From Flavobacterium sp. (lineage in GTDB: Bacteria > Bacteroidota > Bacteroidia > Flavobacteriales > Flavobacteriaceae), in the NCBI GenBank assembly GCA_023259675.1, contig JALRGT010000005.1, positions 30,363 through 94,362 of the forward strand: a DNA stretch of 64,000 nt, read 5' to 3'. A program made the translations under genes and the position numbers. Positions 1 to 64,000 of this stretch are shown piece by piece. Numbering within the stretch: position 1 is the stretch's first letter; the number at the start of each line of letters is the position of its first letter. The notes under the pieces were generated by a model. The model saw nothing but the letters and a program-made list of their open reading frames with translations. It was not told the DNA's origin and did not search any database.

Positions 1-1684
1 AAGCACCCCAACTGTCCATAGTTGTTTTAATTCGCTCATAACCTACCAAGATCTCTAAATTATGGTTCTCCTTAAATGAATCTCTATATGTAAGGGTATT
101 TGCCCAATCGGTTCTTGATAAATCAGTAGCGATGTTGGTTGCTACACCGTTATAAGAAGCACCCCCTCCGTGAATTGGATTTAGAAATAATTTGTTTTCG
201 AGCCCAATGGAATTCAATCCCAAACTGGTTCTAAAAGTCAATTTTTTGTTTAAATCAAACTCTCCATACAAATTTCCTAAAAATGATTTACTAATTGAAG
301 TGGTCAAATCAAGTTCTTGAACCATTGCTAAATTGTAAGCATTTATGGAACCAATAAGCGCCGGAATATTGGCTCCGTAACCTACACTTATTCCGTTTTG
401 AATGCTATAAGATCCATCCGGATTGTAAACAGGTACATTGGGAGGCAAAACATAAGTCATTCTTCCCAAAGGTTCATTAGTGATATACTCTGTGTTATAG
501 GTAGATGAAGACAAGGTATTACCCGCAACGGCACCCGTATTTGGCCCTACGTTTTTTGCTCTACTATAAGAAACATTGGCACCAGCCCTAATAAAATTAT
601 TGACCTTATGACTGATGTTTAATCGTGTCATGTAATTTTGAAACGTATTGTTTTTTATAAAACTATTTTGGTTTGTATAGTCTACAGAAAAATAATATTG
701 AGTCGTTTCATTAGCTCCCGAAATGTTAATATTGTGATTGCTCGAAAAACCCGGTTCGTAAGCCACATCATACCAATTCGTATTTACCGTACTTCCATCG
801 GGATTGGTAGCCAAGAAAAAACCAGGTGCTTTACCGGCATTGACCAAGGCTTCATTTTTTATCATAGTATAATCTTCTGCATTCAATAATTTTGGTAAAT
901 TATAAGGTGTGCTTCGACTGAACCAGCTGTTGTAATTGAATTTAGTGGTACCTTTTTTACCTTTTTTGGTGGTAATTACCATAACGCCATTTGCTGCTCT
1001 AGAGCCATAAATTGCGGCAGCCGAAGCATCTTTCAACACATTGATGGACTCAATATCATTGGGGTTAATTCCAGAAAGTGGATTGTTACCAACAAATCCA
1101 CCCAATGAACCGGTAAAAACAGCCACACCATCTACCACTATTAAAGGAAAAAGCCCAGATGTAATCGTATTTAAACCTCGAACCCGGATAACAGGTGTGT
1201 TATTCAATACACTAGTAGATTGAATAACATCGATTCCCGTTCCTTGACCGCCTAATAATTGATCAAAACTGGCTGAAGGACGGTTCTGTAATTGCTTGGC
1301 TGAAACTGTGGAAACGGAACCGGAAAACTCAGATTTTTTCTGGGATAAATACCCACTCGAAATTAGGATTTCATCTAATTGATTAGAGTCTTTAAGTAGT
1401 CTCACTGTTAATAAATCAAAAGAGTGTACCACAATTTCCTGTGTTTGATATCCAATATAACTCAATTTTAATGTAAATGGCAATTTTTGATTTTGAATAA
1501 CAAATTCGCCATTTTTATTGGTTGTAGTTTCTTCAATTTTTGAATGAACCGTTGCCCCAACCAGAGGCAAATTGTTTTTGGCATCTACGACTATTCCTTT
1601 CAAATTTTGTTGTTGCGCATTCATCATCGCAGTAAACAAAAAGAAAAAACAGATCAGTAACTTTAAATATTTTTTTCGTAACAT
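1..1684 (-). CDS. SusC/RagA TonB-dependent receptor, 5' part (runs off left edge; missing from ORF track)
   Basis: Manual translation from ATG at 1684: MLRKKYLKLLICFFFLFTAMMNAQ (signal peptide)...LPLVGATV...LSYIGY...INPNDIESINVLKDASAAAIYGSRAANGVMVITTKKG (SusC plug signature); same frame still reads as protein at bases 1-61. Confidence 0.93.
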   Translation of the reverse strand, partial: MLRKKYLKLLICFFFLFTAMMNAQQQNLKGIVVDAKNNLPLVGATVHSKIEETTTNKNGEFVIQNQKLPFTLKLSYIGYQTQEIVVHSFDLLTVRLLKDSNQLDEILISSGYLSQKKSEFSGSVSTVSAKQLQNRPSASFDQLLGGQGTGIDVIQSTSVLNNTPVIRVRGLNTITSGLFPLIVVDGVAVFTGSLGGFVGNNPLSGINPNDIESINVLKDASAAAIYGSRAANGVMVITTKKGKKGTTKFNYNSWFSRSTPYNLPKLLNAEDYTMIKNEALVNAGKAPGFFLATNPDGSTVNTNWYDVAYEPGFSSNHNINISGANETTQYYFSVDYTNQNSFIKNNTFQNYMTRLNISHKVNNFIRAGANVSYSRAKNVGPNTGAVAGNTLSSSTYNTEYITNEPLGRMTYVLPPNVPVYNPDGSYSIQNGISVGYGANIPALIGSINAYNLAMVQELDLTTSISKSFLGNLYGEFDLNKKLTFRTSLGLNSIGLENKLFLNPIHGGGASYNGVATNIATDLSRTDWANTLTYRDSFKENHNLEILVGYERIKTTMDSWGA

Positions 1685-1809
1685 AATTATAAGTATTGAT
1701 TTTAATATTAAAATTTAAACTAACAAAGAAGTTTGTAATTAACATTTATAACAGCAGTAATGCTAATATACTTTGTGCATATACTTTCATTTGCTATTTT
1801 ATTATTCGT

Positions 1810-2316
1810 TTAAATTTGATGATTACTCGTTTGAGCATTTGCAGCAAATTTTTGCTGTTCTTTTTTCAAATTCATTTCGATGTAATAACTCTCATTATAT
1901 TTTCCAGCAATAACAAGGGCACCCGCAACCAAAACAAGATTTTTTATAATGTATTGGCCTATCATGGTTGGTTCGTAAGGAAATATCTCAAAACAGCTGG
2001 ATTGTAGAATAAAGAAAGGAGTGAGGGTTGCTATCATGTGTAATAACAGCAATACAATAGCTGTAGGAATCAATTTCCTAATTAATAATCCTAATCCAAT
2101 CAAGACTTCACAAATTCCAAGAATTGGAATAAAAAATTCTGGTCTAAACCAAAAAACGGTTTTCTCTACCAAATCACCGGCAGGACTCATTCCGAAAATT
2201 TTCAGAATTCCAAACCAAATATATATTATCGATAGGGCAGTGCGCATTAAGTTGACACCGTGTTTCCCCATTTTATTACTTAACAAGAAATAGAAAAAAT
2301 TAAAAGTAGTTTTCAT
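1810..2316 (-). CDS. DoxX/DUF417 (RclC-like) inner-membrane protein
   Basis: Four hydrophobic segments; LMRTALSIIYIWFGILKIF and GQYIIKNLVLVAGAL resemble DoxX/DUF417 motifs. Confidence 0.7.
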   Translation of the reverse strand: MKTTFNFFYFLLSNKMGKHGVNLMRTALSIIYIWFGILKIFGMSPAGDLVEKTVFWFRPEFFIPILGICEVLIGLGLLIRKLIPTAIVLLLLHMIATLTPFFILQSSCFEIFPYEPTMIGQYIIKNLVLVAGALVIAGKYNESYYIEMNLKKEQQKFAANAQTSNHQI

Positions 2317-2362
2317 TTGTTTCGAATTTTGGATAATAAATCATTAGAACAAAGTGTTTATA

Positions 2363-3565
2363 TTAAAGCATTGTTAGCTTCATCTTTTTGCTTAAATTAA
2401 ATCGGTAAGAATATCCTAAATTAATAGAATAGTCAGCGAAAGCAGCATCTCCTTGGACATGCACATATTTGGAAGGATCAGTGATAACTGAATTTAGTAA
2501 ATTCTGACGGGCAATATCAGCAGCACTTTGAATACGGTTTTTTACAATATTGTAAGGAATAAATAAGCTAAAATTATGTTTTCCTACATGATAAGAAAAG
2601 CCATATTCTATCGCCACAACGTATCCAGGGCGACGATAGGCAACTTGTCCCCCAAAAGCATCATAGGCAGGAATGCCTTCAACTCTTCCGGCCAATGAAA
2701 CATTAAAATTCTCTTTTTTGTCTACTGCAACCGATAAACCTGCTCTTGCAAAATATTGGTCAGGACAAGCATAAATTTCATAACCTTCTAAACCTGCTTT
2801 TGGCGCTGATTTAAATGTGCCATTCGATTCCTTTGGGTTGAATAAATAATAACCATTTGCAAATCCGTAAAGGCGTTCAGTTAATTGTCGGAATACTTGA
2901 ATTTCTGCAGTAATTCCAACTCCGCCATCTCCTGGCTGAATGGCTTGATCCATTACAACTCTTTTTGTTGTTCCATCGGTTTGCGGTGCATCATCCATTT
3001 TGTCATGGCTACCAGTATTTAATTTTAATCCTAATCCTAACATTAAATTACCTTTATGAGTCGTTTTTGGATCAAAAAACCAATAGTTTACGCTGATTCT
3101 GGCGTCTCCAATACCTTGTGCATAAACACTGTACCGAAGGGTGTCTTTTATGGGGGTTGATTGTTTTAGAACCTGAGAGCGTTCATTATGCACATAAGGC
3201 AAAGTGGCATTTATCTGTATTCTATTGGTTATTCCGTAAGATAAATTAAAATCTATCGCATTCGAATAAATGTTTACGGCATTGCCTCGCTCTACACCAT
3301 TTTCGTCATGTCCACCACCCGTAGTTTGACGGTGTAATTGTTCTTCTTTACCAACAAAATGTCTCCAAGAATGAAAATATCGGTAATTTGTCCCTATTTG
3401 AAATTCGCCTTTGTCTAAATTATATGAACTGGCAGAATTCATATTAAGCCCACCCATTTGGCGAACAGCTACACAACCTTGTGCTGTAATTTTTTCTGTT
3501 TTTAAAGTGATTAAAATAAAAGTGATTAAAATAAATGCAGTATATAGAAATGAAATTTTTTTCAT
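2363..3565 (-). CDS. Putative outer-membrane beta-barrel / transporter of unknown substrate
   Basis: Signal peptide then QGCVAVR; alternating aromatic/hydrophobic strands; INLGYSYRF beta-signal-like segment near the C-terminus. Confidence 0.6.
   Translation of the reverse strand: MKKISFLYTAFILITFILITLKTEKITAQGCVAVRQMGGLNMNSASSYNLDKGEFQIGTNYRYFHSWRHFVGKEEQLHRQTTGGGHDENGVERGNAVNIYSNAIDFNLSYGITNRIQINATLPYVHNERSQVLKQSTPIKDTLRYSVYAQGIGDARISVNYWFFDPKTTHKGNLMLGLGLKLNTGSHDKMDDAPQTDGTTKRVVMDQAIQPGDGGVGITAEIQVFRQLTERLYGFANGYYLFNPKESNGTFKSAPKAGLEGYEIYACPDQYFARAGLSVAVDKKENFNVSLAGRVEGIPAYDAFGGQVAYRRPGYVVAIEYGFSYHVGKHNFSLFIPYNIVKNRIQSAADIARQNLLNSVITDPSKYVHVQGDAAFADYSINLGYSYRFNLSKKMKLTML
3504..3533. repeat. 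Perfect 15-bp tandem duplication (AAAGTGATTAAAATA x2) in the signal peptide
   Basis: Seen directly; encodes FILIT-FILIT on the minus strand. Confidence 0.9.
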
Positions 3566-3963
3566 GATTTGTATATGTTTTTAAAAGAAATTTAAATGTT
3601 GAAGTTTTGAATTCATAAAATGAATTATCCCCAATTGGTTTCGCTTTCCAAAAGAAGAATAAATCGTACAATAATCGGGTAGTAAATTTTACAAACAAAT
3701 TACATAAGCTTGATAAAACATGAAATTGTTTAGGAACAAGATAAGGGATGTTGTCAAATATTGATTTGCCAATTAAGAGTTCCTAAAAACAATTCGTTAC
3801 AAGATCTTTTGAACCGTGTAAGTATTGTTTTTAAGAACTATAACATCTACAAAGTATAAATAATAACTTTTAGAAAATGGCTACTAATATGAAATCAACA
3901 AATCAATAATTGACTCAGAATGTGAGACAATAACTATTCTCTTAACATGTTTTGTTGAAATTT

Positions 3964-6900
3964 TTAATTGATTTTAACGCTTTGTAAAAACGAATTGTTT
4001 TTAGTAACCAAAAGATAGCTTTTTCCCTTAACACTAATTTTTTCCATGTTTTTAACATCTCCTGGAGTAAAAAATCCGCTATCAATTGCTGAAATCGATT
4101 TGAATTTTCCTTTGCCATCTCCTTTCAACAGTAATCCATGACCGGCATCGTTTCGAGGCGTTTCTACTTCGGAATTGAACATGTTTCCACTTATTAAAAC
4201 ATCGAGTTTGCCATCTTTATCATAATCATCTATCATTATTTGATTGATGCAACTAAGTTGAGCATCAACCGGAAGTTCATGGATTATGAATTTGCCGTTT
4301 TTATTTTCTAAATAAATACTGGCAAATGACTTTACTTTATAATGTAAGGCTTCTTTAAGTGATTTCTCTGTATAAACATCGACCAAGGTAGCTTCAGAAA
4401 AACTTTCGTAATCTTTGAATTTCTTCTTGATATTTGGAATTTGTTGAGACGAACAACCACGACCACGCACAGGATATTGCTTGCCGTCATTGTAGTAACT
4501 CAACACGATGTCTTTGTGTTTATCGTTATCAAAATCTTTAACAAAAATATCAAAGGTTTCTTCGGGAGTGGCTTTGTATTTGTAATTCAAGCCATTATTT
4601 CCAACGATATAATCCATGTCTCCATCATTATCAAAATCACCTTGTTGAATGCTCCACCACCAACCGGTAGTATCAACAGTTAGTCCAAGTTCTTCTGAAA
4701 CTTCTTTGAAACCTGTTTTAGTATTTTGAAAAATACGGATTGGCATCCATTCGCCCACAATAATGATATCATCCAATTTGTCATTATTAAAATCGGTAAT
4801 TACGGCACTTGTAGCCATACCTAAATCGACAAATTCTTTGGGTGCTTTTTTAGAAACTTCAAATTTTGGTTGTGATGCCGTGCTAATATTATGCAATAAA
4901 TAAGTAGTTGCCGGTGACGGATATTGTCCCGGAACTTGTCTTCCTAATACTAAAAGGTCTTGCTTTCCATCTTTATCATAATCTATTGGATACGCTTTTG
5001 AACCACTTGTTAGCATCGTTGGCAGTACTCCTTTTTGCGCTTTGGTAAAATCGCCTTTTCCGTTATTGAGGTATAATCTGTCTTGTAATTTTGGGTCGTT
5101 AACCAAAAATTCATAACCACCACTCACTACATATAAGTCATTGTCACCATCATTATCGGCGTCAAAAATAACAACTCCAGTATCTTCGCTAGAATTATCA
5201 TCTTCTAGTGCTTGTATTTTTTTCTCTACAAACCCATTTTTAGTTTGCATAAACACTTTAGCAGAAAATGTAGCGGCACCTCCTATGATGTAATCATCAA
5301 GTCCATCTTTATTTAAATCTCCGACAGCAATAGCTGGACCAAAAGTTGACATTTTGTGAGGTAATAAAACTTGATCTTTAAAATCATCATACTTATTTTC
5401 TTCGTGTTTAAAAACGGGAAACACACTGTCTTCAGTTGTAAACAAAGGGGCTTTAGTAGTTATTTTCGCTGCCGTTTCATCTTTGGCATCTTGCTCTTTA
5501 AAGCTTAGTGTTTGGTTTGCTTTTACATTGTATAATTTTTGCACCTTACCATTAGTCCAAACTACTTTAACTTCATCAATTGTAATGTCTTTTGCTACAC
5601 CAAAATGCAATTCGGGAGCCACAGACGATTGAAAACCTCTGGATAAAGTAAGCTCTTGCATCTGGGTTCCTTTTTTGGTTTTTACATAAACACGATTCCC
5701 TAGACCAGAAGTGTTTTTTGAACTTCCTTCAAATTTTACTTTAATGTAATTATTGAAATTAGAACTTGAATTTTCAAAAACAGAGGCATAATCGTCAATA
5801 TTATTTACCACCAAATCTAAATCGCCATCGTTATCTAAATCGGCATAAACTACACCATTTGAAAAACCTTTATATTCAATTCCCCATTTTTCATTTACTT
5901 GTTCAAAATTTAAATTTCCTTTATTTTGAAACATAAAATTATCAATTTTCTCTGAAGGAATTTCTTGAGATTTTTTAAGTAAGTCTTTTGGTTTTAAATT
6001 TAAAGCTTCTAAACTATGAAAGAAATCATTGTTATTAATTTCTCTTCTGGTACCATTGGTTATAAACAAATCTTTATTCCCGTCATTGTCAAAATCCGCA
6101 AATAAAGGCCCCCAACTCCAATCTGTAGAAGAAGTTCCAGTAATACGAGATACATTGCCAAAATGAGGTATACCTTCTTCATTAACGCCTGTATTCAACT
6201 GCATGCAATTGTGCATGTATTGGTAATTAAAACCGGCATCTACTACATCCCAAAAAAGTTGTGGATTCATACTGGACATGTTCGCTTTTTTGCGACGATT
6301 GTCTTTGGCATCCATATCTACCTGAAAAATATCTAAATTTCCATCGTTGTTAAAATCGGAAACATCTGCACCCATTCCGTAAAAAGAATTATGGGATGTC
6401 GCCTCTTTTACCACTTCCTTAAAAGTACCATCATGGTTGTTGATGTACATGAAATCAGGAGAATTGAAATCATTGGAAACATATATATCAGGCCAGCTGT
6501 CATTGTTTAAATCTCCAACTGTTGCACTTAATGATAACCCATAGGCTTTTACACCAGCCTCTTCGGTAACATTTGCAAAATGGTCACCATCATTTCGGTA
6601 TAGATGCCCTGATTCATTGTCTTTGACATGGCGCATCATCTGTACATAATCACTAGTTGCCGAACTAAATTTGGTAGGGGGGTAGTTGGCTACAAATAAA
6701 TCCAAATCGCCATCTTTATCATAATCAAAAAATGTTCCCTGGACACTGTTTCCGATATCATCAATACCGTATTCTTTGGCTTTTTCCGTAAACGTTCCAT
6801 TGCCATTATTGATATACAATTCATTGTTTTTCGTTCCAAATTTTCCTCCTACGCTACAATAAATATCTAAAAAACCATCACCATTTACATCCGCCATAGT

Positions 6901-7284
6901 GACTCCAGTGTACCAACGGGTATCACCTTCAACACCAGCTTTTTCAGTAATGTCTTCAAATTTTAGATTGCCTTTGTTTAAATACAATTTATTTGACACC
7001 TGATTCCCTGTAAAAAAGAGATCTACCAGGCCATCATTATTAATATCTCCTGTTGCAACCCCTCCTCCCATATAAATATAATTATAGGTAAAGTAATTCA
7101 AGGAATCATTTTCTATCAAGTTATTGCTAAAATCAATCCCTGTATCGGAACGGTCTAATGTAGAAAATATCTTCTCACTTGAATCTTTTGTAGAACAGTT
7201 AATAAGCAATAATAAGCTTAATAGGCTAAAAATAACTGCTTTCATTTTTCTATTTTTCATCTTTATAATAATAAAATTTATCAT
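3964..7284 (-). CDS. FG-GAP/VCBS-repeat + ASPIC/UnbV lipoprotein (two propeller regions)
   Basis: Lipobox LLLLINC; many DxNxDGxxD repeats; ASPIC/UnbV-like RGFQSSVAPELHFG; true start may be a downstream Met. Confidence 0.9.
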   Translation of the reverse strand: MINFIIIKMKNRKMKAVIFSLLSLLLLINCSTKDSSEKIFSTLDRSDTGIDFSNNLIENDSLNYFTYNYIYMGGGVATGDINNDGLVDLFFTGNQVSNKLYLNKGNLKFEDITEKAGVEGDTRWYTGVTMADVNGDGFLDIYCSVGGKFGTKNNELYINNGNGTFTEKAKEYGIDDIGNSVQGTFFDYDKDGDLDLFVANYPPTKFSSATSDYVQMMRHVKDNESGHLYRNDGDHFANVTEEAGVKAYGLSLSATVGDLNNDSWPDIYVSNDFNSPDFMYINNHDGTFKEVVKEATSHNSFYGMGADVSDFNNDGNLDIFQVDMDAKDNRRKKANMSSMNPQLFWDVVDAGFNYQYMHNCMQLNTGVNEEGIPHFGNVSRITGTSSTDWSWGPLFADFDNDGNKDLFITNGTRREINNNDFFHSLEALNLKPKDLLKKSQEIPSEKIDNFMFQNKGNLNFEQVNEKWGIEYKGFSNGVVYADLDNDGDLDLVVNNIDDYASVFENSSSNFNNYIKVKFEGSSKNTSGLGNRVYVKTKKGTQMQELTLSRGFQSSVAPELHFGVAKDITIDEVKVVWTNGKVQKLYNVKANQTLSFKEQDAKDETAAKITTKAPLFTTEDSVFPVFKHEENKYDDFKDQVLLPHKMSTFGPAIAVGDLNKDGLDDYIIGGAATFSAKVFMQTKNGFVEKKIQALEDDNSSEDTGVVIFDADNDGDNDLYVVSGGYEFLVNDPKLQDRLYLNNGKGDFTKAQKGVLPTMLTSGSKAYPIDYDKDGKQDLLVLGRQVPGQYPSPATTYLLHNISTASQPKFEVSKKAPKEFVDLGMATSAVITDFNNDKLDDIIIVGEWMPIRIFQNTKTGFKEVSEELGLTVDTTGWWWSIQQGDFDNDGDMDYIVGNNGLNYKYKATPEETFDIFVKDFDNDKHKDIVLSYYNDGKQYPVRGRGCSSQQIPNIKKKFKDYESFSEATLVDVYTEKSLKEALHYKVKSFASIYLENKNGKFIIHELPVDAQLSCINQIMIDDYDKDGKLDVLISGNMFNSEVETPRNDAGHGLLLKGDGKGKFKSISAIDSGFFTPGDVKNMEKISVKGKSYLLVTKNNSFLQSVKIN

Positions 7285-7293
7285 TTTGTTTCT

Positions 7294-7338
7294 TTAATGT
7301 CTTAATTCAATGTCTTAATTCAATGTCTAAGACATTAA
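7294..7338. repeat. 13-bp tandem repeat (AATGTCTTAATTC, ~2.5 copies) ending in an inverted copy
   Basis: Units at 7296-7308, 7309-7321, partial 7322-7328; TTAATGTCTT (7294) pairs with AAGACATTAA (7329). Confidence 0.85.
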
Positions 7339-7372
7339 TCTTTATCCAACTTGGCTTTTCAAGTATCTGTTT

Positions 7373-9583
7373 TTATATACAAATAGAAGATTTCGCACCA
7401 GCAGTTGGAAAAACTGTTCTTTTAATATCAACTTTTGAAAAGTTATTTTCTCCCTCAATAATTTTAATGTATTGATTTGGCTGAATGTTTTTAAACACTT
7501 TCTTCTTATGACTTTTTGGCCAAGTAATTTCGATTTGGTCAATGATTGTAGCTTGTCCAATTCCGATTTCCATTCTTAAAGCCGATGCCCCAAAACTTCC
7601 GCCTGAATTTAATATCCTATATACAGATCTGGAAACACCATTTTCTTTGAAACTGACTTTTATTTTGGTTCCAATTGCGGAACGATTGGTATCTGTACCT
7701 TCTAATTGCAATTTTATCCAACGGTTGTTGTTTTGACCCGGATTGAGGTATAGGGAATTATAAAAGGAATCTCCAATATAGGCACCACCAATTTCTGCAA
7801 AAATGTCGGCATCACCATCATTGTCCAAATCATTAAAAGCTACACCATGACCTTTTTGTAAATTTCCTACTCGACTGGAAACAGTAACATCTGCAAATTT
7901 TCCGTTGCCCATATTCCGGAATAATTTATTTGGAGTAAGCGATTTATAGTCAGGATTTCCAGTACCAAGATACATGTCCAAAAAGCCATCATTATCGATA
8001 TCTCCAAAATTAGACCCCATTGCGAATACAGTTTTATGTAAACCTGCTTCTTGAGAAACATCAGTAAAAGTACCATCATGGTTATTGTGGTACAAATACA
8101 TTTTACTGCCGTCATTGGCAAAACCTAATGCTTCCATAGCAATATTACCCGCAATAGAACCTTGATATTGATAACCACAAACAAAAAGATCTTGCCAGCC
8201 ATCATTATCATAATCCCAAAACCAAGTTGGGAAAGTTAACACTTTGAGTTCTCCTAAACCTGCTTGATCTGTAACATCTATAAATTGAGGAATATCATTT
8301 TTGTTTCCCATGTTTTTCAACAAAATTTTCTTTTTATTCATACCAGAAAGAAACAAATCAACATCTCCATCATTGTCATAATCTGCTGATGTAACTCCTT
8401 TAATAAAACTAACAACGTCACATTTGGCAAGTTTGGCAACATTTTTAAAAGTCCCGTCTTGATTATTCAAATACAATTCGCAAGGGTATGAATTTTCTGA
8501 TGATGATTCGTTACCAATGAATAGGTCTAAATATCCGTCATTATTGAAATCATTCCAAGTCGCTGTTTGGGTAGGAAATTCAGAATATATTCCGCTTTTA
8601 ATGGTCACGTCAGTAAAAGTACCATCACCATTATTACGTAATAAGGAATTAGGTTGTCGGCCTAATTGTTTCATCCAAGCTCCTCTCAATACAAAAATAT
8701 CAGTATCACCATCATTATCATAGTCTGCTTGAATCATATTCAAACCTCCTTTGAAACGACCTAATTGAGAAAATTTAGAAATATCTATAAAACCTCCTCT
8801 TTTATCGTTTTGATAATAGTGCATAGCACCATTCAAACTCCAGTCAGAAGTTACAATATCGAGATAATTATCATTGTTAAAATCGTCAAGAATAACCCCG
8901 CCAGATAAATTTCTGCTTTTTATACCAACGTTTGTGGCTACATCTACAAAGGGTTTTACAGTATAATCTGAATTGTTTTTATTCAAATTAGGAATTAGAT
9001 ATTGACTTGGTACTTTTGCTGGATAATCGCCCAAAGTCATATAAGCAATATTGAGCAGCCATCTTGATTCATAATCATTAGGATTTATTTCCAATAATTT
9101 TTTATATACCTCTATTGCTTTTTGAGAACCTTGTCGAATGGTATGAATTCCGTTTTTTTGTATGGGTAAGATACAGGATTCTGTATTGTGATAATTGAAG
9201 CAATTTTGTTTTTCGCCCAATCTCATATACGCAATTGCCAAATTTTTTAGTGATTCAGTGTCGTCTCTACCACCTAACTTTTTTATTTTGTCGATAACCC
9301 TTTCTAGGGTTGCTACTGACTCCGCTTCTTTACCAAGTTTCAATAATGCATTTCCTTTGTTTATTTCGTTGGAAAATTTGTAAAAACCATCTTCTGAAGT
9401 TTTAATAATGGAGTCGTAGAAAGCCAGTTCTAATTCTGTAGAGAACGGATTGTTTTTCACATCATACATTTTATTTCTAGCCTCCAAAATTCGAACCATC
9501 TTGTCATTGGGATTAGAAAAATAATCGCAAGACTGGGTTGAAATACATACTATAAATAGCAATGATAACGGTTTAAATTTCAT
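7373..9583 (-). CDS. CRTAC1-family lipoprotein (TPR-like N-terminus + FG-GAP repeats + ASPIC/UnbV)
   Basis: Likely start MKFKPLSLLFIVCISTQSC (lipobox; ORF track starts at 9649); helical N-region with Cys pair QNCFNYHNTESC; DYDNDGDxD repeats; SGGSFGASALRMEIGIG. Confidence 0.88.
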   Translation of the reverse strand: MKFKPLSLLFIVCISTQSCDYFSNPNDKMVRILEARNKMYDVKNNPFSTELELAFYDSIIKTSEDGFYKFSNEINKGNALLKLGKEAESVATLERVIDKIKKLGGRDDTESLKNLAIAYMRLGEKQNCFNYHNTESCILPIQKNGIHTIRQGSQKAIEVYKKLLEINPNDYESRWLLNIAYMTLGDYPAKVPSQYLIPNLNKNNSDYTVKPFVDVATNVGIKSRNLSGGVILDDFNNDNYLDIVTSDWSLNGAMHYYQNDKRGGFIDISKFSQLGRFKGGLNMIQADYDNDGDTDIFVLRGAWMKQLGRQPNSLLRNNGDGTFTDVTIKSGIYSEFPTQTATWNDFNNDGYLDLFIGNESSSENSYPCELYLNNQDGTFKNVAKLAKCDVVSFIKGVTSADYDNDGDVDLFLSGMNKKKILLKNMGNKNDIPQFIDVTDQAGLGELKVLTFPTWFWDYDNDGWQDLFVCGYQYQGSIAGNIAMEALGFANDGSKMYLYHNNHDGTFTDVSQEAGLHKTVFAMGSNFGDIDNDGFLDMYLGTGNPDYKSLTPNKLFRNMGNGKFADVTVSSRVGNLQKGHGVAFNDLDNDGDADIFAEIGGAYIGDSFYNSLYLNPGQNNNRWIKLQLEGTDTNRSAIGTKIKVSFKENGVSRSVYRILNSGGSFGASALRMEIGIGQATIIDQIEITWPKSHKKKVFKNIQPNQYIKIIEGENNFSKVDIKRTVFPTAGAKSSICI

Positions 9584-9651
9584 AATTAAAACATTTATGA
9601 TTGGGCTAGTCACTTTTACGTTGTGAAAGTTATTTAAAAAAAACTTCATTA

Positions 9652-11130
9652 TTAATCGAAAGTTTTATTTCCTATGTGAATATTGTAAAACTTCCATTCT
9701 TCATGTGCCACATCTCTACCAAGTTTTAAACCTTCAAGATTATCAGATTGAATATGATAACCTCCCATCACTCTTGAAATTCCAGCCATATTTGCAGTTT
9801 CAGTAAAAGTAGGGAAGTTTAAAACAACTTTCTTTCCTAAATTATTTGGTTCAGTTAAAGCTCCTGCTACTAGTTCGACAGATTGACCAAACTCCTCACT
9901 GCCCGTCCATAATTTTAAAGCTTCTGCACAACCACCACTTATAGTACTGTGACCTGAAACATAACTCGGGAAAGGTGGGCATAAAAATATGTCTGGAGAA
10001 AAAGGTCTCCATTCTTCTCCTTGCATTGTAATAGTCCCTTTTCCTGGACCTCCCCAAGCATTAATGGGTTGATTGTTATAGTAGTAATGCACCAACGCAT
10101 TTGGTCTTGATGAATCATAAAACATTTTGGTGTCCCAACAAGCAATAAAACAGTCCATTGCCGTAATTTGATTTAAAAAATACATTTTGACATCCTGATC
10201 TAAAGTATGATTATCTCTTCTAGAGACATCTTGAGCAAATTTTAGCCAGTGGCCAGCTTGTTGGACAGATTTTGGTCCATCTCTCATAAACTCAACAAGG
10301 GCTTTATTTTCATCTGTTAAGTTGGCTTGTAGTGCGATTACCTCATCAACTTCTTTTTTAAGTTTTTCCGAACCAAATAATGGGGGAGGGATAGAACGGA
10401 ATTGATCAGCTGATTGCAATCCAACAGGTTTCACTTTATTCCAAAAAGGAGTTAAACAACCAGGTGCAAATTTTCCGCCTTTTCCATCAGAAAAATATTT
10501 TGGTTGCCAGCGATTAATATCATTCATTTTATCTACTGGATTTACAGGTGTATATTTGCTATAATCATAAAAGGCAACCCCATTAGAACCTTCTTCTTCT
10601 GCATACTGATTAGCACCGTCTCCTCTTCGCGCTGCAATTACAGCTTTAGCCGCTAAATTACCTATTCCTTCAGGTGTTTCAGGGTCTAAAGATATATTTG
10701 TTGGATCAAGACCTAATTCTTTCATAAAGGAAGAGAACAACTCTTTGTCACTGTAATAATATTCGCAAAGCGCTCCATACGCTGCATAACTTATTGCAAT
10801 TTCTTTATTTTTTAAATTTTGATCCTTATTTGGCCTTCTTTTAACATCGTTTAGATAGACTGGAATTGCTTTCTCATCATAGCGACTCCAGGCATCAAAA
10901 ATAGCTACAAAAGTCAAACCTAAAATACGGGAAGTAATGGTTGGTCTTGGTTTAAATTTATCAGTGTCATTCGCAGTTGCAAGAACAGCCATTTCTCCCC
11001 ATTTATAAGCAATATTATTTACTCCTATTGGTTCGATAATTTGATTTTTATTCTCTTTAACTTGTGCGAATATATTTGTGGTTAAAGTACTAAATAATAA
11101 TGCTTTAAATAAAAAATTGTAAATTTTCAT
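9652..11130 (-). CDS. Secreted vanadium-dependent haloperoxidase-like enzyme (PAP2 superfamily)
   Basis: All three active-site motifs: KMFYDSSRP (K-x6-RP), PSYVSGHS, SRVMGGYHIQSD (SR-x5-H-x3-D); signal peptide MKIYNFLFKALLFSTLTTNIFAQ from ATG at 11130 (ORF track starts 11172). Confidence 0.85.
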   Translation of the reverse strand: MKIYNFLFKALLFSTLTTNIFAQVKENKNQIIEPIGVNNIAYKWGEMAVLATANDTDKFKPRPTITSRILGLTFVAIFDAWSRYDEKAIPVYLNDVKRRPNKDQNLKNKEIAISYAAYGALCEYYYSDKELFSSFMKELGLDPTNISLDPETPEGIGNLAAKAVIAARRGDGANQYAEEEGSNGVAFYDYSKYTPVNPVDKMNDINRWQPKYFSDGKGGKFAPGCLTPFWNKVKPVGLQSADQFRSIPPPLFGSEKLKKEVDEVIALQANLTDENKALVEFMRDGPKSVQQAGHWLKFAQDVSRRDNHTLDQDVKMYFLNQITAMDCFIACWDTKMFYDSSRPNALVHYYYNNQPINAWGGPGKGTITMQGEEWRPFSPDIFLCPPFPSYVSGHSTISGGCAEALKLWTGSEEFGQSVELVAGALTEPNNLGKKVVLNFPTFTETANMAGISRVMGGYHIQSDNLEGLKLGRDVAHEEWKFYNIHIGNKTFD

Positions 11131-11305
11131 CTTGATAATTTTATATGGTTTTATTAATAGATTTCTTTTCAATTAGAATTAATTGAGTGTTGGATGTTAA
11201 ATTTTAAATGAGCAAATTCAATCTTAAGTTAAACACTAAAGATTTAATGCTAGAGCAAGATTTTTACTAAATCCAGTCTATTTATATTTAACATCAAAGG
11301 AAATA

Positions 11306-11842
11306 CTATACCATATCAGGAGGAGGATAATTAGTTGTAAAATATCCAGAAAGAAGATCTTTTTTTGGATTGTAATATAAAGTAACTGGAAAAATTGATA
11401 CAATAGTAATTACAAAATCAAATGTATCATTTGGAATGTAATCCTTAATAAAGGATTTCATTAATTTTTTATTTGGGTTTTCTTTATTTGAATTTGTACC
11501 AAATATTTGACTATTGACAATTTTTTTTAAATCTTTACTCATAACGTCATTATGAGAATTTTTTAGGCAATATAGTTTTAAAACGTTGTTTTGAATTCTT
11601 TTCTTAAAAACGTGATAGGTCTTATTTTCGATAACGAAATCTTCATTAACATTTTCAATACCTGAATCCACAACATAAGCATAAGGATTAATCTGAATTT
11701 CAATTACTTTAAAATTGGAATTATCGGTATTCTCCATAGCATTCACCCATACTTGCTCTTGTTGTTCAGCAAACATCATATAAAACCCTAAGACATTGTA
11801 AAACAATGTTACGATTAAAAAAAGTGATGCAATTTTCTTCAT
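11306..11842 (-). CDS. Hypothetical protein with N-terminal hydrophobic segment and C-terminal PPP
   Basis: 178-aa ORF, same strand as neighbours, ends ...TTNYPPPDMV. Confidence 0.75.
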   Translation of the reverse strand: MKKIASLFLIVTLFYNVLGFYMMFAEQQEQVWVNAMENTDNSNFKVIEIQINPYAYVVDSGIENVNEDFVIENKTYHVFKKRIQNNVLKLYCLKNSHNDVMSKDLKKIVNSQIFGTNSNKENPNKKLMKSFIKDYIPNDTFDFVITIVSIFPVTLYYNPKKDLLSGYFTTNYPPPDMV

Positions 11843-11875
11843 ATGGAATAAAACTGGGTCTTTGTTACTAAAATT

Positions 11876-14800
11876 TTATTTAAATATTGAAAATATATTC
11901 AATGGAGCATTATTATTAGCTATCATCAAATATTTTTTACCTTTAATTTGTATTGATTTCATTTGTTTGGCATTTTCACCATTATAAAAATTTAAATCCT
12001 TATAGGGTGTCAAATTTCCTTTTGCATCGCCTAAAAGGATATACCCGACATTGCTGTCATAACGAATGGTTTCTACTTCAGATTCATAAATACCTCCAAC
12101 ACCTATAACATCCTGATTGCCGTCCTTATTAACATCTGCAAACACAAATGACATTGTTGGTCCCGTTTGCGCCGTACCAGGCAATTCATTGAATGCAAAA
12201 ACTCCATTACCCTTATTGATGGCATACCCTGATTTAAATTGATAAACTTCTTTATGGTAAGAAGCCTCTAATTCTTTTTTTCCATAAATGTCAGACAAAC
12301 TAGAAACCGCAAAACTTTTGAAAGTTGGCATTTTCTTGCTCACAAATGAATTTTGCTGCGTCGAGCATTCTTTACCTCTCACTGGAACCAAATTCCCTTT
12401 ATACAATTTGCTCAATACCATATCATAAGTACCATTACTATCAAAGTTGTTCCCGTAGATATGTAATGGTTTTTTAACGGAAGGATGAAATTTATTGTTT
12501 CCTCCCAAATTTCCAAAGAAATAATCCAGATCACCGTCTTTATCAATATCAACTTCTGCAACCGTATTCCACCAGCCTTCAGTATTCATAAACTCTTTTA
12601 GTTTTGCAATTTTAAATTGGCCTTTTGTATTTTTTAAAACAGTAATTGGCATCCATTCTCCAACTACAATTAAATCTTTTAAACCGTCCTTATCATAATC
12701 CGAAAAGATAAAATCATTGACAATACCAATTTTAGAAAATTCAGGGGCAAATGTTGCTGTTACGTCTTTGAAAATCCCTTTGTCATTTCTTAAAAAATAG
12801 GACTGAGGTACAAGGGGGTATTTGCCCGGAATACAATGTCCTCCAACAACTAAATCTAAATCGCCATCTTGATCAAAATCAAAAGATTTTACAGCTTTAG
12901 TACTAGTTAACATCTTAGGCAAAGTAGTACTTTTTACAAACTTTCCATTTTTGTTGTTCAAATACAAACGGTCTTGTAAAAAAGGACTGTTTTCTGATAA
13001 TTCATAACCACCACTAGATACATATAAATCTAAATATCCATCACTATTGGCATCAAAAAATAATGCTCCATTATCTTCAAATAGTTTGTCTTTTTCAAAA
13101 TCAGCTTGAACTGAAAGATCAAATTTTCCAGAACGATTTTGTATATATAATTGACCAGATTGTCCTTGAGAACCACCAACGTAGAAATCATCTAAGCCAT
13201 CTTTATTTATGTCGGCAACAGATAGGGCAGGCCCTTGTTGTGAAAGTTTTTGTGGTAACAAAACCTGTTTAGAGAAATCATTGAATACATTTTCTTTATG
13301 TATAAAATCAATCCCTAGTTGTTTTGGATTAATTAGGTTAAAATTACTCTTTACTTTTGTAATGGATGGTGTAACAGAAGTAGCGTCTTTAATATTGAAT
13401 TCTATTGTTTGATTGGCTTGTTCGTTTTCAACAATTGATACTAAACCATTATTCCAAACGACTTCTATTTTATTTATTTTTTCCTCATCACCCAAACCAA
13501 AATTCAGAACATTTGTCATACAAGATTGGTATCCTCTTGTAGGGTATTGCTCTTGATATTGCTGGAGTTTGTCCGTAAACACTTTTACTTTTGCTCCAAT
13601 TCCATTTGAATTATTTACACCACCAATGAGTTTTATGTTTAGATAATTACCTGTAGAATTATTTTTATAAACGGATGCTTTCTCGGACATATTATTAACA
13701 ACCAAGTCTAAATCTCCATCATTGTCTAAATCTGCATAAGCTACGCCATTGGAATTTACTTTTTCATCCAATCCCCATGATTTGGTAGTATTTGAAAACG
13801 ATAAATTGCCATTGTTTTTATAACTATAATTGGATAACTTTTCAGAAGGCATCATATTGACAACATCTAAAACTGTCATATTTATGTTATTGTCAATGTT
13901 GCTTTTTACTTTACGAATGTAATCCTGATTGCTAAAATTACGATCAATGCCATTAGTAATAAATAAATCTTTGAAACCATCATTATCAAAATCAGCAATA
14001 AGCGGAGCCCAACTCCAATCGGTTTTGGATACTCCTGTTAATTGTCCAATGTCACTAAATGTGCCATTCCCGTTATTTAATTGCATCACATTTGCCATAT
14101 AGGGAAGATTATAACCAGCATTGACTATTTTTTCAAAACCTTCCGTATTCATACTTGGCATATTTTCTTTACTACGAATATGATCTTCTGCTGACATTTC
14201 TAAAACCATTAAATCGGGCAAAAAATCATTGTTAATATCGGCATAATCAGTACCCATACTGTTATAAGAAATATGTTTAAAACGAGTATTCAATTGATTT
14301 GAAAATGTCCCGTCCTGATTATTTATGTATAAAAAATCAGGCATTATATAGTCATTCGCAACATAAATATCTGGCCAGCCATCATTATTATAATCCCCAA
14401 TAGAAGCACTTAGTCCCCAAGCTTTATTGACAACTTTTGCTTCGACAGTTACATCAATAAAGATATTTCCATCATTTCTAAATAAATGATCCGATGTTTC
14501 AGGATATTTTTTTTGATTTTCTTTCTTTTCAAGTCGCAATGTATTTTGGAAATCAACTCTGTGATTCACTAAATACATGTCTAAATCGCCGTCTTTATCA
14601 TAATCAAAAAAGTAAGATTGTATAGAAAAACCATCATTATCTAAACCAAAAGCACGGGCATCTTCTTTAAATGTACCATCTTTTTGATTGATATATAACT
14701 TGTTTTTTCTCCATTCTTTTGATTCTAAAGAAGCTGATTTACAAACATAAATATCTAACCAACCATCATTATTAATATCAATCATTGATACTCCTGTTTT

Positions 14801-15154
14801 CCAGCCAAATTCATCTGAAACATTTGCTGATTGCGTAATATCTTCAAACTCGAAGTTTCCTTTATTAAGATATAGTTTGTTAGATTGTTGATTTGAAGTG
14901 AAATAGATGTCTTGTAAACCATCATTATTAATGTCACCAATAGCAACACCTCCGCCATTTAAAGCATACATATATCTAACACAATTGAAAATAGTATCCT
15001 GCTCTACAAAATTCGCAAAGTTAATTTGGGTTTGTTCACTTGGAACTAAAGTAAAAAGAGTTTCAGCATTGGAAGTTTTTTTCTTGAATTGATTATCGCA
15101 ACGGACAAAGAGAAAAACAATTGAAACAGAAACAATAACTTGAAGTAAGCGCAT
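11876..15154 (-). CDS. FG-GAP/VCBS-repeat + ASPIC/UnbV lipoprotein, paralog of 3964-7284
   Basis: Likely start MRLLQVIVSVSIVFLFVRC at 15154 (lipobox); shares TDWSW, NGVAYADLDNDGDLDLVVNN and PVRGxxCSxQQ blocks with the 1106-aa paralog. Confidence 0.9.
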   Translation of the reverse strand: MRLLQVIVSVSIVFLFVRCDNQFKKKTSNAETLFTLVPSEQTQINFANFVEQDTIFNCVRYMYALNGGGVAIGDINNDGLQDIYFTSNQQSNKLYLNKGNFEFEDITQSANVSDEFGWKTGVSMIDINNDGWLDIYVCKSASLESKEWRKNKLYINQKDGTFKEDARAFGLDNDGFSIQSYFFDYDKDGDLDMYLVNHRVDFQNTLRLEKKENQKKYPETSDHLFRNDGNIFIDVTVEAKVVNKAWGLSASIGDYNNDGWPDIYVANDYIMPDFLYINNQDGTFSNQLNTRFKHISYNSMGTDYADINNDFLPDLMVLEMSAEDHIRSKENMPSMNTEGFEKIVNAGYNLPYMANVMQLNNGNGTFSDIGQLTGVSKTDWSWAPLIADFDNDGFKDLFITNGIDRNFSNQDYIRKVKSNIDNNINMTVLDVVNMMPSEKLSNYSYKNNGNLSFSNTTKSWGLDEKVNSNGVAYADLDNDGDLDLVVNNMSEKASVYKNNSTGNYLNIKLIGGVNNSNGIGAKVKVFTDKLQQYQEQYPTRGYQSCMTNVLNFGLGDEEKINKIEVVWNNGLVSIVENEQANQTIEFNIKDATSVTPSITKVKSNFNLINPKQLGIDFIHKENVFNDFSKQVLLPQKLSQQGPALSVADINKDGLDDFYVGGSQGQSGQLYIQNRSGKFDLSVQADFEKDKLFEDNGALFFDANSDGYLDLYVSSGGYELSENSPFLQDRLYLNNKNGKFVKSTTLPKMLTSTKAVKSFDFDQDGDLDLVVGGHCIPGKYPLVPQSYFLRNDKGIFKDVTATFAPEFSKIGIVNDFIFSDYDKDGLKDLIVVGEWMPITVLKNTKGQFKIAKLKEFMNTEGWWNTVAEVDIDKDGDLDYFFGNLGGNNKFHPSVKKPLHIYGNNFDSNGTYDMVLSKLYKGNLVPVRGKECSTQQNSFVSKKMPTFKSFAVSSLSDIYGKKELEASYHKEVYQFKSGYAINKGNGVFAFNELPGTAQTGPTMSFVFADVNKDGNQDVIGVGGIYESEVETIRYDSNVGYILLGDAKGNLTPYKDLNFYNGENAKQMKSIQIKGKKYLMIANNNAPLNIFSIFK

Positions 15155-15180
15155 AGAACTTATTGTTTTAAATATAAAAA

Positions 15181-15223
15181 TATTGTAGTGGTAATTATTT
15201 ATACAAACAGTACCACTACAATA
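15181..15223. other. 13-bp perfect inverted repeat (TATTGTAGTGGTA / TACCACTACAATA, 17-nt loop)
   Basis: Seen directly in the susD-VCBS intergenic region. Confidence 0.75.
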
Positions 15224-15230
15224 AATTAAT

Positions 15231-15256
15231 AAACAGCGCATATTAATGCGCTGTTT
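15231..15256 (-). terminator. Hairpin after susD (probable intrinsic terminator or mRNA-stabilising stem)
   Basis: AAACAGCGCAT-ATTA-ATGCGCTGTTT perfect 11-bp stem, weak U tract on minus strand. Confidence 0.7.
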
Positions 15257-15295
15257 ACCTAAATAACTAACTAACTCAAACTAACATCAAATCGT

Positions 15296-16783
15296 TTAGT
15301 AACCAGGATTATTATCACTTGGTTTTATATTAGGATTAGAAGATGTTTCTCTATTCGGTATTGGCCATAATTCACTTTTACCAGCGGTAAAACCAGTTCC
15401 TACTAGTTCAGTACTTGCAATACCCCATCTAATTATGTCATCAAAACGAACTTGTTCGCCAGCTAATTCAACCTTGCGTTCATGAATAAGAGCCGTAAAG
15501 ACCTCTGCTTTTGTAAGATTTGTTGCTAATAGAGGCACATTTGCTCTTAAGCGAACTTCATTAATGTAACCGATAGCAGTTGATTGTACACCTCCTTGTC
15601 TTAAACTTTCACATTCTGCTTTCATTAGCAATACATCTGAATAACGCATAACTTTGAAGTTAATACTTGAATCTTGATTTTCATCTGTACGCTTATAGTA
15701 GTTTTGATATTTTTTCCAACCTGCTCTTCTAAGACCTTCAGTTGAAGAAAAATTAGCAGCTGTCATAGTTAAGGTTCCATTATTGTATACTGATCCTGGC
15801 ACATAAAAAGTATCTCCAAAACGTTTGTCACCGGACTCATACTCATCCAATATATCATCTGATGGATATACATTATACCAACCTAAGTTACCGTATTCCT
15901 GACCTCTAAGAGTTGCTTCAGCAACACCGGTTCCAGCAGTATCGCTACCCCATTTATCAGCTGTCCCTAAATTTTCATCATATTCAATCTCAAAAATGGA
16001 TTCTGGACCATGCTCAGTTTCATCCATAAAGTTGTTGTAAAAATTAGATTCTAAGCTAAATCCTGTAACATTATTAAAAGCAGCTAAAGCTTCATCATAT
16101 TTATTTTGATACAACAATGCTTTTCCTAAATAAGCATAAGCAGCTTCTTTGGTCGCTCTTCCTTTTTGTTCTGTGTTTTTGCTTAATAAATTTTTAGAAG
16201 CAAAATCAAAATCATCTGTAATCAATTTATAGACATCCTCTTTGGAACTTCTGGGAGCACCAGTCGTAGTCTGCGTAGTATAAATTGGTAAATCACCAAA
16301 TCGAGGCACTAATAGAAAATAATAGTAGGCTCTTAAAAAATGAGCTTCTCCTAAAAATTTATTCTTTTTCTCTTGTGATAAAACTGAATTTGGTAAAGCC
16401 ATAATCTTCTCCTCATTATCTAATACAAAATTAGCTTTGGATATTCCTAAAAAACAAGCTTCCCAATAGTACTGAATAATATCACTACTGGCATCAAAAG
16501 AAAAATTTAGGAAAGGTGTTTTGTTCCCTTCTAATTGCGGATTTCCTTTGTTTTCCTGTGACATATTGTCCAATGCAAAGAAAATATGTCTTGCATAAAG
16601 TCCTCTTGTTTGTAAGTTTGCATAGCATGCATTTACAGTCGCTTGTACTTGAACTTCCGTTTTAAAGTAAGTGTCAGGAGATAATTCATTTGGATTACTC
16701 AATTCTAAATCCTTAGTGTCGCATGAATTTATTGCAAAAATTCCGGACAATACGATAACTATATATTTTATTTTTCTCATCAT
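15296..16783 (-). CDS. SusD/RagB nutrient-binding lipoprotein
   Basis: Lipobox AINSC; GEAHFLRAYYYF, RYSDVLLMKAE, ERKVELAGEQVRFDDIIRWG, terminal NPGY. Confidence 0.96.
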   Translation of the reverse strand: MMRKIKYIVIVLSGIFAINSCDTKDLELSNPNELSPDTYFKTEVQVQATVNACYANLQTRGLYARHIFFALDNMSQENKGNPQLEGNKTPFLNFSFDASSDIIQYYWEACFLGISKANFVLDNEEKIMALPNSVLSQEKKNKFLGEAHFLRAYYYFLLVPRFGDLPIYTTQTTTGAPRSSKEDVYKLITDDFDFASKNLLSKNTEQKGRATKEAAYAYLGKALLYQNKYDEALAAFNNVTGFSLESNFYNNFMDETEHGPESIFEIEYDENLGTADKWGSDTAGTGVAEATLRGQEYGNLGWYNVYPSDDILDEYESGDKRFGDTFYVPGSVYNNGTLTMTAANFSSTEGLRRAGWKKYQNYYKRTDENQDSSINFKVMRYSDVLLMKAECESLRQGGVQSTAIGYINEVRLRANVPLLATNLTKAEVFTALIHERKVELAGEQVRFDDIIRWGIASTELVGTGFTAGKSELWPIPNRETSSNPNIKPSDNNPGY

Positions 16784-16794
16784 CTTTTTATATA

Positions 16795-19700
16795 TTAAAA
16801 TGTAACGTCAAGACCAAAAATCACTGATTTTGGTTGTGGATATCTTCCTATATCAATTCCTGCAGAATTGGCATTACCATCTACACGTGCAATTTCAGGA
16901 TCTAAACCAGAATATTTTGTAAGAGTAACAAGGTTTTGTCCACTTAAATATAATCTTACATTAGAAAAGTACTTCTTAAATGTGTCACCTGATAATGAAT
17001 ATCCTACAGTAATATTTTTTAATCTTGCATAAGAGCCATCTTCAACATATCGTTGACTAGCTGAAGACCAGTTTTGAGTTGCACCAAGCGCTCTAGGTAT
17101 TGTAGCCGATGAATTGGTAACAACTCCATTTGAAACAATTGCTCGATCTAAAACATCAGTACTCGCGTTAAATAAACGTTGCATAGCCTGTAAATCAAAT
17201 ATATTTGCGTTAAAAACATCATTTCCTTGAACTCCTGTTATAAAACAGTTAAAATCGAATTTTTTATACGCTGCGGTAAGGTTTAAACCGTATGTGAAAT
17301 TCGGATATGGATTTCCAATATTTGTTTTGTCTTCTGAGTTGATTACCTTATCACCATTACGGTCAACAAATCGTATATCACCAGGTCCATAAGTTGTTTG
17401 ACCCGGAGCTAAAACAGCATCTACTTCTGCTTGGTTTTGATATATTCCATCGGTTTCATAACCCCAAAAATAGAATGCCGGTTGACCCACTTCCAGTCTC
17501 GAGAAGTTTTCTAAACCAGCTCTTCCTGAAGGTCCGCCTAAAACACTGGTTACACCAGGAGCTAAATCTGTTACTTCATTTTTGTTAGTACCTATATTAA
17601 GTGTAGCTGACCAAGTAAAATCTCCTTTTCGGTCATTGTAACCTAATGATACTTCAATTCCGCTTCCTTTCATATCAGCAACATTTTGAGTCTGAAATCC
17701 ATCACCTATACCTACAGAAGCAGGAAGAGGTACTCGAAAAAGAATATCAGTCGCTTTATTGTTAAAATATTCGAAAGATCCTGTGAATTGTTCATTGAAT
17801 AAACCAAAATCCAAACCTATGTTTCTTTCATTTTTAGACTCCCATCTCAAATTAGGATTTGCAGCACCTCCTGCTGTAACACCAATTGCAGCAACCCCAT
17901 CAATTGGGTAAGTATAATTAGATGCTAAAGTAGGACTATATTGATAATCGCCAATTCTATCATTACCGGTTGTTCCTGCACTCGCTCTAAGCTTTAATGT
18001 ACTAAAAATAGAATTTTCCATAAAGCTTTCTTTTGCCATATTCCAACCTAAAGCAAGAGAGTAGTAATTACCATAACGGTAATTAGATCCAAAACGAGAA
18101 GAACCATCTCTACGTCCTGATACAGCAAAGATATATTTGTCGTCATAATCATAATTAATACGAGCAATATAACCTAAATTATTAGTCTCAGAATTAGAAG
18201 AACTCAAATTTGCATTTTGAAGACTCAACTGATCAATTTCATCTGAAATTAAGTTGCGACTACCGGCAACCAAGTTCTGGAACTTACTCTCAATTTTTGT
18301 TACAACTCCTAATACTTCAAAATTATGTTTATCGGCAATAGTAGTTTTGTATGTTAAACCATTATCAAAAACGATGGTTTGGCCTATAGAATTTGTTTCA
18401 TTAGTTGACGAATATGCCTGATTATGGGCGGTACCATCACTATAGCTAGGAACAAAAGTATGATCTTTACTGGTAAAATAATCTAAGGAAACTTGAGATC
18501 TAAATTTTAAGCCTTTGTAAAGTTCTAATTCAGCAAATATGTTTCCTATTATAGATAATCCATTAATTTTTTGATATCCATGATTTGCAACACGTAAAGG
18601 GTTTTCTGCATCTTGTCCATCAGATGTAGAAGGACCTTGATATCCACCTAGATTATTTTCATTGTAAATAGGTAAATAAGGAGCACTTTTAATAGCATGC
18701 TCCAATAGGGTTCTACCTCCGGCACTACGCTCTGGACTAGTTTTGTTAAAGGATAATCCAATACTACTTCCTACAGTTAATTTACCTACGGTTTGTGTAT
18801 TATTAGATCTGAAAGAGTAACGTTCAAAACCGGTATTGATAAGAGCTCCTTCTTGTTTTAAATAGCCACCAGAATAACGACTTGTAGAAGTTTCGGAACC
18901 ACTTGAGTAACTCAAATTATAATCTTGCATTAAGCCTGTCTGGAAAATTTTGTCTTGCCAATTGGTATTTCTATTACCAAATTCAGCAGCTCTTGCCGTT
19001 AAATTACTTCCTAAATCATTAGCATACTGAATATATTGTTGTGTATTTAAAACATCATATCTTTTGGTAACTGTTTGAGAACCTACGTAAGAACTAAAAT
19101 TTAATTGGCCAGGACCTTGTTTTCCTTTTTTCGTAGTTACCATAATTACCCCATTAAAAGCTTTTGCACCATATAAAGCTGTTGTTGAGGCATCTTTTAA
19201 AACCGACATGGATTCAATGTCACTAGGATTTAGCCCGGATAAGTTCCCTACCAAAACTCCATCAATTACGTATAAAGGCGCACTATTATTCATTGTAGCT
19301 AAACCACGAATTTGTACTGTAGGGCTTGAACCTGGAGCTCCATTTACCACCGTAACACCTGCCGCTCTACCCTGTAAAGCTGACTCTGCGTTAGTGATTG
19401 GAACTGCTACAATATCTTTTGAGGTTACCGTTGAAATAGCTCCAGTTACTTTACTTCTCTTTTGAGTACCGTAAGCTACTACTACAACTTCACTTAAGCT
19501 TTGTGTAGATTCTGCTAATTTTACATTAATGACAGTTTGACCACCAAGAGTAATTGTTTGTGACATCAAGCCAATATAAGAGAAAGTTATTTTGTCTGTG
19601 GCATTAACTCCTTTTAAAGAGTACTTACCATCAAAATCAGTTGAGGCGCTATTTTTTGTACCTTCTACATTAATACTGGCACCAGGCAAAGGAAATCCTG

Positions 19701-19803
19701 CCGAATCGGTAACCACACCCTGTATGGTCTTTGATTGTGCCATTATATTCTGACTGCTAATTATTAGCAATGCGATTATTGCAAATTTTAGTTTTAACAT
19801 CAT
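16795..19803 (-). CDS. SusC/RagA TonB-dependent receptor
   Basis: DIESMSVLKDASTTALYGAKAFNGVIMVTTKKG plug motif; ends in F; directly upstream of susD. Confidence 0.97.
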   Translation of the reverse strand: MMLKLKFAIIALLIISSQNIMAQSKTIQGVVTDSAGFPLPGASINVEGTKNSASTDFDGKYSLKGVNATDKITFSYIGLMSQTITLGGQTVINVKLAESTQSLSEVVVVAYGTQKRSKVTGAISTVTSKDIVAVPITNAESALQGRAAGVTVVNGAPGSSPTVQIRGLATMNNSAPLYVIDGVLVGNLSGLNPSDIESMSVLKDASTTALYGAKAFNGVIMVTTKKGKQGPGQLNFSSYVGSQTVTKRYDVLNTQQYIQYANDLGSNLTARAAEFGNRNTNWQDKIFQTGLMQDYNLSYSSGSETSTSRYSGGYLKQEGALINTGFERYSFRSNNTQTVGKLTVGSSIGLSFNKTSPERSAGGRTLLEHAIKSAPYLPIYNENNLGGYQGPSTSDGQDAENPLRVANHGYQKINGLSIIGNIFAELELYKGLKFRSQVSLDYFTSKDHTFVPSYSDGTAHNQAYSSTNETNSIGQTIVFDNGLTYKTTIADKHNFEVLGVVTKIESKFQNLVAGSRNLISDEIDQLSLQNANLSSSNSETNNLGYIARINYDYDDKYIFAVSGRRDGSSRFGSNYRYGNYYSLALGWNMAKESFMENSIFSTLKLRASAGTTGNDRIGDYQYSPTLASNYTYPIDGVAAIGVTAGGAANPNLRWESKNERNIGLDFGLFNEQFTGSFEYFNNKATDILFRVPLPASVGIGDGFQTQNVADMKGSGIEVSLGYNDRKGDFTWSATLNIGTNKNEVTDLAPGVTSVLGGPSGRAGLENFSRLEVGQPAFYFWGYETDGIYQNQAEVDAVLAPGQTTYGPGDIRFVDRNGDKVINSEDKTNIGNPYPNFTYGLNLTAAYKKFDFNCFITGVQGNDVFNANIFDLQAMQRLFNASTDVLDRAIVSNGVVTNSSATIPRALGATQNWSSASQRYVEDGSYARLKNITVGYSLSGDTFKKYFSNVRLYLSGQNLVTLTKYSGLDPEIARVDGNANSAGIDIGRYPQPKSVIFGLDVTF

Positions 19804-20063
19804 AGTTAATTGGTTTTTGATTGATTTAAATGATTATTTAGTTGTAAAAATTATTATTGATTATATTGATTATAATCTATTTTCTACTTCCTTAAATTTT
19901 TTATTATAAATTCTTCTACGTTTATATTTTCTCGAATCATATTATATTATTTTTTAATTTAAAAAAGAGGTGTTCAATAAATAAATTTGGTCGTCATTTC
20001 ATACTATAAAATTGTTTTTAAAATTGTTAATATTGGGTTCAGGTTGTTTAATATTCTTTAATC

Positions 20064-20071
20064 CAAAAATA
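20064..20071 (-). promoter_or_regulatory. Candidate Bacteroidota -7 element for susC
   Basis: TATTTTTG on minus strand matches TAnnTTTG; no clear -33, compatible with activator dependence. Confidence 0.45.
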
Positions 20072-20389
20072 GAATGTTAACATAAAATTCACATACTACA
20101 AATGATGCAAAAACTATCACTTTTGTAGCATGATAGTTGAAAAAAACGAGCAAACACAGTGTTTTAGACATTTTTAAAAATTTAAATTCAAAATAAGATA
20201 TTATTAATAATATTCTTTTATTTTTTTAGTATGTGAAAAAATAAAAGAATATTTATGCATATTTAATAATTTTAAAAAATTAAAAATAAGACTAAAAAGC
20301 AAAATTTAATGCTAATTTATTTGTTATTTATTATGCTAAAATGACAGTAAAGTTTGTTAATCACCAGCGTAATTTATTTATAAAAGCCC

Positions 20390-20415
20390 AAAAAAAGACG
20401 GTGTAAACCGTCTTT
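20390..20415 (-). terminator. Intrinsic terminator after the HTCS gene
   Basis: AAAGACGGT-TTAC-ACCGTCTTT followed by a T run on the minus strand. Confidence 0.85.
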
Positions 20416-20442
20416 AATACTATTTAAGATTTCATTTGCTTA

Positions 20443-23400
20443 TTAAGTTATTGTTTGTTTATTATGTGTAGGTAAATACCCGTATTTTTCTTTATAGCAT
20501 TTTGTAAAATAAGAAGGAGAACTAAAACCAACTTTATAGCTAATCTCGGTTATATTATCGTTACCCAACTCTATTAATTCTTTGGCTTTTTCTAAACGAA
20601 CATTGCGAATAAATTCATTTACTGATACGCCAGTTAGGGATTTAATTTTTCGATACAATTGGCTTCTACTCAGAAACACCTTAGAAGCCAAAACTTCAAC
20701 ACTTAACTCCGATTCACTAATGTTTTCATTAATGTAATTTAGGGCATTTTTAATAAATTCATTATCTAAAGTGGTTGTTTTTTCTTTTGCTTTTGGAGTA
20801 ATTCCATTGTAGTACTTATTAAACATGATTTGTCTGCTGTTAATCAACTGTACTAAACTAGATCTTAAAATATCCATGTCAAAAGGTTTACTTAAATAGA
20901 TATCCGCACCAGAATCAATCCCTTCTAATCGATCTTTAATTAATGCTTTTGCAGATAGCATCATTAACGGAATATGACTGGTTTTTAAATTGGCTTTAAT
21001 GTTTTTACACAACTCTAAACCATTCATAACAGGCATAATTACATCTGTTAAAATCAAATCAGGTAGTTTCTGCAAAGCTAACTCTAAACCAACTTGACCA
21101 TTCTCTGCTACTATAACTTTATATTCTTTTTTGAGTTCATTTTTTAAATAATTTCGCAGTTCTACGTTGTCTTCAACAATCAAAATTGTATAAACTCGAT
21201 TTTGTTTTTCCTGTTCATCTTGTGACTGAATATCCTCTTGTTCAATAATAGGTGTGAAACTTATTTTTTTCTCCTTTTTAAATTCCTCTAGCAGTATTTC
21301 GGTTTCATTAAAAAACTCCTTTCCAATAGGAAATAATAGTTTAAAAGTTGTACCAACGCCTAATTCACTTTCTACTTCAATTATTCCTTTATGTAAATCC
21401 ACAAATCCACGAACAACTTCCAGTCCGATCCCTGTACTTCCATAATAAGCTTTATTTAAATTATTTACTTGATAAAAACGGTCAAAAATTTTCTTAATAT
21501 CTTTTTTTTCTAATCCAGCACCTGTGTCTTCAACAATAACCTCAAAATACGGATTAGTACTATCTGAACTTATCAAAGGAAAAGGAAGTACTTCTTCGTT
21601 AACCACTATTTTTATAATTATTTTTCCATTATCTGGAGTAACCTTAAAAGCATTTGAAATGACATTAAAAATAATTTTCTCAAACATTTTAGGGTCAATC
21701 CAGTCTTTTAAGAATGCTTTATTAGACTCAAACTCCAACAAAATTCCACGACTGAATGCTTCTTCATCAAAATAACTGACAATTTCTTTTGTAAAACTAA
21801 CGACCTCAATTTTTTGTAATTTCAGTGTCATTTTATTAAACTGTAGTTTATTAAAATCCATTAACTCATTGATTAATCTTGAAAGCCTATCGGAACTTTT
21901 TTGAATAGTTAGCAATTTATTCAATACACCCTCTGGCAATTCCAAACTATTATTCTTGATTATATCTGCTAAAGGATTTAAAATTAAAGTAAGCGGAGTT
22001 CTAAACTCATGGGAGATATTTGTGAAGAATTGTAATTTTTTATTGTTTAATTTTTCAATTTGAATAGCTTTATTCTTTTCAAATTCTATCATTTGTTTTT
22101 GTTTAAAACGATTTTGATAGTATTGATTGGCAAAATGAATCGCTGCGAATAGTAATAGGGAATAGAATAGATAGGCAAAAGAAGTCTTCCACCAAGGTGG
22201 CAAAATTTCAATTCTTAGTTCTAAGGGAGTTTGACTCCAAACTCCATTTTTTTCGGCTGCTTTAACCTTGAAAATATAGTTGCCTGGTGCTAAGTTTGTA
22301 TAAGTTGCCGAGTGTTTATTGCCAACATAATTCCACGAAGCCTCGAAGCCTTGTAAGTAATAAGCGAATTCATTTCTAGCGGGATAAGAATAATTAACAG
22401 CAATAAAATCAATTGTAAAGACGGACTGATCATGTTTAAGGATTATTTTTTTTGTTTCGGATATTACTTTTATTAATGGCGAGTTTTTTTCAAGTGGTTC
22501 AACTGATTTTTTAAAAAGTTTAAGATCGGTAAAATAAATTGAAAGCTGTTTTTTACTTTTAACTAAATCCGCAGGATTAAAGTAGTTTAAACCTTCATAA
22601 CCTCCAAAATAAAGCAATCCATTTTCATCTTTTAGAACTGAATTGTTATTAAAATCATTTCCTAACAAACCATCATATGTAGAATAATTAACGGAAGTTT
22701 TGTTTTTTAAATCCAGTCTGGTGATTCCTTTCTTTCCGCTAATCCAAATTCCTCCATCGTTGGATTCTAAAATGGACGAAATTGATTTTTCATGGAGCCC
22801 TTTGAAGTTTATATACCATTTTAGGACCTTTGTTTTTTTATTGTAGCTAAACAATCCAGCACCATCAGTACCAATCCAAATTTCTTTGTTTTTTGTCTCA
22901 TATAAACTATTAATCGTATGCGTACTTTTATGATTTTTAAGCTTTTCAGACATTTTGTCTCGAAAAGAGGTCACTGAAAAAGAAACAAAATCTTTCGTGT
23001 TAACCTTGTATAAACCGGTTGTTGATCCGACCCAAACAGCATCATCTGAATCTACTATCACTTTTCGGATGTCTGAATTCATTAGTCCATTTTCATAAAA
23101 TGGCTTAGAATTACAATGGTGAAATTGACCATCTGAGGGTGTATAATAATGTAAGCCTTTTGAAAAAGTTGCTATCCAAATTACACCTCTAGAATCTTCA
23201 GCAATACCCATAATATTGTTTGAGGCCAAATTAGGAGTGTTTTTTGTATTGTAATTAATAAAGTTTTTACTTCCTTTCTTTAAAACAAAAATCCCCTCAT
23301 TCCAGCTGGATAGCCAAATATTCTCTTTTTTATCAATAAATACTTTTGTGATGTTATCGTTGGTTAATCCAGAATATAAGCTAGTGTCTGATTTGGTAAT

Positions 23401-24585
23401 ATGTTTAAAGCTTTTAGTTGTAGGATTGTAAATATCGACACCTCCGCCTTCCATAGAAATCCATAGCTGTCCTTTATTGTCTTTGGCAATACCGGTAACA
23501 CAATTGGTTTGTAATGATTGTGGATTTCCAAACAAACTTTCGATACCATTTATCGGACTGTTTATCTTATCAAAAAACCCCAAACCCTTGTTATAATAGC
23601 CCAACCAAACTTTATTCTCTTTATCTAAAAATAAAGACCAAATAGAATTTGAACTTAAACTGCGATTATTGTATTTACTGTTAACATATTTTTTTTGAAT
23701 AACTCCTTGGTCGTTAACAATGATTAAGCCATCATTTTCTGTAGCACAAAGAATGGTTTTAGCATCCATTGCCAGTATTGACATAATTCTTTTTTTGGTA
23801 ATAGGGTAGGAATCAGCCTTTTTTACTTTAGAATATAAATCTGCCTTAATCAGTCCTTTATATCCATTGCCAATCCACAAGTTTTGCTTACTGTCAAAAA
23901 ACATAGACACAATATTTCCAGATAGTATTTTATTGTCTGTTCCAATGTCTACTTTTTTAATCTCATTGTTTATCGGGTCAACTACTTTTAACCCCAAGTT
24001 GGTACCTAAATAAATAATCCCTTTTTTGTCTTTTGCTAAGCAATTGATAAGATAATTTGTGGAGTTTGGGATATCCAGCTTAATCGTAGTAATTTTTCGA
24101 GATTTAATATTTAATTTTAGTAAACCACTATTAAACGTTCCTAAAAATAGATTACCTCTATTATCTTCAATTATACTTTTAACAGAAATTACGTTTTCTT
24201 TTTTTAATTTTTTTTGAATATCAATATTTTCAAAAGTATTTAAATTTCGATTATAAAGGCACAATCCCTCATCAGTGCCTATCCACAACCGGTTGCGTAA
24301 ATCTACGTAAGTAGTATAAATTATATTGCTATTTATAGAATTACTAAGGTTAGAGTCTTGCTCATAAGCTATAAAATTGGTCCCATCATATTTATATAAA
24401 CCGGCTCCATTCGTTCCAATCCACATAATCCCAAATTGATCCTGTGAAATGGTATAAATGCCACTTTTTGAAGTCTCATTATCTAATAATCTAAATTGAT
24501 GGTTTTCAAATGTATTTTGAGAAAACAAACTATTTGTTATAAAAAATAAGAGGACAACTACTCTAAAACAATTTTTTGAGGACAT
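20443..24585 (-). CDS. Hybrid two-component sensor kinase / response regulator (propeller, Y_Y_Y, HisKA, HATPase, REC, AraC HTH)
   Basis: FFTNISHEFRTPLTLI, GSTGIGL, PDLILTDVIMP, VGFSSPSYFTKCYK. Confidence 0.97.
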   Translation of the reverse strand: MSSKNCFRVVVLLFFITNSLFSQNTFENHQFRLLDNETSKSGIYTISQDQFGIMWIGTNGAGLYKYDGTNFIAYEQDSNLSNSINSNIIYTTYVDLRNRLWIGTDEGLCLYNRNLNTFENIDIQKKLKKENVISVKSIIEDNRGNLFLGTFNSGLLKLNIKSRKITTIKLDIPNSTNYLINCLAKDKKGIIYLGTNLGLKVVDPINNEIKKVDIGTDNKILSGNIVSMFFDSKQNLWIGNGYKGLIKADLYSKVKKADSYPITKKRIMSILAMDAKTILCATENDGLIIVNDQGVIQKKYVNSKYNNRSLSSNSIWSLFLDKENKVWLGYYNKGLGFFDKINSPINGIESLFGNPQSLQTNCVTGIAKDNKGQLWISMEGGGVDIYNPTTKSFKHITKSDTSLYSGLTNDNITKVFIDKKENIWLSSWNEGIFVLKKGSKNFINYNTKNTPNLASNNIMGIAEDSRGVIWIATFSKGLHYYTPSDGQFHHCNSKPFYENGLMNSDIRKVIVDSDDAVWVGSTTGLYKVNTKDFVSFSVTSFRDKMSEKLKNHKSTHTINSLYETKNKEIWIGTDGAGLFSYNKKTKVLKWYINFKGLHEKSISSILESNDGGIWISGKKGITRLDLKNKTSVNYSTYDGLLGNDFNNNSVLKDENGLLYFGGYEGLNYFNPADLVKSKKQLSIYFTDLKLFKKSVEPLEKNSPLIKVISETKKIILKHDQSVFTIDFIAVNYSYPARNEFAYYLQGFEASWNYVGNKHSATYTNLAPGNYIFKVKAAEKNGVWSQTPLELRIEILPPWWKTSFAYLFYSLLLFAAIHFANQYYQNRFKQKQMIEFEKNKAIQIEKLNNKKLQFFTNISHEFRTPLTLILNPLADIIKNNSLELPEGVLNKLLTIQKSSDRLSRLINELMDFNKLQFNKMTLKLQKIEVVSFTKEIVSYFDEEAFSRGILLEFESNKAFLKDWIDPKMFEKIIFNVISNAFKVTPDNGKIIIKIVVNEEVLPFPLISSDSTNPYFEVIVEDTGAGLEKKDIKKIFDRFYQVNNLNKAYYGSTGIGLEVVRGFVDLHKGIIEVESELGVGTTFKLLFPIGKEFFNETEILLEEFKKEKKISFTPIIEQEDIQSQDEQEKQNRVYTILIVEDNVELRNYLKNELKKEYKVIVAENGQVGLELALQKLPDLILTDVIMPVMNGLELCKNIKANLKTSHIPLMMLSAKALIKDRLEGIDSGADIYLSKPFDMDILRSSLVQLINSRQIMFNKYYNGITPKAKEKTTTLDNEFIKNALNYINENISESELSVEVLASKVFLSRSQLYRKIKSLTGVSVNEFIRNVRLEKAKELIELGNDNITEISYKVGFSSPSYFTKCYKEKYGYLPTHNKQTIT

Positions 24586-25071
24586 TATAAAATGATTTAC
24601 TAAATTGAAATTAAATATATACTTTTTTAATCGAAAACTAATTATTTTGTATCAATCAATACATTTTTTGTTATTATTACGCATAAAAATCTTATTAATT
24701 TATGTTTTGTTATTTTTGAAATTATCGAGAATGGTTCAACTTACTTGTAATTCAACTCGATAAATAAGTTTTTCTATAATCTTTAACAAAGTAATGATTT
24801 TGTCTTTTTAGGCTATATCTAGATATTATCTTTAGGAAAATAATAAGCTTTGTTTACGCAAACATACATGTAGGTTTGTCCTTTTGAAAGGAGAAATAAA
24901 ATTAGATTAAGAACCATTAAAGACAAAAATGGTGATAAGAAGATTTAGTAGTTATTTCTAAAATGAAATCCATAAGCATCCTGAATATCATAATTTTAAG
25001 CTATAACTACTTTGAATAATAACTCATGATTGAAGGATAGTTAATTTAAGATATAATTATTCTATCCAAAT

Positions 25072-26562
25072 TTATAGAATTTCGGTCCATAATGTTTTAG
25101 TTTCTCTTCCTTCTTTTAAATCTTTTTCAATTTGAATTTCCATTTTTTTATCTATTATGTAAAAACACAACAGTATTGCACTTATAATGAATATAAAACC
25201 AGGATAAATACTTACAGAAAGTTTGATTCCTTCTACTGCTGCGGGTACTTGATTCACTTCTTCAGCTACATAGCCATAGGTAGATAAAAAAGCCGCACCT
25301 AAAGCACCACCAACACTTATCCCTATTTTTAGTCCGAAAAGCATTGCCGAAAAAACTGTAGCAGTCGCTCTTCGATTGTTTTTCCATTCGCTATAATCAG
25401 CCACATCAGCAATCATAGCCCACAATAAAGGAATTGTGATTCCGTAAATAAATCCATGAATTAATTGGGTCAGAAAAACCATTACAATAGCGGTTTTGCT
25501 ATAAAAATTAAAAACCAACAAACTTATAGCTGACAAAAAAATGAAAGTGATGAAAATATTCCTTTTGCCAAATGAATCTGCGAGTGATTTTGAAAACATA
25601 ATTCCAAAAATCATAAAAATAATTCCTCCAGCATTAAAAAGACTAAATGCTGAAGTGGGAGCGTCTTTTGGCCACTGAAAATCTCCAAATCCAATTTCTT
25701 TTAATAAATTATTTAGACTATCTATAAATGTAGTAAAACCAATATCATTCAAAAAACCAGTTAGCGCAACTGGATCTAAATAATATTTAAAGTAGAAAAC
25801 ATACATTCCACCTTTTAAAGACAAAGTTATAAATACCAGAATAGTAACCAATAACATAACCAGCCAAGGTCCATTATTAGACAAATCGATAAAATCTTGT
25901 TTAATTGAGGATTTCTGATTTTTTGCAGGGATAATTCTTTCTTTGGTCGTAAAAAAAGTAATTAGGAAACAAATTACCCCAATGATAGCAAATAGTATCA
26001 TCGTATTTTTAAAACCAACAGCTTTATCGCCATGTCCTAAAATTAAAACCAATGGCAATAATAGCGATTGAATTATAAATTGAGCTATCATTACAGCTAC
26101 AAAACGATAGGAGGAAAGGCTATTTCTTTCTTTCATGTCACCCGTTAGAACACCACTTAAAGCAACATAAGGCAAATTATTTGCAGAATATATGATCATT
26201 AAAATAAAGTAAGTCAACAAGGTGTAAATTATCTTGCCGTTTTCTCCGAAATTCGGAGTTAAAAAAGAAAGAACTGTGGCAATTCCAAAAGGTAAAGCGG
26301 TCCATAAAATCCATGGTCTGAACTTTCCCCATCGGGTTTGAGTACGATCAGCAATAACTCCCATAATGATATTAAAAAAAGCGCCGGTGAATCCGCCTAT
26401 AAAGATAATAGCACTTGCCGTTCCAGCAGGAATTTTATAAACATCCGTGTAAAAGAAAGCCAAAAAGGTCAGCAAAGTTTGAAAAATCAAATTCGCTGCA
26501 AAATCACCTAAACCGTAACCTATTTTTTCTACTACAGAAAGCTTTTGCGATGTATTGTTCAT
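25072..26562 (-). CDS. MFS glycoside-pentoside-hexuronide:cation symporter (XynT/XylP-like)
   Basis: EKIGYGLGD, DRTQTRWGKFRPW, WAMIADVADYSEWK. Confidence 0.92.
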   Translation of the reverse strand: MNNTSQKLSVVEKIGYGLGDFAANLIFQTLLTFLAFFYTDVYKIPAGTASAIIFIGGFTGAFFNIIMGVIADRTQTRWGKFRPWILWTALPFGIATVLSFLTPNFGENGKIIYTLLTYFILMIIYSANNLPYVALSGVLTGDMKERNSLSSYRFVAVMIAQFIIQSLLLPLVLILGHGDKAVGFKNTMILFAIIGVICFLITFFTTKERIIPAKNQKSSIKQDFIDLSNNGPWLVMLLVTILVFITLSLKGGMYVFYFKYYLDPVALTGFLNDIGFTTFIDSLNNLLKEIGFGDFQWPKDAPTSAFSLFNAGGIIFMIFGIMFSKSLADSFGKRNIFITFIFLSAISLLVFNFYSKTAIVMVFLTQLIHGFIYGITIPLLWAMIADVADYSEWKNNRRATATVFSAMLFGLKIGISVGGALGAAFLSTYGYVAEEVNQVPAAVEGIKLSVSIYPGFIFIISAILLCFYIIDKKMEIQIEKDLKEGRETKTLWTEIL

Positions 26563-26852
26563 AAATGTATTTATTACTTTTTTTTCTGCTTTTTAGCATT
26601 GTGTAGATTAAAAAATATTTTGGAGTGAATTTTTTTATCAATAAAACAAAGACTTCTTTTTCATTTCATTTTAATGGATTATAAAATTAGTTTGAAAGCA
26701 AGAATAAGATTGTCACTTTTGAAGCGTTTAATGGTACATTTGAAGCATAATTTAGTTTCAGTAAGTCTATTAAATATAAATTGCTACTTTAGCTTCCTAT
26801 TTAAAAAACTCAGAAGCCACATTGTTATTTATCACTATTTCACTTCAATTAT

Positions 26853-28967
26853 ATGCGTATTCTCAATCTTTTTATAATTATCTCTCTTGTTTTTATAAGC
26901 TGCAATAACAAACAGAATAATCAAGAAAATCACAAATACACCAATGATTTAATCAACGAAACGAGCCCGTATCTTTTACAACATGCGCACAATCCTGTAG
27001 ATTGGAAAGCTTGGAATAAAGAAACTTTGAATAAAGCAAAAGCAGAAAATAAACTTATTATTATTTCTGTAGGCTATTCTGCTTGCCATTGGTGTCATGT
27101 TATGGAAGAAGAAAGTTTTGAAAACGAGGTTGTTGCCAAATTAATGAATGACAACTTTATCAGTATAAAAGTTGATAGAGAAGAGCGTCCAGATATTGAC
27201 CAAATTTATATGAATGCAGTACAATTGATGACCGGAAAAGGGGGATGGCCCTTAAATTGTATTGCGCTTCCTGATGGTCGTCCTATTTTTGGGGGTACCT
27301 ATTTTACCAAAGAAGAATGGATAAAAGTATTGACCGAACTATCTGATTTGTATAAGAAAAACCCAAAAAAGGCCAGTGAATATGCAGATAAATTGGTAGA
27401 AGGAATTCAGAAATCGCAGTTGATAACAGTCAATAGCGATAAAGCTAATTTTAAAAATTCAGAGGTTTCGACTGCCGTAAAATTATGGCAAGAGCATTTA
27501 GATTATGATGAAGGTGGTTTAGTTGGCGATAACAAATTTCCAATGCCAAATTCCTTGAATTTTCTGCTCCGTTACAGCGTTCAAAATAATGACAAATCGA
27601 CTCAAAAATATGTACAAACAACACTTACTAAAATGGCCAATGGTGGAATTTATGACCATATTGGGGGTGGTTTTTCGAGATATTCGGTAGATGCAAAATG
27701 GCATATTCCTCATTTTGAAAAAATGCTGTACGATAATGCTCAATTAGTGAGTTTGTATTCCGATGCTTATCTGGCAACCAAAGATGAATTGTATAAAAAA
27801 ACGGTGTATGAAACACTGAATTTTGTTGAAAAGGAACTCATGGCTGCAAATGGTGCTTTTTATTCTTCTTTAGATGCCGACAGCAAAAACAAAGCAAAAA
27901 AACTGGAAGAAGGCGCTTATTATGTGTGGAAGAAGGAAGAATTACAGTCTATATTAAAATCTGATTACCCTCTTTTTCAAGCGTATTTCAACATTAATGA
28001 AAATGGTTTATGGGAAAATCAAAACTATGTTTTATTTAAAAACCAATCGGATAAAGATTTTGCACTCAAAAACAAATTGACTCTGGCCGAACTTGATTCC
28101 AAAGTAAAAAGCTGGAAGAAAATACTTTTATCGGAAAGAAATAAAAGATCGCGACCTCATTTAGATGATAAAACCCTAACTTCCTGGAATGCTTTGATGA
28201 TAAAGGGCTATGTTAGTGCTTATCGGGCTTTCAAAAATCCACATTATAAAGAAATAGCTTTAAAAAATGCCAACTTCATTGTAAATAATCAGCTTCAAAA
28301 TGACGGAAGTTTAAATCACAGTTACAAAGATGGTAAAAGCAGTATTCTTGGTTTTTCAGAAGATTACGCCACTGTTATAGATGCGTTTATTGCAGTGTAT
28401 CAAATTACACTTGACGAAAAATGGCTGAACAAAGCCAAGCAATTAACGGACTATACGATGACTCATTTTTGGGATAAAAAATCAAATATGTTCTATTTCA
28501 CATCTAATGCTTCCTCAAATTTAATTGCTAGAAAAATGGAAATAGCTGATAATGTAATTCCTGGTTCTAATTCGATTCTGGCTCATAATTTATTCCTGTT
28601 AGGACATTATTATTCGAATGATTCTTATTCTAAAACTGCCCAGCAAATGTTGAATAATGTAAAAGAAGACGCGTTACAATCACCTACAGAATATTACAAT
28701 TGGCTGAATTTAATGCTGAATTATACCAATAATTATTTTGAAGTTGCTCTATCTGGAAAAGAGGCTATTGCTAAAACGAGTCAACTGCAGAGTTACTATT
28801 TACCCAATATCCTTATTGCGGGAGCAACAAAAGAAAGCAAGCTTCCTATTCTGGAAAATCGTTTTGTTGACAATGAAACCTTTATTTATGTTTGTGTCAA
28901 CAAAGCATGTAAAATGCCTGAAACGGATGTTGCTACAGCAGTTATTAAAATAAAAAATAGTTTATAG
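26853..28967 (+). CDS. YyaL/SSP411-family thioredoxin-domain protein, with lipobox
   Basis: [39 protein letters not shown]; N-terminal VFISC. Confidence 0.93.
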
Positions 28968-29432
28968 GATATGAATTTTGAATCATAATTATTGATTTCA
29001 AGAATGACTTTTTTTGTAGCAGTGCAAATGTGCCTCAACCCAATTAACAGATTTTGCCCAGAACGGTCGGAGTGGAGTGATGTGCTCCCGATTTTATTTT
29101 AAGGCTCGCTTATACAATAATTTTTTTCAGGTTTTCCTTCTGTTAAAACAGCCTTGACAGATGAGCTTCTGTATTTATGGTTTTGGTGTTTCCTTTCGAA
29201 CTCATCGGTTGTTTTAAAATATAGTAATATTTCTTAAAGAGCTATTTGTAAAATTATCCTAGTTTTTCCTTTATCTCGTTTCTTTAAAAACCCGAATTGA
29301 CTCCATTAATTTTGTAGATTTTAACTTTAATCACATCAATTTATATAGGTATAATATCTTTTTTTGGTGCTATAATTATATAGAATGTTTTTTTAATATT
29401 AATTTTTTTCACAATTCATAAAAAAAATCAAA

Positions 29433-29469
29433 CAACCGGTTGCGTATTAATTGTTTTTATTTATATTTG
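29433..29469 (+). promoter_or_regulatory. Bacteroidota promoter overlapped by a LacI-type palindrome
   Basis: CAACCGGTTG palindrome 29433-29442 contains -33 TTG; 19-nt spacer; -7 TATATTTG at 29462-29469. Confidence 0.7.
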
Positions 29470-29596
29470 TGGAGAATACACTTATTGACTAAAATCAATC
29501 GGATTCAACTATTTAAACCAATTTGCAGAACCAACTTTTTTATAATTAAAAGTAGGTTGCAATTTTTTAAAGTTATGGATTCTTGATTGTGATTAA

Positions 29597-29719
29597 ATTA
29601 CGGAGCGTATAACATCAAAGGTTAATAGAAATATAGATTCCCATCATTATCTGCATCCAATTCACAATGTGGATTTAGAAATGAATACTGCTCAAAAAGC
29701 AGAATTTCAAAATCTATGA
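29597..29719 (+). pseudogene. Probable C-terminal remnant of a susD gene
   Basis: Reads ITERITSKVNRNIDSHHYLHPIHNVDLEMNTAQKAEFQNL*, resembling the SusD ending (YLxPIPxxExxxN...QNPGY); stop immediately upstream and no start; followed by a terminator. Confidence 0.55.
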
Positions 29720-29761
29720 TGTATTGTATAATTAAAATGTTTTAGTGTTAGTTTTTTTAAT

Positions 29762-29795
29762 AAAAGCCGGAAGCTTAATCCCTTTCGGCTTTTTT
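29762..29795 (+). terminator. Intrinsic terminator
   Basis: AAAAGCCGGAAG-N8-CTTTCGGCTTTTTT. Confidence 0.85.
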
Positions 29796-30009
29796 AATAT
29801 TTTGAATCATAATTATTAATTATGTGATTATAGGAAGAAAACAGGAATAATGATTACACGGTCTATTTAGTATAGGTGTAAGTTTTCAAATGAAACAGCC
29901 TTGATTAATTAGTTAAGGTTCTGGTTTTGAAAAGAGAAGCGAAAGGTTAAGATTTAGGCGGATGTGCTGCCTTTAATTGGGTTAGAGTTAAATTTAAAAA
30001 GAAACAAAA

Positions 30010-31308
30010 ATGATTGTAATTAAAAATTTTGGAAGTGAATGCTTGGTTAGAATACGAGTTTTGATAATGATTTTTGTGTTGATTGTTCCAGTTCTGGTCA
30101 TTAGTCAAAATAAAAAGAAAACAGAAAAATCGGCCCTCAAAACATCTCAATATCGCAACCTTTTTCAAGAAGTAGGATATAGTCAATCAGAAATAGACAA
30201 GAAAGTGGCAAAAGCTTATTATGATGTTTTTGAAGGACCAAATAAAGTATATTTTGAAGAAGGCGATTCATTAGGATATGTTTCTGACGTTAAAAATAAA
30301 GATGCTCGTACCGAAGGAATGTCTTATGGTATGATGATAGCGATTCAATTAGATAAAAAAGAAGTTTTTGACCGCATTTGGCGTTGGTCGGTAAAATTTA
30401 TGCAACACCAAGACGGCCCAAGAGAAGCTTATTTTGCTTGGAGTGTCAATCCTCAAACCAAAAAACAAAATTCGCCAGGTTCTGCTTCTGACGGAGAATT
30501 GTATTATGTAACCAGTTTGCTTTTTGCTTCAAACAAATGGGGAAATGATACTGGGATAAACTACTATAAGGAAGCCCGCAGAATATTGGATGCCATGTGG
30601 AAAAAAGACGGTACCAATAAAGTATATAATATTATCAATACAGAACATAAGCAAATATCTTTTGTGCCAGAAGGTGGAGGTTATTTATGGACTGATCCTT
30701 CTTACCATGTTCCTGCTTTTTATGAAGTGTGGGCACTGTATGCAAAGGATGGGCATGAGCAATTTTACAAAGAATGTGCCGATGTTTCTCGTAATTTTTT
30801 ACATAATGCCTGTCATCCCGTAACAGGTTTAAATGCTGATTATACCGAGTTTAATGGCGAACCACATTCAACTTCTTGGATGCCTGCTGCATTTCGTTAT
30901 GATTCTTGGAGAGTTCCAATGAATATTGCAATGGATTATACCTGGTATGGTAAAGACAAAGAATGGCAAGAAAATTATGCAAAAAGATTTCAAAATTTTT
31001 TAAGATCTAAAGGAATGGATACCTATGTAGATCAATATAATTTAGATGGCTCTACGCCAGAGTTTATTCTTCAGGCAGGTCCTGTGAAGAAACTTAGACA
31101 TTCAATAGGCTTAGTTAGTACTGCTGCCACTGCATCGCTAGTTAATCATGATAAAGAAAGTCTTGATTTTGTTCACGCTATTTGGAATGCCAAACTAGAG
31201 CCCTATGAAGACGGCTATTTTGATCCCTATTATGATGGCTTGATGTATTTGTTTAGTCTAATGCATCTAAGTGGGAACTACCAAATTATTACTCCACAAT
31301 CGAATTAA
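30010..31308 (+). CDS. GH8 glycoside hydrolase, Rex-like (reducing-end xylose-releasing exo-oligoxylanase)
   Basis: DARTEGMSYGMM, ASDGELYY, TDPSYHVPAFYE, FRYDSWRVPMN; start may be slightly downstream. Confidence 0.88.
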   Translation: MIVIKNFGSECLVRIRVLIMIFVLIVPVLVISQNKKKTEKSALKTSQYRNLFQEVGYSQSEIDKKVAKAYYDVFEGPNKVYFEEGDSLGYVSDVKNKDARTEGMSYGMMIAIQLDKKEVFDRIWRWSVKFMQHQDGPREAYFAWSVNPQTKKQNSPGSASDGELYYVTSLLFASNKWGNDTGINYYKEARRILDAMWKKDGTNKVYNIINTEHKQISFVPEGGGYLWTDPSYHVPAFYEVWALYAKDGHEQFYKECADVSRNFLHNACHPVTGLNADYTEFNGEPHSTSWMPAAFRYDSWRVPMNIAMDYTWYGKDKEWQENYAKRFQNFLRSKGMDTYVDQYNLDGSTPEFILQAGPVKKLRHSIGLVSTAATASLVNHDKESLDFVHAIWNAKLEPYEDGYFDPYYDGLMYLFSLMHLSGNYQIITPQSN

Positions 31309-31337
31309 TTGTTTTTTAACTATAAAATTTAGAAAAA

Positions 31338-32510
31338 ATGAAGTGTCAATCTATTATCATTATTATATCAACTATCCTAATATCCGAAGTTTGTTTGGCT
31401 CAAAATGAAACAGCTGTAGTCGATGATTTTAAAATTTCGGCAACAACTCAGGAAGAAAAGCAATTTCCACAGGTAAACTCCGAAGGGCGGATGCGTGTTC
31501 AAATAGCAGCTCCGGAAGCGCTTAAGGTTCAGCTAGATGTGGGTGCTGTAAAATATGATCTTATAAAAGATGCAAACGGTGTTTGGACAGGGGAATCAGC
31601 TCCCCAAGACGAAGGGTTTCACTATTATCAATTGAATATTGATGGGGCTTCTGTGCCTGATCCAGGAAGTATGTACTTTTATGGAGCGAGCCGTTGGGGA
31701 AGTGGAATCGAAATCCCAGCCAAAGATCAAGATTTTTATGCAGTCAAAAATGTACCACATGGAGAAGTAAGGGAGTTGATTTATTTCTCTAAAAGTAATA
31801 ATTTGATGCGCCGTTGTTTTATTTACACACCACCTGGGTACAATAAAGAGACTAAACGCTATCCTGTGCTTTATTTGCAGCATGGTAGAGGAGAAAATGA
31901 AACAGGCTGGTCTAATCAAGGACATGCTAATCTTATTATGGATAATTTAATTGCAGAAGGGAAAGCTATGCCCTTTATTATTGTGATGGATAATGGTACT
32001 TGGACGCCACCAAAGCAATCAGCTGAAGTTACTCAAGAACAGCGTGCAAAAGGAGGATGGCCTCCTAAAGGATGGGTAGATGCCTTTTCAAAAACGTTGT
32101 TAGAAGATATTATTCCAATGATTGATGCTAATTATCGTACTCTGGCAGACCAATCACATAGAGCTCTGGCAGGTTTGTCTATGGGAGGTATGCAAACTCG
32201 TGTGATTACGTTGGCCAACACGAATGTGTTTTCTTATGTTGGGATGTTTAGCGGAGGAAGTATCAGTTTAGAGGATCTTAAAAGTGCTCCTGATTTTAAA
32301 GAAAAAACAAAGCTTTTGTTTGTGAGTTATGGCAGCAGAGAACTAGAAAATCGTAGAGAAGGTTTTGGAGGTGATCCTTTAGCCAATACGGAGAGTTTAA
32401 AAAAGATTGGATTGAATACCCATTTCTACGTTTCTCCTTTAACTGCACATGAATGGCAAAGTTGGAGACGAAGCTTGTACGAGTTTGCTCCTTTATTATT
32501 CAAAAAATAA
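31338..32510 (+). CDS. CE1-type esterase with N-terminal CBM48-like domain
   Basis: [16 protein letters not shown] nucleophile elbow, AHEW. Confidence 0.9.
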   Translation: MKCQSIIIIISTILISEVCLAQNETAVVDDFKISATTQEEKQFPQVNSEGRMRVQIAAPEALKVQLDVGAVKYDLIKDANGVWTGESAPQDEGFHYYQLNIDGASVPDPGSMYFYGASRWGSGIEIPAKDQDFYAVKNVPHGEVRELIYFSKSNNLMRRCFIYTPPGYNKETKRYPVLYLQHGRGENETGWSNQGHANLIMDNLIAEGKAMPFIIVMDNGTWTPPKQSAEVTQEQRAKGGWPPKGWVDAFSKTLLEDIIPMIDANYRTLADQSHRALAGLSMGGMQTRVITLANTNVFSYVGMFSGGSISLEDLKSAPDFKEKTKLLFVSYGSRELENRREGFGGDPLANTESLKKIGLNTHFYVSPLTAHEWQSWRRSLYEFAPLLFKK

Positions 32511-33641
<1,131 letters not shown>

Positions 33642-33786
33642 TGATTTTTCATATCACTAATCCAGAATTAAACAAGTAGACTGTTATCTAATATAAGGGA
33701 TTTGTATTTGGTTGAAAAAACATTACAATCACACAAATTCATCAGCACTGTAAGTAACTTTTTGAATAAATAATTAAATCTAAATT

Positions 33787-36363
33787 ATGAGTAAAAGTAA
33801 TATCATTTTAACAGTTCTTTTCAATAGAATTTTATTGAAAAAAGGAATACTATTTTTTGGTTTGTTAAGTTTATCCAATATTTCATTTTCTCAAAATTTA
33901 GAATTAAACGAAAAGGGATATTTAGAAACTCCAGGTTTGAATGTTTTGGTTTTTAATAATGAATATAACGGGATATTTTTTGATGAAAAAACGGCCGGTA
34001 TTGAGTTTATTCATCATGGGGTAAGAACGGTAACTGGTGGGGCAATCAGGCTTCATAACACACCAGAACAATGGGATTTAATTCCTAAAATGACGAATCG
34101 AAAAGTGGATAAAGCCACTAATAGTGTTGAAGTAAGCTTGCGTTACGAAGATTTTGATTTTGATTCCAGAATCATAGTTACTCCAAAAGGAAAAGGATTT
34201 GTAATTAATGTTATTTTAGATAAACCAATCCCAAAGATTTTGGAAGGGAAAGCCGGATTTAATATGGAGTTTTTGCCAAGTGCTTATTTTGAAAGCAATT
34301 ATTTGGTTGATGGAAAAGTGGGTACGTTTCCCAGATATCCTGCAAGCAATACAGAAACTCGACCTACTTCTGAAAAAATTTCTCAATTTGCTAAACACAA
34401 CACTTTTGATGATAGAGGCAGAAATGAATACATTGTAACCTTGCCATTAGAATCAGGGAAGAATTTAATTTTTTCACCCGAAAATCCAGAGCGCACTGTA
34501 AAAATCCAGAGCGCGAATCAAGAAGTTATGCTTTTTGATGGAAGAAATCTTGGGCAGAATGGATGGTTTATCGCGCGAAGCCTTTTACCAGCTAACAAAA
34601 CAGGTAATGTACTTAGCTGGTATATAGAGCCAAATGCAATTCCCAACTGGACACGAGAGCCCGTGATTGCATTTTCTCAAGTGGGTTACATGCCAAACCA
34701 AAAGAAAGTTGCTGTTATCGAACTTGACAAAAAAGATAAAGTGTTAAGTGCCGCATCGCTTTTTAAGCTTAATGAGGATGGGAAGTTTGTAGAGAAACTA
34801 AAAGCAGATGTTAAGGTATGGGGAAATTATCTAAGATATAATTATGTCCAATTTGATTTTAGCGCCGTTAAAGAAAAAGGCCTTTATTATATTCAATATG
34901 GAGAGCAAAAAACAAATACTTTTCAAATTGAGGATGATATTTATTCAAAAACATGGCACCCAACTATGGACGTGTGGTTTCCGGTGCAAATGGATCACAT
35001 GGAGGTAAATGAGGCGTACAGAACTTGGCACGGAAAACCATTTTTAGATGATTGTCTTCAGGCACCCATAAATCACGAACATTTTGATGGCTACAAACAA
35101 GGCCCAACCACTGAAACTAAATACAAACCATTGGAACGAATTCCAAACATGTCAGTAGGAGGTTGGTTTGATGCAGGTGATTTTGATATTCAAACTTTTT
35201 CACATGTTAGCGTAATCAATAGTTTTGTAGAATCATGGGAAGCTTTTAAAGTAAACAGAGACGAAACTTATATTGATCAAAAAACACAGTTTGTTGATAT
35301 ACACCGGCCTGATGGTCAGCCTGATTTATTGCAACAAATTGAGCATGGCGTATTGAACCTTGTGGCACAAGTTGAAAATATTGGACATCCAGTAAGAGGT
35401 ATAATTGTGCCTAACTTGCACCAATACCACCATTTAGGGGATGCCTCTACAGAAACGGATAATCTTCCTTACAATCCCTCCCTTAAACCATATGAGTCAA
35501 ACGGACTTTCAAGTGGCACACTCGATGATAGATGGGCATTCACCAACCGAAGTTCCTTTCTTGATTTTAGAACTGCAGGTGCTTTAGCATCGGCAAGCAG
35601 AGCTTTAAAAGGCTATAACGATGCACTTTCCGAAAAATGTTTGGCTATTGCCAAAAAGCTATATACGGAAGCGGGTGAGGAACCAAAAATTGCCAAAAAT
35701 GAAGATAGTTCAATGGGCAGATGGGGTAAAGGCAGTAGCATGATTGCTGCTTTGCAGTTGTATTTAAGCACAAATGATAATCAATATAAAGCAGTTTTTT
35801 TAGATAAAATTTGGAAATTATTAGATGAAAATGTCGAATTAAATATAAATCAAGCTCTTTTGGCTTTGCCAGCCATGGATGCTGATTATAAAGCAAAATT
35901 ACGTGGCTATATAATAAAGCACAAAGAAAAAATGGATAAAGATACTGCGGAAAACCCTTACGACGTTCCCGTAGTAAAAAGATCTTGGGGAGGCAGTTCA
36001 CAGGTTATTAATTATGCAATTACAAACTATTACATACATAAAAGTTATCCAGATGTTATGGATAAAGAATATGTGTACAGAGGTTTGAACTATGTTTTTG
36101 GTTGCCATCCTTATTCTAATTTATCGTTTGTAAATGCTGTTGGAAATAAATCAAAAAAAGTGGCATATGGAGGCAACAGAGCCGATTTTACTACAATTGC
36201 CGGTGGTGTTGTTCCTGGACTTATTTTTCTGAAACCCGATTTTTTGGAAAACAAGGATGATTGGCCATTTTTTTGGGGAGAAAACGAATGTATTATTGAT
36301 GGAGGTGCTTGGTTTGTTTTTCTTGCCAATGCCGCAAACGAATTAGCAGAGCAAAAACAATAA
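33787..36363 (+). CDS. GH9 glycoside hydrolase with Ig-like domain and long N-terminal extension
   Basis: SQVGYMPNQKKVAV, GGWFDAGD catalytic motif, C-terminal WGENE. Confidence 0.85.
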   Translation: MSKSNIILTVLFNRILLKKGILFFGLLSLSNISFSQNLELNEKGYLETPGLNVLVFNNEYNGIFFDEKTAGIEFIHHGVRTVTGGAIRLHNTPEQWDLIPKMTNRKVDKATNSVEVSLRYEDFDFDSRIIVTPKGKGFVINVILDKPIPKILEGKAGFNMEFLPSAYFESNYLVDGKVGTFPRYPASNTETRPTSEKISQFAKHNTFDDRGRNEYIVTLPLESGKNLIFSPENPERTVKIQSANQEVMLFDGRNLGQNGWFIARSLLPANKTGNVLSWYIEPNAIPNWTREPVIAFSQVGYMPNQKKVAVIELDKKDKVLSAASLFKLNEDGKFVEKLKADVKVWGNYLRYNYVQFDFSAVKEKGLYYIQYGEQKTNTFQIEDDIYSKTWHPTMDVWFPVQMDHMEVNEAYRTWHGKPFLDDCLQAPINHEHFDGYKQGPTTETKYKPLERIPNMSVGGWFDAGDFDIQTFSHVSVINSFVESWEAFKVNRDETYIDQKTQFVDIHRPDGQPDLLQQIEHGVLNLVAQVENIGHPVRGIIVPNLHQYHHLGDASTETDNLPYNPSLKPYESNGLSSGTLDDRWAFTNRSSFLDFRTAGALASASRALKGYNDALSEKCLAIAKKLYTEAGEEPKIAKNEDSSMGRWGKGSSMIAALQLYLSTNDNQYKAVFLDKIWKLLDENVELNINQALLALPAMDADYKAKLRGYIIKHKEKMDKDTAENPYDVPVVKRSWGGSSQVINYAITNYYIHKSYPDVMDKEYVYRGLNYVFGCHPYSNLSFVNAVGNKSKKVAYGGNRADFTTIAGGVVPGLIFLKPDFLENKDDWPFFWGENECIIDGGAWFVFLANAANELAEQKQ

Positions 36364-36372
36364 ACTTTCTAA

Positions 36373-37551
<1,179 letters not shown>

Positions 37552-37572
37552 AAAAAGATCCTAAATTTATAA

Positions 37573-39501
<1,929 letters not shown>

Positions 39502-39598
39502 GAGATCTTTTATTTCAGATAATAATATGAATTCTGAAATAGTTAAATTTACTTGTTAAGTTACAATCGAAAATCAACTATTTAAATCAAATAAAATC

Positions 39599-42193
39599 AT
39601 GAAAATCAGTTGTCTATATGCCATATGTTTATTCTCTTTATGTAGTTTAAACGCTCAACAATATGCTTTTAAGGATCCGTCACTTACTTCAGCGGAACGA
39701 GCAAAAGATTTAATTTCACGATTAACTCTGGAAGAAAAAGCGGCCTTAATGTGTGACCAAAGTGATGCTATACCAAGACTTGGAATTAAAAAATTTAATT
39801 GGTGGAGTGAAGCCTTGCATGGTTATGCAAATAATGACAATGTTACTGTTTTTCCGGAACCGATAGGTATGGCAGCCTCATTTGATGACCAATTACTGTT
39901 TCGTGTGTTTGATGCCGTATCTGATGAAGCTCGGGCAAAATACAATCAATGGATTAAAGATGGAAATGAAAACAAACGTTTTTTGAGTCTTTCGGTATGG
40001 ACACCTAATGTAAATATTTTTAGAGATCCACGTTGGGGTCGTGGTCAAGAAACGTATGGAGAAGATCCCTACCTTACTTCTCGAATGGGAGTTTCAGTTG
40101 TTAGAGGTCTGCAAGGACCGGCAGATGCTAAATACCGCAAACTTTTAGCCTGTGCAAAACATTTTGCAGTTCACTCAGGACCAGAGTGGAGCAGACATGA
40201 ATTGAATTTAAATAATGTGGATCCTAGAGAATTGTATGAAACTTATTTACCGGCATTTAAATCATTGGTTCAGGATGCCGATGTGCGTCAGGTAATGTGT
40301 GCGTATCAACGCTTAGACGATGAACCTTGTTGCAGTAATACGCGACTATTACAACGTATTCTCCGTGATGAATGGGGATATAAATACCTAGTTGTTTCAG
40401 ATTGTGGTGCTGTAACTGATTTTTACACCACCCATAATGTGTCGTCAGATGCAGTACATGCAGCATCTAAAGCTGTTCTTGCAGGTACTGATGTCGAATG
40501 TGTATGGGAAAAATATCCGTTTAAGGATTTGCCTGAAGCTGTTGCAAAAGATTTAATAAAAGAAGCCGATATTGATAAAAGTCTGTTACGTGTTTTAATT
40601 GGGCGTTTTGATTTAGGGGAGATGGATGATGACGCAATTGTGCCTTGGGCTCAAATCCCAGCATCGGTGCTTAATAGTAAAGAACATCAACAATTGGCAC
40701 TTGAAATGGCTCAAAAGTCAATGACGCTTTTACAAAATAAGAATAATGTTCTTCCTTTAAATAAAGCAATAAATAAAGTCGCAATTATAGGCCCAAATGC
40801 TGACAATGAACCTATGTTATGGGGAAATTATAATGGTACACCTATAAAAACAATTACCATTAAAGACGGAATAGAATCAAAAATAGATGTAAACAAAATC
40901 TTTTATGATAAAGCTTGTGATTTAGTGGAGGATAAAGTAACTCAAACTTATTTTGACCAAATTTCATTTGAAGGAAAAAAAGGAATGAAAGTGAGTTTTT
41001 GGAATAATCCTAACAGAGATGGAAATCCTGTTATCTCTCAGCAAATTTTATTCCCTATAAAAATAACTACGGCCGGTCAACATGAGTTTGCTTCTGGAGT
41101 TAAATTAGAAGGTTTCTCAGCAAAATATGAAACAGAATTTACTGTAAAAGTCAGTGATACTCTTATTTTTAAAACTGGAGCTACTGGAGCATTTGAATTA
41201 TTAGTTAATGGAAAATCAATAGCAAAATACACCAATTGGCGTACTGTTCCAGGGAACTTTCGTTTTGCAGTAGAGGCGGGTAAGAACTATAAAATCGAAA
41301 TTCTTTTTGCTCAGTCAAACAATTGGCAAGCCAATCTTGAATTTGATTTTGGAAAAGAATACAATATCGATTTTGGCTCCTTGATTCAAAAACTAAAAGG
41401 AATCGATACAGTCGTTTTTGCCGGAGGTCTTTCCACTTTATTGGAAGGCGAAGAAATGCCTGTCTCTTATCCCGGTTTTAAAGGCGGGGATCGAACTAAC
41501 ATCGAGCTTCCTGCTGTTCAAAGAATGTGTTTAAAAGCGCTTAAAGCTGCAGGTAAAAAAGTGATTTTTATAAATTGTTCTGGCTCTGCAATTGCGTTGA
41601 CACCAGAGACGGAAAGTTGTGATGCTATTTTACAAGCATGGTATCCAGGAGAGTCTGGAGGTCAGGCTGTTGCTGATGTTCTTTTTGGGGATTATAATCC
41701 AGCAGGGAAATTGCCAATATCATTTTATAAAAACTCAGATAATTTAGGTGACTTTGAAGATTATTCGATGAAAGGGCGAACCTATAGATACACAACAGAT
41801 GTTTTATTTCCGTTTGGTTTTGGTTTGAGCTACTCTAAATTCAATATTGGTTCAGCAAACTTAAGTAAGGCAAATATAAAGTCGAATGAAAATACTCAAT
41901 TAAGCTTTCCAATTAAGAACATCAGTAAACGGGATGGAACGGAAATCGTGCAAGTATATGTTCGTAAATTAAACGATCCTGATGGACCTTTAAAAACATT
42001 AAAAGCTTTTAAACGAATTAATTTAAAAGCAGGTGAAAAGCAAAATGTGACTATCGATTTACCATCAACTTCATTTGAATTTTATGATTCTAAAATAATA
42101 GGAATGAATGTCACTTCGGGTGAATATGAGGTGTATTATGGCTCTAGTTCAGATGCCAAAGATTTAAAAATGACCAAAATCACAATTCAATAA
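39599..42193 (+). CDS. GH3 beta-xylosidase with PA14-like insert and Fn3-like tail
   Basis: WWSEALHG, RDPRWGRGQETYGEDP, KHFAVH, VSDCGA nucleophile motif. Confidence 0.93.
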   Translation: MKISCLYAICLFSLCSLNAQQYAFKDPSLTSAERAKDLISRLTLEEKAALMCDQSDAIPRLGIKKFNWWSEALHGYANNDNVTVFPEPIGMAASFDDQLLFRVFDAVSDEARAKYNQWIKDGNENKRFLSLSVWTPNVNIFRDPRWGRGQETYGEDPYLTSRMGVSVVRGLQGPADAKYRKLLACAKHFAVHSGPEWSRHELNLNNVDPRELYETYLPAFKSLVQDADVRQVMCAYQRLDDEPCCSNTRLLQRILRDEWGYKYLVVSDCGAVTDFYTTHNVSSDAVHAASKAVLAGTDVECVWEKYPFKDLPEAVAKDLIKEADIDKSLLRVLIGRFDLGEMDDDAIVPWAQIPASVLNSKEHQQLALEMAQKSMTLLQNKNNVLPLNKAINKVAIIGPNADNEPMLWGNYNGTPIKTITIKDGIESKIDVNKIFYDKACDLVEDKVTQTYFDQISFEGKKGMKVSFWNNPNRDGNPVISQQILFPIKITTAGQHEFASGVKLEGFSAKYETEFTVKVSDTLIFKTGATGAFELLVNGKSIAKYTNWRTVPGNFRFAVEAGKNYKIEILFAQSNNWQANLEFDFGKEYNIDFGSLIQKLKGIDTVVFAGGLSTLLEGEEMPVSYPGFKGGDRTNIELPAVQRMCLKALKAAGKKVIFINCSGSAIALTPETESCDAILQAWYPGESGGQAVADVLFGDYNPAGKLPISFYKNSDNLGDFEDYSMKGRTYRYTTDVLFPFGFGLSYSKFNIGSANLSKANIKSNENTQLSFPIKNISKRDGTEIVQVYVRKLNDPDGPLKTLKAFKRINLKAGEKQNVTIDLPSTSFEFYDSKIIGMNVTSGEYEVYYGSSSDAKDLKMTKITIQ

Positions 42194-42267
42194 GCATAAC
42201 ACAAGAAGCTTCGTAAAAAAAGTAAGATTTAAAATCTATCAATATAATCCACTTAATGAATTTTTAA

Positions 42268-43191
42268 ATGAAAAAAGCAAATCAATATTTTCATGATACA
42301 AATAAAACAAGGTCGCTCTTAATATGCTATTTTTTGTTTTTTTCGGTATTAATTCAGGCGCAAGAAATTATTAATTTATATCCTTCTAAAATTCCAAACT
42401 CAAAACCAACAGAGTTAAAAGAGTCGGGAACTGGAATGTATAAGGATGTAACCATTCCAACACTTGAATATTTTAAACCCAATACCGAAAAGGCAACAGG
42501 AGCAGCCGTAATTATTGTGCCAGGAGGCGGCTATTCAGTTGTGGTTTATAATGGAGAAGGAGTTGGTACAGCCAAAGCATTGGCAGAAAAAGGGATTGCA
42601 GCCTTTGTTCTTAAATATAGATTGCCAAATGACGCGATAATGGTGGACAAAAAAATAGGTCCCTTGCAAGATGCACAACAAGCTATTAAACTAGTTAGAG
42701 ATAATGCTGATAAATGGGGATTAGATGGAAATAAAATTGGTATTATGGGCTTTTCAGCAGGCGGACATTTGGCTTCTACAGCAGCAACTCATTTTGAAAA
42801 ATCTTATATTGATAATAAAGAAAACACTAGTTTGCGTCCTGATTTTCAAATTTTAGTTTATCCTGTAATAAGTATGGAGGCCGGGTCAACACACGGCGGA
42901 TCTCGAGAAAATTTATTGGGAAAAAACCCTAGCAATGAAGAAGTGGTGCTGTTTTCTAATGAAATGCAAGTAAAAGCAAATACCCCCATTGCCTATCTAA
43001 CCCATACAGCCGATGATAGCACGGTAGATGTGGACAATAGTATTCAATATTTTGAAAAACTTAGACATAATAAAGTAGATGCCGAAATGCACATTTACCC
43101 AAAAGGAGGTCACGGCTTCATCTTTAGGTTTCCTGGTTGGATAGATCCATTATTAGATTGGATGAAGAGAAACCAATTAAGTAAAGATTAA
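42268..43191 (+). CDS. Alpha/beta-hydrolase esterase (xylan/pectin acetylesterase-like)
   Basis: VPGGGY, MGFSAGGHLA, GGHGF. Confidence 0.85.
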   Translation: MKKANQYFHDTNKTRSLLICYFLFFSVLIQAQEIINLYPSKIPNSKPTELKESGTGMYKDVTIPTLEYFKPNTEKATGAAVIIVPGGGYSVVVYNGEGVGTAKALAEKGIAAFVLKYRLPNDAIMVDKKIGPLQDAQQAIKLVRDNADKWGLDGNKIGIMGFSAGGHLASTAATHFEKSYIDNKENTSLRPDFQILVYPVISMEAGSTHGGSRENLLGKNPSNEEVVLFSNEMQVKANTPIAYLTHTADDSTVDVDNSIQYFEKLRHNKVDAEMHIYPKGGHGFIFRFPGWIDPLLDWMKRNQLSKD

Positions 43192-43217
43192 TGTTTTTTA
43201 ATAAAGGGACAAAATAA

Positions 43218-44342
<1,125 letters not shown>

Positions 44343-44379
44343 AATGTAATTTTTTAATTGTTTTAAACAAACTATAAGA

Positions 44380-46616
<2,237 letters not shown>

Positions 46617-46671
46617 AAACACATTTATAAATTAATAAAAAAAAACGAAAAATAAACACACTTTAAATACA

Positions 46672-46964
46672 ATGATTCTCAGAAGAAATGCCATTTCAAC
46701 ATTCTTAATATTGGTTTTTAGTTTTAGTATAGTTCAGGCTCAAAATAAAAAGAAAGATTCTGCTAAAAAAACCTCAATATCGAAATCTTTTTAAGGAAGC
46801 AGGATGTAGCCAAAAAGAAATAGACGCAAAATTAACAAAGGCCTATTATGATGTTTTTGAAGGCCCTAAACGTGTCTATTTTCAAGAGGGAGATTCTTTA
46901 GGTTATGTTTCTGATGTAAAAAATAATGATGATTGTACTGAAGGAATGTCTTATGGTAATGATG
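46672..46964 (+). pseudogene. Frameshifted, truncated second GH8 (paralog of 30010-31308)
   Basis: ATG 46672, signal peptide, A7 run at 46765-46771 causes stop at 46792; shifted frame reads QYRNLFKEAGCSQKEIDAKLTKAYYDVFEGPKRVYFQEGDSLGYVSDVKNNDDCTEGMSYG, matching the intact GH8, then breaks off. Confidence 0.92.
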
Positions 46965-47830
46965 TTATCGGTTTTTTGGCGGTTTTTAAAAATCCATTTA
47001 TCGCCGTCAATTCCCAATGAGATATTATTTTGTGTTAATTGCTTCACGTCAATGTAAGCCAGACCGGTAAAGCAGCTAAAAACAAAGATATCGCGAACAA
47101 GTTCCAATCTGTCGGAAACAAATTCTTTATTGATCAAATCCTCGATTTCTTTTTCGGTTAGGAACTCCCGAACGACTTCTTTGACTTTGGCTTTGTAATT
47201 GACAAAAGTGTCTTTGTTGAGCCACCCATTGGCCAAACATTGGTTGATTATCTTGTGGAAGTTCTTGATGTATTTTACTGCCGTATTATTGGCGCATTTG
47301 CGTTCGCTACGCAAGTAGAATTCATATTCGGTAATAAAGGCATGGTCTATCTTTTCGATATTGATATCACTGATGTTGTATTTCCAGGAAAGAAAATTTT
47401 TGGTGTGCTTCAGTGAGGTTTCGTATCGTTCCAGTGTGCCCGGTGCATATTCCTGACCCAATAATTCTTTAATTTTGCGATTGTGTTCTTTGAAGATAGG
47501 GATGAGGAGACGCTCTACTTCTTTGAGACCGAAAAATTCATTTTTTAAATTTTCAGAAGTAATAGGCAAGTCTTTTTTGTACAGTACTTTTTCGGCATCT
47601 ACAATTTTGGATTTTATATATTCAAGATGGGTATTGATTGAACGAGCTTCATCATTAGTCCCCTTTACTTTTGAAGTTTCATTAGACCATTTATCTGGAT
47701 TAATAAATTTAGTACTACTAAATTCAAAACGAACAGATTGAATTGTGACGCGCACATAAATTGGACAGATGCCATCATCATTGACTTTTGATCTCTTTAT
47801 GTAAAAGAGTACGGATACAGTTGCATTCAT
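46965..47830 (-). pseudogene. C-terminally truncated tyrosine site-specific integrase (arm-binding + SAM-like + part of catalytic domain)
   Basis: CPIYVRVTI, RDIFVFSCFTGLAYID, WIFKNRQKTD, then runs into antisense GH8 sequence; HxxR, H/W and Tyr motifs missing. Confidence 0.9.
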
Positions 47831-48040
47831 GGTTGGTAACCTTTAGTTATTAATTAAATATAAACTTTAGTCGAATTGCAAACAAGATGTTCAAATAGTG
47901 ATAGAGTTATTGAACTACTGATTAGCTGGCCATCTTTAGAAATAGGTGTCACTTGAAAAATAAATTTTAAGTGGATCAGGAACAAAACCTGGGGAGGATT
48001 TAATAAAAATATAGATATTTGTAGAGCAAAACAATAATAA

Positions 48041-48388
48041 ATGAATTCTGTCGAGCTTTTAAAATTTATGCTTCCTGATTTTTTAATAGATAACTTTGAA
48101 ATAGTCTCTGCTACTAATTCCGAAGAAAACCTACATCTGTATTTCGAAGAAAAATCAAAACCACCGAAGGAGTTTGATTCTTTGGAATTAGTATCCAAAG
48201 GATTTTTAGATGAAATCACAATTCAAGATTTCCCCCTTAGAGGCAAGTTTGTCTATTTACACATTAAACGCCGTCGTTGGACAAATAAAACTACTGGAGT
48301 AATCATCAAAAGAGATTGGAAGTTGGTAGCTAAAGGGACACGTATGACGCAAGAGTTTGCGTCTTTTTTAAAAGAAATTAATAGATAA
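48041..48388 (+). CDS. ISAon1-type transposase N-terminal ORF
   Basis: IQDFPLRGKFVYLHIKRRRW, GTRMTQEFASFLKE. Confidence 0.88.
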   Translation: MNSVELLKFMLPDFLIDNFEIVSATNSEENLHLYFEEKSKPPKEFDSLELVSKGFLDEITIQDFPLRGKFVYLHIKRRRWTNKTTGVIIKRDWKLVAKGTRMTQEFASFLKEINR

Positions 48389-49364
48389 CACAGCTATTAA
48401 TTGTCACACTATTGGAGGTTTCTTTGGTGTCAATGGTAAGAAACTCCAAAGACAGTATAAAAAGCACCTTAGTTCGTTTAGTATATGGAAACCTAAAGAA
48501 CATGCGCACCAATGGCTTCTTTTTCCAAAAAACATAGGTACACATTTAGCTATTGATGAAGTTGCCTTGTCTCAAGGAGAACTCTATACTATTGTTACCA
48601 ATAAAAAAGCAAAAGGCAAGGAAGGGTCATTAGTAGCTATAGTTGCAGGCACTAAGACAGAGCAAGTTATTGAACACATCAGTAAAATTGACTCTAATAA
48701 AAGACAAGCGGTTATAGAAATTACCCTAGATATGGCTAACTCCATGAAATTGATAGCTAAAAAATGTTTCCCAAAAGCCATACAAGTAACTGATCGTTTT
48801 CATGTGCAAAAACTAGCATTAGAGGCTTTACAAGAGATAAGAATTAAACACCGATGGGAAGCCATGGACAAGGAAAACCAATCGATACTACAATCTAAAT
48901 TAGAAAACAAAATGCATACTCCCCAACTTTTAAACAATGGAGATACTGTAAAACAATTATTGGCCAGAAGTCGCTATTTACTATATAAATCAAGAGAAAA
49001 GTGGACGGACAGCCAAGAAGAAAGAGCACATCTCCTATTTGAGTTATATCCCGATATAAAATTAGCTTATTCAATATCTCAACAACTACGAGCTATCTAC
49101 AACAGCAATAACGATAAAAATGTCGCTATGTTGAAATTAGCACATTGGTACAGAAAAGTAGAAGAATCAGGGTTTAAAAACTTTAACATTATCCTTAATA
49201 CGATAACAGTTAATTATCAATCAATACTAAACTACTTTGATAATCGAAGTACAAATGCTTCTGCAGAATCATTCAATGCCAAAATAAAAGCTTTTAGAAG
49301 TCAATTTAGAGGGGTTAGAAAAATTGACTATTTCCTATTTAGATTATCCAATCTTTTTGCTTAA
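48372..49364 (+). CDS. ISL3-type DDE transposase catalytic ORF (+1 frame relative to the upstream ORF)
   Basis: Frame is open from 48372; AIDE, TLDMA, DRFHVQKL, TNASAESFNAKIKAFR. Confidence 0.9.
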   Translation, partial: KKLIDNTAINCHTIGGFFGVNGKKLQRQYKKHLSSFSIWKPKEHAHQWLLFPKNIGTHLAIDEVALSQGELYTIVTNKKAKGKEGSLVAIVAGTKTEQVIEHISKIDSNKRQAVIEITLDMANSMKLIAKKCFPKAIQVTDRFHVQKLALEALQEIRIKHRWEAMDKENQSILQSKLENKMHTPQLLNNGDTVKQLLARSRYLLYKSREKWTDSQEERAHLLFELYPDIKLAYSISQQLRAIYNSNNDKNVAMLKLAHWYRKVEESGFKNFNIILNTITVNYQSILNYFDNRSTNASAESFNAKIKAFRSQFRGVRKIDYFLFRLSNLFA

Positions 49365-49453
49365 TCCCCAACTTTTGAACTTGATCCCTTGATCCCTCGA
49401 AAGACACCAAAGCTTTGAGATTTAATAAATAATTTAAAATGCCATTAAAAGAA

Positions 49454-49487
49454 AAAACCCTTTAAATCATACGATTTAAAGGGTTTT
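49454..49487 (-). terminator. 15-bp perfect hairpin downstream of tRNA-Ser
   Basis: AAAACCCTTTAAATC-N4-GATTTAAAGGGTTTT, followed by TTCTTTT on minus strand. Confidence 0.8.
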
Positions 49488-49507
49488 AATTCAATTTGTA
49501 TTCCTAC

Positions 49508-49595
49508 TGGCGGAGAAAGAGGGATTCGAACCCCCGGACCTGTTACAGTCAACAGTTTTCAAGACTGCCGCATTCGACCGCTCTGCCATTTCTCC
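49508..49595 (-). tRNA. tRNA-Ser(TGA)
   Basis: GGAGAAATGGCAGAGCGGTCGAATGCGGCAGTCTTGAAAACTG...GGTTCGAATCCCTCTTTCTCCGCCA; long variable arm, encoded CCA. Confidence 0.98.
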
Positions 49596-49627
49596 AGTAT
49601 GTCGCTTTCATTACCTGATTGCGAGTG

Positions 49628-49658
49628 CAAATATAAGTGCTTTTTTCGGTTATGCAAA
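49628..49658 (-). promoter_or_regulatory. tRNA-Ser promoter
   Basis: -33 TTTG, 19-nt spacer, -7 TATATTTG on minus strand. Confidence 0.8.
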
Positions 49659-49761
49659 TCTATTTTTAGAAAAAAATCGTCAATTATTAGGATAATTTTT
49701 TAAATGTTTCATTTTCTTTGTTTTAGAAGAAAAATAATTTAAAATAAATTTTCAAAAAAAT

Positions 49762-50895
49762 CTAATAATGTACATTTTCTACAATTTCTAAGCCATAGCC
49801 AATCATTCCAACACGTTTGGCTTGGATATTATTGGTCACTAATCTTATTTTTGAAATGTCTATATCGTGTAATATCTGCGCTCCAATTCCAAAATCTTTA
49901 CTATCGATTACAATTTTTGGTGCTTTCATTTCTCCAGTTGCCTGAATGGATTTAAGCTCCGTTAATCTTGCCAATAAATTTACCGATTGCATATCTTGAT
50001 TGATAAATATGATAGCTCCTTTGCCATTATCATTGATAACCTTAAACATGTCATCCAGTTGTTGGTCTACATTATTGGTTAAGGTACCCAATAAATCATT
50101 ATTGACTTGTGAAGAATGAATTCGGGTTAAAATAGGTTCGCCCAGATTCCAATTTCCTTTGGTCAATGCAATATGAATCTGTTTGTTGGTGGTCTGTTCA
50201 TAAGCTCGTAATCTAAATGCTCCAAAACGAGTTTGGATTTCAAAATCGTCTTTTTTATGAATCAAACTGTCATGCTGCATTCTATAAGCCACCAATGCTT
50301 CGATAGAAACTAATTTTAAATTGAATTTCTTGGCCACTTCTGCCAATTCCGGTAAACGTGCCATCGAACCATCTTCATTCATGATTTCGACAATGACACC
50401 CCCAGAGCTACATCCAGCCAAACGGGCAAAATCGATAGCTGCCTCGGTATGCCCCGTTCTTCTTAATACTCCACCTTGTTTGGCGATTAAGGGAAAAATA
50501 TGTCCCGGTCTTGCCAAATCATGTGGTTTGGTAGTGGGATCAACTAAAGATAAAACGGTTTTGGCTCTGTCTGAAGCAGAAATTCCGGTAGAAACGCCTT
50601 TCCCTTTATAATCTACAGAAACGGTAAAAGCGGTTTCCATAGGATCGGTGTTATTACTCACCATAACCTGTAATCCCAATTCTTTACATCTGCTTTCTGT
50701 CAGGGGAGCACAAATCAATCCACGACCATGTGTTGCCATAAAATTGATCATCTCGGGCGTAACTTTATCTGCAGCAGCAACAAAATCACCTTCGTTTTCT
50801 CGGTCTTCATCATCAACTACGATGATTACTTTTCCTTGACGAATATCTTCAATGGCTTCTTCAATAGTGTTGAGCTGTATTTTATCTTGAATCAT
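49762..50895 (-). CDS. ribB: 3,4-dihydroxy-2-butanone-4-phosphate synthase fused to a degenerate GTP cyclohydrolase II domain
   Basis: VVDDEDRENEGD, RPGHIFPL, RTGHTEA; C-domain RIHSSQVNNDLLG lacks the Zn-binding cysteines. Confidence 0.93.
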   Translation of the reverse strand: MIQDKIQLNTIEEAIEDIRQGKVIIVVDDEDRENEGDFVAAADKVTPEMINFMATHGRGLICAPLTESRCKELGLQVMVSNNTDPMETAFTVSVDYKGKGVSTGISASDRAKTVLSLVDPTTKPHDLARPGHIFPLIAKQGGVLRRTGHTEAAIDFARLAGCSSGGVIVEIMNEDGSMARLPELAEVAKKFNLKLVSIEALVAYRMQHDSLIHKKDDFEIQTRFGAFRLRAYEQTTNKQIHIALTKGNWNLGEPILTRIHSSQVNNDLLGTLTNNVDQQLDDMFKVINDNGKGAIIFINQDMQSVNLLARLTELKSIQATGEMKAPKIVIDSKDFGIGAQILHDIDISKIRLVTNNIQAKRVGMIGYGLEIVENVHY

Positions 50896-50903
50896 GGTGT
50901 ATG

Positions 50904-52337
50904 TTAATTTTGGGAACGAAATAGTTTTTGAAATAGTTTTTGAAAAGGAGCTAAAATGACATCCATATTTATAATTCCGATGTCATTGGTTGCTCTATAT
51001 GTAAGCAGGATGGCTAGTGGAGTCAGAACGAAAGAAGACATCCAGGATCCCATAAAAGGGGTCAGTCCGTTTTCTTGCGCAATTCTTTTTCCAAAAGTAT
51101 TTATAAAATGAAAGGTGATAAAAATTAATACGGCAAAAACAATAGGAAGTCCGAGTCCCCCTTTTCGTATAATGGCTCCCAATGGAGCTCCAATGAAGAA
51201 CATTAAAAAGCAGGCGTAGGCAATGACAAATTTCTCATTAAAAGCCAAAATATGATTATTGATGTTTTTCTGCTTGCTTTTTAAATCAACTTTCGATGCT
51301 TCAATGGAAAAATTGATATTTGCAACATTACTGCTGGCCAAGTTTAATATTTCGGACTTCTGTTCGATATTATATTGTGACAATAGGTCGTTCGGTAGTT
51401 TATTGTTTTTTGTGTTCCTTTTTTTAATATTGTCTTTTTTGATTCCTGTTCTCAAATTAATGTTTTCTGAATAGGAAATGACTTCTGTTTTGAAATTTTT
51501 ATTTAGGGAATCAATGGTATATGTTAATTCATTTACCGTCAACATTGTATTTGTATTTGAAATATTGGTTTCGTCAACATCTACTTCATTTAATTTTGAC
51601 AAATCTAAATTGATGGTATATTTTTTGAAAGAACTTTTCGCAAATGGGATTTTATTTCTTTCGGTATATTTTTTTGGAACAATATCTTCGTAATAATTAC
51701 CATTATTTAGAACCAATTGCAGAATATTAGATTGTTCGCTGCTTATTAATTTCCCATTTTTCGCTTTTATGACTGTTTTACCTCCATCACCACTGTTAGA
51801 TATTTTGTGAATGGTAATTCCGTCTAAAGTATTTCCATTCTCCCCAGATTTTTTGTTGACTTTAATGTTGTAAAAACCAACATCACTAAATTGACCTTCA
51901 GTTATAGCCATTGCGGGTTTTAACTGAGCGATATTTTTTCGGAAATTAATGAATTTGTATTCGGCATACGGTATGACATTATTGGCAAATAAAAAAGCAA
52001 TGATACTCAGTACGGAAATGAAAATTATTAAGCTTCTCATTGTTCTTTGAAGTGAAATTCCAGAAGATTTCATGGCGGCAAATTCATAATTCTCTGCCAA
52101 ATTTCCAAAAGTCATGATGGATGAAAGCAATATCGACAGGGGCAACACCAGCGGAATTATTCGAGGCATCGAAAAGAGCAAAAACTTTATAATTAAAAAA
52201 AGGTCTAAATCTTTACCTGCCAATTCAGCGATAAATAACCAAATGGTTTGAAGGATGAAAATAAAAAAAAGAATTACAAATACAGTCGCAAATGTAATTA
52301 GAAATGTTTTTAATAAGTATCTGTCAAGTATTTTCAC
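50904..52337 (-). CDS. LptF/LptG-family LPS export permease
   Basis: LDRYLLKTF, ENYEFAAMKSSGISL, FIGAPLG. Confidence 0.9.
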   Translation of the reverse strand: MKILDRYLLKTFLITFATVFVILFFIFILQTIWLFIAELAGKDLDLFLIIKFLLFSMPRIIPLVLPLSILLSSIMTFGNLAENYEFAAMKSSGISLQRTMRSLIIFISVLSIIAFLFANNVIPYAEYKFINFRKNIAQLKPAMAITEGQFSDVGFYNIKVNKKSGENGNTLDGITIHKISNSGDGGKTVIKAKNGKLISSEQSNILQLVLNNGNYYEDIVPKKYTERNKIPFAKSSFKKYTINLDLSKLNEVDVDETNISNTNTMLTVNELTYTIDSLNKNFKTEVISYSENINLRTGIKKDNIKKRNTKNNKLPNDLLSQYNIEQKSEILNLASSNVANINFSIEASKVDLKSKQKNINNHILAFNEKFVIAYACFLMFFIGAPLGAIIRKGGLGLPIVFAVLIFITFHFINTFGKRIAQENGLTPFMGSWMSSFVLTPLAILLTYRATNDIGIINMDVILAPFQKLFQKLFRSQN

Positions 52338-52344
52338 CTAAGGT

Positions 52345-53034
52345 TTAATCTAATTTATTGATGTAGTAATTTGGATATTTACTTTCGGCAAAGGTAAATT
52401 GATTTTTTGACAATGGTTGGTTGGTTTTAAAAGAATTAACGGTCAATGTGGTTTTTGTTCCTTTTTTTCCCACTTCAATCAAATTATAGATATGTTTTGT
52501 TTGCACATCGATACCCAATAAAATTTCTTTGCGTTGATCTTTGGTGTTGTTTGGAACCAATTTTATATATTGAATTTTTCTTCCTCTTACATTTTGTAAA
52601 ACATCCATAGAGTAATGGTATCCTTTATTGAAAAAAGTCAACATTTTTGAAGGTGTAACAGCATTTTCATCCCCATCATTTACAGCTGAAATGGTGATTT
52701 CTTCGTCTTCCGGGACTATAGTGTATGTTTTTTTACCATCAAATATTTTAGTAACTCCCATGAAATTCAATACATATTGATTTTTTTTCATCGTTACATT
52801 TCCCTTACTGTCTTGACTGATGTTTTCTTTGGCATTGTTTAAAGAATATTTAAAATCAATGACAATGTTATCGTAGCTTTTAACTTTAGCGGTAACTTGA
52901 TCTAAAAGATCTCGAGCTTTTTGGTCTTGTGCCTGAATGGAAAAACTGAACAGAAAAAGAAAGACAATTTGGAATATTTGTTTACTCATAAGTGAAACAA
53001 TGCTTGTTTTGAATTTATTGGTGTTTGATTTCAT
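52345..53034 (-). CDS. lolA: LolA-family outer-membrane lipoprotein carrier
   Basis: IFDGKKTYTIVPEDEEITIS motif; directly downstream of ftsK; start uncertain. Confidence 0.78.
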   Translation of the reverse strand: MKSNTNKFKTSIVSLMSKQIFQIVFLFLFSFSIQAQDQKARDLLDQVTAKVKSYDNIVIDFKYSLNNAKENISQDSKGNVTMKKNQYVLNFMGVTKIFDGKKTYTIVPEDEEITISAVNDGDENAVTPSKMLTFFNKGYHYSMDVLQNVRGRKIQYIKLVPNNTKDQRKEILLGIDVQTKHIYNLIEVGKKGTKTTLTVNSFKTNQPLSKNQFTFAESKYPNYYINKLD

Positions 53035-53041
53035 TTTTGTG

Positions 53042-55492
53042 TTAATTATTTTGCTCATTATTGAAAAATTCGTCCAGAGAACTTAAGTCCAAAATGTTTA
53101 CAGACCTTGCTTTACTTCCTTCAAAAGGACCTACAATTCCTGCAGCTTCCAATTGATCGATCAATCTACCGGCTCTGTTGTAACCTAATTTTAATTTCCT
53201 TTGCAATAGGGAAGCAGAACCTTGTTGTGCATTTACTATTATTTCGGCGGCTTCTCTAAACAAAGTATCTCTTTCGGAAATATCTATATCAAGATTAATG
53301 CCACTTTCCTCTCCAACGAATTCCGGTAGGAGATAAGCGGTAGCATATGCTTTTTGGGAACCTATAAAATCGGTTATTTTTTCTACTTCGGGAGTGTCTA
53401 TAAAAGCACATTGAACACGAACTACATCATTTCCGTTAGTGTATAATAAATCTCCACGTCCTATTAATTGATCAGCGCCTTGTGTGTCTAAAATGGTTCT
53501 AGAGTCAATTTTTGAGGTTACCCTAAAAGCAATTCGGGCAGGAAAGTTTGCCTTAATCAGACCAGTTATTACATTTACAGAAGGTCTTTGTGTAGCAATT
53601 ATCAAATGGATTCCAATGGCACGAGCCAATTGAGCCAAACGGGCTATTGGAATTTCGACTTCTTTTCCGGCAGTCATAATCAAATCGGCAAACTCATCGA
53701 CCACCAAAATGATATAAGGTAGAAAACGGTGTCCGTTCTCCGGATTTAATTTTCGGGATTTAAATTTATCGTTGTATTCTTTAATATTTCTTACCATCGC
53801 ATCTTTCAATAGCGAGTAGCGATTATCCATTTCTACACAAAGGGAATTCAAAGTATTCACCACTTTAGCATTATCGGTAATAATGGCATCTTCGGTATCA
53901 GGCAGCTTGGCTAAATAATGTCTTTCAATTTTATTAAAAAGGGTTAGTTCTACTTTTTTAGGATCGACCAAAACAAATTTAACTTCTGCGGGATGTTTTT
54001 TGTAAAGTAACGATGTTAAAACAGCATTCAACCCAACTGATTTTCCTTGTCCGGTAGCTCCAGCCATCAATAAGTGAGGCATTTTGGCTAAATCAACGAC
54101 AAAAGTCTCGTTCGAAATGGTTTTTCCCAATGCAATAGGCAACTCCATTTCAGCTTCTTGAAATTTGGAAGAACCAATCACACTTTTCATGGAAACCATG
54201 GTTGGTGTTTTATTTGGAACTTCGATACCAATGGTTCCTTTCCCAGGAATAGGGGCAATGATACGAATTCCTAATGCTGAAAGCGAAAGTGCAATATCAT
54301 CTTCTAAACTTTTGATTTTAGAAATACGAATTCCGGCTTCGGGAACAATTTCATATAAAGTGACCGAAGGACCAACGGTAGCTTTAATCTGCGCAATTTC
54401 AATTTTATAATTGCGGAGCGTATCCACAATTTTGTTTTTATTTTCTTCTAATTCTTCTTGGTTAATCGTAATTCCGCCTGTAGAATATTCTTTTAATAAA
54501 TCAATTGTTGGGAATTTGTAATTGGATAAATCAAGGGTAGGATCAAACAAACCAAAATCAGAAACCAATCGGGAAGCCAAGTTTTCCTCGATAACGTCTT
54601 CTTCCGCCACTTTTTCAATTACAAAAGAATTGTCAAGAAGGGTGTCTGCTCCAGAAATTTTGCTTTTTACGGGAATAGGATCGGATAACGGATTCAAATT
54701 GATTTCAGAAGCATTTGAAATGGTAGGTTTCAGCGCTTCTTTGTTGATTTCAAATTGCGAAGGTTTGGTCTTTAAAACGATTTCTTCTGGGGAAACTTCC
54801 TCAATATCTTCATCAGATATGGCAAATTCTTCCAAATTATAAGCTCCATCATTACTTACCGGAGTAATTGAACTTAAATCGGACTTAATGTCTTTCTTGG
54901 TTTTTTCAAAAAGAGCCTGAATTTTTTCAGGGGATATTTTTAATTTAAAGACCAAATAAATAACCAGCCCAAAAATTAAGACCAATAAAGTCCCTGTTTT
55001 TCCAAGGTAATCCTGTAAAAACAGATTCAATTCAAAACCAATGACTCCGCCTAATTCCGGTAATGAAGTTGCAAAAAAGCCCAACAAAACGGAAATTATA
55101 ATAATGGCAAATAAATCCCAAAACCAAATGTTTTTTAATTTTTTGGAGGAGAGATCAAGAATCAAAAAAATACCGGTTAGAAAAAATAGGCGCACCAATA
55201 AAAAGGAAGCCAATCCAAAACCTCTATATACAATTAGGTCGGATAGAAAGGCACCAAATTTACCCAACCAGTTTTTAACTGTTTCGGTTCGGTCCGTAAA
55301 TTCAGCAACTGCGCTTTGGTCCACTTGTCCATAGATATAGAACGAAATAAAAGCGACTAATAAAGCAATGGAGAATAATAACAAAAGACTGCCTAAAACA
55401 ATTTTATGCTGCTTGGTTATTTGCCATGATTTATTAGTTGTTGTTGAATTTTCTTTTTTGTCTAAAGGTTCTTTTTTTGTTGTTTTTGCCAT
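53042..55492 (-). CDS. ftsK: DNA translocase FtsK
   Basis: N-terminal TM segments, PHLLMAGATGQGKS, VVDEFADL, gamma domain LQRKLKLGYNRAGRLIDQLE. Confidence 0.97.
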   Translation of the reverse strand: MAKTTKKEPLDKKENSTTTNKSWQITKQHKIVLGSLLLLFSIALLVAFISFYIYGQVDQSAVAEFTDRTETVKNWLGKFGAFLSDLIVYRGFGLASFLLVRLFFLTGIFLILDLSSKKLKNIWFWDLFAIIIISVLLGFFATSLPELGGVIGFELNLFLQDYLGKTGTLLVLIFGLVIYLVFKLKISPEKIQALFEKTKKDIKSDLSSITPVSNDGAYNLEEFAISDEDIEEVSPEEIVLKTKPSQFEINKEALKPTISNASEINLNPLSDPIPVKSKISGADTLLDNSFVIEKVAEEDVIEENLASRLVSDFGLFDPTLDLSNYKFPTIDLLKEYSTGGITINQEELEENKNKIVDTLRNYKIEIAQIKATVGPSVTLYEIVPEAGIRISKIKSLEDDIALSLSALGIRIIAPIPGKGTIGIEVPNKTPTMVSMKSVIGSSKFQEAEMELPIALGKTISNETFVVDLAKMPHLLMAGATGQGKSVGLNAVLTSLLYKKHPAEVKFVLVDPKKVELTLFNKIERHYLAKLPDTEDAIITDNAKVVNTLNSLCVEMDNRYSLLKDAMVRNIKEYNDKFKSRKLNPENGHRFLPYIILVVDEFADLIMTAGKEVEIPIARLAQLARAIGIHLIIATQRPSVNVITGLIKANFPARIAFRVTSKIDSRTILDTQGADQLIGRGDLLYTNGNDVVRVQCAFIDTPEVEKITDFIGSQKAYATAYLLPEFVGEESGINLDIDISERDTLFREAAEIIVNAQQGSASLLQRKLKLGYNRAGRLIDQLEAAGIVGPFEGSKARSVNILDLSSLDEFFNNEQNN

Positions 55493-55510
55493 CCTTAATT
55501 GTACTTGTAC

Positions 55511-55885
55511 CTATATAAATTTAGGTATGTATATGATTAAACCGATAATTATTGCTGTAATAGCCGCAAAAAGTACTGCACCAGCTGCAATATCTTTTAT
55601 AAAACCAATTCTTTCATGATAATTAGGGTGAATAAAATCAGCCACTTTTTCTACAGCCGTATTCAAGCCTTCAATACTCAGTACAAGACCGATTGCTAAA
55701 GTTTGAAAAAGCCATTCGGTACGGGAAATACCAAAATAGAACCCTGCAAAGGTAAGTGCTATCCCTATAGAAAATTGCACCATTATGCTGTGTTCTGTGG
55801 TAATTAATTTTATTGCTCCTTTAATAGCATAAGTCACACTTTTTAATCTTCCACTGACGAAAGTGTTGTCTTTTTGAAACTTCAT
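55511..55885 (-). CDS. dgkA: Diacylglycerol/undecaprenol kinase family protein
   Basis: EGLNTAVEKVAD, KDIAAGAV. Confidence 0.9.
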   Translation of the reverse strand: MKFQKDNTFVSGRLKSVTYAIKGAIKLITTEHSIMVQFSIGIALTFAGFYFGISRTEWLFQTLAIGLVLSIEGLNTAVEKVADFIHPNYHERIGFIKDIAAGAVLFAAITAIIIGLIIYIPKFI

Positions 55886-55895
55886 TAGTTTTTCA

Positions 55896-56393
55896 TTATA
55901 GAACTGCTAAAGCAGCTTCGTAGTTAGGTTCGTCTACTGTTTCCGCAACTTGTTCCGTATGAAGAATAATTCCGTTTTCATCTGCAACAATAATAGCTCT
56001 GGAATGCAAACCGGTTAAAGGACCATCTATGATTTCTAAACCATTTGTTTTTCCGAAACTACCTTCTTGAAAGTCTGATAAATTAATCACATTTTCTATT
56101 CCTTCAGCACCGCAAAAACGTTTTTGGGCAAAAGGCAAATCTTTAGAAATACACAAAACAGAGGTGTTTTCTAAGTTAGCGGCAGTTTCATTAAATTTCC
56201 TTACCGATGTAGCACAAGTTCCGGTATCAATACTTGGGAATATATTTAACACTAATTTTTTTCCTGCGAAATCATGTAACGAAGCTACAGAAAGATCATT
56301 TTTTACTAATCTGAAATCGGTGAGTTTTGAACCTACTTTTGGTAATTCACCTAATGTGTTTATTGGAATTCCTTTCAATGTAATTGAAGCCAT
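55896..56393 (-). CDS. tpx: Thiol peroxidase
   Basis: FPSIDTGTCATSVRKFN, SKDLPFAQKRFC. Confidence 0.96.
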   Translation of the reverse strand: MASITLKGIPINTLGELPKVGSKLTDFRLVKNDLSVASLHDFAGKKLVLNIFPSIDTGTCATSVRKFNETAANLENTSVLCISKDLPFAQKRFCGAEGIENVINLSDFQEGSFGKTNGLEIIDGPLTGLHSRAIIVADENGIILHTEQVAETVDEPNYEAALAVL

Positions 56394-56585
56394 TATTTAA
56401 TTTTTTTGTTGAGCTTCAAAAGTATGAAAATTATTTAAGAATTAAGTTTTAAGAAAATAAGATTTTAGAACAATCTATAATTCATTCTAATGCAATGTAC
56501 CTTTGAAGAATAGGTACTATAAACGAGAAAAAACGCATTTATTTCTAAGTGCGTTTTTAGGACTATCTGAGTTTAGATAGCGCTA

Positions 56586-56843
56586 TTATTTGTCAATGGA
56601 TCCTAAAACACGTTTCATGAATGTGTTTAAAGCCTCTTTTTTATCGGTGCCGTTTTGTACCAATTTGTGTACTTCTAAAGCGCCATACATATTTGATATT
56701 AATTCCCCAATCACATCCATTTCTTCATCTTTTAACGAAGGTATTTCAGTCATTGCCTCCAAAACTTCAATCGTTTCAATGATATAATCTTGATCGTTTT
56801 CTTCGATGAATTGCGTTAATTGTTTAATTACAGGTAATTTCAT
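56586..56843 (-). CDS. Small acidic hypothetical protein in the peroxiredoxin-thioredoxin operon
   Basis: 85-aa helical ORF co-oriented behind thioredoxin. Confidence 0.8.
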   Translation of the reverse strand: MKLPVIKQLTQFIEENDQDYIIETIEVLEAMTEIPSLKDEEMDVIGELISNMYGALEVHKLVQNGTDKKEALNTFMKRVLGSIDK

Positions 56844-56903
56844 GTTTTACAATGTTTAATTGGTTATCTGTCTAACCGTTTAACCGATTAAACAATTCAA
56901 CTA

Positions 56904-57212
56904 CTATACTATTTCATTCACTAATTCAATCAATACTTCTTGTTTGTTGGTTTGTGTTTCGTTTACCAATTTACCATTTACAAAAGTGGCAAAAGTAGGC
57001 AAGTTGCTCACATTAGCCAGTTTTCTGGATTCCGGAAAATTTTCAGCATCAACCAAAGCAAAAGTGATGGCTTCGTTTTCAGTAGCCAATTTTTTGAATT
57101 TTGGTTTCATAATGCGACAATTTCCACACCAAGAAGCCGAAAATTGAACAACCACTTTCTCTTCTTTTGAAATTAAGTCCGCTAATGTATCTTCGTTTAA
57201 TTCGATTAACAT
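56904..57212 (-). CDS. Thioredoxin-family protein
   Basis: WCGNC motif; likely start MLIELNED at 57212. Confidence 0.92.
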   Translation of the reverse strand: MLIELNEDTLADLISKEEKVVVQFSASWCGNCRIMKPKFKKLATENEAITFALVDAENFPESRKLANVSNLPTFATFVNGKLVNETQTNKQEVLIELVNEIV

Positions 57213-57339
57213 ATCTTTTTGTTTTTTGTTGCAAGCGTTCAAAGGAACAAAGTTGCAATAGTTTTTTATAAGTTAAAAAAACAAAGTTGCAAAGATTTCG
57301 AAACGATTTATACTTTGCAACTTTGTCATTATTAAGAAA

Positions 57340-57978
57340 TTAGTTTGCGCTTAAATATTCTGCAGTACTGATTCTGTCAGCGGTCATTGCTTCTTTACCA
57401 GCTTCCCAGTTTGCAGGACAAACTTCACCTTTAACTTGAATGTGAGTATAAGCATCAATCATACGTAAATATTCGTTTACGTTACGACCTAGAGGCATGT
57501 CATTTACACTTTCGTGGAAAATTTTTCCAGTTTCGTCAATTAAATAAGTCGCTCTGTAGGTTACGTTTGAACCTTCAATAATAACTGAATCTGTTTCTTC
57601 GCTATAGCTAGTAGATTCTACATCAAGAATTCCTAAAATGTTGGAAAGGTTTCTGTTAGTATCTGCAAGAATTGGGTAAGTAACTCCTTCGATTCCACCG
57701 TTATTTTTTGGAGTGTTTAACCAAGCAAAATGTACTTCGTTAGTATCACAAGAAGCTCCTATTACGATTGTGTTTCTTTTTTCAAATTCTGGTAAAGCGG
57801 CTTGAAAAGCGTGTAATTCAGTTGGACATACGAAAGTAAAATCTTTTGGATACCAAAACAAAAGTACTTTTTTGTTATTGTTTACTGCTTCTTCAAAAAT
57901 ATTGATTTTTAAATTGTCACCCATTTCTGAAATGGCGTCAACGGCGATACTTGGGAATTTTTTTCCTACTAAAGACAT
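57340..57978 (-). CDS. ahpC: AhpC/Prx1-type 2-Cys peroxiredoxin
   Basis: PKDFTFVCPTE and GEVCPANW. Confidence 0.92.
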   Translation of the reverse strand: MSLVGKKFPSIAVDAISEMGDNLKINIFEEAVNNNKKVLLFWYPKDFTFVCPTELHAFQAALPEFEKRNTIVIGASCDTNEVHFAWLNTPKNNGGIEGVTYPILADTNRNLSNILGILDVESTSYSEETDSVIIEGSNVTYRATYLIDETGKIFHESVNDMPLGRNVNEYLRMIDAYTHIQVKGEVCPANWEAGKEAMTADRISTAEYLSAN

Positions 57979-58013
57979 AGTATTCTTTTTTTAATGTTAG
58001 ACTTATTTTGGCG

Positions 58014-58090
58014 CAAAAATAGGGCATCCTTCAATAAATAAACAATAAGTAGTGATTATAAAAATTTATTTTATAATAGGTTTTGGCTAT
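58014..58090 (-). promoter_or_regulatory. Peroxiredoxin promoter with OxyR-like site
   Basis: -7 TATTTTTG (58014-58021), -33 TTG 21 nt upstream; ATAA-N7-TTAT (58045-58059) and ATAG-N7-CTAT (58076-58090). Confidence 0.6.
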
Positions 58091-58114
58091 TTAAGCACTG
58101 TGGTTTGATTTAAA

Positions 58115-59710
58115 TTACTGAAAGTCAATATCTACGGGTAAAGCCCCGTGCAGCTCTAAATTATTTAAAAGTTGTGTACCAGCCGTAATTTGAAATTCTT
58201 CAAAATCTTGATAGGCTTCTACGAGTCCAAAACTTTTTTTGATATTTGGTATAATCGGTAAGGCGTAAGGGTTTCCAAAAACATAAAGGATGCCTTTTTT
58301 GGTCTCCAATAATTTACCTAGAAAAGAGAGTATTGTTGCGTCTAATTCAAAATTATTTAGTGGTTTTGCTTTGGGAACAAAAAGTGCGAGAAGCAAAACA
58401 TCATAGCCTTCAAGTTGCTTTTCCAGTGTTGCTCCATCAAAGTTTTCATTCTCCATTGCAAATTCAGGACTGGATACTTTTGTGTTTAGCGTTTTAAAAA
58501 ATGTATTTTCAGTATTTTTATAAATGCTCAATTTGGCTAACTGACCGCTTTCTTTGGCTTGAAACACCGTTTCTGAAATGGAATTTCCTTTGACCAATGT
58601 AATGCTTTGTTGTGCAATTTTGGTGTTTAATTCTCTTGATTTTTCAAAATCTAAACAATTGATCTCAGATTGATTTTCATTAAAAAGACCTGCTTTTTCT
58701 TTGCATTTCATGATTCTGTTGAAACTGGCTTCAATGCGTTCGGGAGTTGCATTTTTAAGAATTTCCTGAATTCCTTCAGCTACATTTTCGGCAAAACACA
58801 ACACATCATTTCCGGCATTGAAAGCTTCCCATTCCAGTTGGCCTTTTATGGAATATAATTTGGAAACACTGTGCATATTTAAAGCATCCGAAATTACCAA
58901 ACCATCATATCCCAATTGCTTTCGTAAAAGATCTTCAATTACCGATTTGGAAAGTGTGGCTGAAGTGTCTTTTCCTTCGTTCAATGCAGGAACGGCGAGA
59001 TGTCCAATCATAATTGAATCGACTTTGTTTTCAATTCCTTTTATGAATGGATATAATTCGTTTGCCAATAATTCGGCTAAACTTTCTTTTAAAATAGGTA
59101 ATCCTAGATGGGAATCCACATTCGTATTGCCATGACCCGGAAAATGTTTCAAACATCCCAAAACACCAACATCCGACATTCCTCTTAGGTATTCTAAAGC
59201 AAAATGTGCCACTTTTTCTTTGTCTTCCCCAAAAGAACGATACCCAATAACGGGATTATTCTGATTGTTGTTAATGTCAGCCAAAGGAGCTAAATTATAA
59301 TGAATTCCAACCGATTTTAAATCCAAACCAATTTGTTTTCCTACTTCATAAACCAAATTTGATTCACTCACAGGTAGCGCACCAAGCGTAATGGCATAAG
59401 GATATTGCGGTGTTTTTTCGATACGCATGGCTAAACCCCATTCGGCATCAATACTCATCAAAAGGGGAGTGGAAGCACATTTTTGATATCGGACAATCAA
59501 TTCTTTCAGTCGAAGGTAACTATCGTCATTATAGGTTATTTTTTTCTTGCTTTCATAATTCGTCGCCGCACTGGCTCGACTATGAAAAAAAGTAAGTCCT
59601 CCAATATGATGTTCTCTAATTAATTTTTCCGTGGCTTCTATGTTTTCCTCGGTATCATTAATGAAAACAGCCGGAAAAAAAAATTGACCTATTTTTTGTT
59701 CTAATGTCAT
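58115..59710 (-). CDS. nagZ: GH3 beta-N-acetylglucosaminidase (NagZ-like)
   Basis: KHFPGHGNTNVDSH signature, IDAEWG, ISDALNM. Confidence 0.85.
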   Translation of the reverse strand: MTLEQKIGQFFFPAVFINDTEENIEATEKLIREHHIGGLTFFHSRASAATNYESKKKITYNDDSYLRLKELIVRYQKCASTPLLMSIDAEWGLAMRIEKTPQYPYAITLGALPVSESNLVYEVGKQIGLDLKSVGIHYNLAPLADINNNQNNPVIGYRSFGEDKEKVAHFALEYLRGMSDVGVLGCLKHFPGHGNTNVDSHLGLPILKESLAELLANELYPFIKGIENKVDSIMIGHLAVPALNEGKDTSATLSKSVIEDLLRKQLGYDGLVISDALNMHSVSKLYSIKGQLEWEAFNAGNDVLCFAENVAEGIQEILKNATPERIEASFNRIMKCKEKAGLFNENQSEINCLDFEKSRELNTKIAQQSITLVKGNSISETVFQAKESGQLAKLSIYKNTENTFFKTLNTKVSSPEFAMENENFDGATLEKQLEGYDVLLLALFVPKAKPLNNFELDATILSFLGKLLETKKGILYVFGNPYALPIIPNIKKSFGLVEAYQDFEEFQITAGTQLLNNLELHGALPVDIDFQ

Positions 59711-59738
59711 TGATTTTTAGAAAAGTATATCTTGTAAT

Positions 59739-61019
59739 TTAAACTTTTACTTCGTCTGATTTTTTTCCGTAATCGTATGGGAAAATCAGATATCGGGAGA
59801 GGATTAATCCCGGAATGGTTGCCAATAATACCCAAATAAAGAAATTTCCATATCCTAGGTATTCTTGTATAAAACCACTTGCCATACCCGGTAACATCAT
59901 TCCCAATGCCATAAATCCGGTAGCGATGGCATAGTGTGAGGTTTTTGATTCGCCGTCAGCAACATAAATTAAATACATCATAAAAGCGGCAAAACCGAAA
60001 CCATAGCCAAACTGTTCCGCAATAACGGTAGCATAAACATAATAGATTTGCTCCGGTTGGAAATGGGATAATAATACAAATCCGATGATGGGTAAATGCA
60101 TCGCTAAAATCATGGGTAACATCCATTTGCCCAGACCGTCTTTTGAGATAACAATTCCTCCGATAATCCCTCCAATTGTTAGTGCCAAGACTCCAAATGT
60201 TCCATAAATGATTCCAATATCTTGGGTGGTAATTCCCATTCCTCCAATTGCTTTTTCATCGATTAGAAAAGGGGTTAACATCTTTAATAATTGAGATTCT
60301 CCTAATCGGAATAATAAAATAAAAGAGAGTATTAATCCAATTTGTTTCTTTTGAAAAAAACTGGCAAAGACAGCACCAAAACTTTGTTTGGTATCTGATG
60401 CAATCATTTCATTTGTTTTGGCAATTTCGGTTTTTGGAGTAGAGAAATAATTGTAAAGGGTCATTACAATCATTATCAAACCTACAATAATCATGGTATA
60501 CGACCACGCTTTTTGTTTGTCTCCATACAATTGTTCCAGGTATCCTCCAATAATGACAATCAAACCATTTCCGGTAAGCATAGAAAGGCGATAAAAAGTA
60601 CTGCGAATCCCCAGAAAAAAAGATTGTTGTTCTTTTTCTAAAGCTAACATGTAAAAACCATCACTCGCGATATCATTGGATGCTGAAGCAAATGCCGCTA
60701 CCCAAAATACCGCCAGACTAATGATGAAAAAATGATTCATCGGTATCGTCAAGCCCACTACGAGAAAAGCAATTGAAATAATTAATTGCATGGATAAAAA
60801 CCATTTTCTTTTGGTGGAATATAAATCTATTATTGGGCTCCATAAGGGTTTTATAACCCAGGGTAAATACAAAAAACTAGTATAAATACCGATATCTTCA
60901 TTGCTGATTCCAAGGTTTTTGTACATGATTACCGAAACGGAAATGATAATGGCATAAGGCAAGCCCGAGGCAAAGTTTAAAATGGGTATCCAGTACCAGG
61001 GTCTATTGTCTTTCTCCAT
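59739..61019 (-). CDS. AmpG-like MFS muropeptide permease
   Basis: LPWVIKPLWSPIID, SASNDIASDGFY; adjacent to nagZ-like gene. Confidence 0.85.
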   Translation of the reverse strand: MEKDNRPWYWIPILNFASGLPYAIIISVSVIMYKNLGISNEDIGIYTSFLYLPWVIKPLWSPIIDLYSTKRKWFLSMQLIISIAFLVVGLTIPMNHFFIISLAVFWVAAFASASNDIASDGFYMLALEKEQQSFFLGIRSTFYRLSMLTGNGLIVIIGGYLEQLYGDKQKAWSYTMIIVGLIMIVMTLYNYFSTPKTEIAKTNEMIASDTKQSFGAVFASFFQKKQIGLILSFILLFRLGESQLLKMLTPFLIDEKAIGGMGITTQDIGIIYGTFGVLALTIGGIIGGIVISKDGLGKWMLPMILAMHLPIIGFVLLSHFQPEQIYYVYATVIAEQFGYGFGFAAFMMYLIYVADGESKTSHYAIATGFMALGMMLPGMASGFIQEYLGYGNFFIWVLLATIPGLILSRYLIFPYDYGKKSDEVKV

Positions 61020-62580
61020 TATCTAATTTGTTTGGATTGATTTTGTTTTCAGTTGTGTTTTTTAATAAAGTAACGTCGCTCTCATTTCCATATAAATCAA
61101 CAAACGACAAAGCATAAGTACTGTCTTTGTCTAAAAAGTCTTTTTTGATATGGATGGAAATGGAATCTTTTGTTTCTTTGAAAGCAATTTTATCGATTAT
61201 TTGACTGGGATTGTTGGCGTCAATAGTTTCATTGTTTTTGGCACCGTAAACCATAACGTAGCGCATTTTGCTTTTAGAAGGATAATCCAACGTGATTGTA
61301 TGACAATCTGCCGTTTTTGAGGTATTGCAGATCGTTGGAGCTTCAACAATCTTGTTGTTGTTTCTTGGCACGACATACGGTAACGCCGGATATTTGTATT
61401 GTTTTTCTAAAAGTAAATCGGTTACGGCTTTATTCTTGTTCACAAATGATTTGGCACTGAAAAAAGCATTTCCCCCTATGTTTTTATAAGTTCGGGTGAT
61501 ATCAATCTGATTCGGAATTTCGTTTGGATTGAACCATTTTTTATCCGAATCGGTATTGACTTTATAACTCCCATTTCCAATATAAATAGCGGCATTTTTA
61601 GAGTTTTGCGCCCACCACTTCAATAGTTTGGAATAGGATGCCGTCTTGTGGTCCATGCTCCAGTACAATTGCGGAATTAAATAATCAACCCAACTTTGTT
61701 CCATCCATTCTATTGGATCGGCAAATAAATCATCATAATTCGTTTGTCCGGATTGTGTGTCAGAACCTTTTGGATCGACCGATTTATTACGCCAAACACC
61801 AAATGGACTGATTCCGAATTGAACCCAAGGTTTTATCGTTTTTATGGTATATGCGGTGTATTTTACAAAATTATTGACATTAAGACGACGCCAGTCTTCC
61901 AAACTCATACCATTCCCGTATTCCTTGAATGATGTAGTATCATTAAAAGCTTGTCCGGGGATTTTATAAGGATAAAAATAATCATCAAAATGAATGGCAT
62001 CAATATCATAATTGGTAACCACTTCTTCAATCACTTTTATCAAATGCGTTTGCACTTCTGGAAGGGCTGGATTGTAATAGTATTTTTCCCCATATTTAAT
62101 CATCCATTCCGGATGTTTGAAATAATCATGATTGGGACTCAACACAGCAGTGTTCAAATCCATTGTTGCTCGATACGGATTTAACCAAGCGTGAAATTCA
62201 AATCCTCTGTTGTGTGCTTCGGTAATCATCCATTCGAGTGGATCGTAGTATGGGCTAGGAGCCTGTCCTTCTTTTCCTGTCAAATATTTAGACCATGGCG
62301 CATATTTAGAACAGTAAAAAGCATCACCAACACTTCTGATTTGAACAATCACAGCATTGTAATTTAGTTTTTTATACGTTTCTAAAATTTCAATAAAGTC
62401 CGCTTTTTGCTTGTCTACGGAATCTACTTTATCTTTTGGCCAGTCAATATTGACCACCGTAGCAATCCAAACGGCTCTAAATTCATTTTTAGGATAGGTT
62501 GCTTTCTCTTGTGCGTTGGCTTTTGAAAAGGTCAACAGGGCAAATAAAAGCAATATGGTTGTAGAAATTTTGGGACTCAT
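61003..62580 (-). CDS. GHL10-family glycosyl hydrolase (YddW/DigH-like)
   Basis: EFRAVWIATVVNIDWP, HAWLNPYR, IHFDDYFYPY. Confidence 0.9.
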   Translation of the reverse strand: MSPKISTTILLLFALLTFSKANAQEKATYPKNEFRAVWIATVVNIDWPKDKVDSVDKQKADFIEILETYKKLNYNAVIVQIRSVGDAFYCSKYAPWSKYLTGKEGQAPSPYYDPLEWMITEAHNRGFEFHAWLNPYRATMDLNTAVLSPNHDYFKHPEWMIKYGEKYYYNPALPEVQTHLIKVIEEVVTNYDIDAIHFDDYFYPYKIPGQAFNDTTSFKEYGNGMSLEDWRRLNVNNFVKYTAYTIKTIKPWVQFGISPFGVWRNKSVDPKGSDTQSGQTNYDDLFADPIEWMEQSWVDYLIPQLYWSMDHKTASYSKLLKWWAQNSKNAAIYIGNGSYKVNTDSDKKWFNPNEIPNQIDITRTYKNIGGNAFFSAKSFVNKNKAVTDLLLEKQYKYPALPYVVPRNNNKIVEAPTICNTSKTADCHTITLDYPSKSKMRYVMVYGAKNNETIDANNPSQIIDKIAFKETKDSISIHIKKDFLDKDSTYALSFVDLYGNESDVTLLKNTTENKINPNKLDNGERQ

Positions 62581-62858
62581 TTAATGTCTTTTTATTAAAA
62601 TCAAAAATAGTTTTTTTCTTAAGCTTTCTAGAAATATTATATTAATATTTTAGCTTAATTTACATCCGCAATATCTTTGCCAAAATTTTAAAAGTCAATA
62701 TAGAATGGTGTTCTGTCAAAATATTTTTTTTCAATGGTAAATTTGGATTTTTTCTTGACTTAAAATTGAAAATTAAAACCAGTAATATAATTATATTTGT
62801 CGAATAGACTTTTAAAAAAGTTTGTATTAATAATTACAGCTAAATAGTAGAATTTTAT

Positions 62859-64000
62859 ATGTTCCTTTCAAACGATTTATTACAACAACTTTCTGATTCT
62901 ATTGAAGGTACCCTTTTATTTGATAATCTTCATAAAACACTTTATGCCACGGATGCCTCGGCATATAGAATAATTCCTTTGGCAGTTGCCTTGCCCAAAA
63001 CAACCGAAGATATTGTCAAATTAGTTCGTTTTGCCGAAAAACATAAAATTTCTTTGACTCCCAGAACGGCGGGAACTTCGTTGGCAGGCCAGACAATAGG
63101 AGATGGAATTGTGGTGGATGTTTCCAAACATTTTACAAAAATTATCGCTTTCGATGCCGAAAAAAAAACGGTAACGGTACAACCAGGTGTCATCCGAGAC
63201 GAACTGAATTTGTTTTTAAAACCGCATGGCGTGTTTTTTGGCCCTAATACTTCTACGAGCAATCGTTGCATGATAGGAGGAATGGTAGGGAATAATTCTT
63301 CCGGTACCACTTCTATTCGATATGGTGTCACTCGGGATAAAATTGTCGAAATCAAAGCCGTTTTGGCCGATGGATCCCAAGTAAAATTCAATGAAATAAC
63401 TTCGGCTGAGTTTATCGAAAAAACCAAAGGAGATGCTTTAGAAAATAAAATTTATAAAAGCATTTATGAGGAACTTTCGGTTAAAGAGCATCAGGAAGAA
63501 ATTTTGGCTCAGTTTCCCAAACCGGAAATCCATAGAAGAAATACGGGGTATGCGATTGATATTTTATTGAAATCAGATTTGTTTTCCGGAATGGAACCTA
63601 CCATAAATGTGGGTAAATTACTTTGCGGTAGTGAAGGAACACTGGCATTTACAACCGAAGTTACTTTGAAAGTGGATGATTTACCGCCGACGAATAATGT
63701 GATGGTAGTAGCGCATTTTAATACCATTCAAGAAAGTCTGGAAGCCGTGGTGACTGCCATGAAGCATCATTTGTATACCTGTGAAATGATGGATGACACC
63801 ATTTTGAATTGTACCAAAACCAATCGGGAACAAGCCAAAAACAGGTTTTTTATTCAAGGAGATCCCAAAGCGGTGATTATGTTGGAGGTAGCTTCCTATA
63901 TTAGTATGGAAGATGCCGAAGCGCAAGCGGATGCCTTGATTGCCGATTTAGAAAAAAACAACTTCGGTTATGCGTTGCCTAAGATATATGGAACCGATAT
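62859..64000 (+). CDS. FAD-binding oxidoreductase (FAD-linked oxidase / Fe-S type), 5' part (runs off right edge; missing from ORF track)
   Basis: Manual translation MFLSNDLLQQLSDSIEG...LYATDASAYR...PRTAGTSLAGQ...IGGMVGNNSSG...GSEGTLAF. Confidence 0.92.
   Translation, partial: MFLSNDLLQQLSDSIEGTLLFDNLHKTLYATDASAYRIIPLAVALPKTTEDIVKLVRFAEKHKISLTPRTAGTSLAGQTIGDGIVVDVSKHFTKIIAFDAEKKTVTVQPGVIRDELNLFLKPHGVFFGPNTSTSNRCMIGGMVGNNSSGTTSIRYGVTRDKIVEIKAVLADGSQVKFNEITSAEFIEKTKGDALENKIYKSIYEELSVKEHQEEILAQFPKPEIHRRNTGYAIDILLKSDLFSGMEPTINVGKLLCGSEGTLAFTTEVTLKVDDLPPTNNVMVVAHFNTIQESLEAVVTAMKHHLYTCEMMDDTILNCTKTNREQAKNRFFIQGDPKAVIMLEVASYISMEDAEAQADALIADLEKNNFGYALPKIYGTD

Follow-up and report, generated by a model that had tools for sequence, protein, structure and literature searches.

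Xylan polysaccharide-utilization loci (PULs) of Bacteroidota combine a hybrid two-component sensor (HTCS), SusCD, GH10, GH43, GH8, GH3 and esterases. Haloperoxidases with a DUF6851 + VCPO_2nd scaffold include esVHPO (9PTR), NapH1 (3W35/3W36), XhnO11 (9L8X) and NapH3 (8CXL), and in esVHPO the residues for selectivity and halogen retention are E327, K329 and S429 (PMC12633397). Bacteroidota are mentioned zero times in the AQ-VHPO survey; a vanadium iodoperoxidase of this phylum is ZgVIPO1 from Zobellia galactanivorans (4CIT/4USZ), and one flavobacterium takes up iodine by a process that depends on glucose, oxygen, and calcium and for which a haloperoxidase has been proposed (PMC5064120). The DUF2946 leader regulators CutF of Rhodobacter and CruR of Bordetella are described as first genes of their operons with an N-terminal export segment, a Pro-Pro near the C terminus, and a long intergenic gap (PMC9426467, PMC9973294). 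Finally, the COG4313 channel Pput2725 (4RL8) and FapF (5O65) are 12-stranded outer membrane barrels with an N-terminal plug.

The locus analyzed here lies in a window of 64,000 nucleotides of Flavobacterium DNA and has resemblances to all of these systems. The components of xylan PULs are all found in or beside it; however, it differs from them in that its binding-protein slot is taken by giant ASPIC/UnbV lipoproteins and in that it holds an apparently inserted cassette. Eleven ORFs run on the minus strand from position 24585 down to 1, with Pfam/NCBIfam content that includes HTCS, SusC, SusD, three FG-GAP_3 + UnbV_ASPIC proteins, a DUF6851 + VCPO_2nd enzyme, a DUF417 protein, and a second SusC. 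The features, including those upstream of the HTCS, are as follows.

30010..46616, plus strand: the host PUL's arm for hemicellulose degradation, with GH8, esterases, GH9, GH3 and BD-FAE (Pfam)
26853..28967, plus strand: DUF255 thioredoxin + (alpha/alpha)6 protein (PF03190)
25072..26562, minus strand: GPH-family sugar:cation symporter of the host PUL (PF13347 and TIGR00792 above cut-off), co-oriented and upstream of the HTCS, accompanying susD1 orthologues
20443..24585, minus strand: HTCS of the host PUL, whose substrate is likely xylan (Reg_prop, Y_Y_Y, HisKA, HATPase, receiver, AraC)
16795..19803, minus strand: SusC1 TonB-dependent importer (TIGR04056, 847.8 bits, cut-off 368)
15296..16783, minus strand: SusD1 lipoprotein (PF07980, PF14322), with orthologues that accompany GH10/GH43/GH8/GH3/esterase genes
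15228..15259, minus strand: conserved 14-bp hairpin 3' of susD1, terminator- or stabilizer-like, in 10/10 readable orthologous loci (11 tried)
11876..15241, minus strand: ASPIC-A, giant ASPIC/UnbV lipoprotein with two propellers, start likely at 15154, belonging to the host PUL and not to the cassette (Pfam)
11306..11842, minus strand: 178-aa leader ORF at the head of the cassette, a candidate cis regulator of the CutF/CruR type (hydrophobic segment at the N terminus, Pro-Pro invariant at the C terminus, CxxC absent)
9652..11172, minus strand: exported DUF6851/VCPO_2nd haloperoxidase-like enzyme (likely start 11130; PF21167, E 3e-51; full vanadate site)
7373..9649, minus strand: TPR + single-propeller ASPIC/UnbV lipoprotein (likely start 9583), accompanying the leader (Pfam)
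3964..7284, minus strand: ASPIC-C, giant double-propeller ASPIC/UnbV lipoprotein, host PUL member (Pfam)
2363..3565, minus strand: COG4313/FapF-type 12-stranded outer membrane barrel (400 aa), cassette member (Atlas PF13557 clusters, 0.98; predicted model; invariant N-terminal Q-G-C)
1810..2316, minus strand: DUF417/DoxX-like four-helix membrane protein, distantly RclC-like, cassette member (PF04224, 33.2 bits, cut-off 27; hydropathy)
1..1684, minus strand: SusC2, 5' part (1049 aa in full), extending past the left window edge, where SusD2 and a co-oriented GH3 follow

The gene content agrees with the initial annotation, which had reported eleven co-oriented genes with PUL architecture, three FG-GAP + ASPIC/UnbV lipoproteins, a secreted enzyme with complete K-x6-RP / SGH / SR-x5-H-x3-D motifs, a beta-barrel and a DoxX-like protein. 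It had also called the PUL CAZyme-free, naming as a refutation that CAZymes just outside the window account for the locus, and such CAZymes do account for its HTCS-SusC1-SusD1 part. Pfam finds no CAZyme within positions 1-24585, but this is an artifact of the window edge: SusD2 lies immediately to the left, at -2931 to -1483, with a GH3 of the same orientation at -5371 to -3206, and beyond them come GH10, a GH127 fragment, GH31, GH43-CBM6 and another GH3 (Pfam), while the right side holds the GPH symporter, GH8, six esterases, GH9, GH3 and the BD-FAE protein (Pfam). The locus has a tandem susC-susD with a regulator, a second pair, and CAZymes on both flanks (Pfam), and from its gene content is a SusCD polysaccharide-utilization locus, likely for xylan, a substrate assigned by co-occurrence. 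The role of the 178-aa ORF and the conserved hairpin 3' of susD1 had been overlooked.

The comparison with relatives indicates that two layers are superimposed. The order HTCS-susC1-susD1-leader-enzyme-TPR-ASPIC-ASPIC-C is kept in 4/4 genus relatives (one of which has GH8 alone beside the locus) and in six GTDB loci, one of them a duplicate, so the predicted co-occurrence in relatives was confirmed. Orthologues of HTCS-SusC1-SusD1 are usually found without the enzyme. Of 80 metagenome loci fetched for their susD1 orthologues, 56 extend 3 kb or more beyond the gene on its downstream side; 43 of these have the GPH symporter or CAZymes of xylan type, and only 12 the haloperoxidase. HTCS orthologues adjoin SusC1/D1 in xylan loci, and among 12 other Flavobacteriaceae genera an ASPIC-C orthologue (63-69% identity) flanks the SusCD pair in nine, eight of them lacking the enzyme, with a haloperoxidase in only 1/12. 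Since xylan genes are common and the enzyme is rare at susD1 loci, we conclude that this importer is no dedicated carrier of a halogenation substrate. ASPIC-A is missing from 4/4 genus relatives with the cassette; in marine loci its orthologues follow susD1, in the order susD1-ASPIC-A-ASPIC-C-GH10 and with no haloperoxidase, which marks the leader-enzyme-TPR-ASPIC block as an insertion between ASPIC-A and ASPIC-C. Partial losses are also seen, two loci (L295/L296) keeping the leader alone and one (L329) the TPR-ASPIC alone. We consider this architecture, a xylan-type PUL plus a separate inserted cassette, very likely. By gene order, HTCS-SusC1-SusD1 belongs to the PUL and the enzyme to a leader-headed cassette that needs neither SusCD nor HTCS. 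A Bacteroidota-type promoter between hairpin and leader is not conserved (seen in 1/10 loci), and one genome has just 82 bases between the two, so that HTCS-controlled read-through may be what expresses the cassette here.

As judged from gene content, the core of the cassette is the leader, the enzyme and the TPR-ASPIC lipoprotein, with the COG4313-type barrel and the DUF417 protein further down. It exists as a SusCD-free, stand-alone operon, leader-(barrel400)-(TPR-ASPIC)-barrel303-VHPO520-(DUF417), in six genus relatives, with variants in other orders, and its enzyme position is filled by three well-separated haloperoxidase-like clades, one leader-specific subclade having a support of 100 (FastTree, 75 rows). 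Enzymes at xylan PULs occupy separate tree positions (the Flavobacterium clade, L341, L379 and L070). The cassette is widespread in Bacteroidota, and it is likely, from this distribution, that it is mobile and was taken in by a xylan-type PUL. No description of it was found in the literature searched. Like the window locus, SusCD-ASPIC-iodoperoxidase loci have an ASPIC/UnbV gene adjoining a haloperoxidase-like gene inside a SusCD locus. This holds at 10/10 loci of that clade in the genus, and the annotated ones also carry trehalase and PfkB. The window cassette differs in its enzyme clade and its sugar, and in possessing genes for the leader, the barrel, TPR-ASPIC and DUF417. Both systems meet at loci L208 and L236, and the sister-clade enzyme is found in trehalose, mannan and other PULs.

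The leader resembles CutF and CruR in opening an operon of exported or outer membrane proteins, in its export segment, in its Pro-Pro end and in the long intergenic gap. Unlike them, it has 178 aa, more than the CutF survey with its 150-aa filter would admit, lacks a CxxC motif (0/64 leaders) and has no Pfam match, and its clients are haloperoxidase-like and AhpD-like enzymes instead of copper proteins; the nearest named Atlas cluster, DUF2946 at 0.85 with 86 shared features, is a lead only. Pro-Pro falls within the last 12 residues in 64/64 leaders, a set biased by the way loci were picked, versus 7/577 same-size proteins, and is encoded by 13 different codon pairs. A profile search of 301 genomes (E below 1e-20) returned 27 matches, 17 of which head a haloperoxidase-like enzyme. 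Among the 19 outside the profile-building set, 11 head such an enzyme, five head AhpD/CMD "peroxidase-related" genes, and the remaining three a TonB receptor, TPR-ASPIC or MetE-like gene. Leaders are also found ahead of operons with only a barrel or only a receptor, ahead of a MetE-like gene and, in one case, ahead of a Zn-type ABC system; with such varied clients, the sensed signal may be unrelated to halogens. From these patterns, the leader probably controls the downstream cassette genes in cis.

The enzyme (about 490 aa, model pLDDT 72.8) has the two-helical-bundle haloperoxidase fold, a cleavable-type signal ending ...IFA-Q (by eye, no SignalP) and the motifs K349-x6-R356P, S406-G-H408 and S466-R467-x5-H473-x3-D477, with the vanadate ligands K, R, S-G-H, R and H invariant in 80/80 orthologues. 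All 17 Foldseek matches at E <=0.001 are haloperoxidase-family chains, led by NapH3, NapH1 and XhnO11 (E about 1e-22, TM 0.72-0.75) and then ZgVIPO and CiVCPO; acid phosphatases appear at E 0.04 or worse with TMq at most 0.29, and the PF01569 match is weak and below its cut-off. The haloperoxidase-like assignment made initially was therefore sustained, and it is rather probable that the enzyme is a vanadium haloperoxidase with haloperoxidase chemistry. It shares scaffold (about 28-30% identity), vanadate ligands and export signal with esVHPO, NapH1, XhnO11 and NapH3, but it lies outside biosynthetic clusters and lacks the Lys-Ser haloamine dyad and Glu gate of the site-selective enzymes: in the sequence alignment, E327/K329/S429 of esVHPO correspond to R297/G299/H408, and the gate Glu is Arg, the haloamine Lys is Gly and the dyad Ser is His in 80/80 orthologues (K301 is Gln in 72/80). 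With all three selectivity residues missing, the enzyme likely releases hypohalous acid. ZgVIPO1 has the same PPFP-x-Y-x-SGH site, and its clade also fills the cassette and adjoins ASPIC genes, but it is a separate clade with about 21% structural identity (E 2e-20). Lacking a T9SS tail or lipobox, the window enzyme is probably periplasmic. About 70/79 close orthologues lie outside any cassette and only 8/58 long loci have an ASPIC gene within 10 kb, which suggests that the enzyme requires no partner. Haloperoxidase-like genes occur in 64/300 sampled Bacteroidota genomes.

The three ASPIC proteins each have a lipobox-type Cys and 6-13 DxDxDG-type loops (read by eye). Orthologues of the TPR-ASPIC at >=54% identity are found in leader-type cassettes. 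In the sister clade, ASPIC is adjacent to the haloperoxidase-like gene at 28/43 loci, and natural fusions exist, both parts being present in 114/120 of the closest long proteins; the same genome has a secreted fusion with a T9SS tail within a GH16 PUL. These associations argue strongly that ASPIC/UnbV and haloperoxidase-like enzymes are functionally coupled. Of the envelope system proposed initially, this pairing was upheld, while a SusCD importer for the halogenation substrate was not (43/56 loci with xylan genes, 12/56 with the enzyme). No bacterial function of the ASPIC/UnbV domain was found in the literature searched. UnbV/E4 is linked to enediyne PKS cassettes, which combine an iterative PKS with E3/E4/E5 genes; such a cassette was rejected here, since annotation of the ORFs at the locus and next to it revealed no PKS.

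The barrel model, 12-stranded and with an N-terminal plug, resembles Pput2725 (Z 22.7, rmsd 2.7, 259 aligned residues) and FapF (Z 22.4), but shares only 12-18% identity with them and has the invariant N-terminal Q-G-C. Its conserved residues include 12 basic and 11 acidic ones, a balance that gives no support for an anion pore. For the DUF417 protein, identity with RclC was rejected (NF040476 23.7 bits, far under the cut-off of 275).

The reading that we favor, tentatively, is a xylan-type PUL with a mobile cassette in which the Pro-Pro leader is a cis regulator of a predicted vanadium haloperoxidase and of helpers that consume H2O2 in the envelope via halide. The HTCS would sense xylan fragments and induce susC1-susD1, the hairpin damping read-through to the genes behind, and ASPIC-A and ASPIC-C may be Ca-binding surface binding or scaffold lipoproteins in the SusE/SGBP slot. 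The leader would be exported co-translationally, pause at its Pro-Pro end and gate the genes behind in response to an envelope cue, which might be a metal, an oxyanion (vanadate, for example) or oxidant stress. The enzyme would bind vanadate and oxidize iodide or bromide with H2O2, and HOX would be released for lack of the Glu/Lys/Ser retention set of selective enzymes. Cofactor, halide or product might cross the outer membrane through the COG4313 barrel, with the TPR-ASPIC lipoprotein localizing the chemistry and the DUF417 protein shielding the inner membrane. On plant material, the gain could be peroxide and reactive-halogen management. No H2O2 source for this chemistry was identified. In a bolder version, which we deem unlikely, the Cys-free leader is a vanadate (or reactive-halogen) sensor, the cassette a regulon dedicated to supplying and using vanadium (a TonB receptor together with COG4313 barrels importing a cofactor used by three interchangeable haloperoxidase clades), and the ASPIC/UnbV propellers target oxidative chemistry onto glycans; if true, vanadium haloperoxidases would add a new auxiliary activity to polysaccharide digestion in Bacteroidota.

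The same two-layer architecture could also serve phosphate scavenging, with PAP2-type periplasmic phosphatases, barrels that pass organophosphates and a leader that senses phosphate. Halide is scarce in non-marine habitats, and non-marine Flavobacterium is among the nearest relatives. Moreover, K-x6-RP / SGH / SR-x5-H-x3-D with His408 is the acid-phosphatase motif, accompanied by the weak PF01569 match, the barrel retains 11 conserved Arg, and the 3BB0 record has an apo-haloperoxidase, apo-CiVCPO, catalyzing dephosphorylation. However, the whole-chain fold fits haloperoxidases and not the compact single-bundle phosphatases of about 230 aa, the Bacteroidota relative ZgVIPO1 is recorded under 4CIT as an iodoperoxidase, sister leaders head AhpD-like genes, and no pho/pst genes were recognized in the inspected leader operons (BLAST, partial Pfam), leaving this explanation rather doubtful. 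It is improbable that the enzyme is an auxiliary oxidant for plant-wall digestion, held on its substrate by ASPIC/UnbV propellers while HOX attacks ferulate/lignin cross-links and opens access for xylanases and esterases. Its repeated arrival at xylan PULs in separate tree positions, the T9SS-tailed fusion and the fusion count, and the numerous esterases would fit, but it is missing from 44/56 xylan-type loci, xylan-type genes near stand-alone orthologues are modestly above background (9/58 versus 93/1274 genes), sister-clade PULs act on sugars without a phenolic barrier, and the periplasmic location predicted above does not suit it.

A single CAZyme-free, HTCS-induced system, with SusCD dedicated to importing a non-glycan substrate for selective halogenation by the enzyme, is largely refuted and very hard to sustain: CAZymes flank the locus, the importer accompanies xylan genes, mostly without the enzyme, the cassette occurs without SusCD, and the selectivity residues are missing in 80/80 orthologues, against which stand the gene order conserved in relatives, the one relative with GH8 alone, and possible read-through from the HTCS unit. 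The leader, two barrel families, receptor and membrane protein of the cassette are testable candidates for haloperoxidase role, cofactor supply and regulation. The highly conserved enzyme subfamily, a selective-halogenase scaffold with a non-selective site, offers a natural comparison for the origin of selectivity, and the ASPIC/UnbV fusions and adjacency provide a handle on that domain. The locus also illustrates that an ordinary xylan locus may appear CAZyme-free merely because of where a window ends. Separately, the DUF255 protein adjoins the locus in 4/4 genus relatives and at loci L341, L353 and L364.

We found positions 1-24585 of the window (G000:C213:30363-94362, G000 being its genome) to be occupied by eleven ORFs, all on the minus strand. 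ORF calls and domain annotation bore out the eleven co-oriented genes of the initial annotation, and the three enzyme motifs it claimed were found in the sequence.

Genes of the window locus, named by domain annotation except for the two orphans
Within 1-24585, minus strand: HTCS, SusC1 and SusD1
Within 1-24585, minus strand: ASPIC-A, giant ASPIC/UnbV protein, 1121 aa
Within 1-24585, minus strand: orphan ORF, 178 aa (leader)
Within 1-24585, minus strand: DUF6851/VCPO_2nd haloperoxidase-like enzyme
7373-9649, minus strand: TPR-ASPIC protein, 758 aa
Within 1-24585, minus strand: ASPIC-C, giant ASPIC/UnbV protein, 1106 aa
Within 1-24585, minus strand: orphan, 400 aa (barrel)
Within 1-24585, minus strand: DUF417 protein, then SusC2

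The locus had also been described as CAZyme-free, which did not hold, since CAZyme genes flank it on both sides of the same contig. To the left lie SusD2 and GH3 on the same strand and, further left on the other strand, GH10, a GH127 fragment, GH31, DUF3237, GH43-CBM6, and a second GH3; to the right of HTCS are a GPH symporter, DUF255, GH8, six esterases, GH9, GH3, and BD-FAE. GC is uniform (27-35%); hence, a recent foreign insert is not indicated. The GH127 remnant (113 aa, after GH10 at L001:13248-13589, L numbers denoting neighborhood loci) is the leftover of a broken gene, and the CAZyme cluster is bounded on its right by a truncated integrase of phage type and an ISL3 transposase (window:46898-49364). 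Several lineages keep the DUF255 thioredoxin-(alpha/alpha)6 gene (window:26853-28967) next to the xylan locus, and in L094 it neighbors an enzyme orthologue that stands alone.

The neighbors of SusD1 were surveyed in 80 metagenome loci, many of them close kin, after setting aside the 24 with less than 3 kb of downstream sequence. In the 40 loci of at least 65% identity, the enzyme was present in 11, an ASPIC gene only in 4, and neither in 25, with xylan-type CAZymes or the symporter in 31; below 65% (n=16), the numbers were 1, 13, and 2, with xylan-type genes in 12. Among 250 genomes, 12 matches above 50% identity represented 12 other genera, where the SusCD pair was flanked by an ASPIC-C orthologue in nine and by the enzyme in one, and the gene order in marine loci is susD1-ASPIC-A-ASPIC-C-lipoprotein-GH10. 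Considering these neighbors and this order, HTCS-SusC1-SusD1 and both giant ASPIC proteins likely form, judging from co-occurrence, a polysaccharide utilization locus (PUL) for hemicellulose, probably xylan, and leader-enzyme-TPR-ASPIC (the cassette) is an addition placed between ASPIC-A and ASPIC-C.

Of 150 relatives, 5 have an enzyme orthologue above 70% identity; four, all within the genus, share HTCS-susC1-susD1-leader-enzyme-TPR-ASPIC-ASPIC-C but lack ASPIC-A and differ in whether they have the barrel, DUF417, and susC2-susD2, and in the fifth the orthologue lies near a contig end and the upstream cassette is absent. The HTCS-to-ASPIC-C block was found in 6 of 79 GTDB loci, all Flavobacterium and one a duplicate, the remainder having mostly the enzyme alone. 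Weaker matches revealed, in six relatives of the genus, a SusCD-free unit, leader-(barrel400)-(TPR-ASPIC)-barrel303-VHPO520-(DUF417), where VHPO520 is a 520-aa haloperoxidase-like lipoprotein and barrel303 a 303-aa barrel. Neither is present in G000; in the cassette loci inspected (L131:7425-9897 and 15 or more others), barrel303 lies directly 5' of VHPO520. A FastTree phylogeny of 75 rows (the window's enzyme, three fusions, and 71 sequences sampled from 179 unique enzymes; with long-branch warnings) placed the occupants of the enzyme slot in three separate clades, a ZgVIPO-type subclade (nine rows, support 100) being exclusive to the cassette.

The nearest named relatives of the enzyme are from Flavobacterium (84-87% identity). 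Among enzymes of solved structure, its sequence is closest to esVHPO (E 8e-55), NapH3, NapH1, XhnO11, and ZgVIPO. The structural model (pLDDT 72.8) matched relatives of the esVHPO, NapH, and XhnO11 type best (TM 0.72-0.75), followed by ZgVIPO and CiVCPO. K349, R356, S406, G407, H408, R467, H473, and D477 are invariant in 80/80 orthologues. According to PMC12633397, selective enzymes require E327, K329, and S429 to hold the oxidized halide, and HOBr escapes from a K329R variant (9PTR chain numbering is that of the paper plus 20). The window's enzyme has instead R297, G299, and H408, also invariant in 80/80 orthologues, and shares the site PPFP-x-Y-x-SGH with ZgVIPO. It is therefore outside the selective group and best read as a predicted HOX-releasing haloperoxidase. 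The AQ-VHPO paper, in the portions consulted, makes no mention of Bacteroidota, and the supplements of the two VHPO preprints may list such sequences.

Haloperoxidase-like genes of the ZgVIPO type are frequently found next to ASPIC genes. A ZgVIPO-type query matched 64 of 300 genomes, and we fetched the best locus from 58 of them plus two second loci (the other six genomes have one ASPIC-adjacent gene and five leader cassettes). Among the 43 loci with at least 35% identity, 28 (seven families) have an ASPIC gene directly alongside and 33 have one no more than 3 kb away, the control being 18/1360 genes in G000; the count was 1 for 12 more distant loci, and five loci were centered on other clades. 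Each of the three haloperoxidase-like genes of G000 is linked to ASPIC, in one case by fusion into a protein with a T9SS tail, and such an ASPIC-haloperoxidase fusion is common to 114 of the best 120 long proteins, a ranking biased by fusion-likeness. However, the window enzyme's own clade has ASPIC nearby in just 8/58 noncassette loci and giant ASPIC proteins are frequently present without the enzyme, which counts against a strict partnership.

The G000 fusion (L124:8519-12574; G000:C180:10518-14573) is a 1351-aa ASPIC/UnbV propeller, DUF6851/VCPO_2nd, and T9SS-tail protein inside a GH16-containing PUL. It is also present in genomes G011 and G064, and proteins of this type occur in many named marine Flavobacteriaceae, annotated merely as FG-GAP proteins. 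The third G000 unit (L126:2541-19619, on contig C44) consists of susC-susD-ASPIC-ZgVIPO-type enzyme, with GH95-like, GH27, and GH43 genes behind it. A link between UnbV and iodine was reportedly made by Gui in 2024 for enediyne iodination; no weight is placed on it here.

The leader, single copy in G000, has a single N-terminal hydrophobic segment and a Pro-Pro end. PP falls within the last 12 residues in 64/64 homologues (versus 7/577 same-size proteins) and exactly three residues before the stop in 44 of the 64; since 13 codon pairs are used for it, the constraint acts on the peptide. CxxC was found in 0/64. Nothing in Pfam matches the leader, and the link that Atlas gives to DUF2946 is no more than a lead. 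Its anatomy resembles that of CruR and CutF, described in the parts of PMC9426467 and PMC9973294 consulted as exported leaders gating downstream genes by stalling. In the supplements of the CutF survey examined, haloperoxidase, PAP2, UnbV, and Flavobacterium are absent, and its large gene lists could include the leader family.

The leader profile matched 37 of 300 genomes, with gene context (as for barrel303 and AhpD) assigned by BLAST against our own reference set and partial Pfam. Of 27 matches at E <1e-20, 17 head a haloperoxidase-like gene; excluding the 8 used to build the profile, 11 of 19 do so, 5 head AhpD/CMD genes, and the others a TonB receptor, TPR-ASPIC, and a MetE-like gene, one each. 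The majority of distant homologues head TonB receptors.

An Rfam search of 1-30000 matched nothing up to E 0.5, and predicted sigma-70 promoters (92 versus 92.5) and terminators (8 versus 9.4) were at chance level, none being conserved except a 14-bp hairpin 3' of susD1, kept in 10/10 readable orthologues. The promoter motif TAnnTTTG is not conserved after this hairpin in orthologous loci; hence, transcription of the HTCS unit may run on into the cassette here.

The two gene layers, their distribution, and the fold and site of the enzyme are established by these data, and we tentatively favor reading them as a xylan PUL plus a leader-controlled, HOX-releasing cassette. The host PUL would sense xylan, the leader would control the genes behind it, and the HOX released by the enzyme would serve peroxide and reactive-halogen management. 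This last role has indirect support from the AhpD-like genes that sister leaders head, from the uptake of iodine by Arenibacter C-21, which needs glucose, oxygen, and calcium (PMC5064120), and from an iodoperoxidase gene of Zobellia that is induced when the bacterium is on fresh alga (PMC9296495).

Phosphatases use the enzyme's site His too, so a phosphatase module is a fair, though less probable, alternative; acid phosphatases match the enzyme model only at E 0.04 or worse. We give still less weight to an auxiliary attack of the enzyme on plant-wall phenolics; xylan genes near stand-alone orthologues (9/58, versus 93/1274 genes) show no clear enrichment. The single dedicated system around enzyme and ASPIC/UnbV proteins proposed by the initial annotation is very improbable. 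In the literature searched, which left out the primary ZgVIPO and enediyne-iodination papers, the cassette is not described, and we found no pertinent paper combining UnbV with a haloperoxidase or with SusC/PULs.

Among the accessory proteins, the 400-aa protein, which begins with an invariant Q-G-C, is a predicted COG4313/FapF-type barrel (Z 22.7) homologous to barrel303 (hhalign probability 89.7). It matched 27 genomes of a 300-genome phylum sample; 6 of 20 loci fetched have a haloperoxidase-like gene, 2 leader and barrel only, and the others neither. An anion-selective Arg ladder was dropped, conserved basic residues being balanced by acidic ones. The DUF417 protein has merely a distant likeness to RclC, and for the cassette TonB receptors siderophore-type models score best, yet below cutoff. 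TPR-ASPIC orthologues of at least 54% identity sit with cassette genes, whereas those of 33-48% do not. Its nonstructural invariant residues (R121, E124, C128, C137, R300, W303, E359, K395, and Q576-K-G-H579, numbered from the likely start), kept in 32/32 homologues, suggest a putative binding or catalytic site.

In L268, L270, L272, L273, and L274, leader homologues head two to four AhpD/CMD "peroxidase-related" genes, in clusters that also include an MFS carrier plus either a TonB receptor or SusC. L274 additionally carries ASPIC/UnbV and RnfD-like genes, which we take to recall the UnbV/UnbU pair. At L286:638-8338, the genes after leader and ZgVIPO-type enzyme encode a 3-keto-disaccharide hydrolase domain, a porin, a metal transporter of the ZnuA/ABC-3 type, and DoxX. 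DUF3179 proteins turned up repeatedly (L146, L273, L189, and L163): leader cassettes and an ASPIC-haloperoxidase locus contain them, and they also occur next to a distant homologue of the barrel. In Zobellia/Maribacter (L099, L101, L103, L109, and L119), the stand-alone enzyme orthologue follows, by eye, a cbb3-oxidase-like (ccoNOP/fixGHIS) block.
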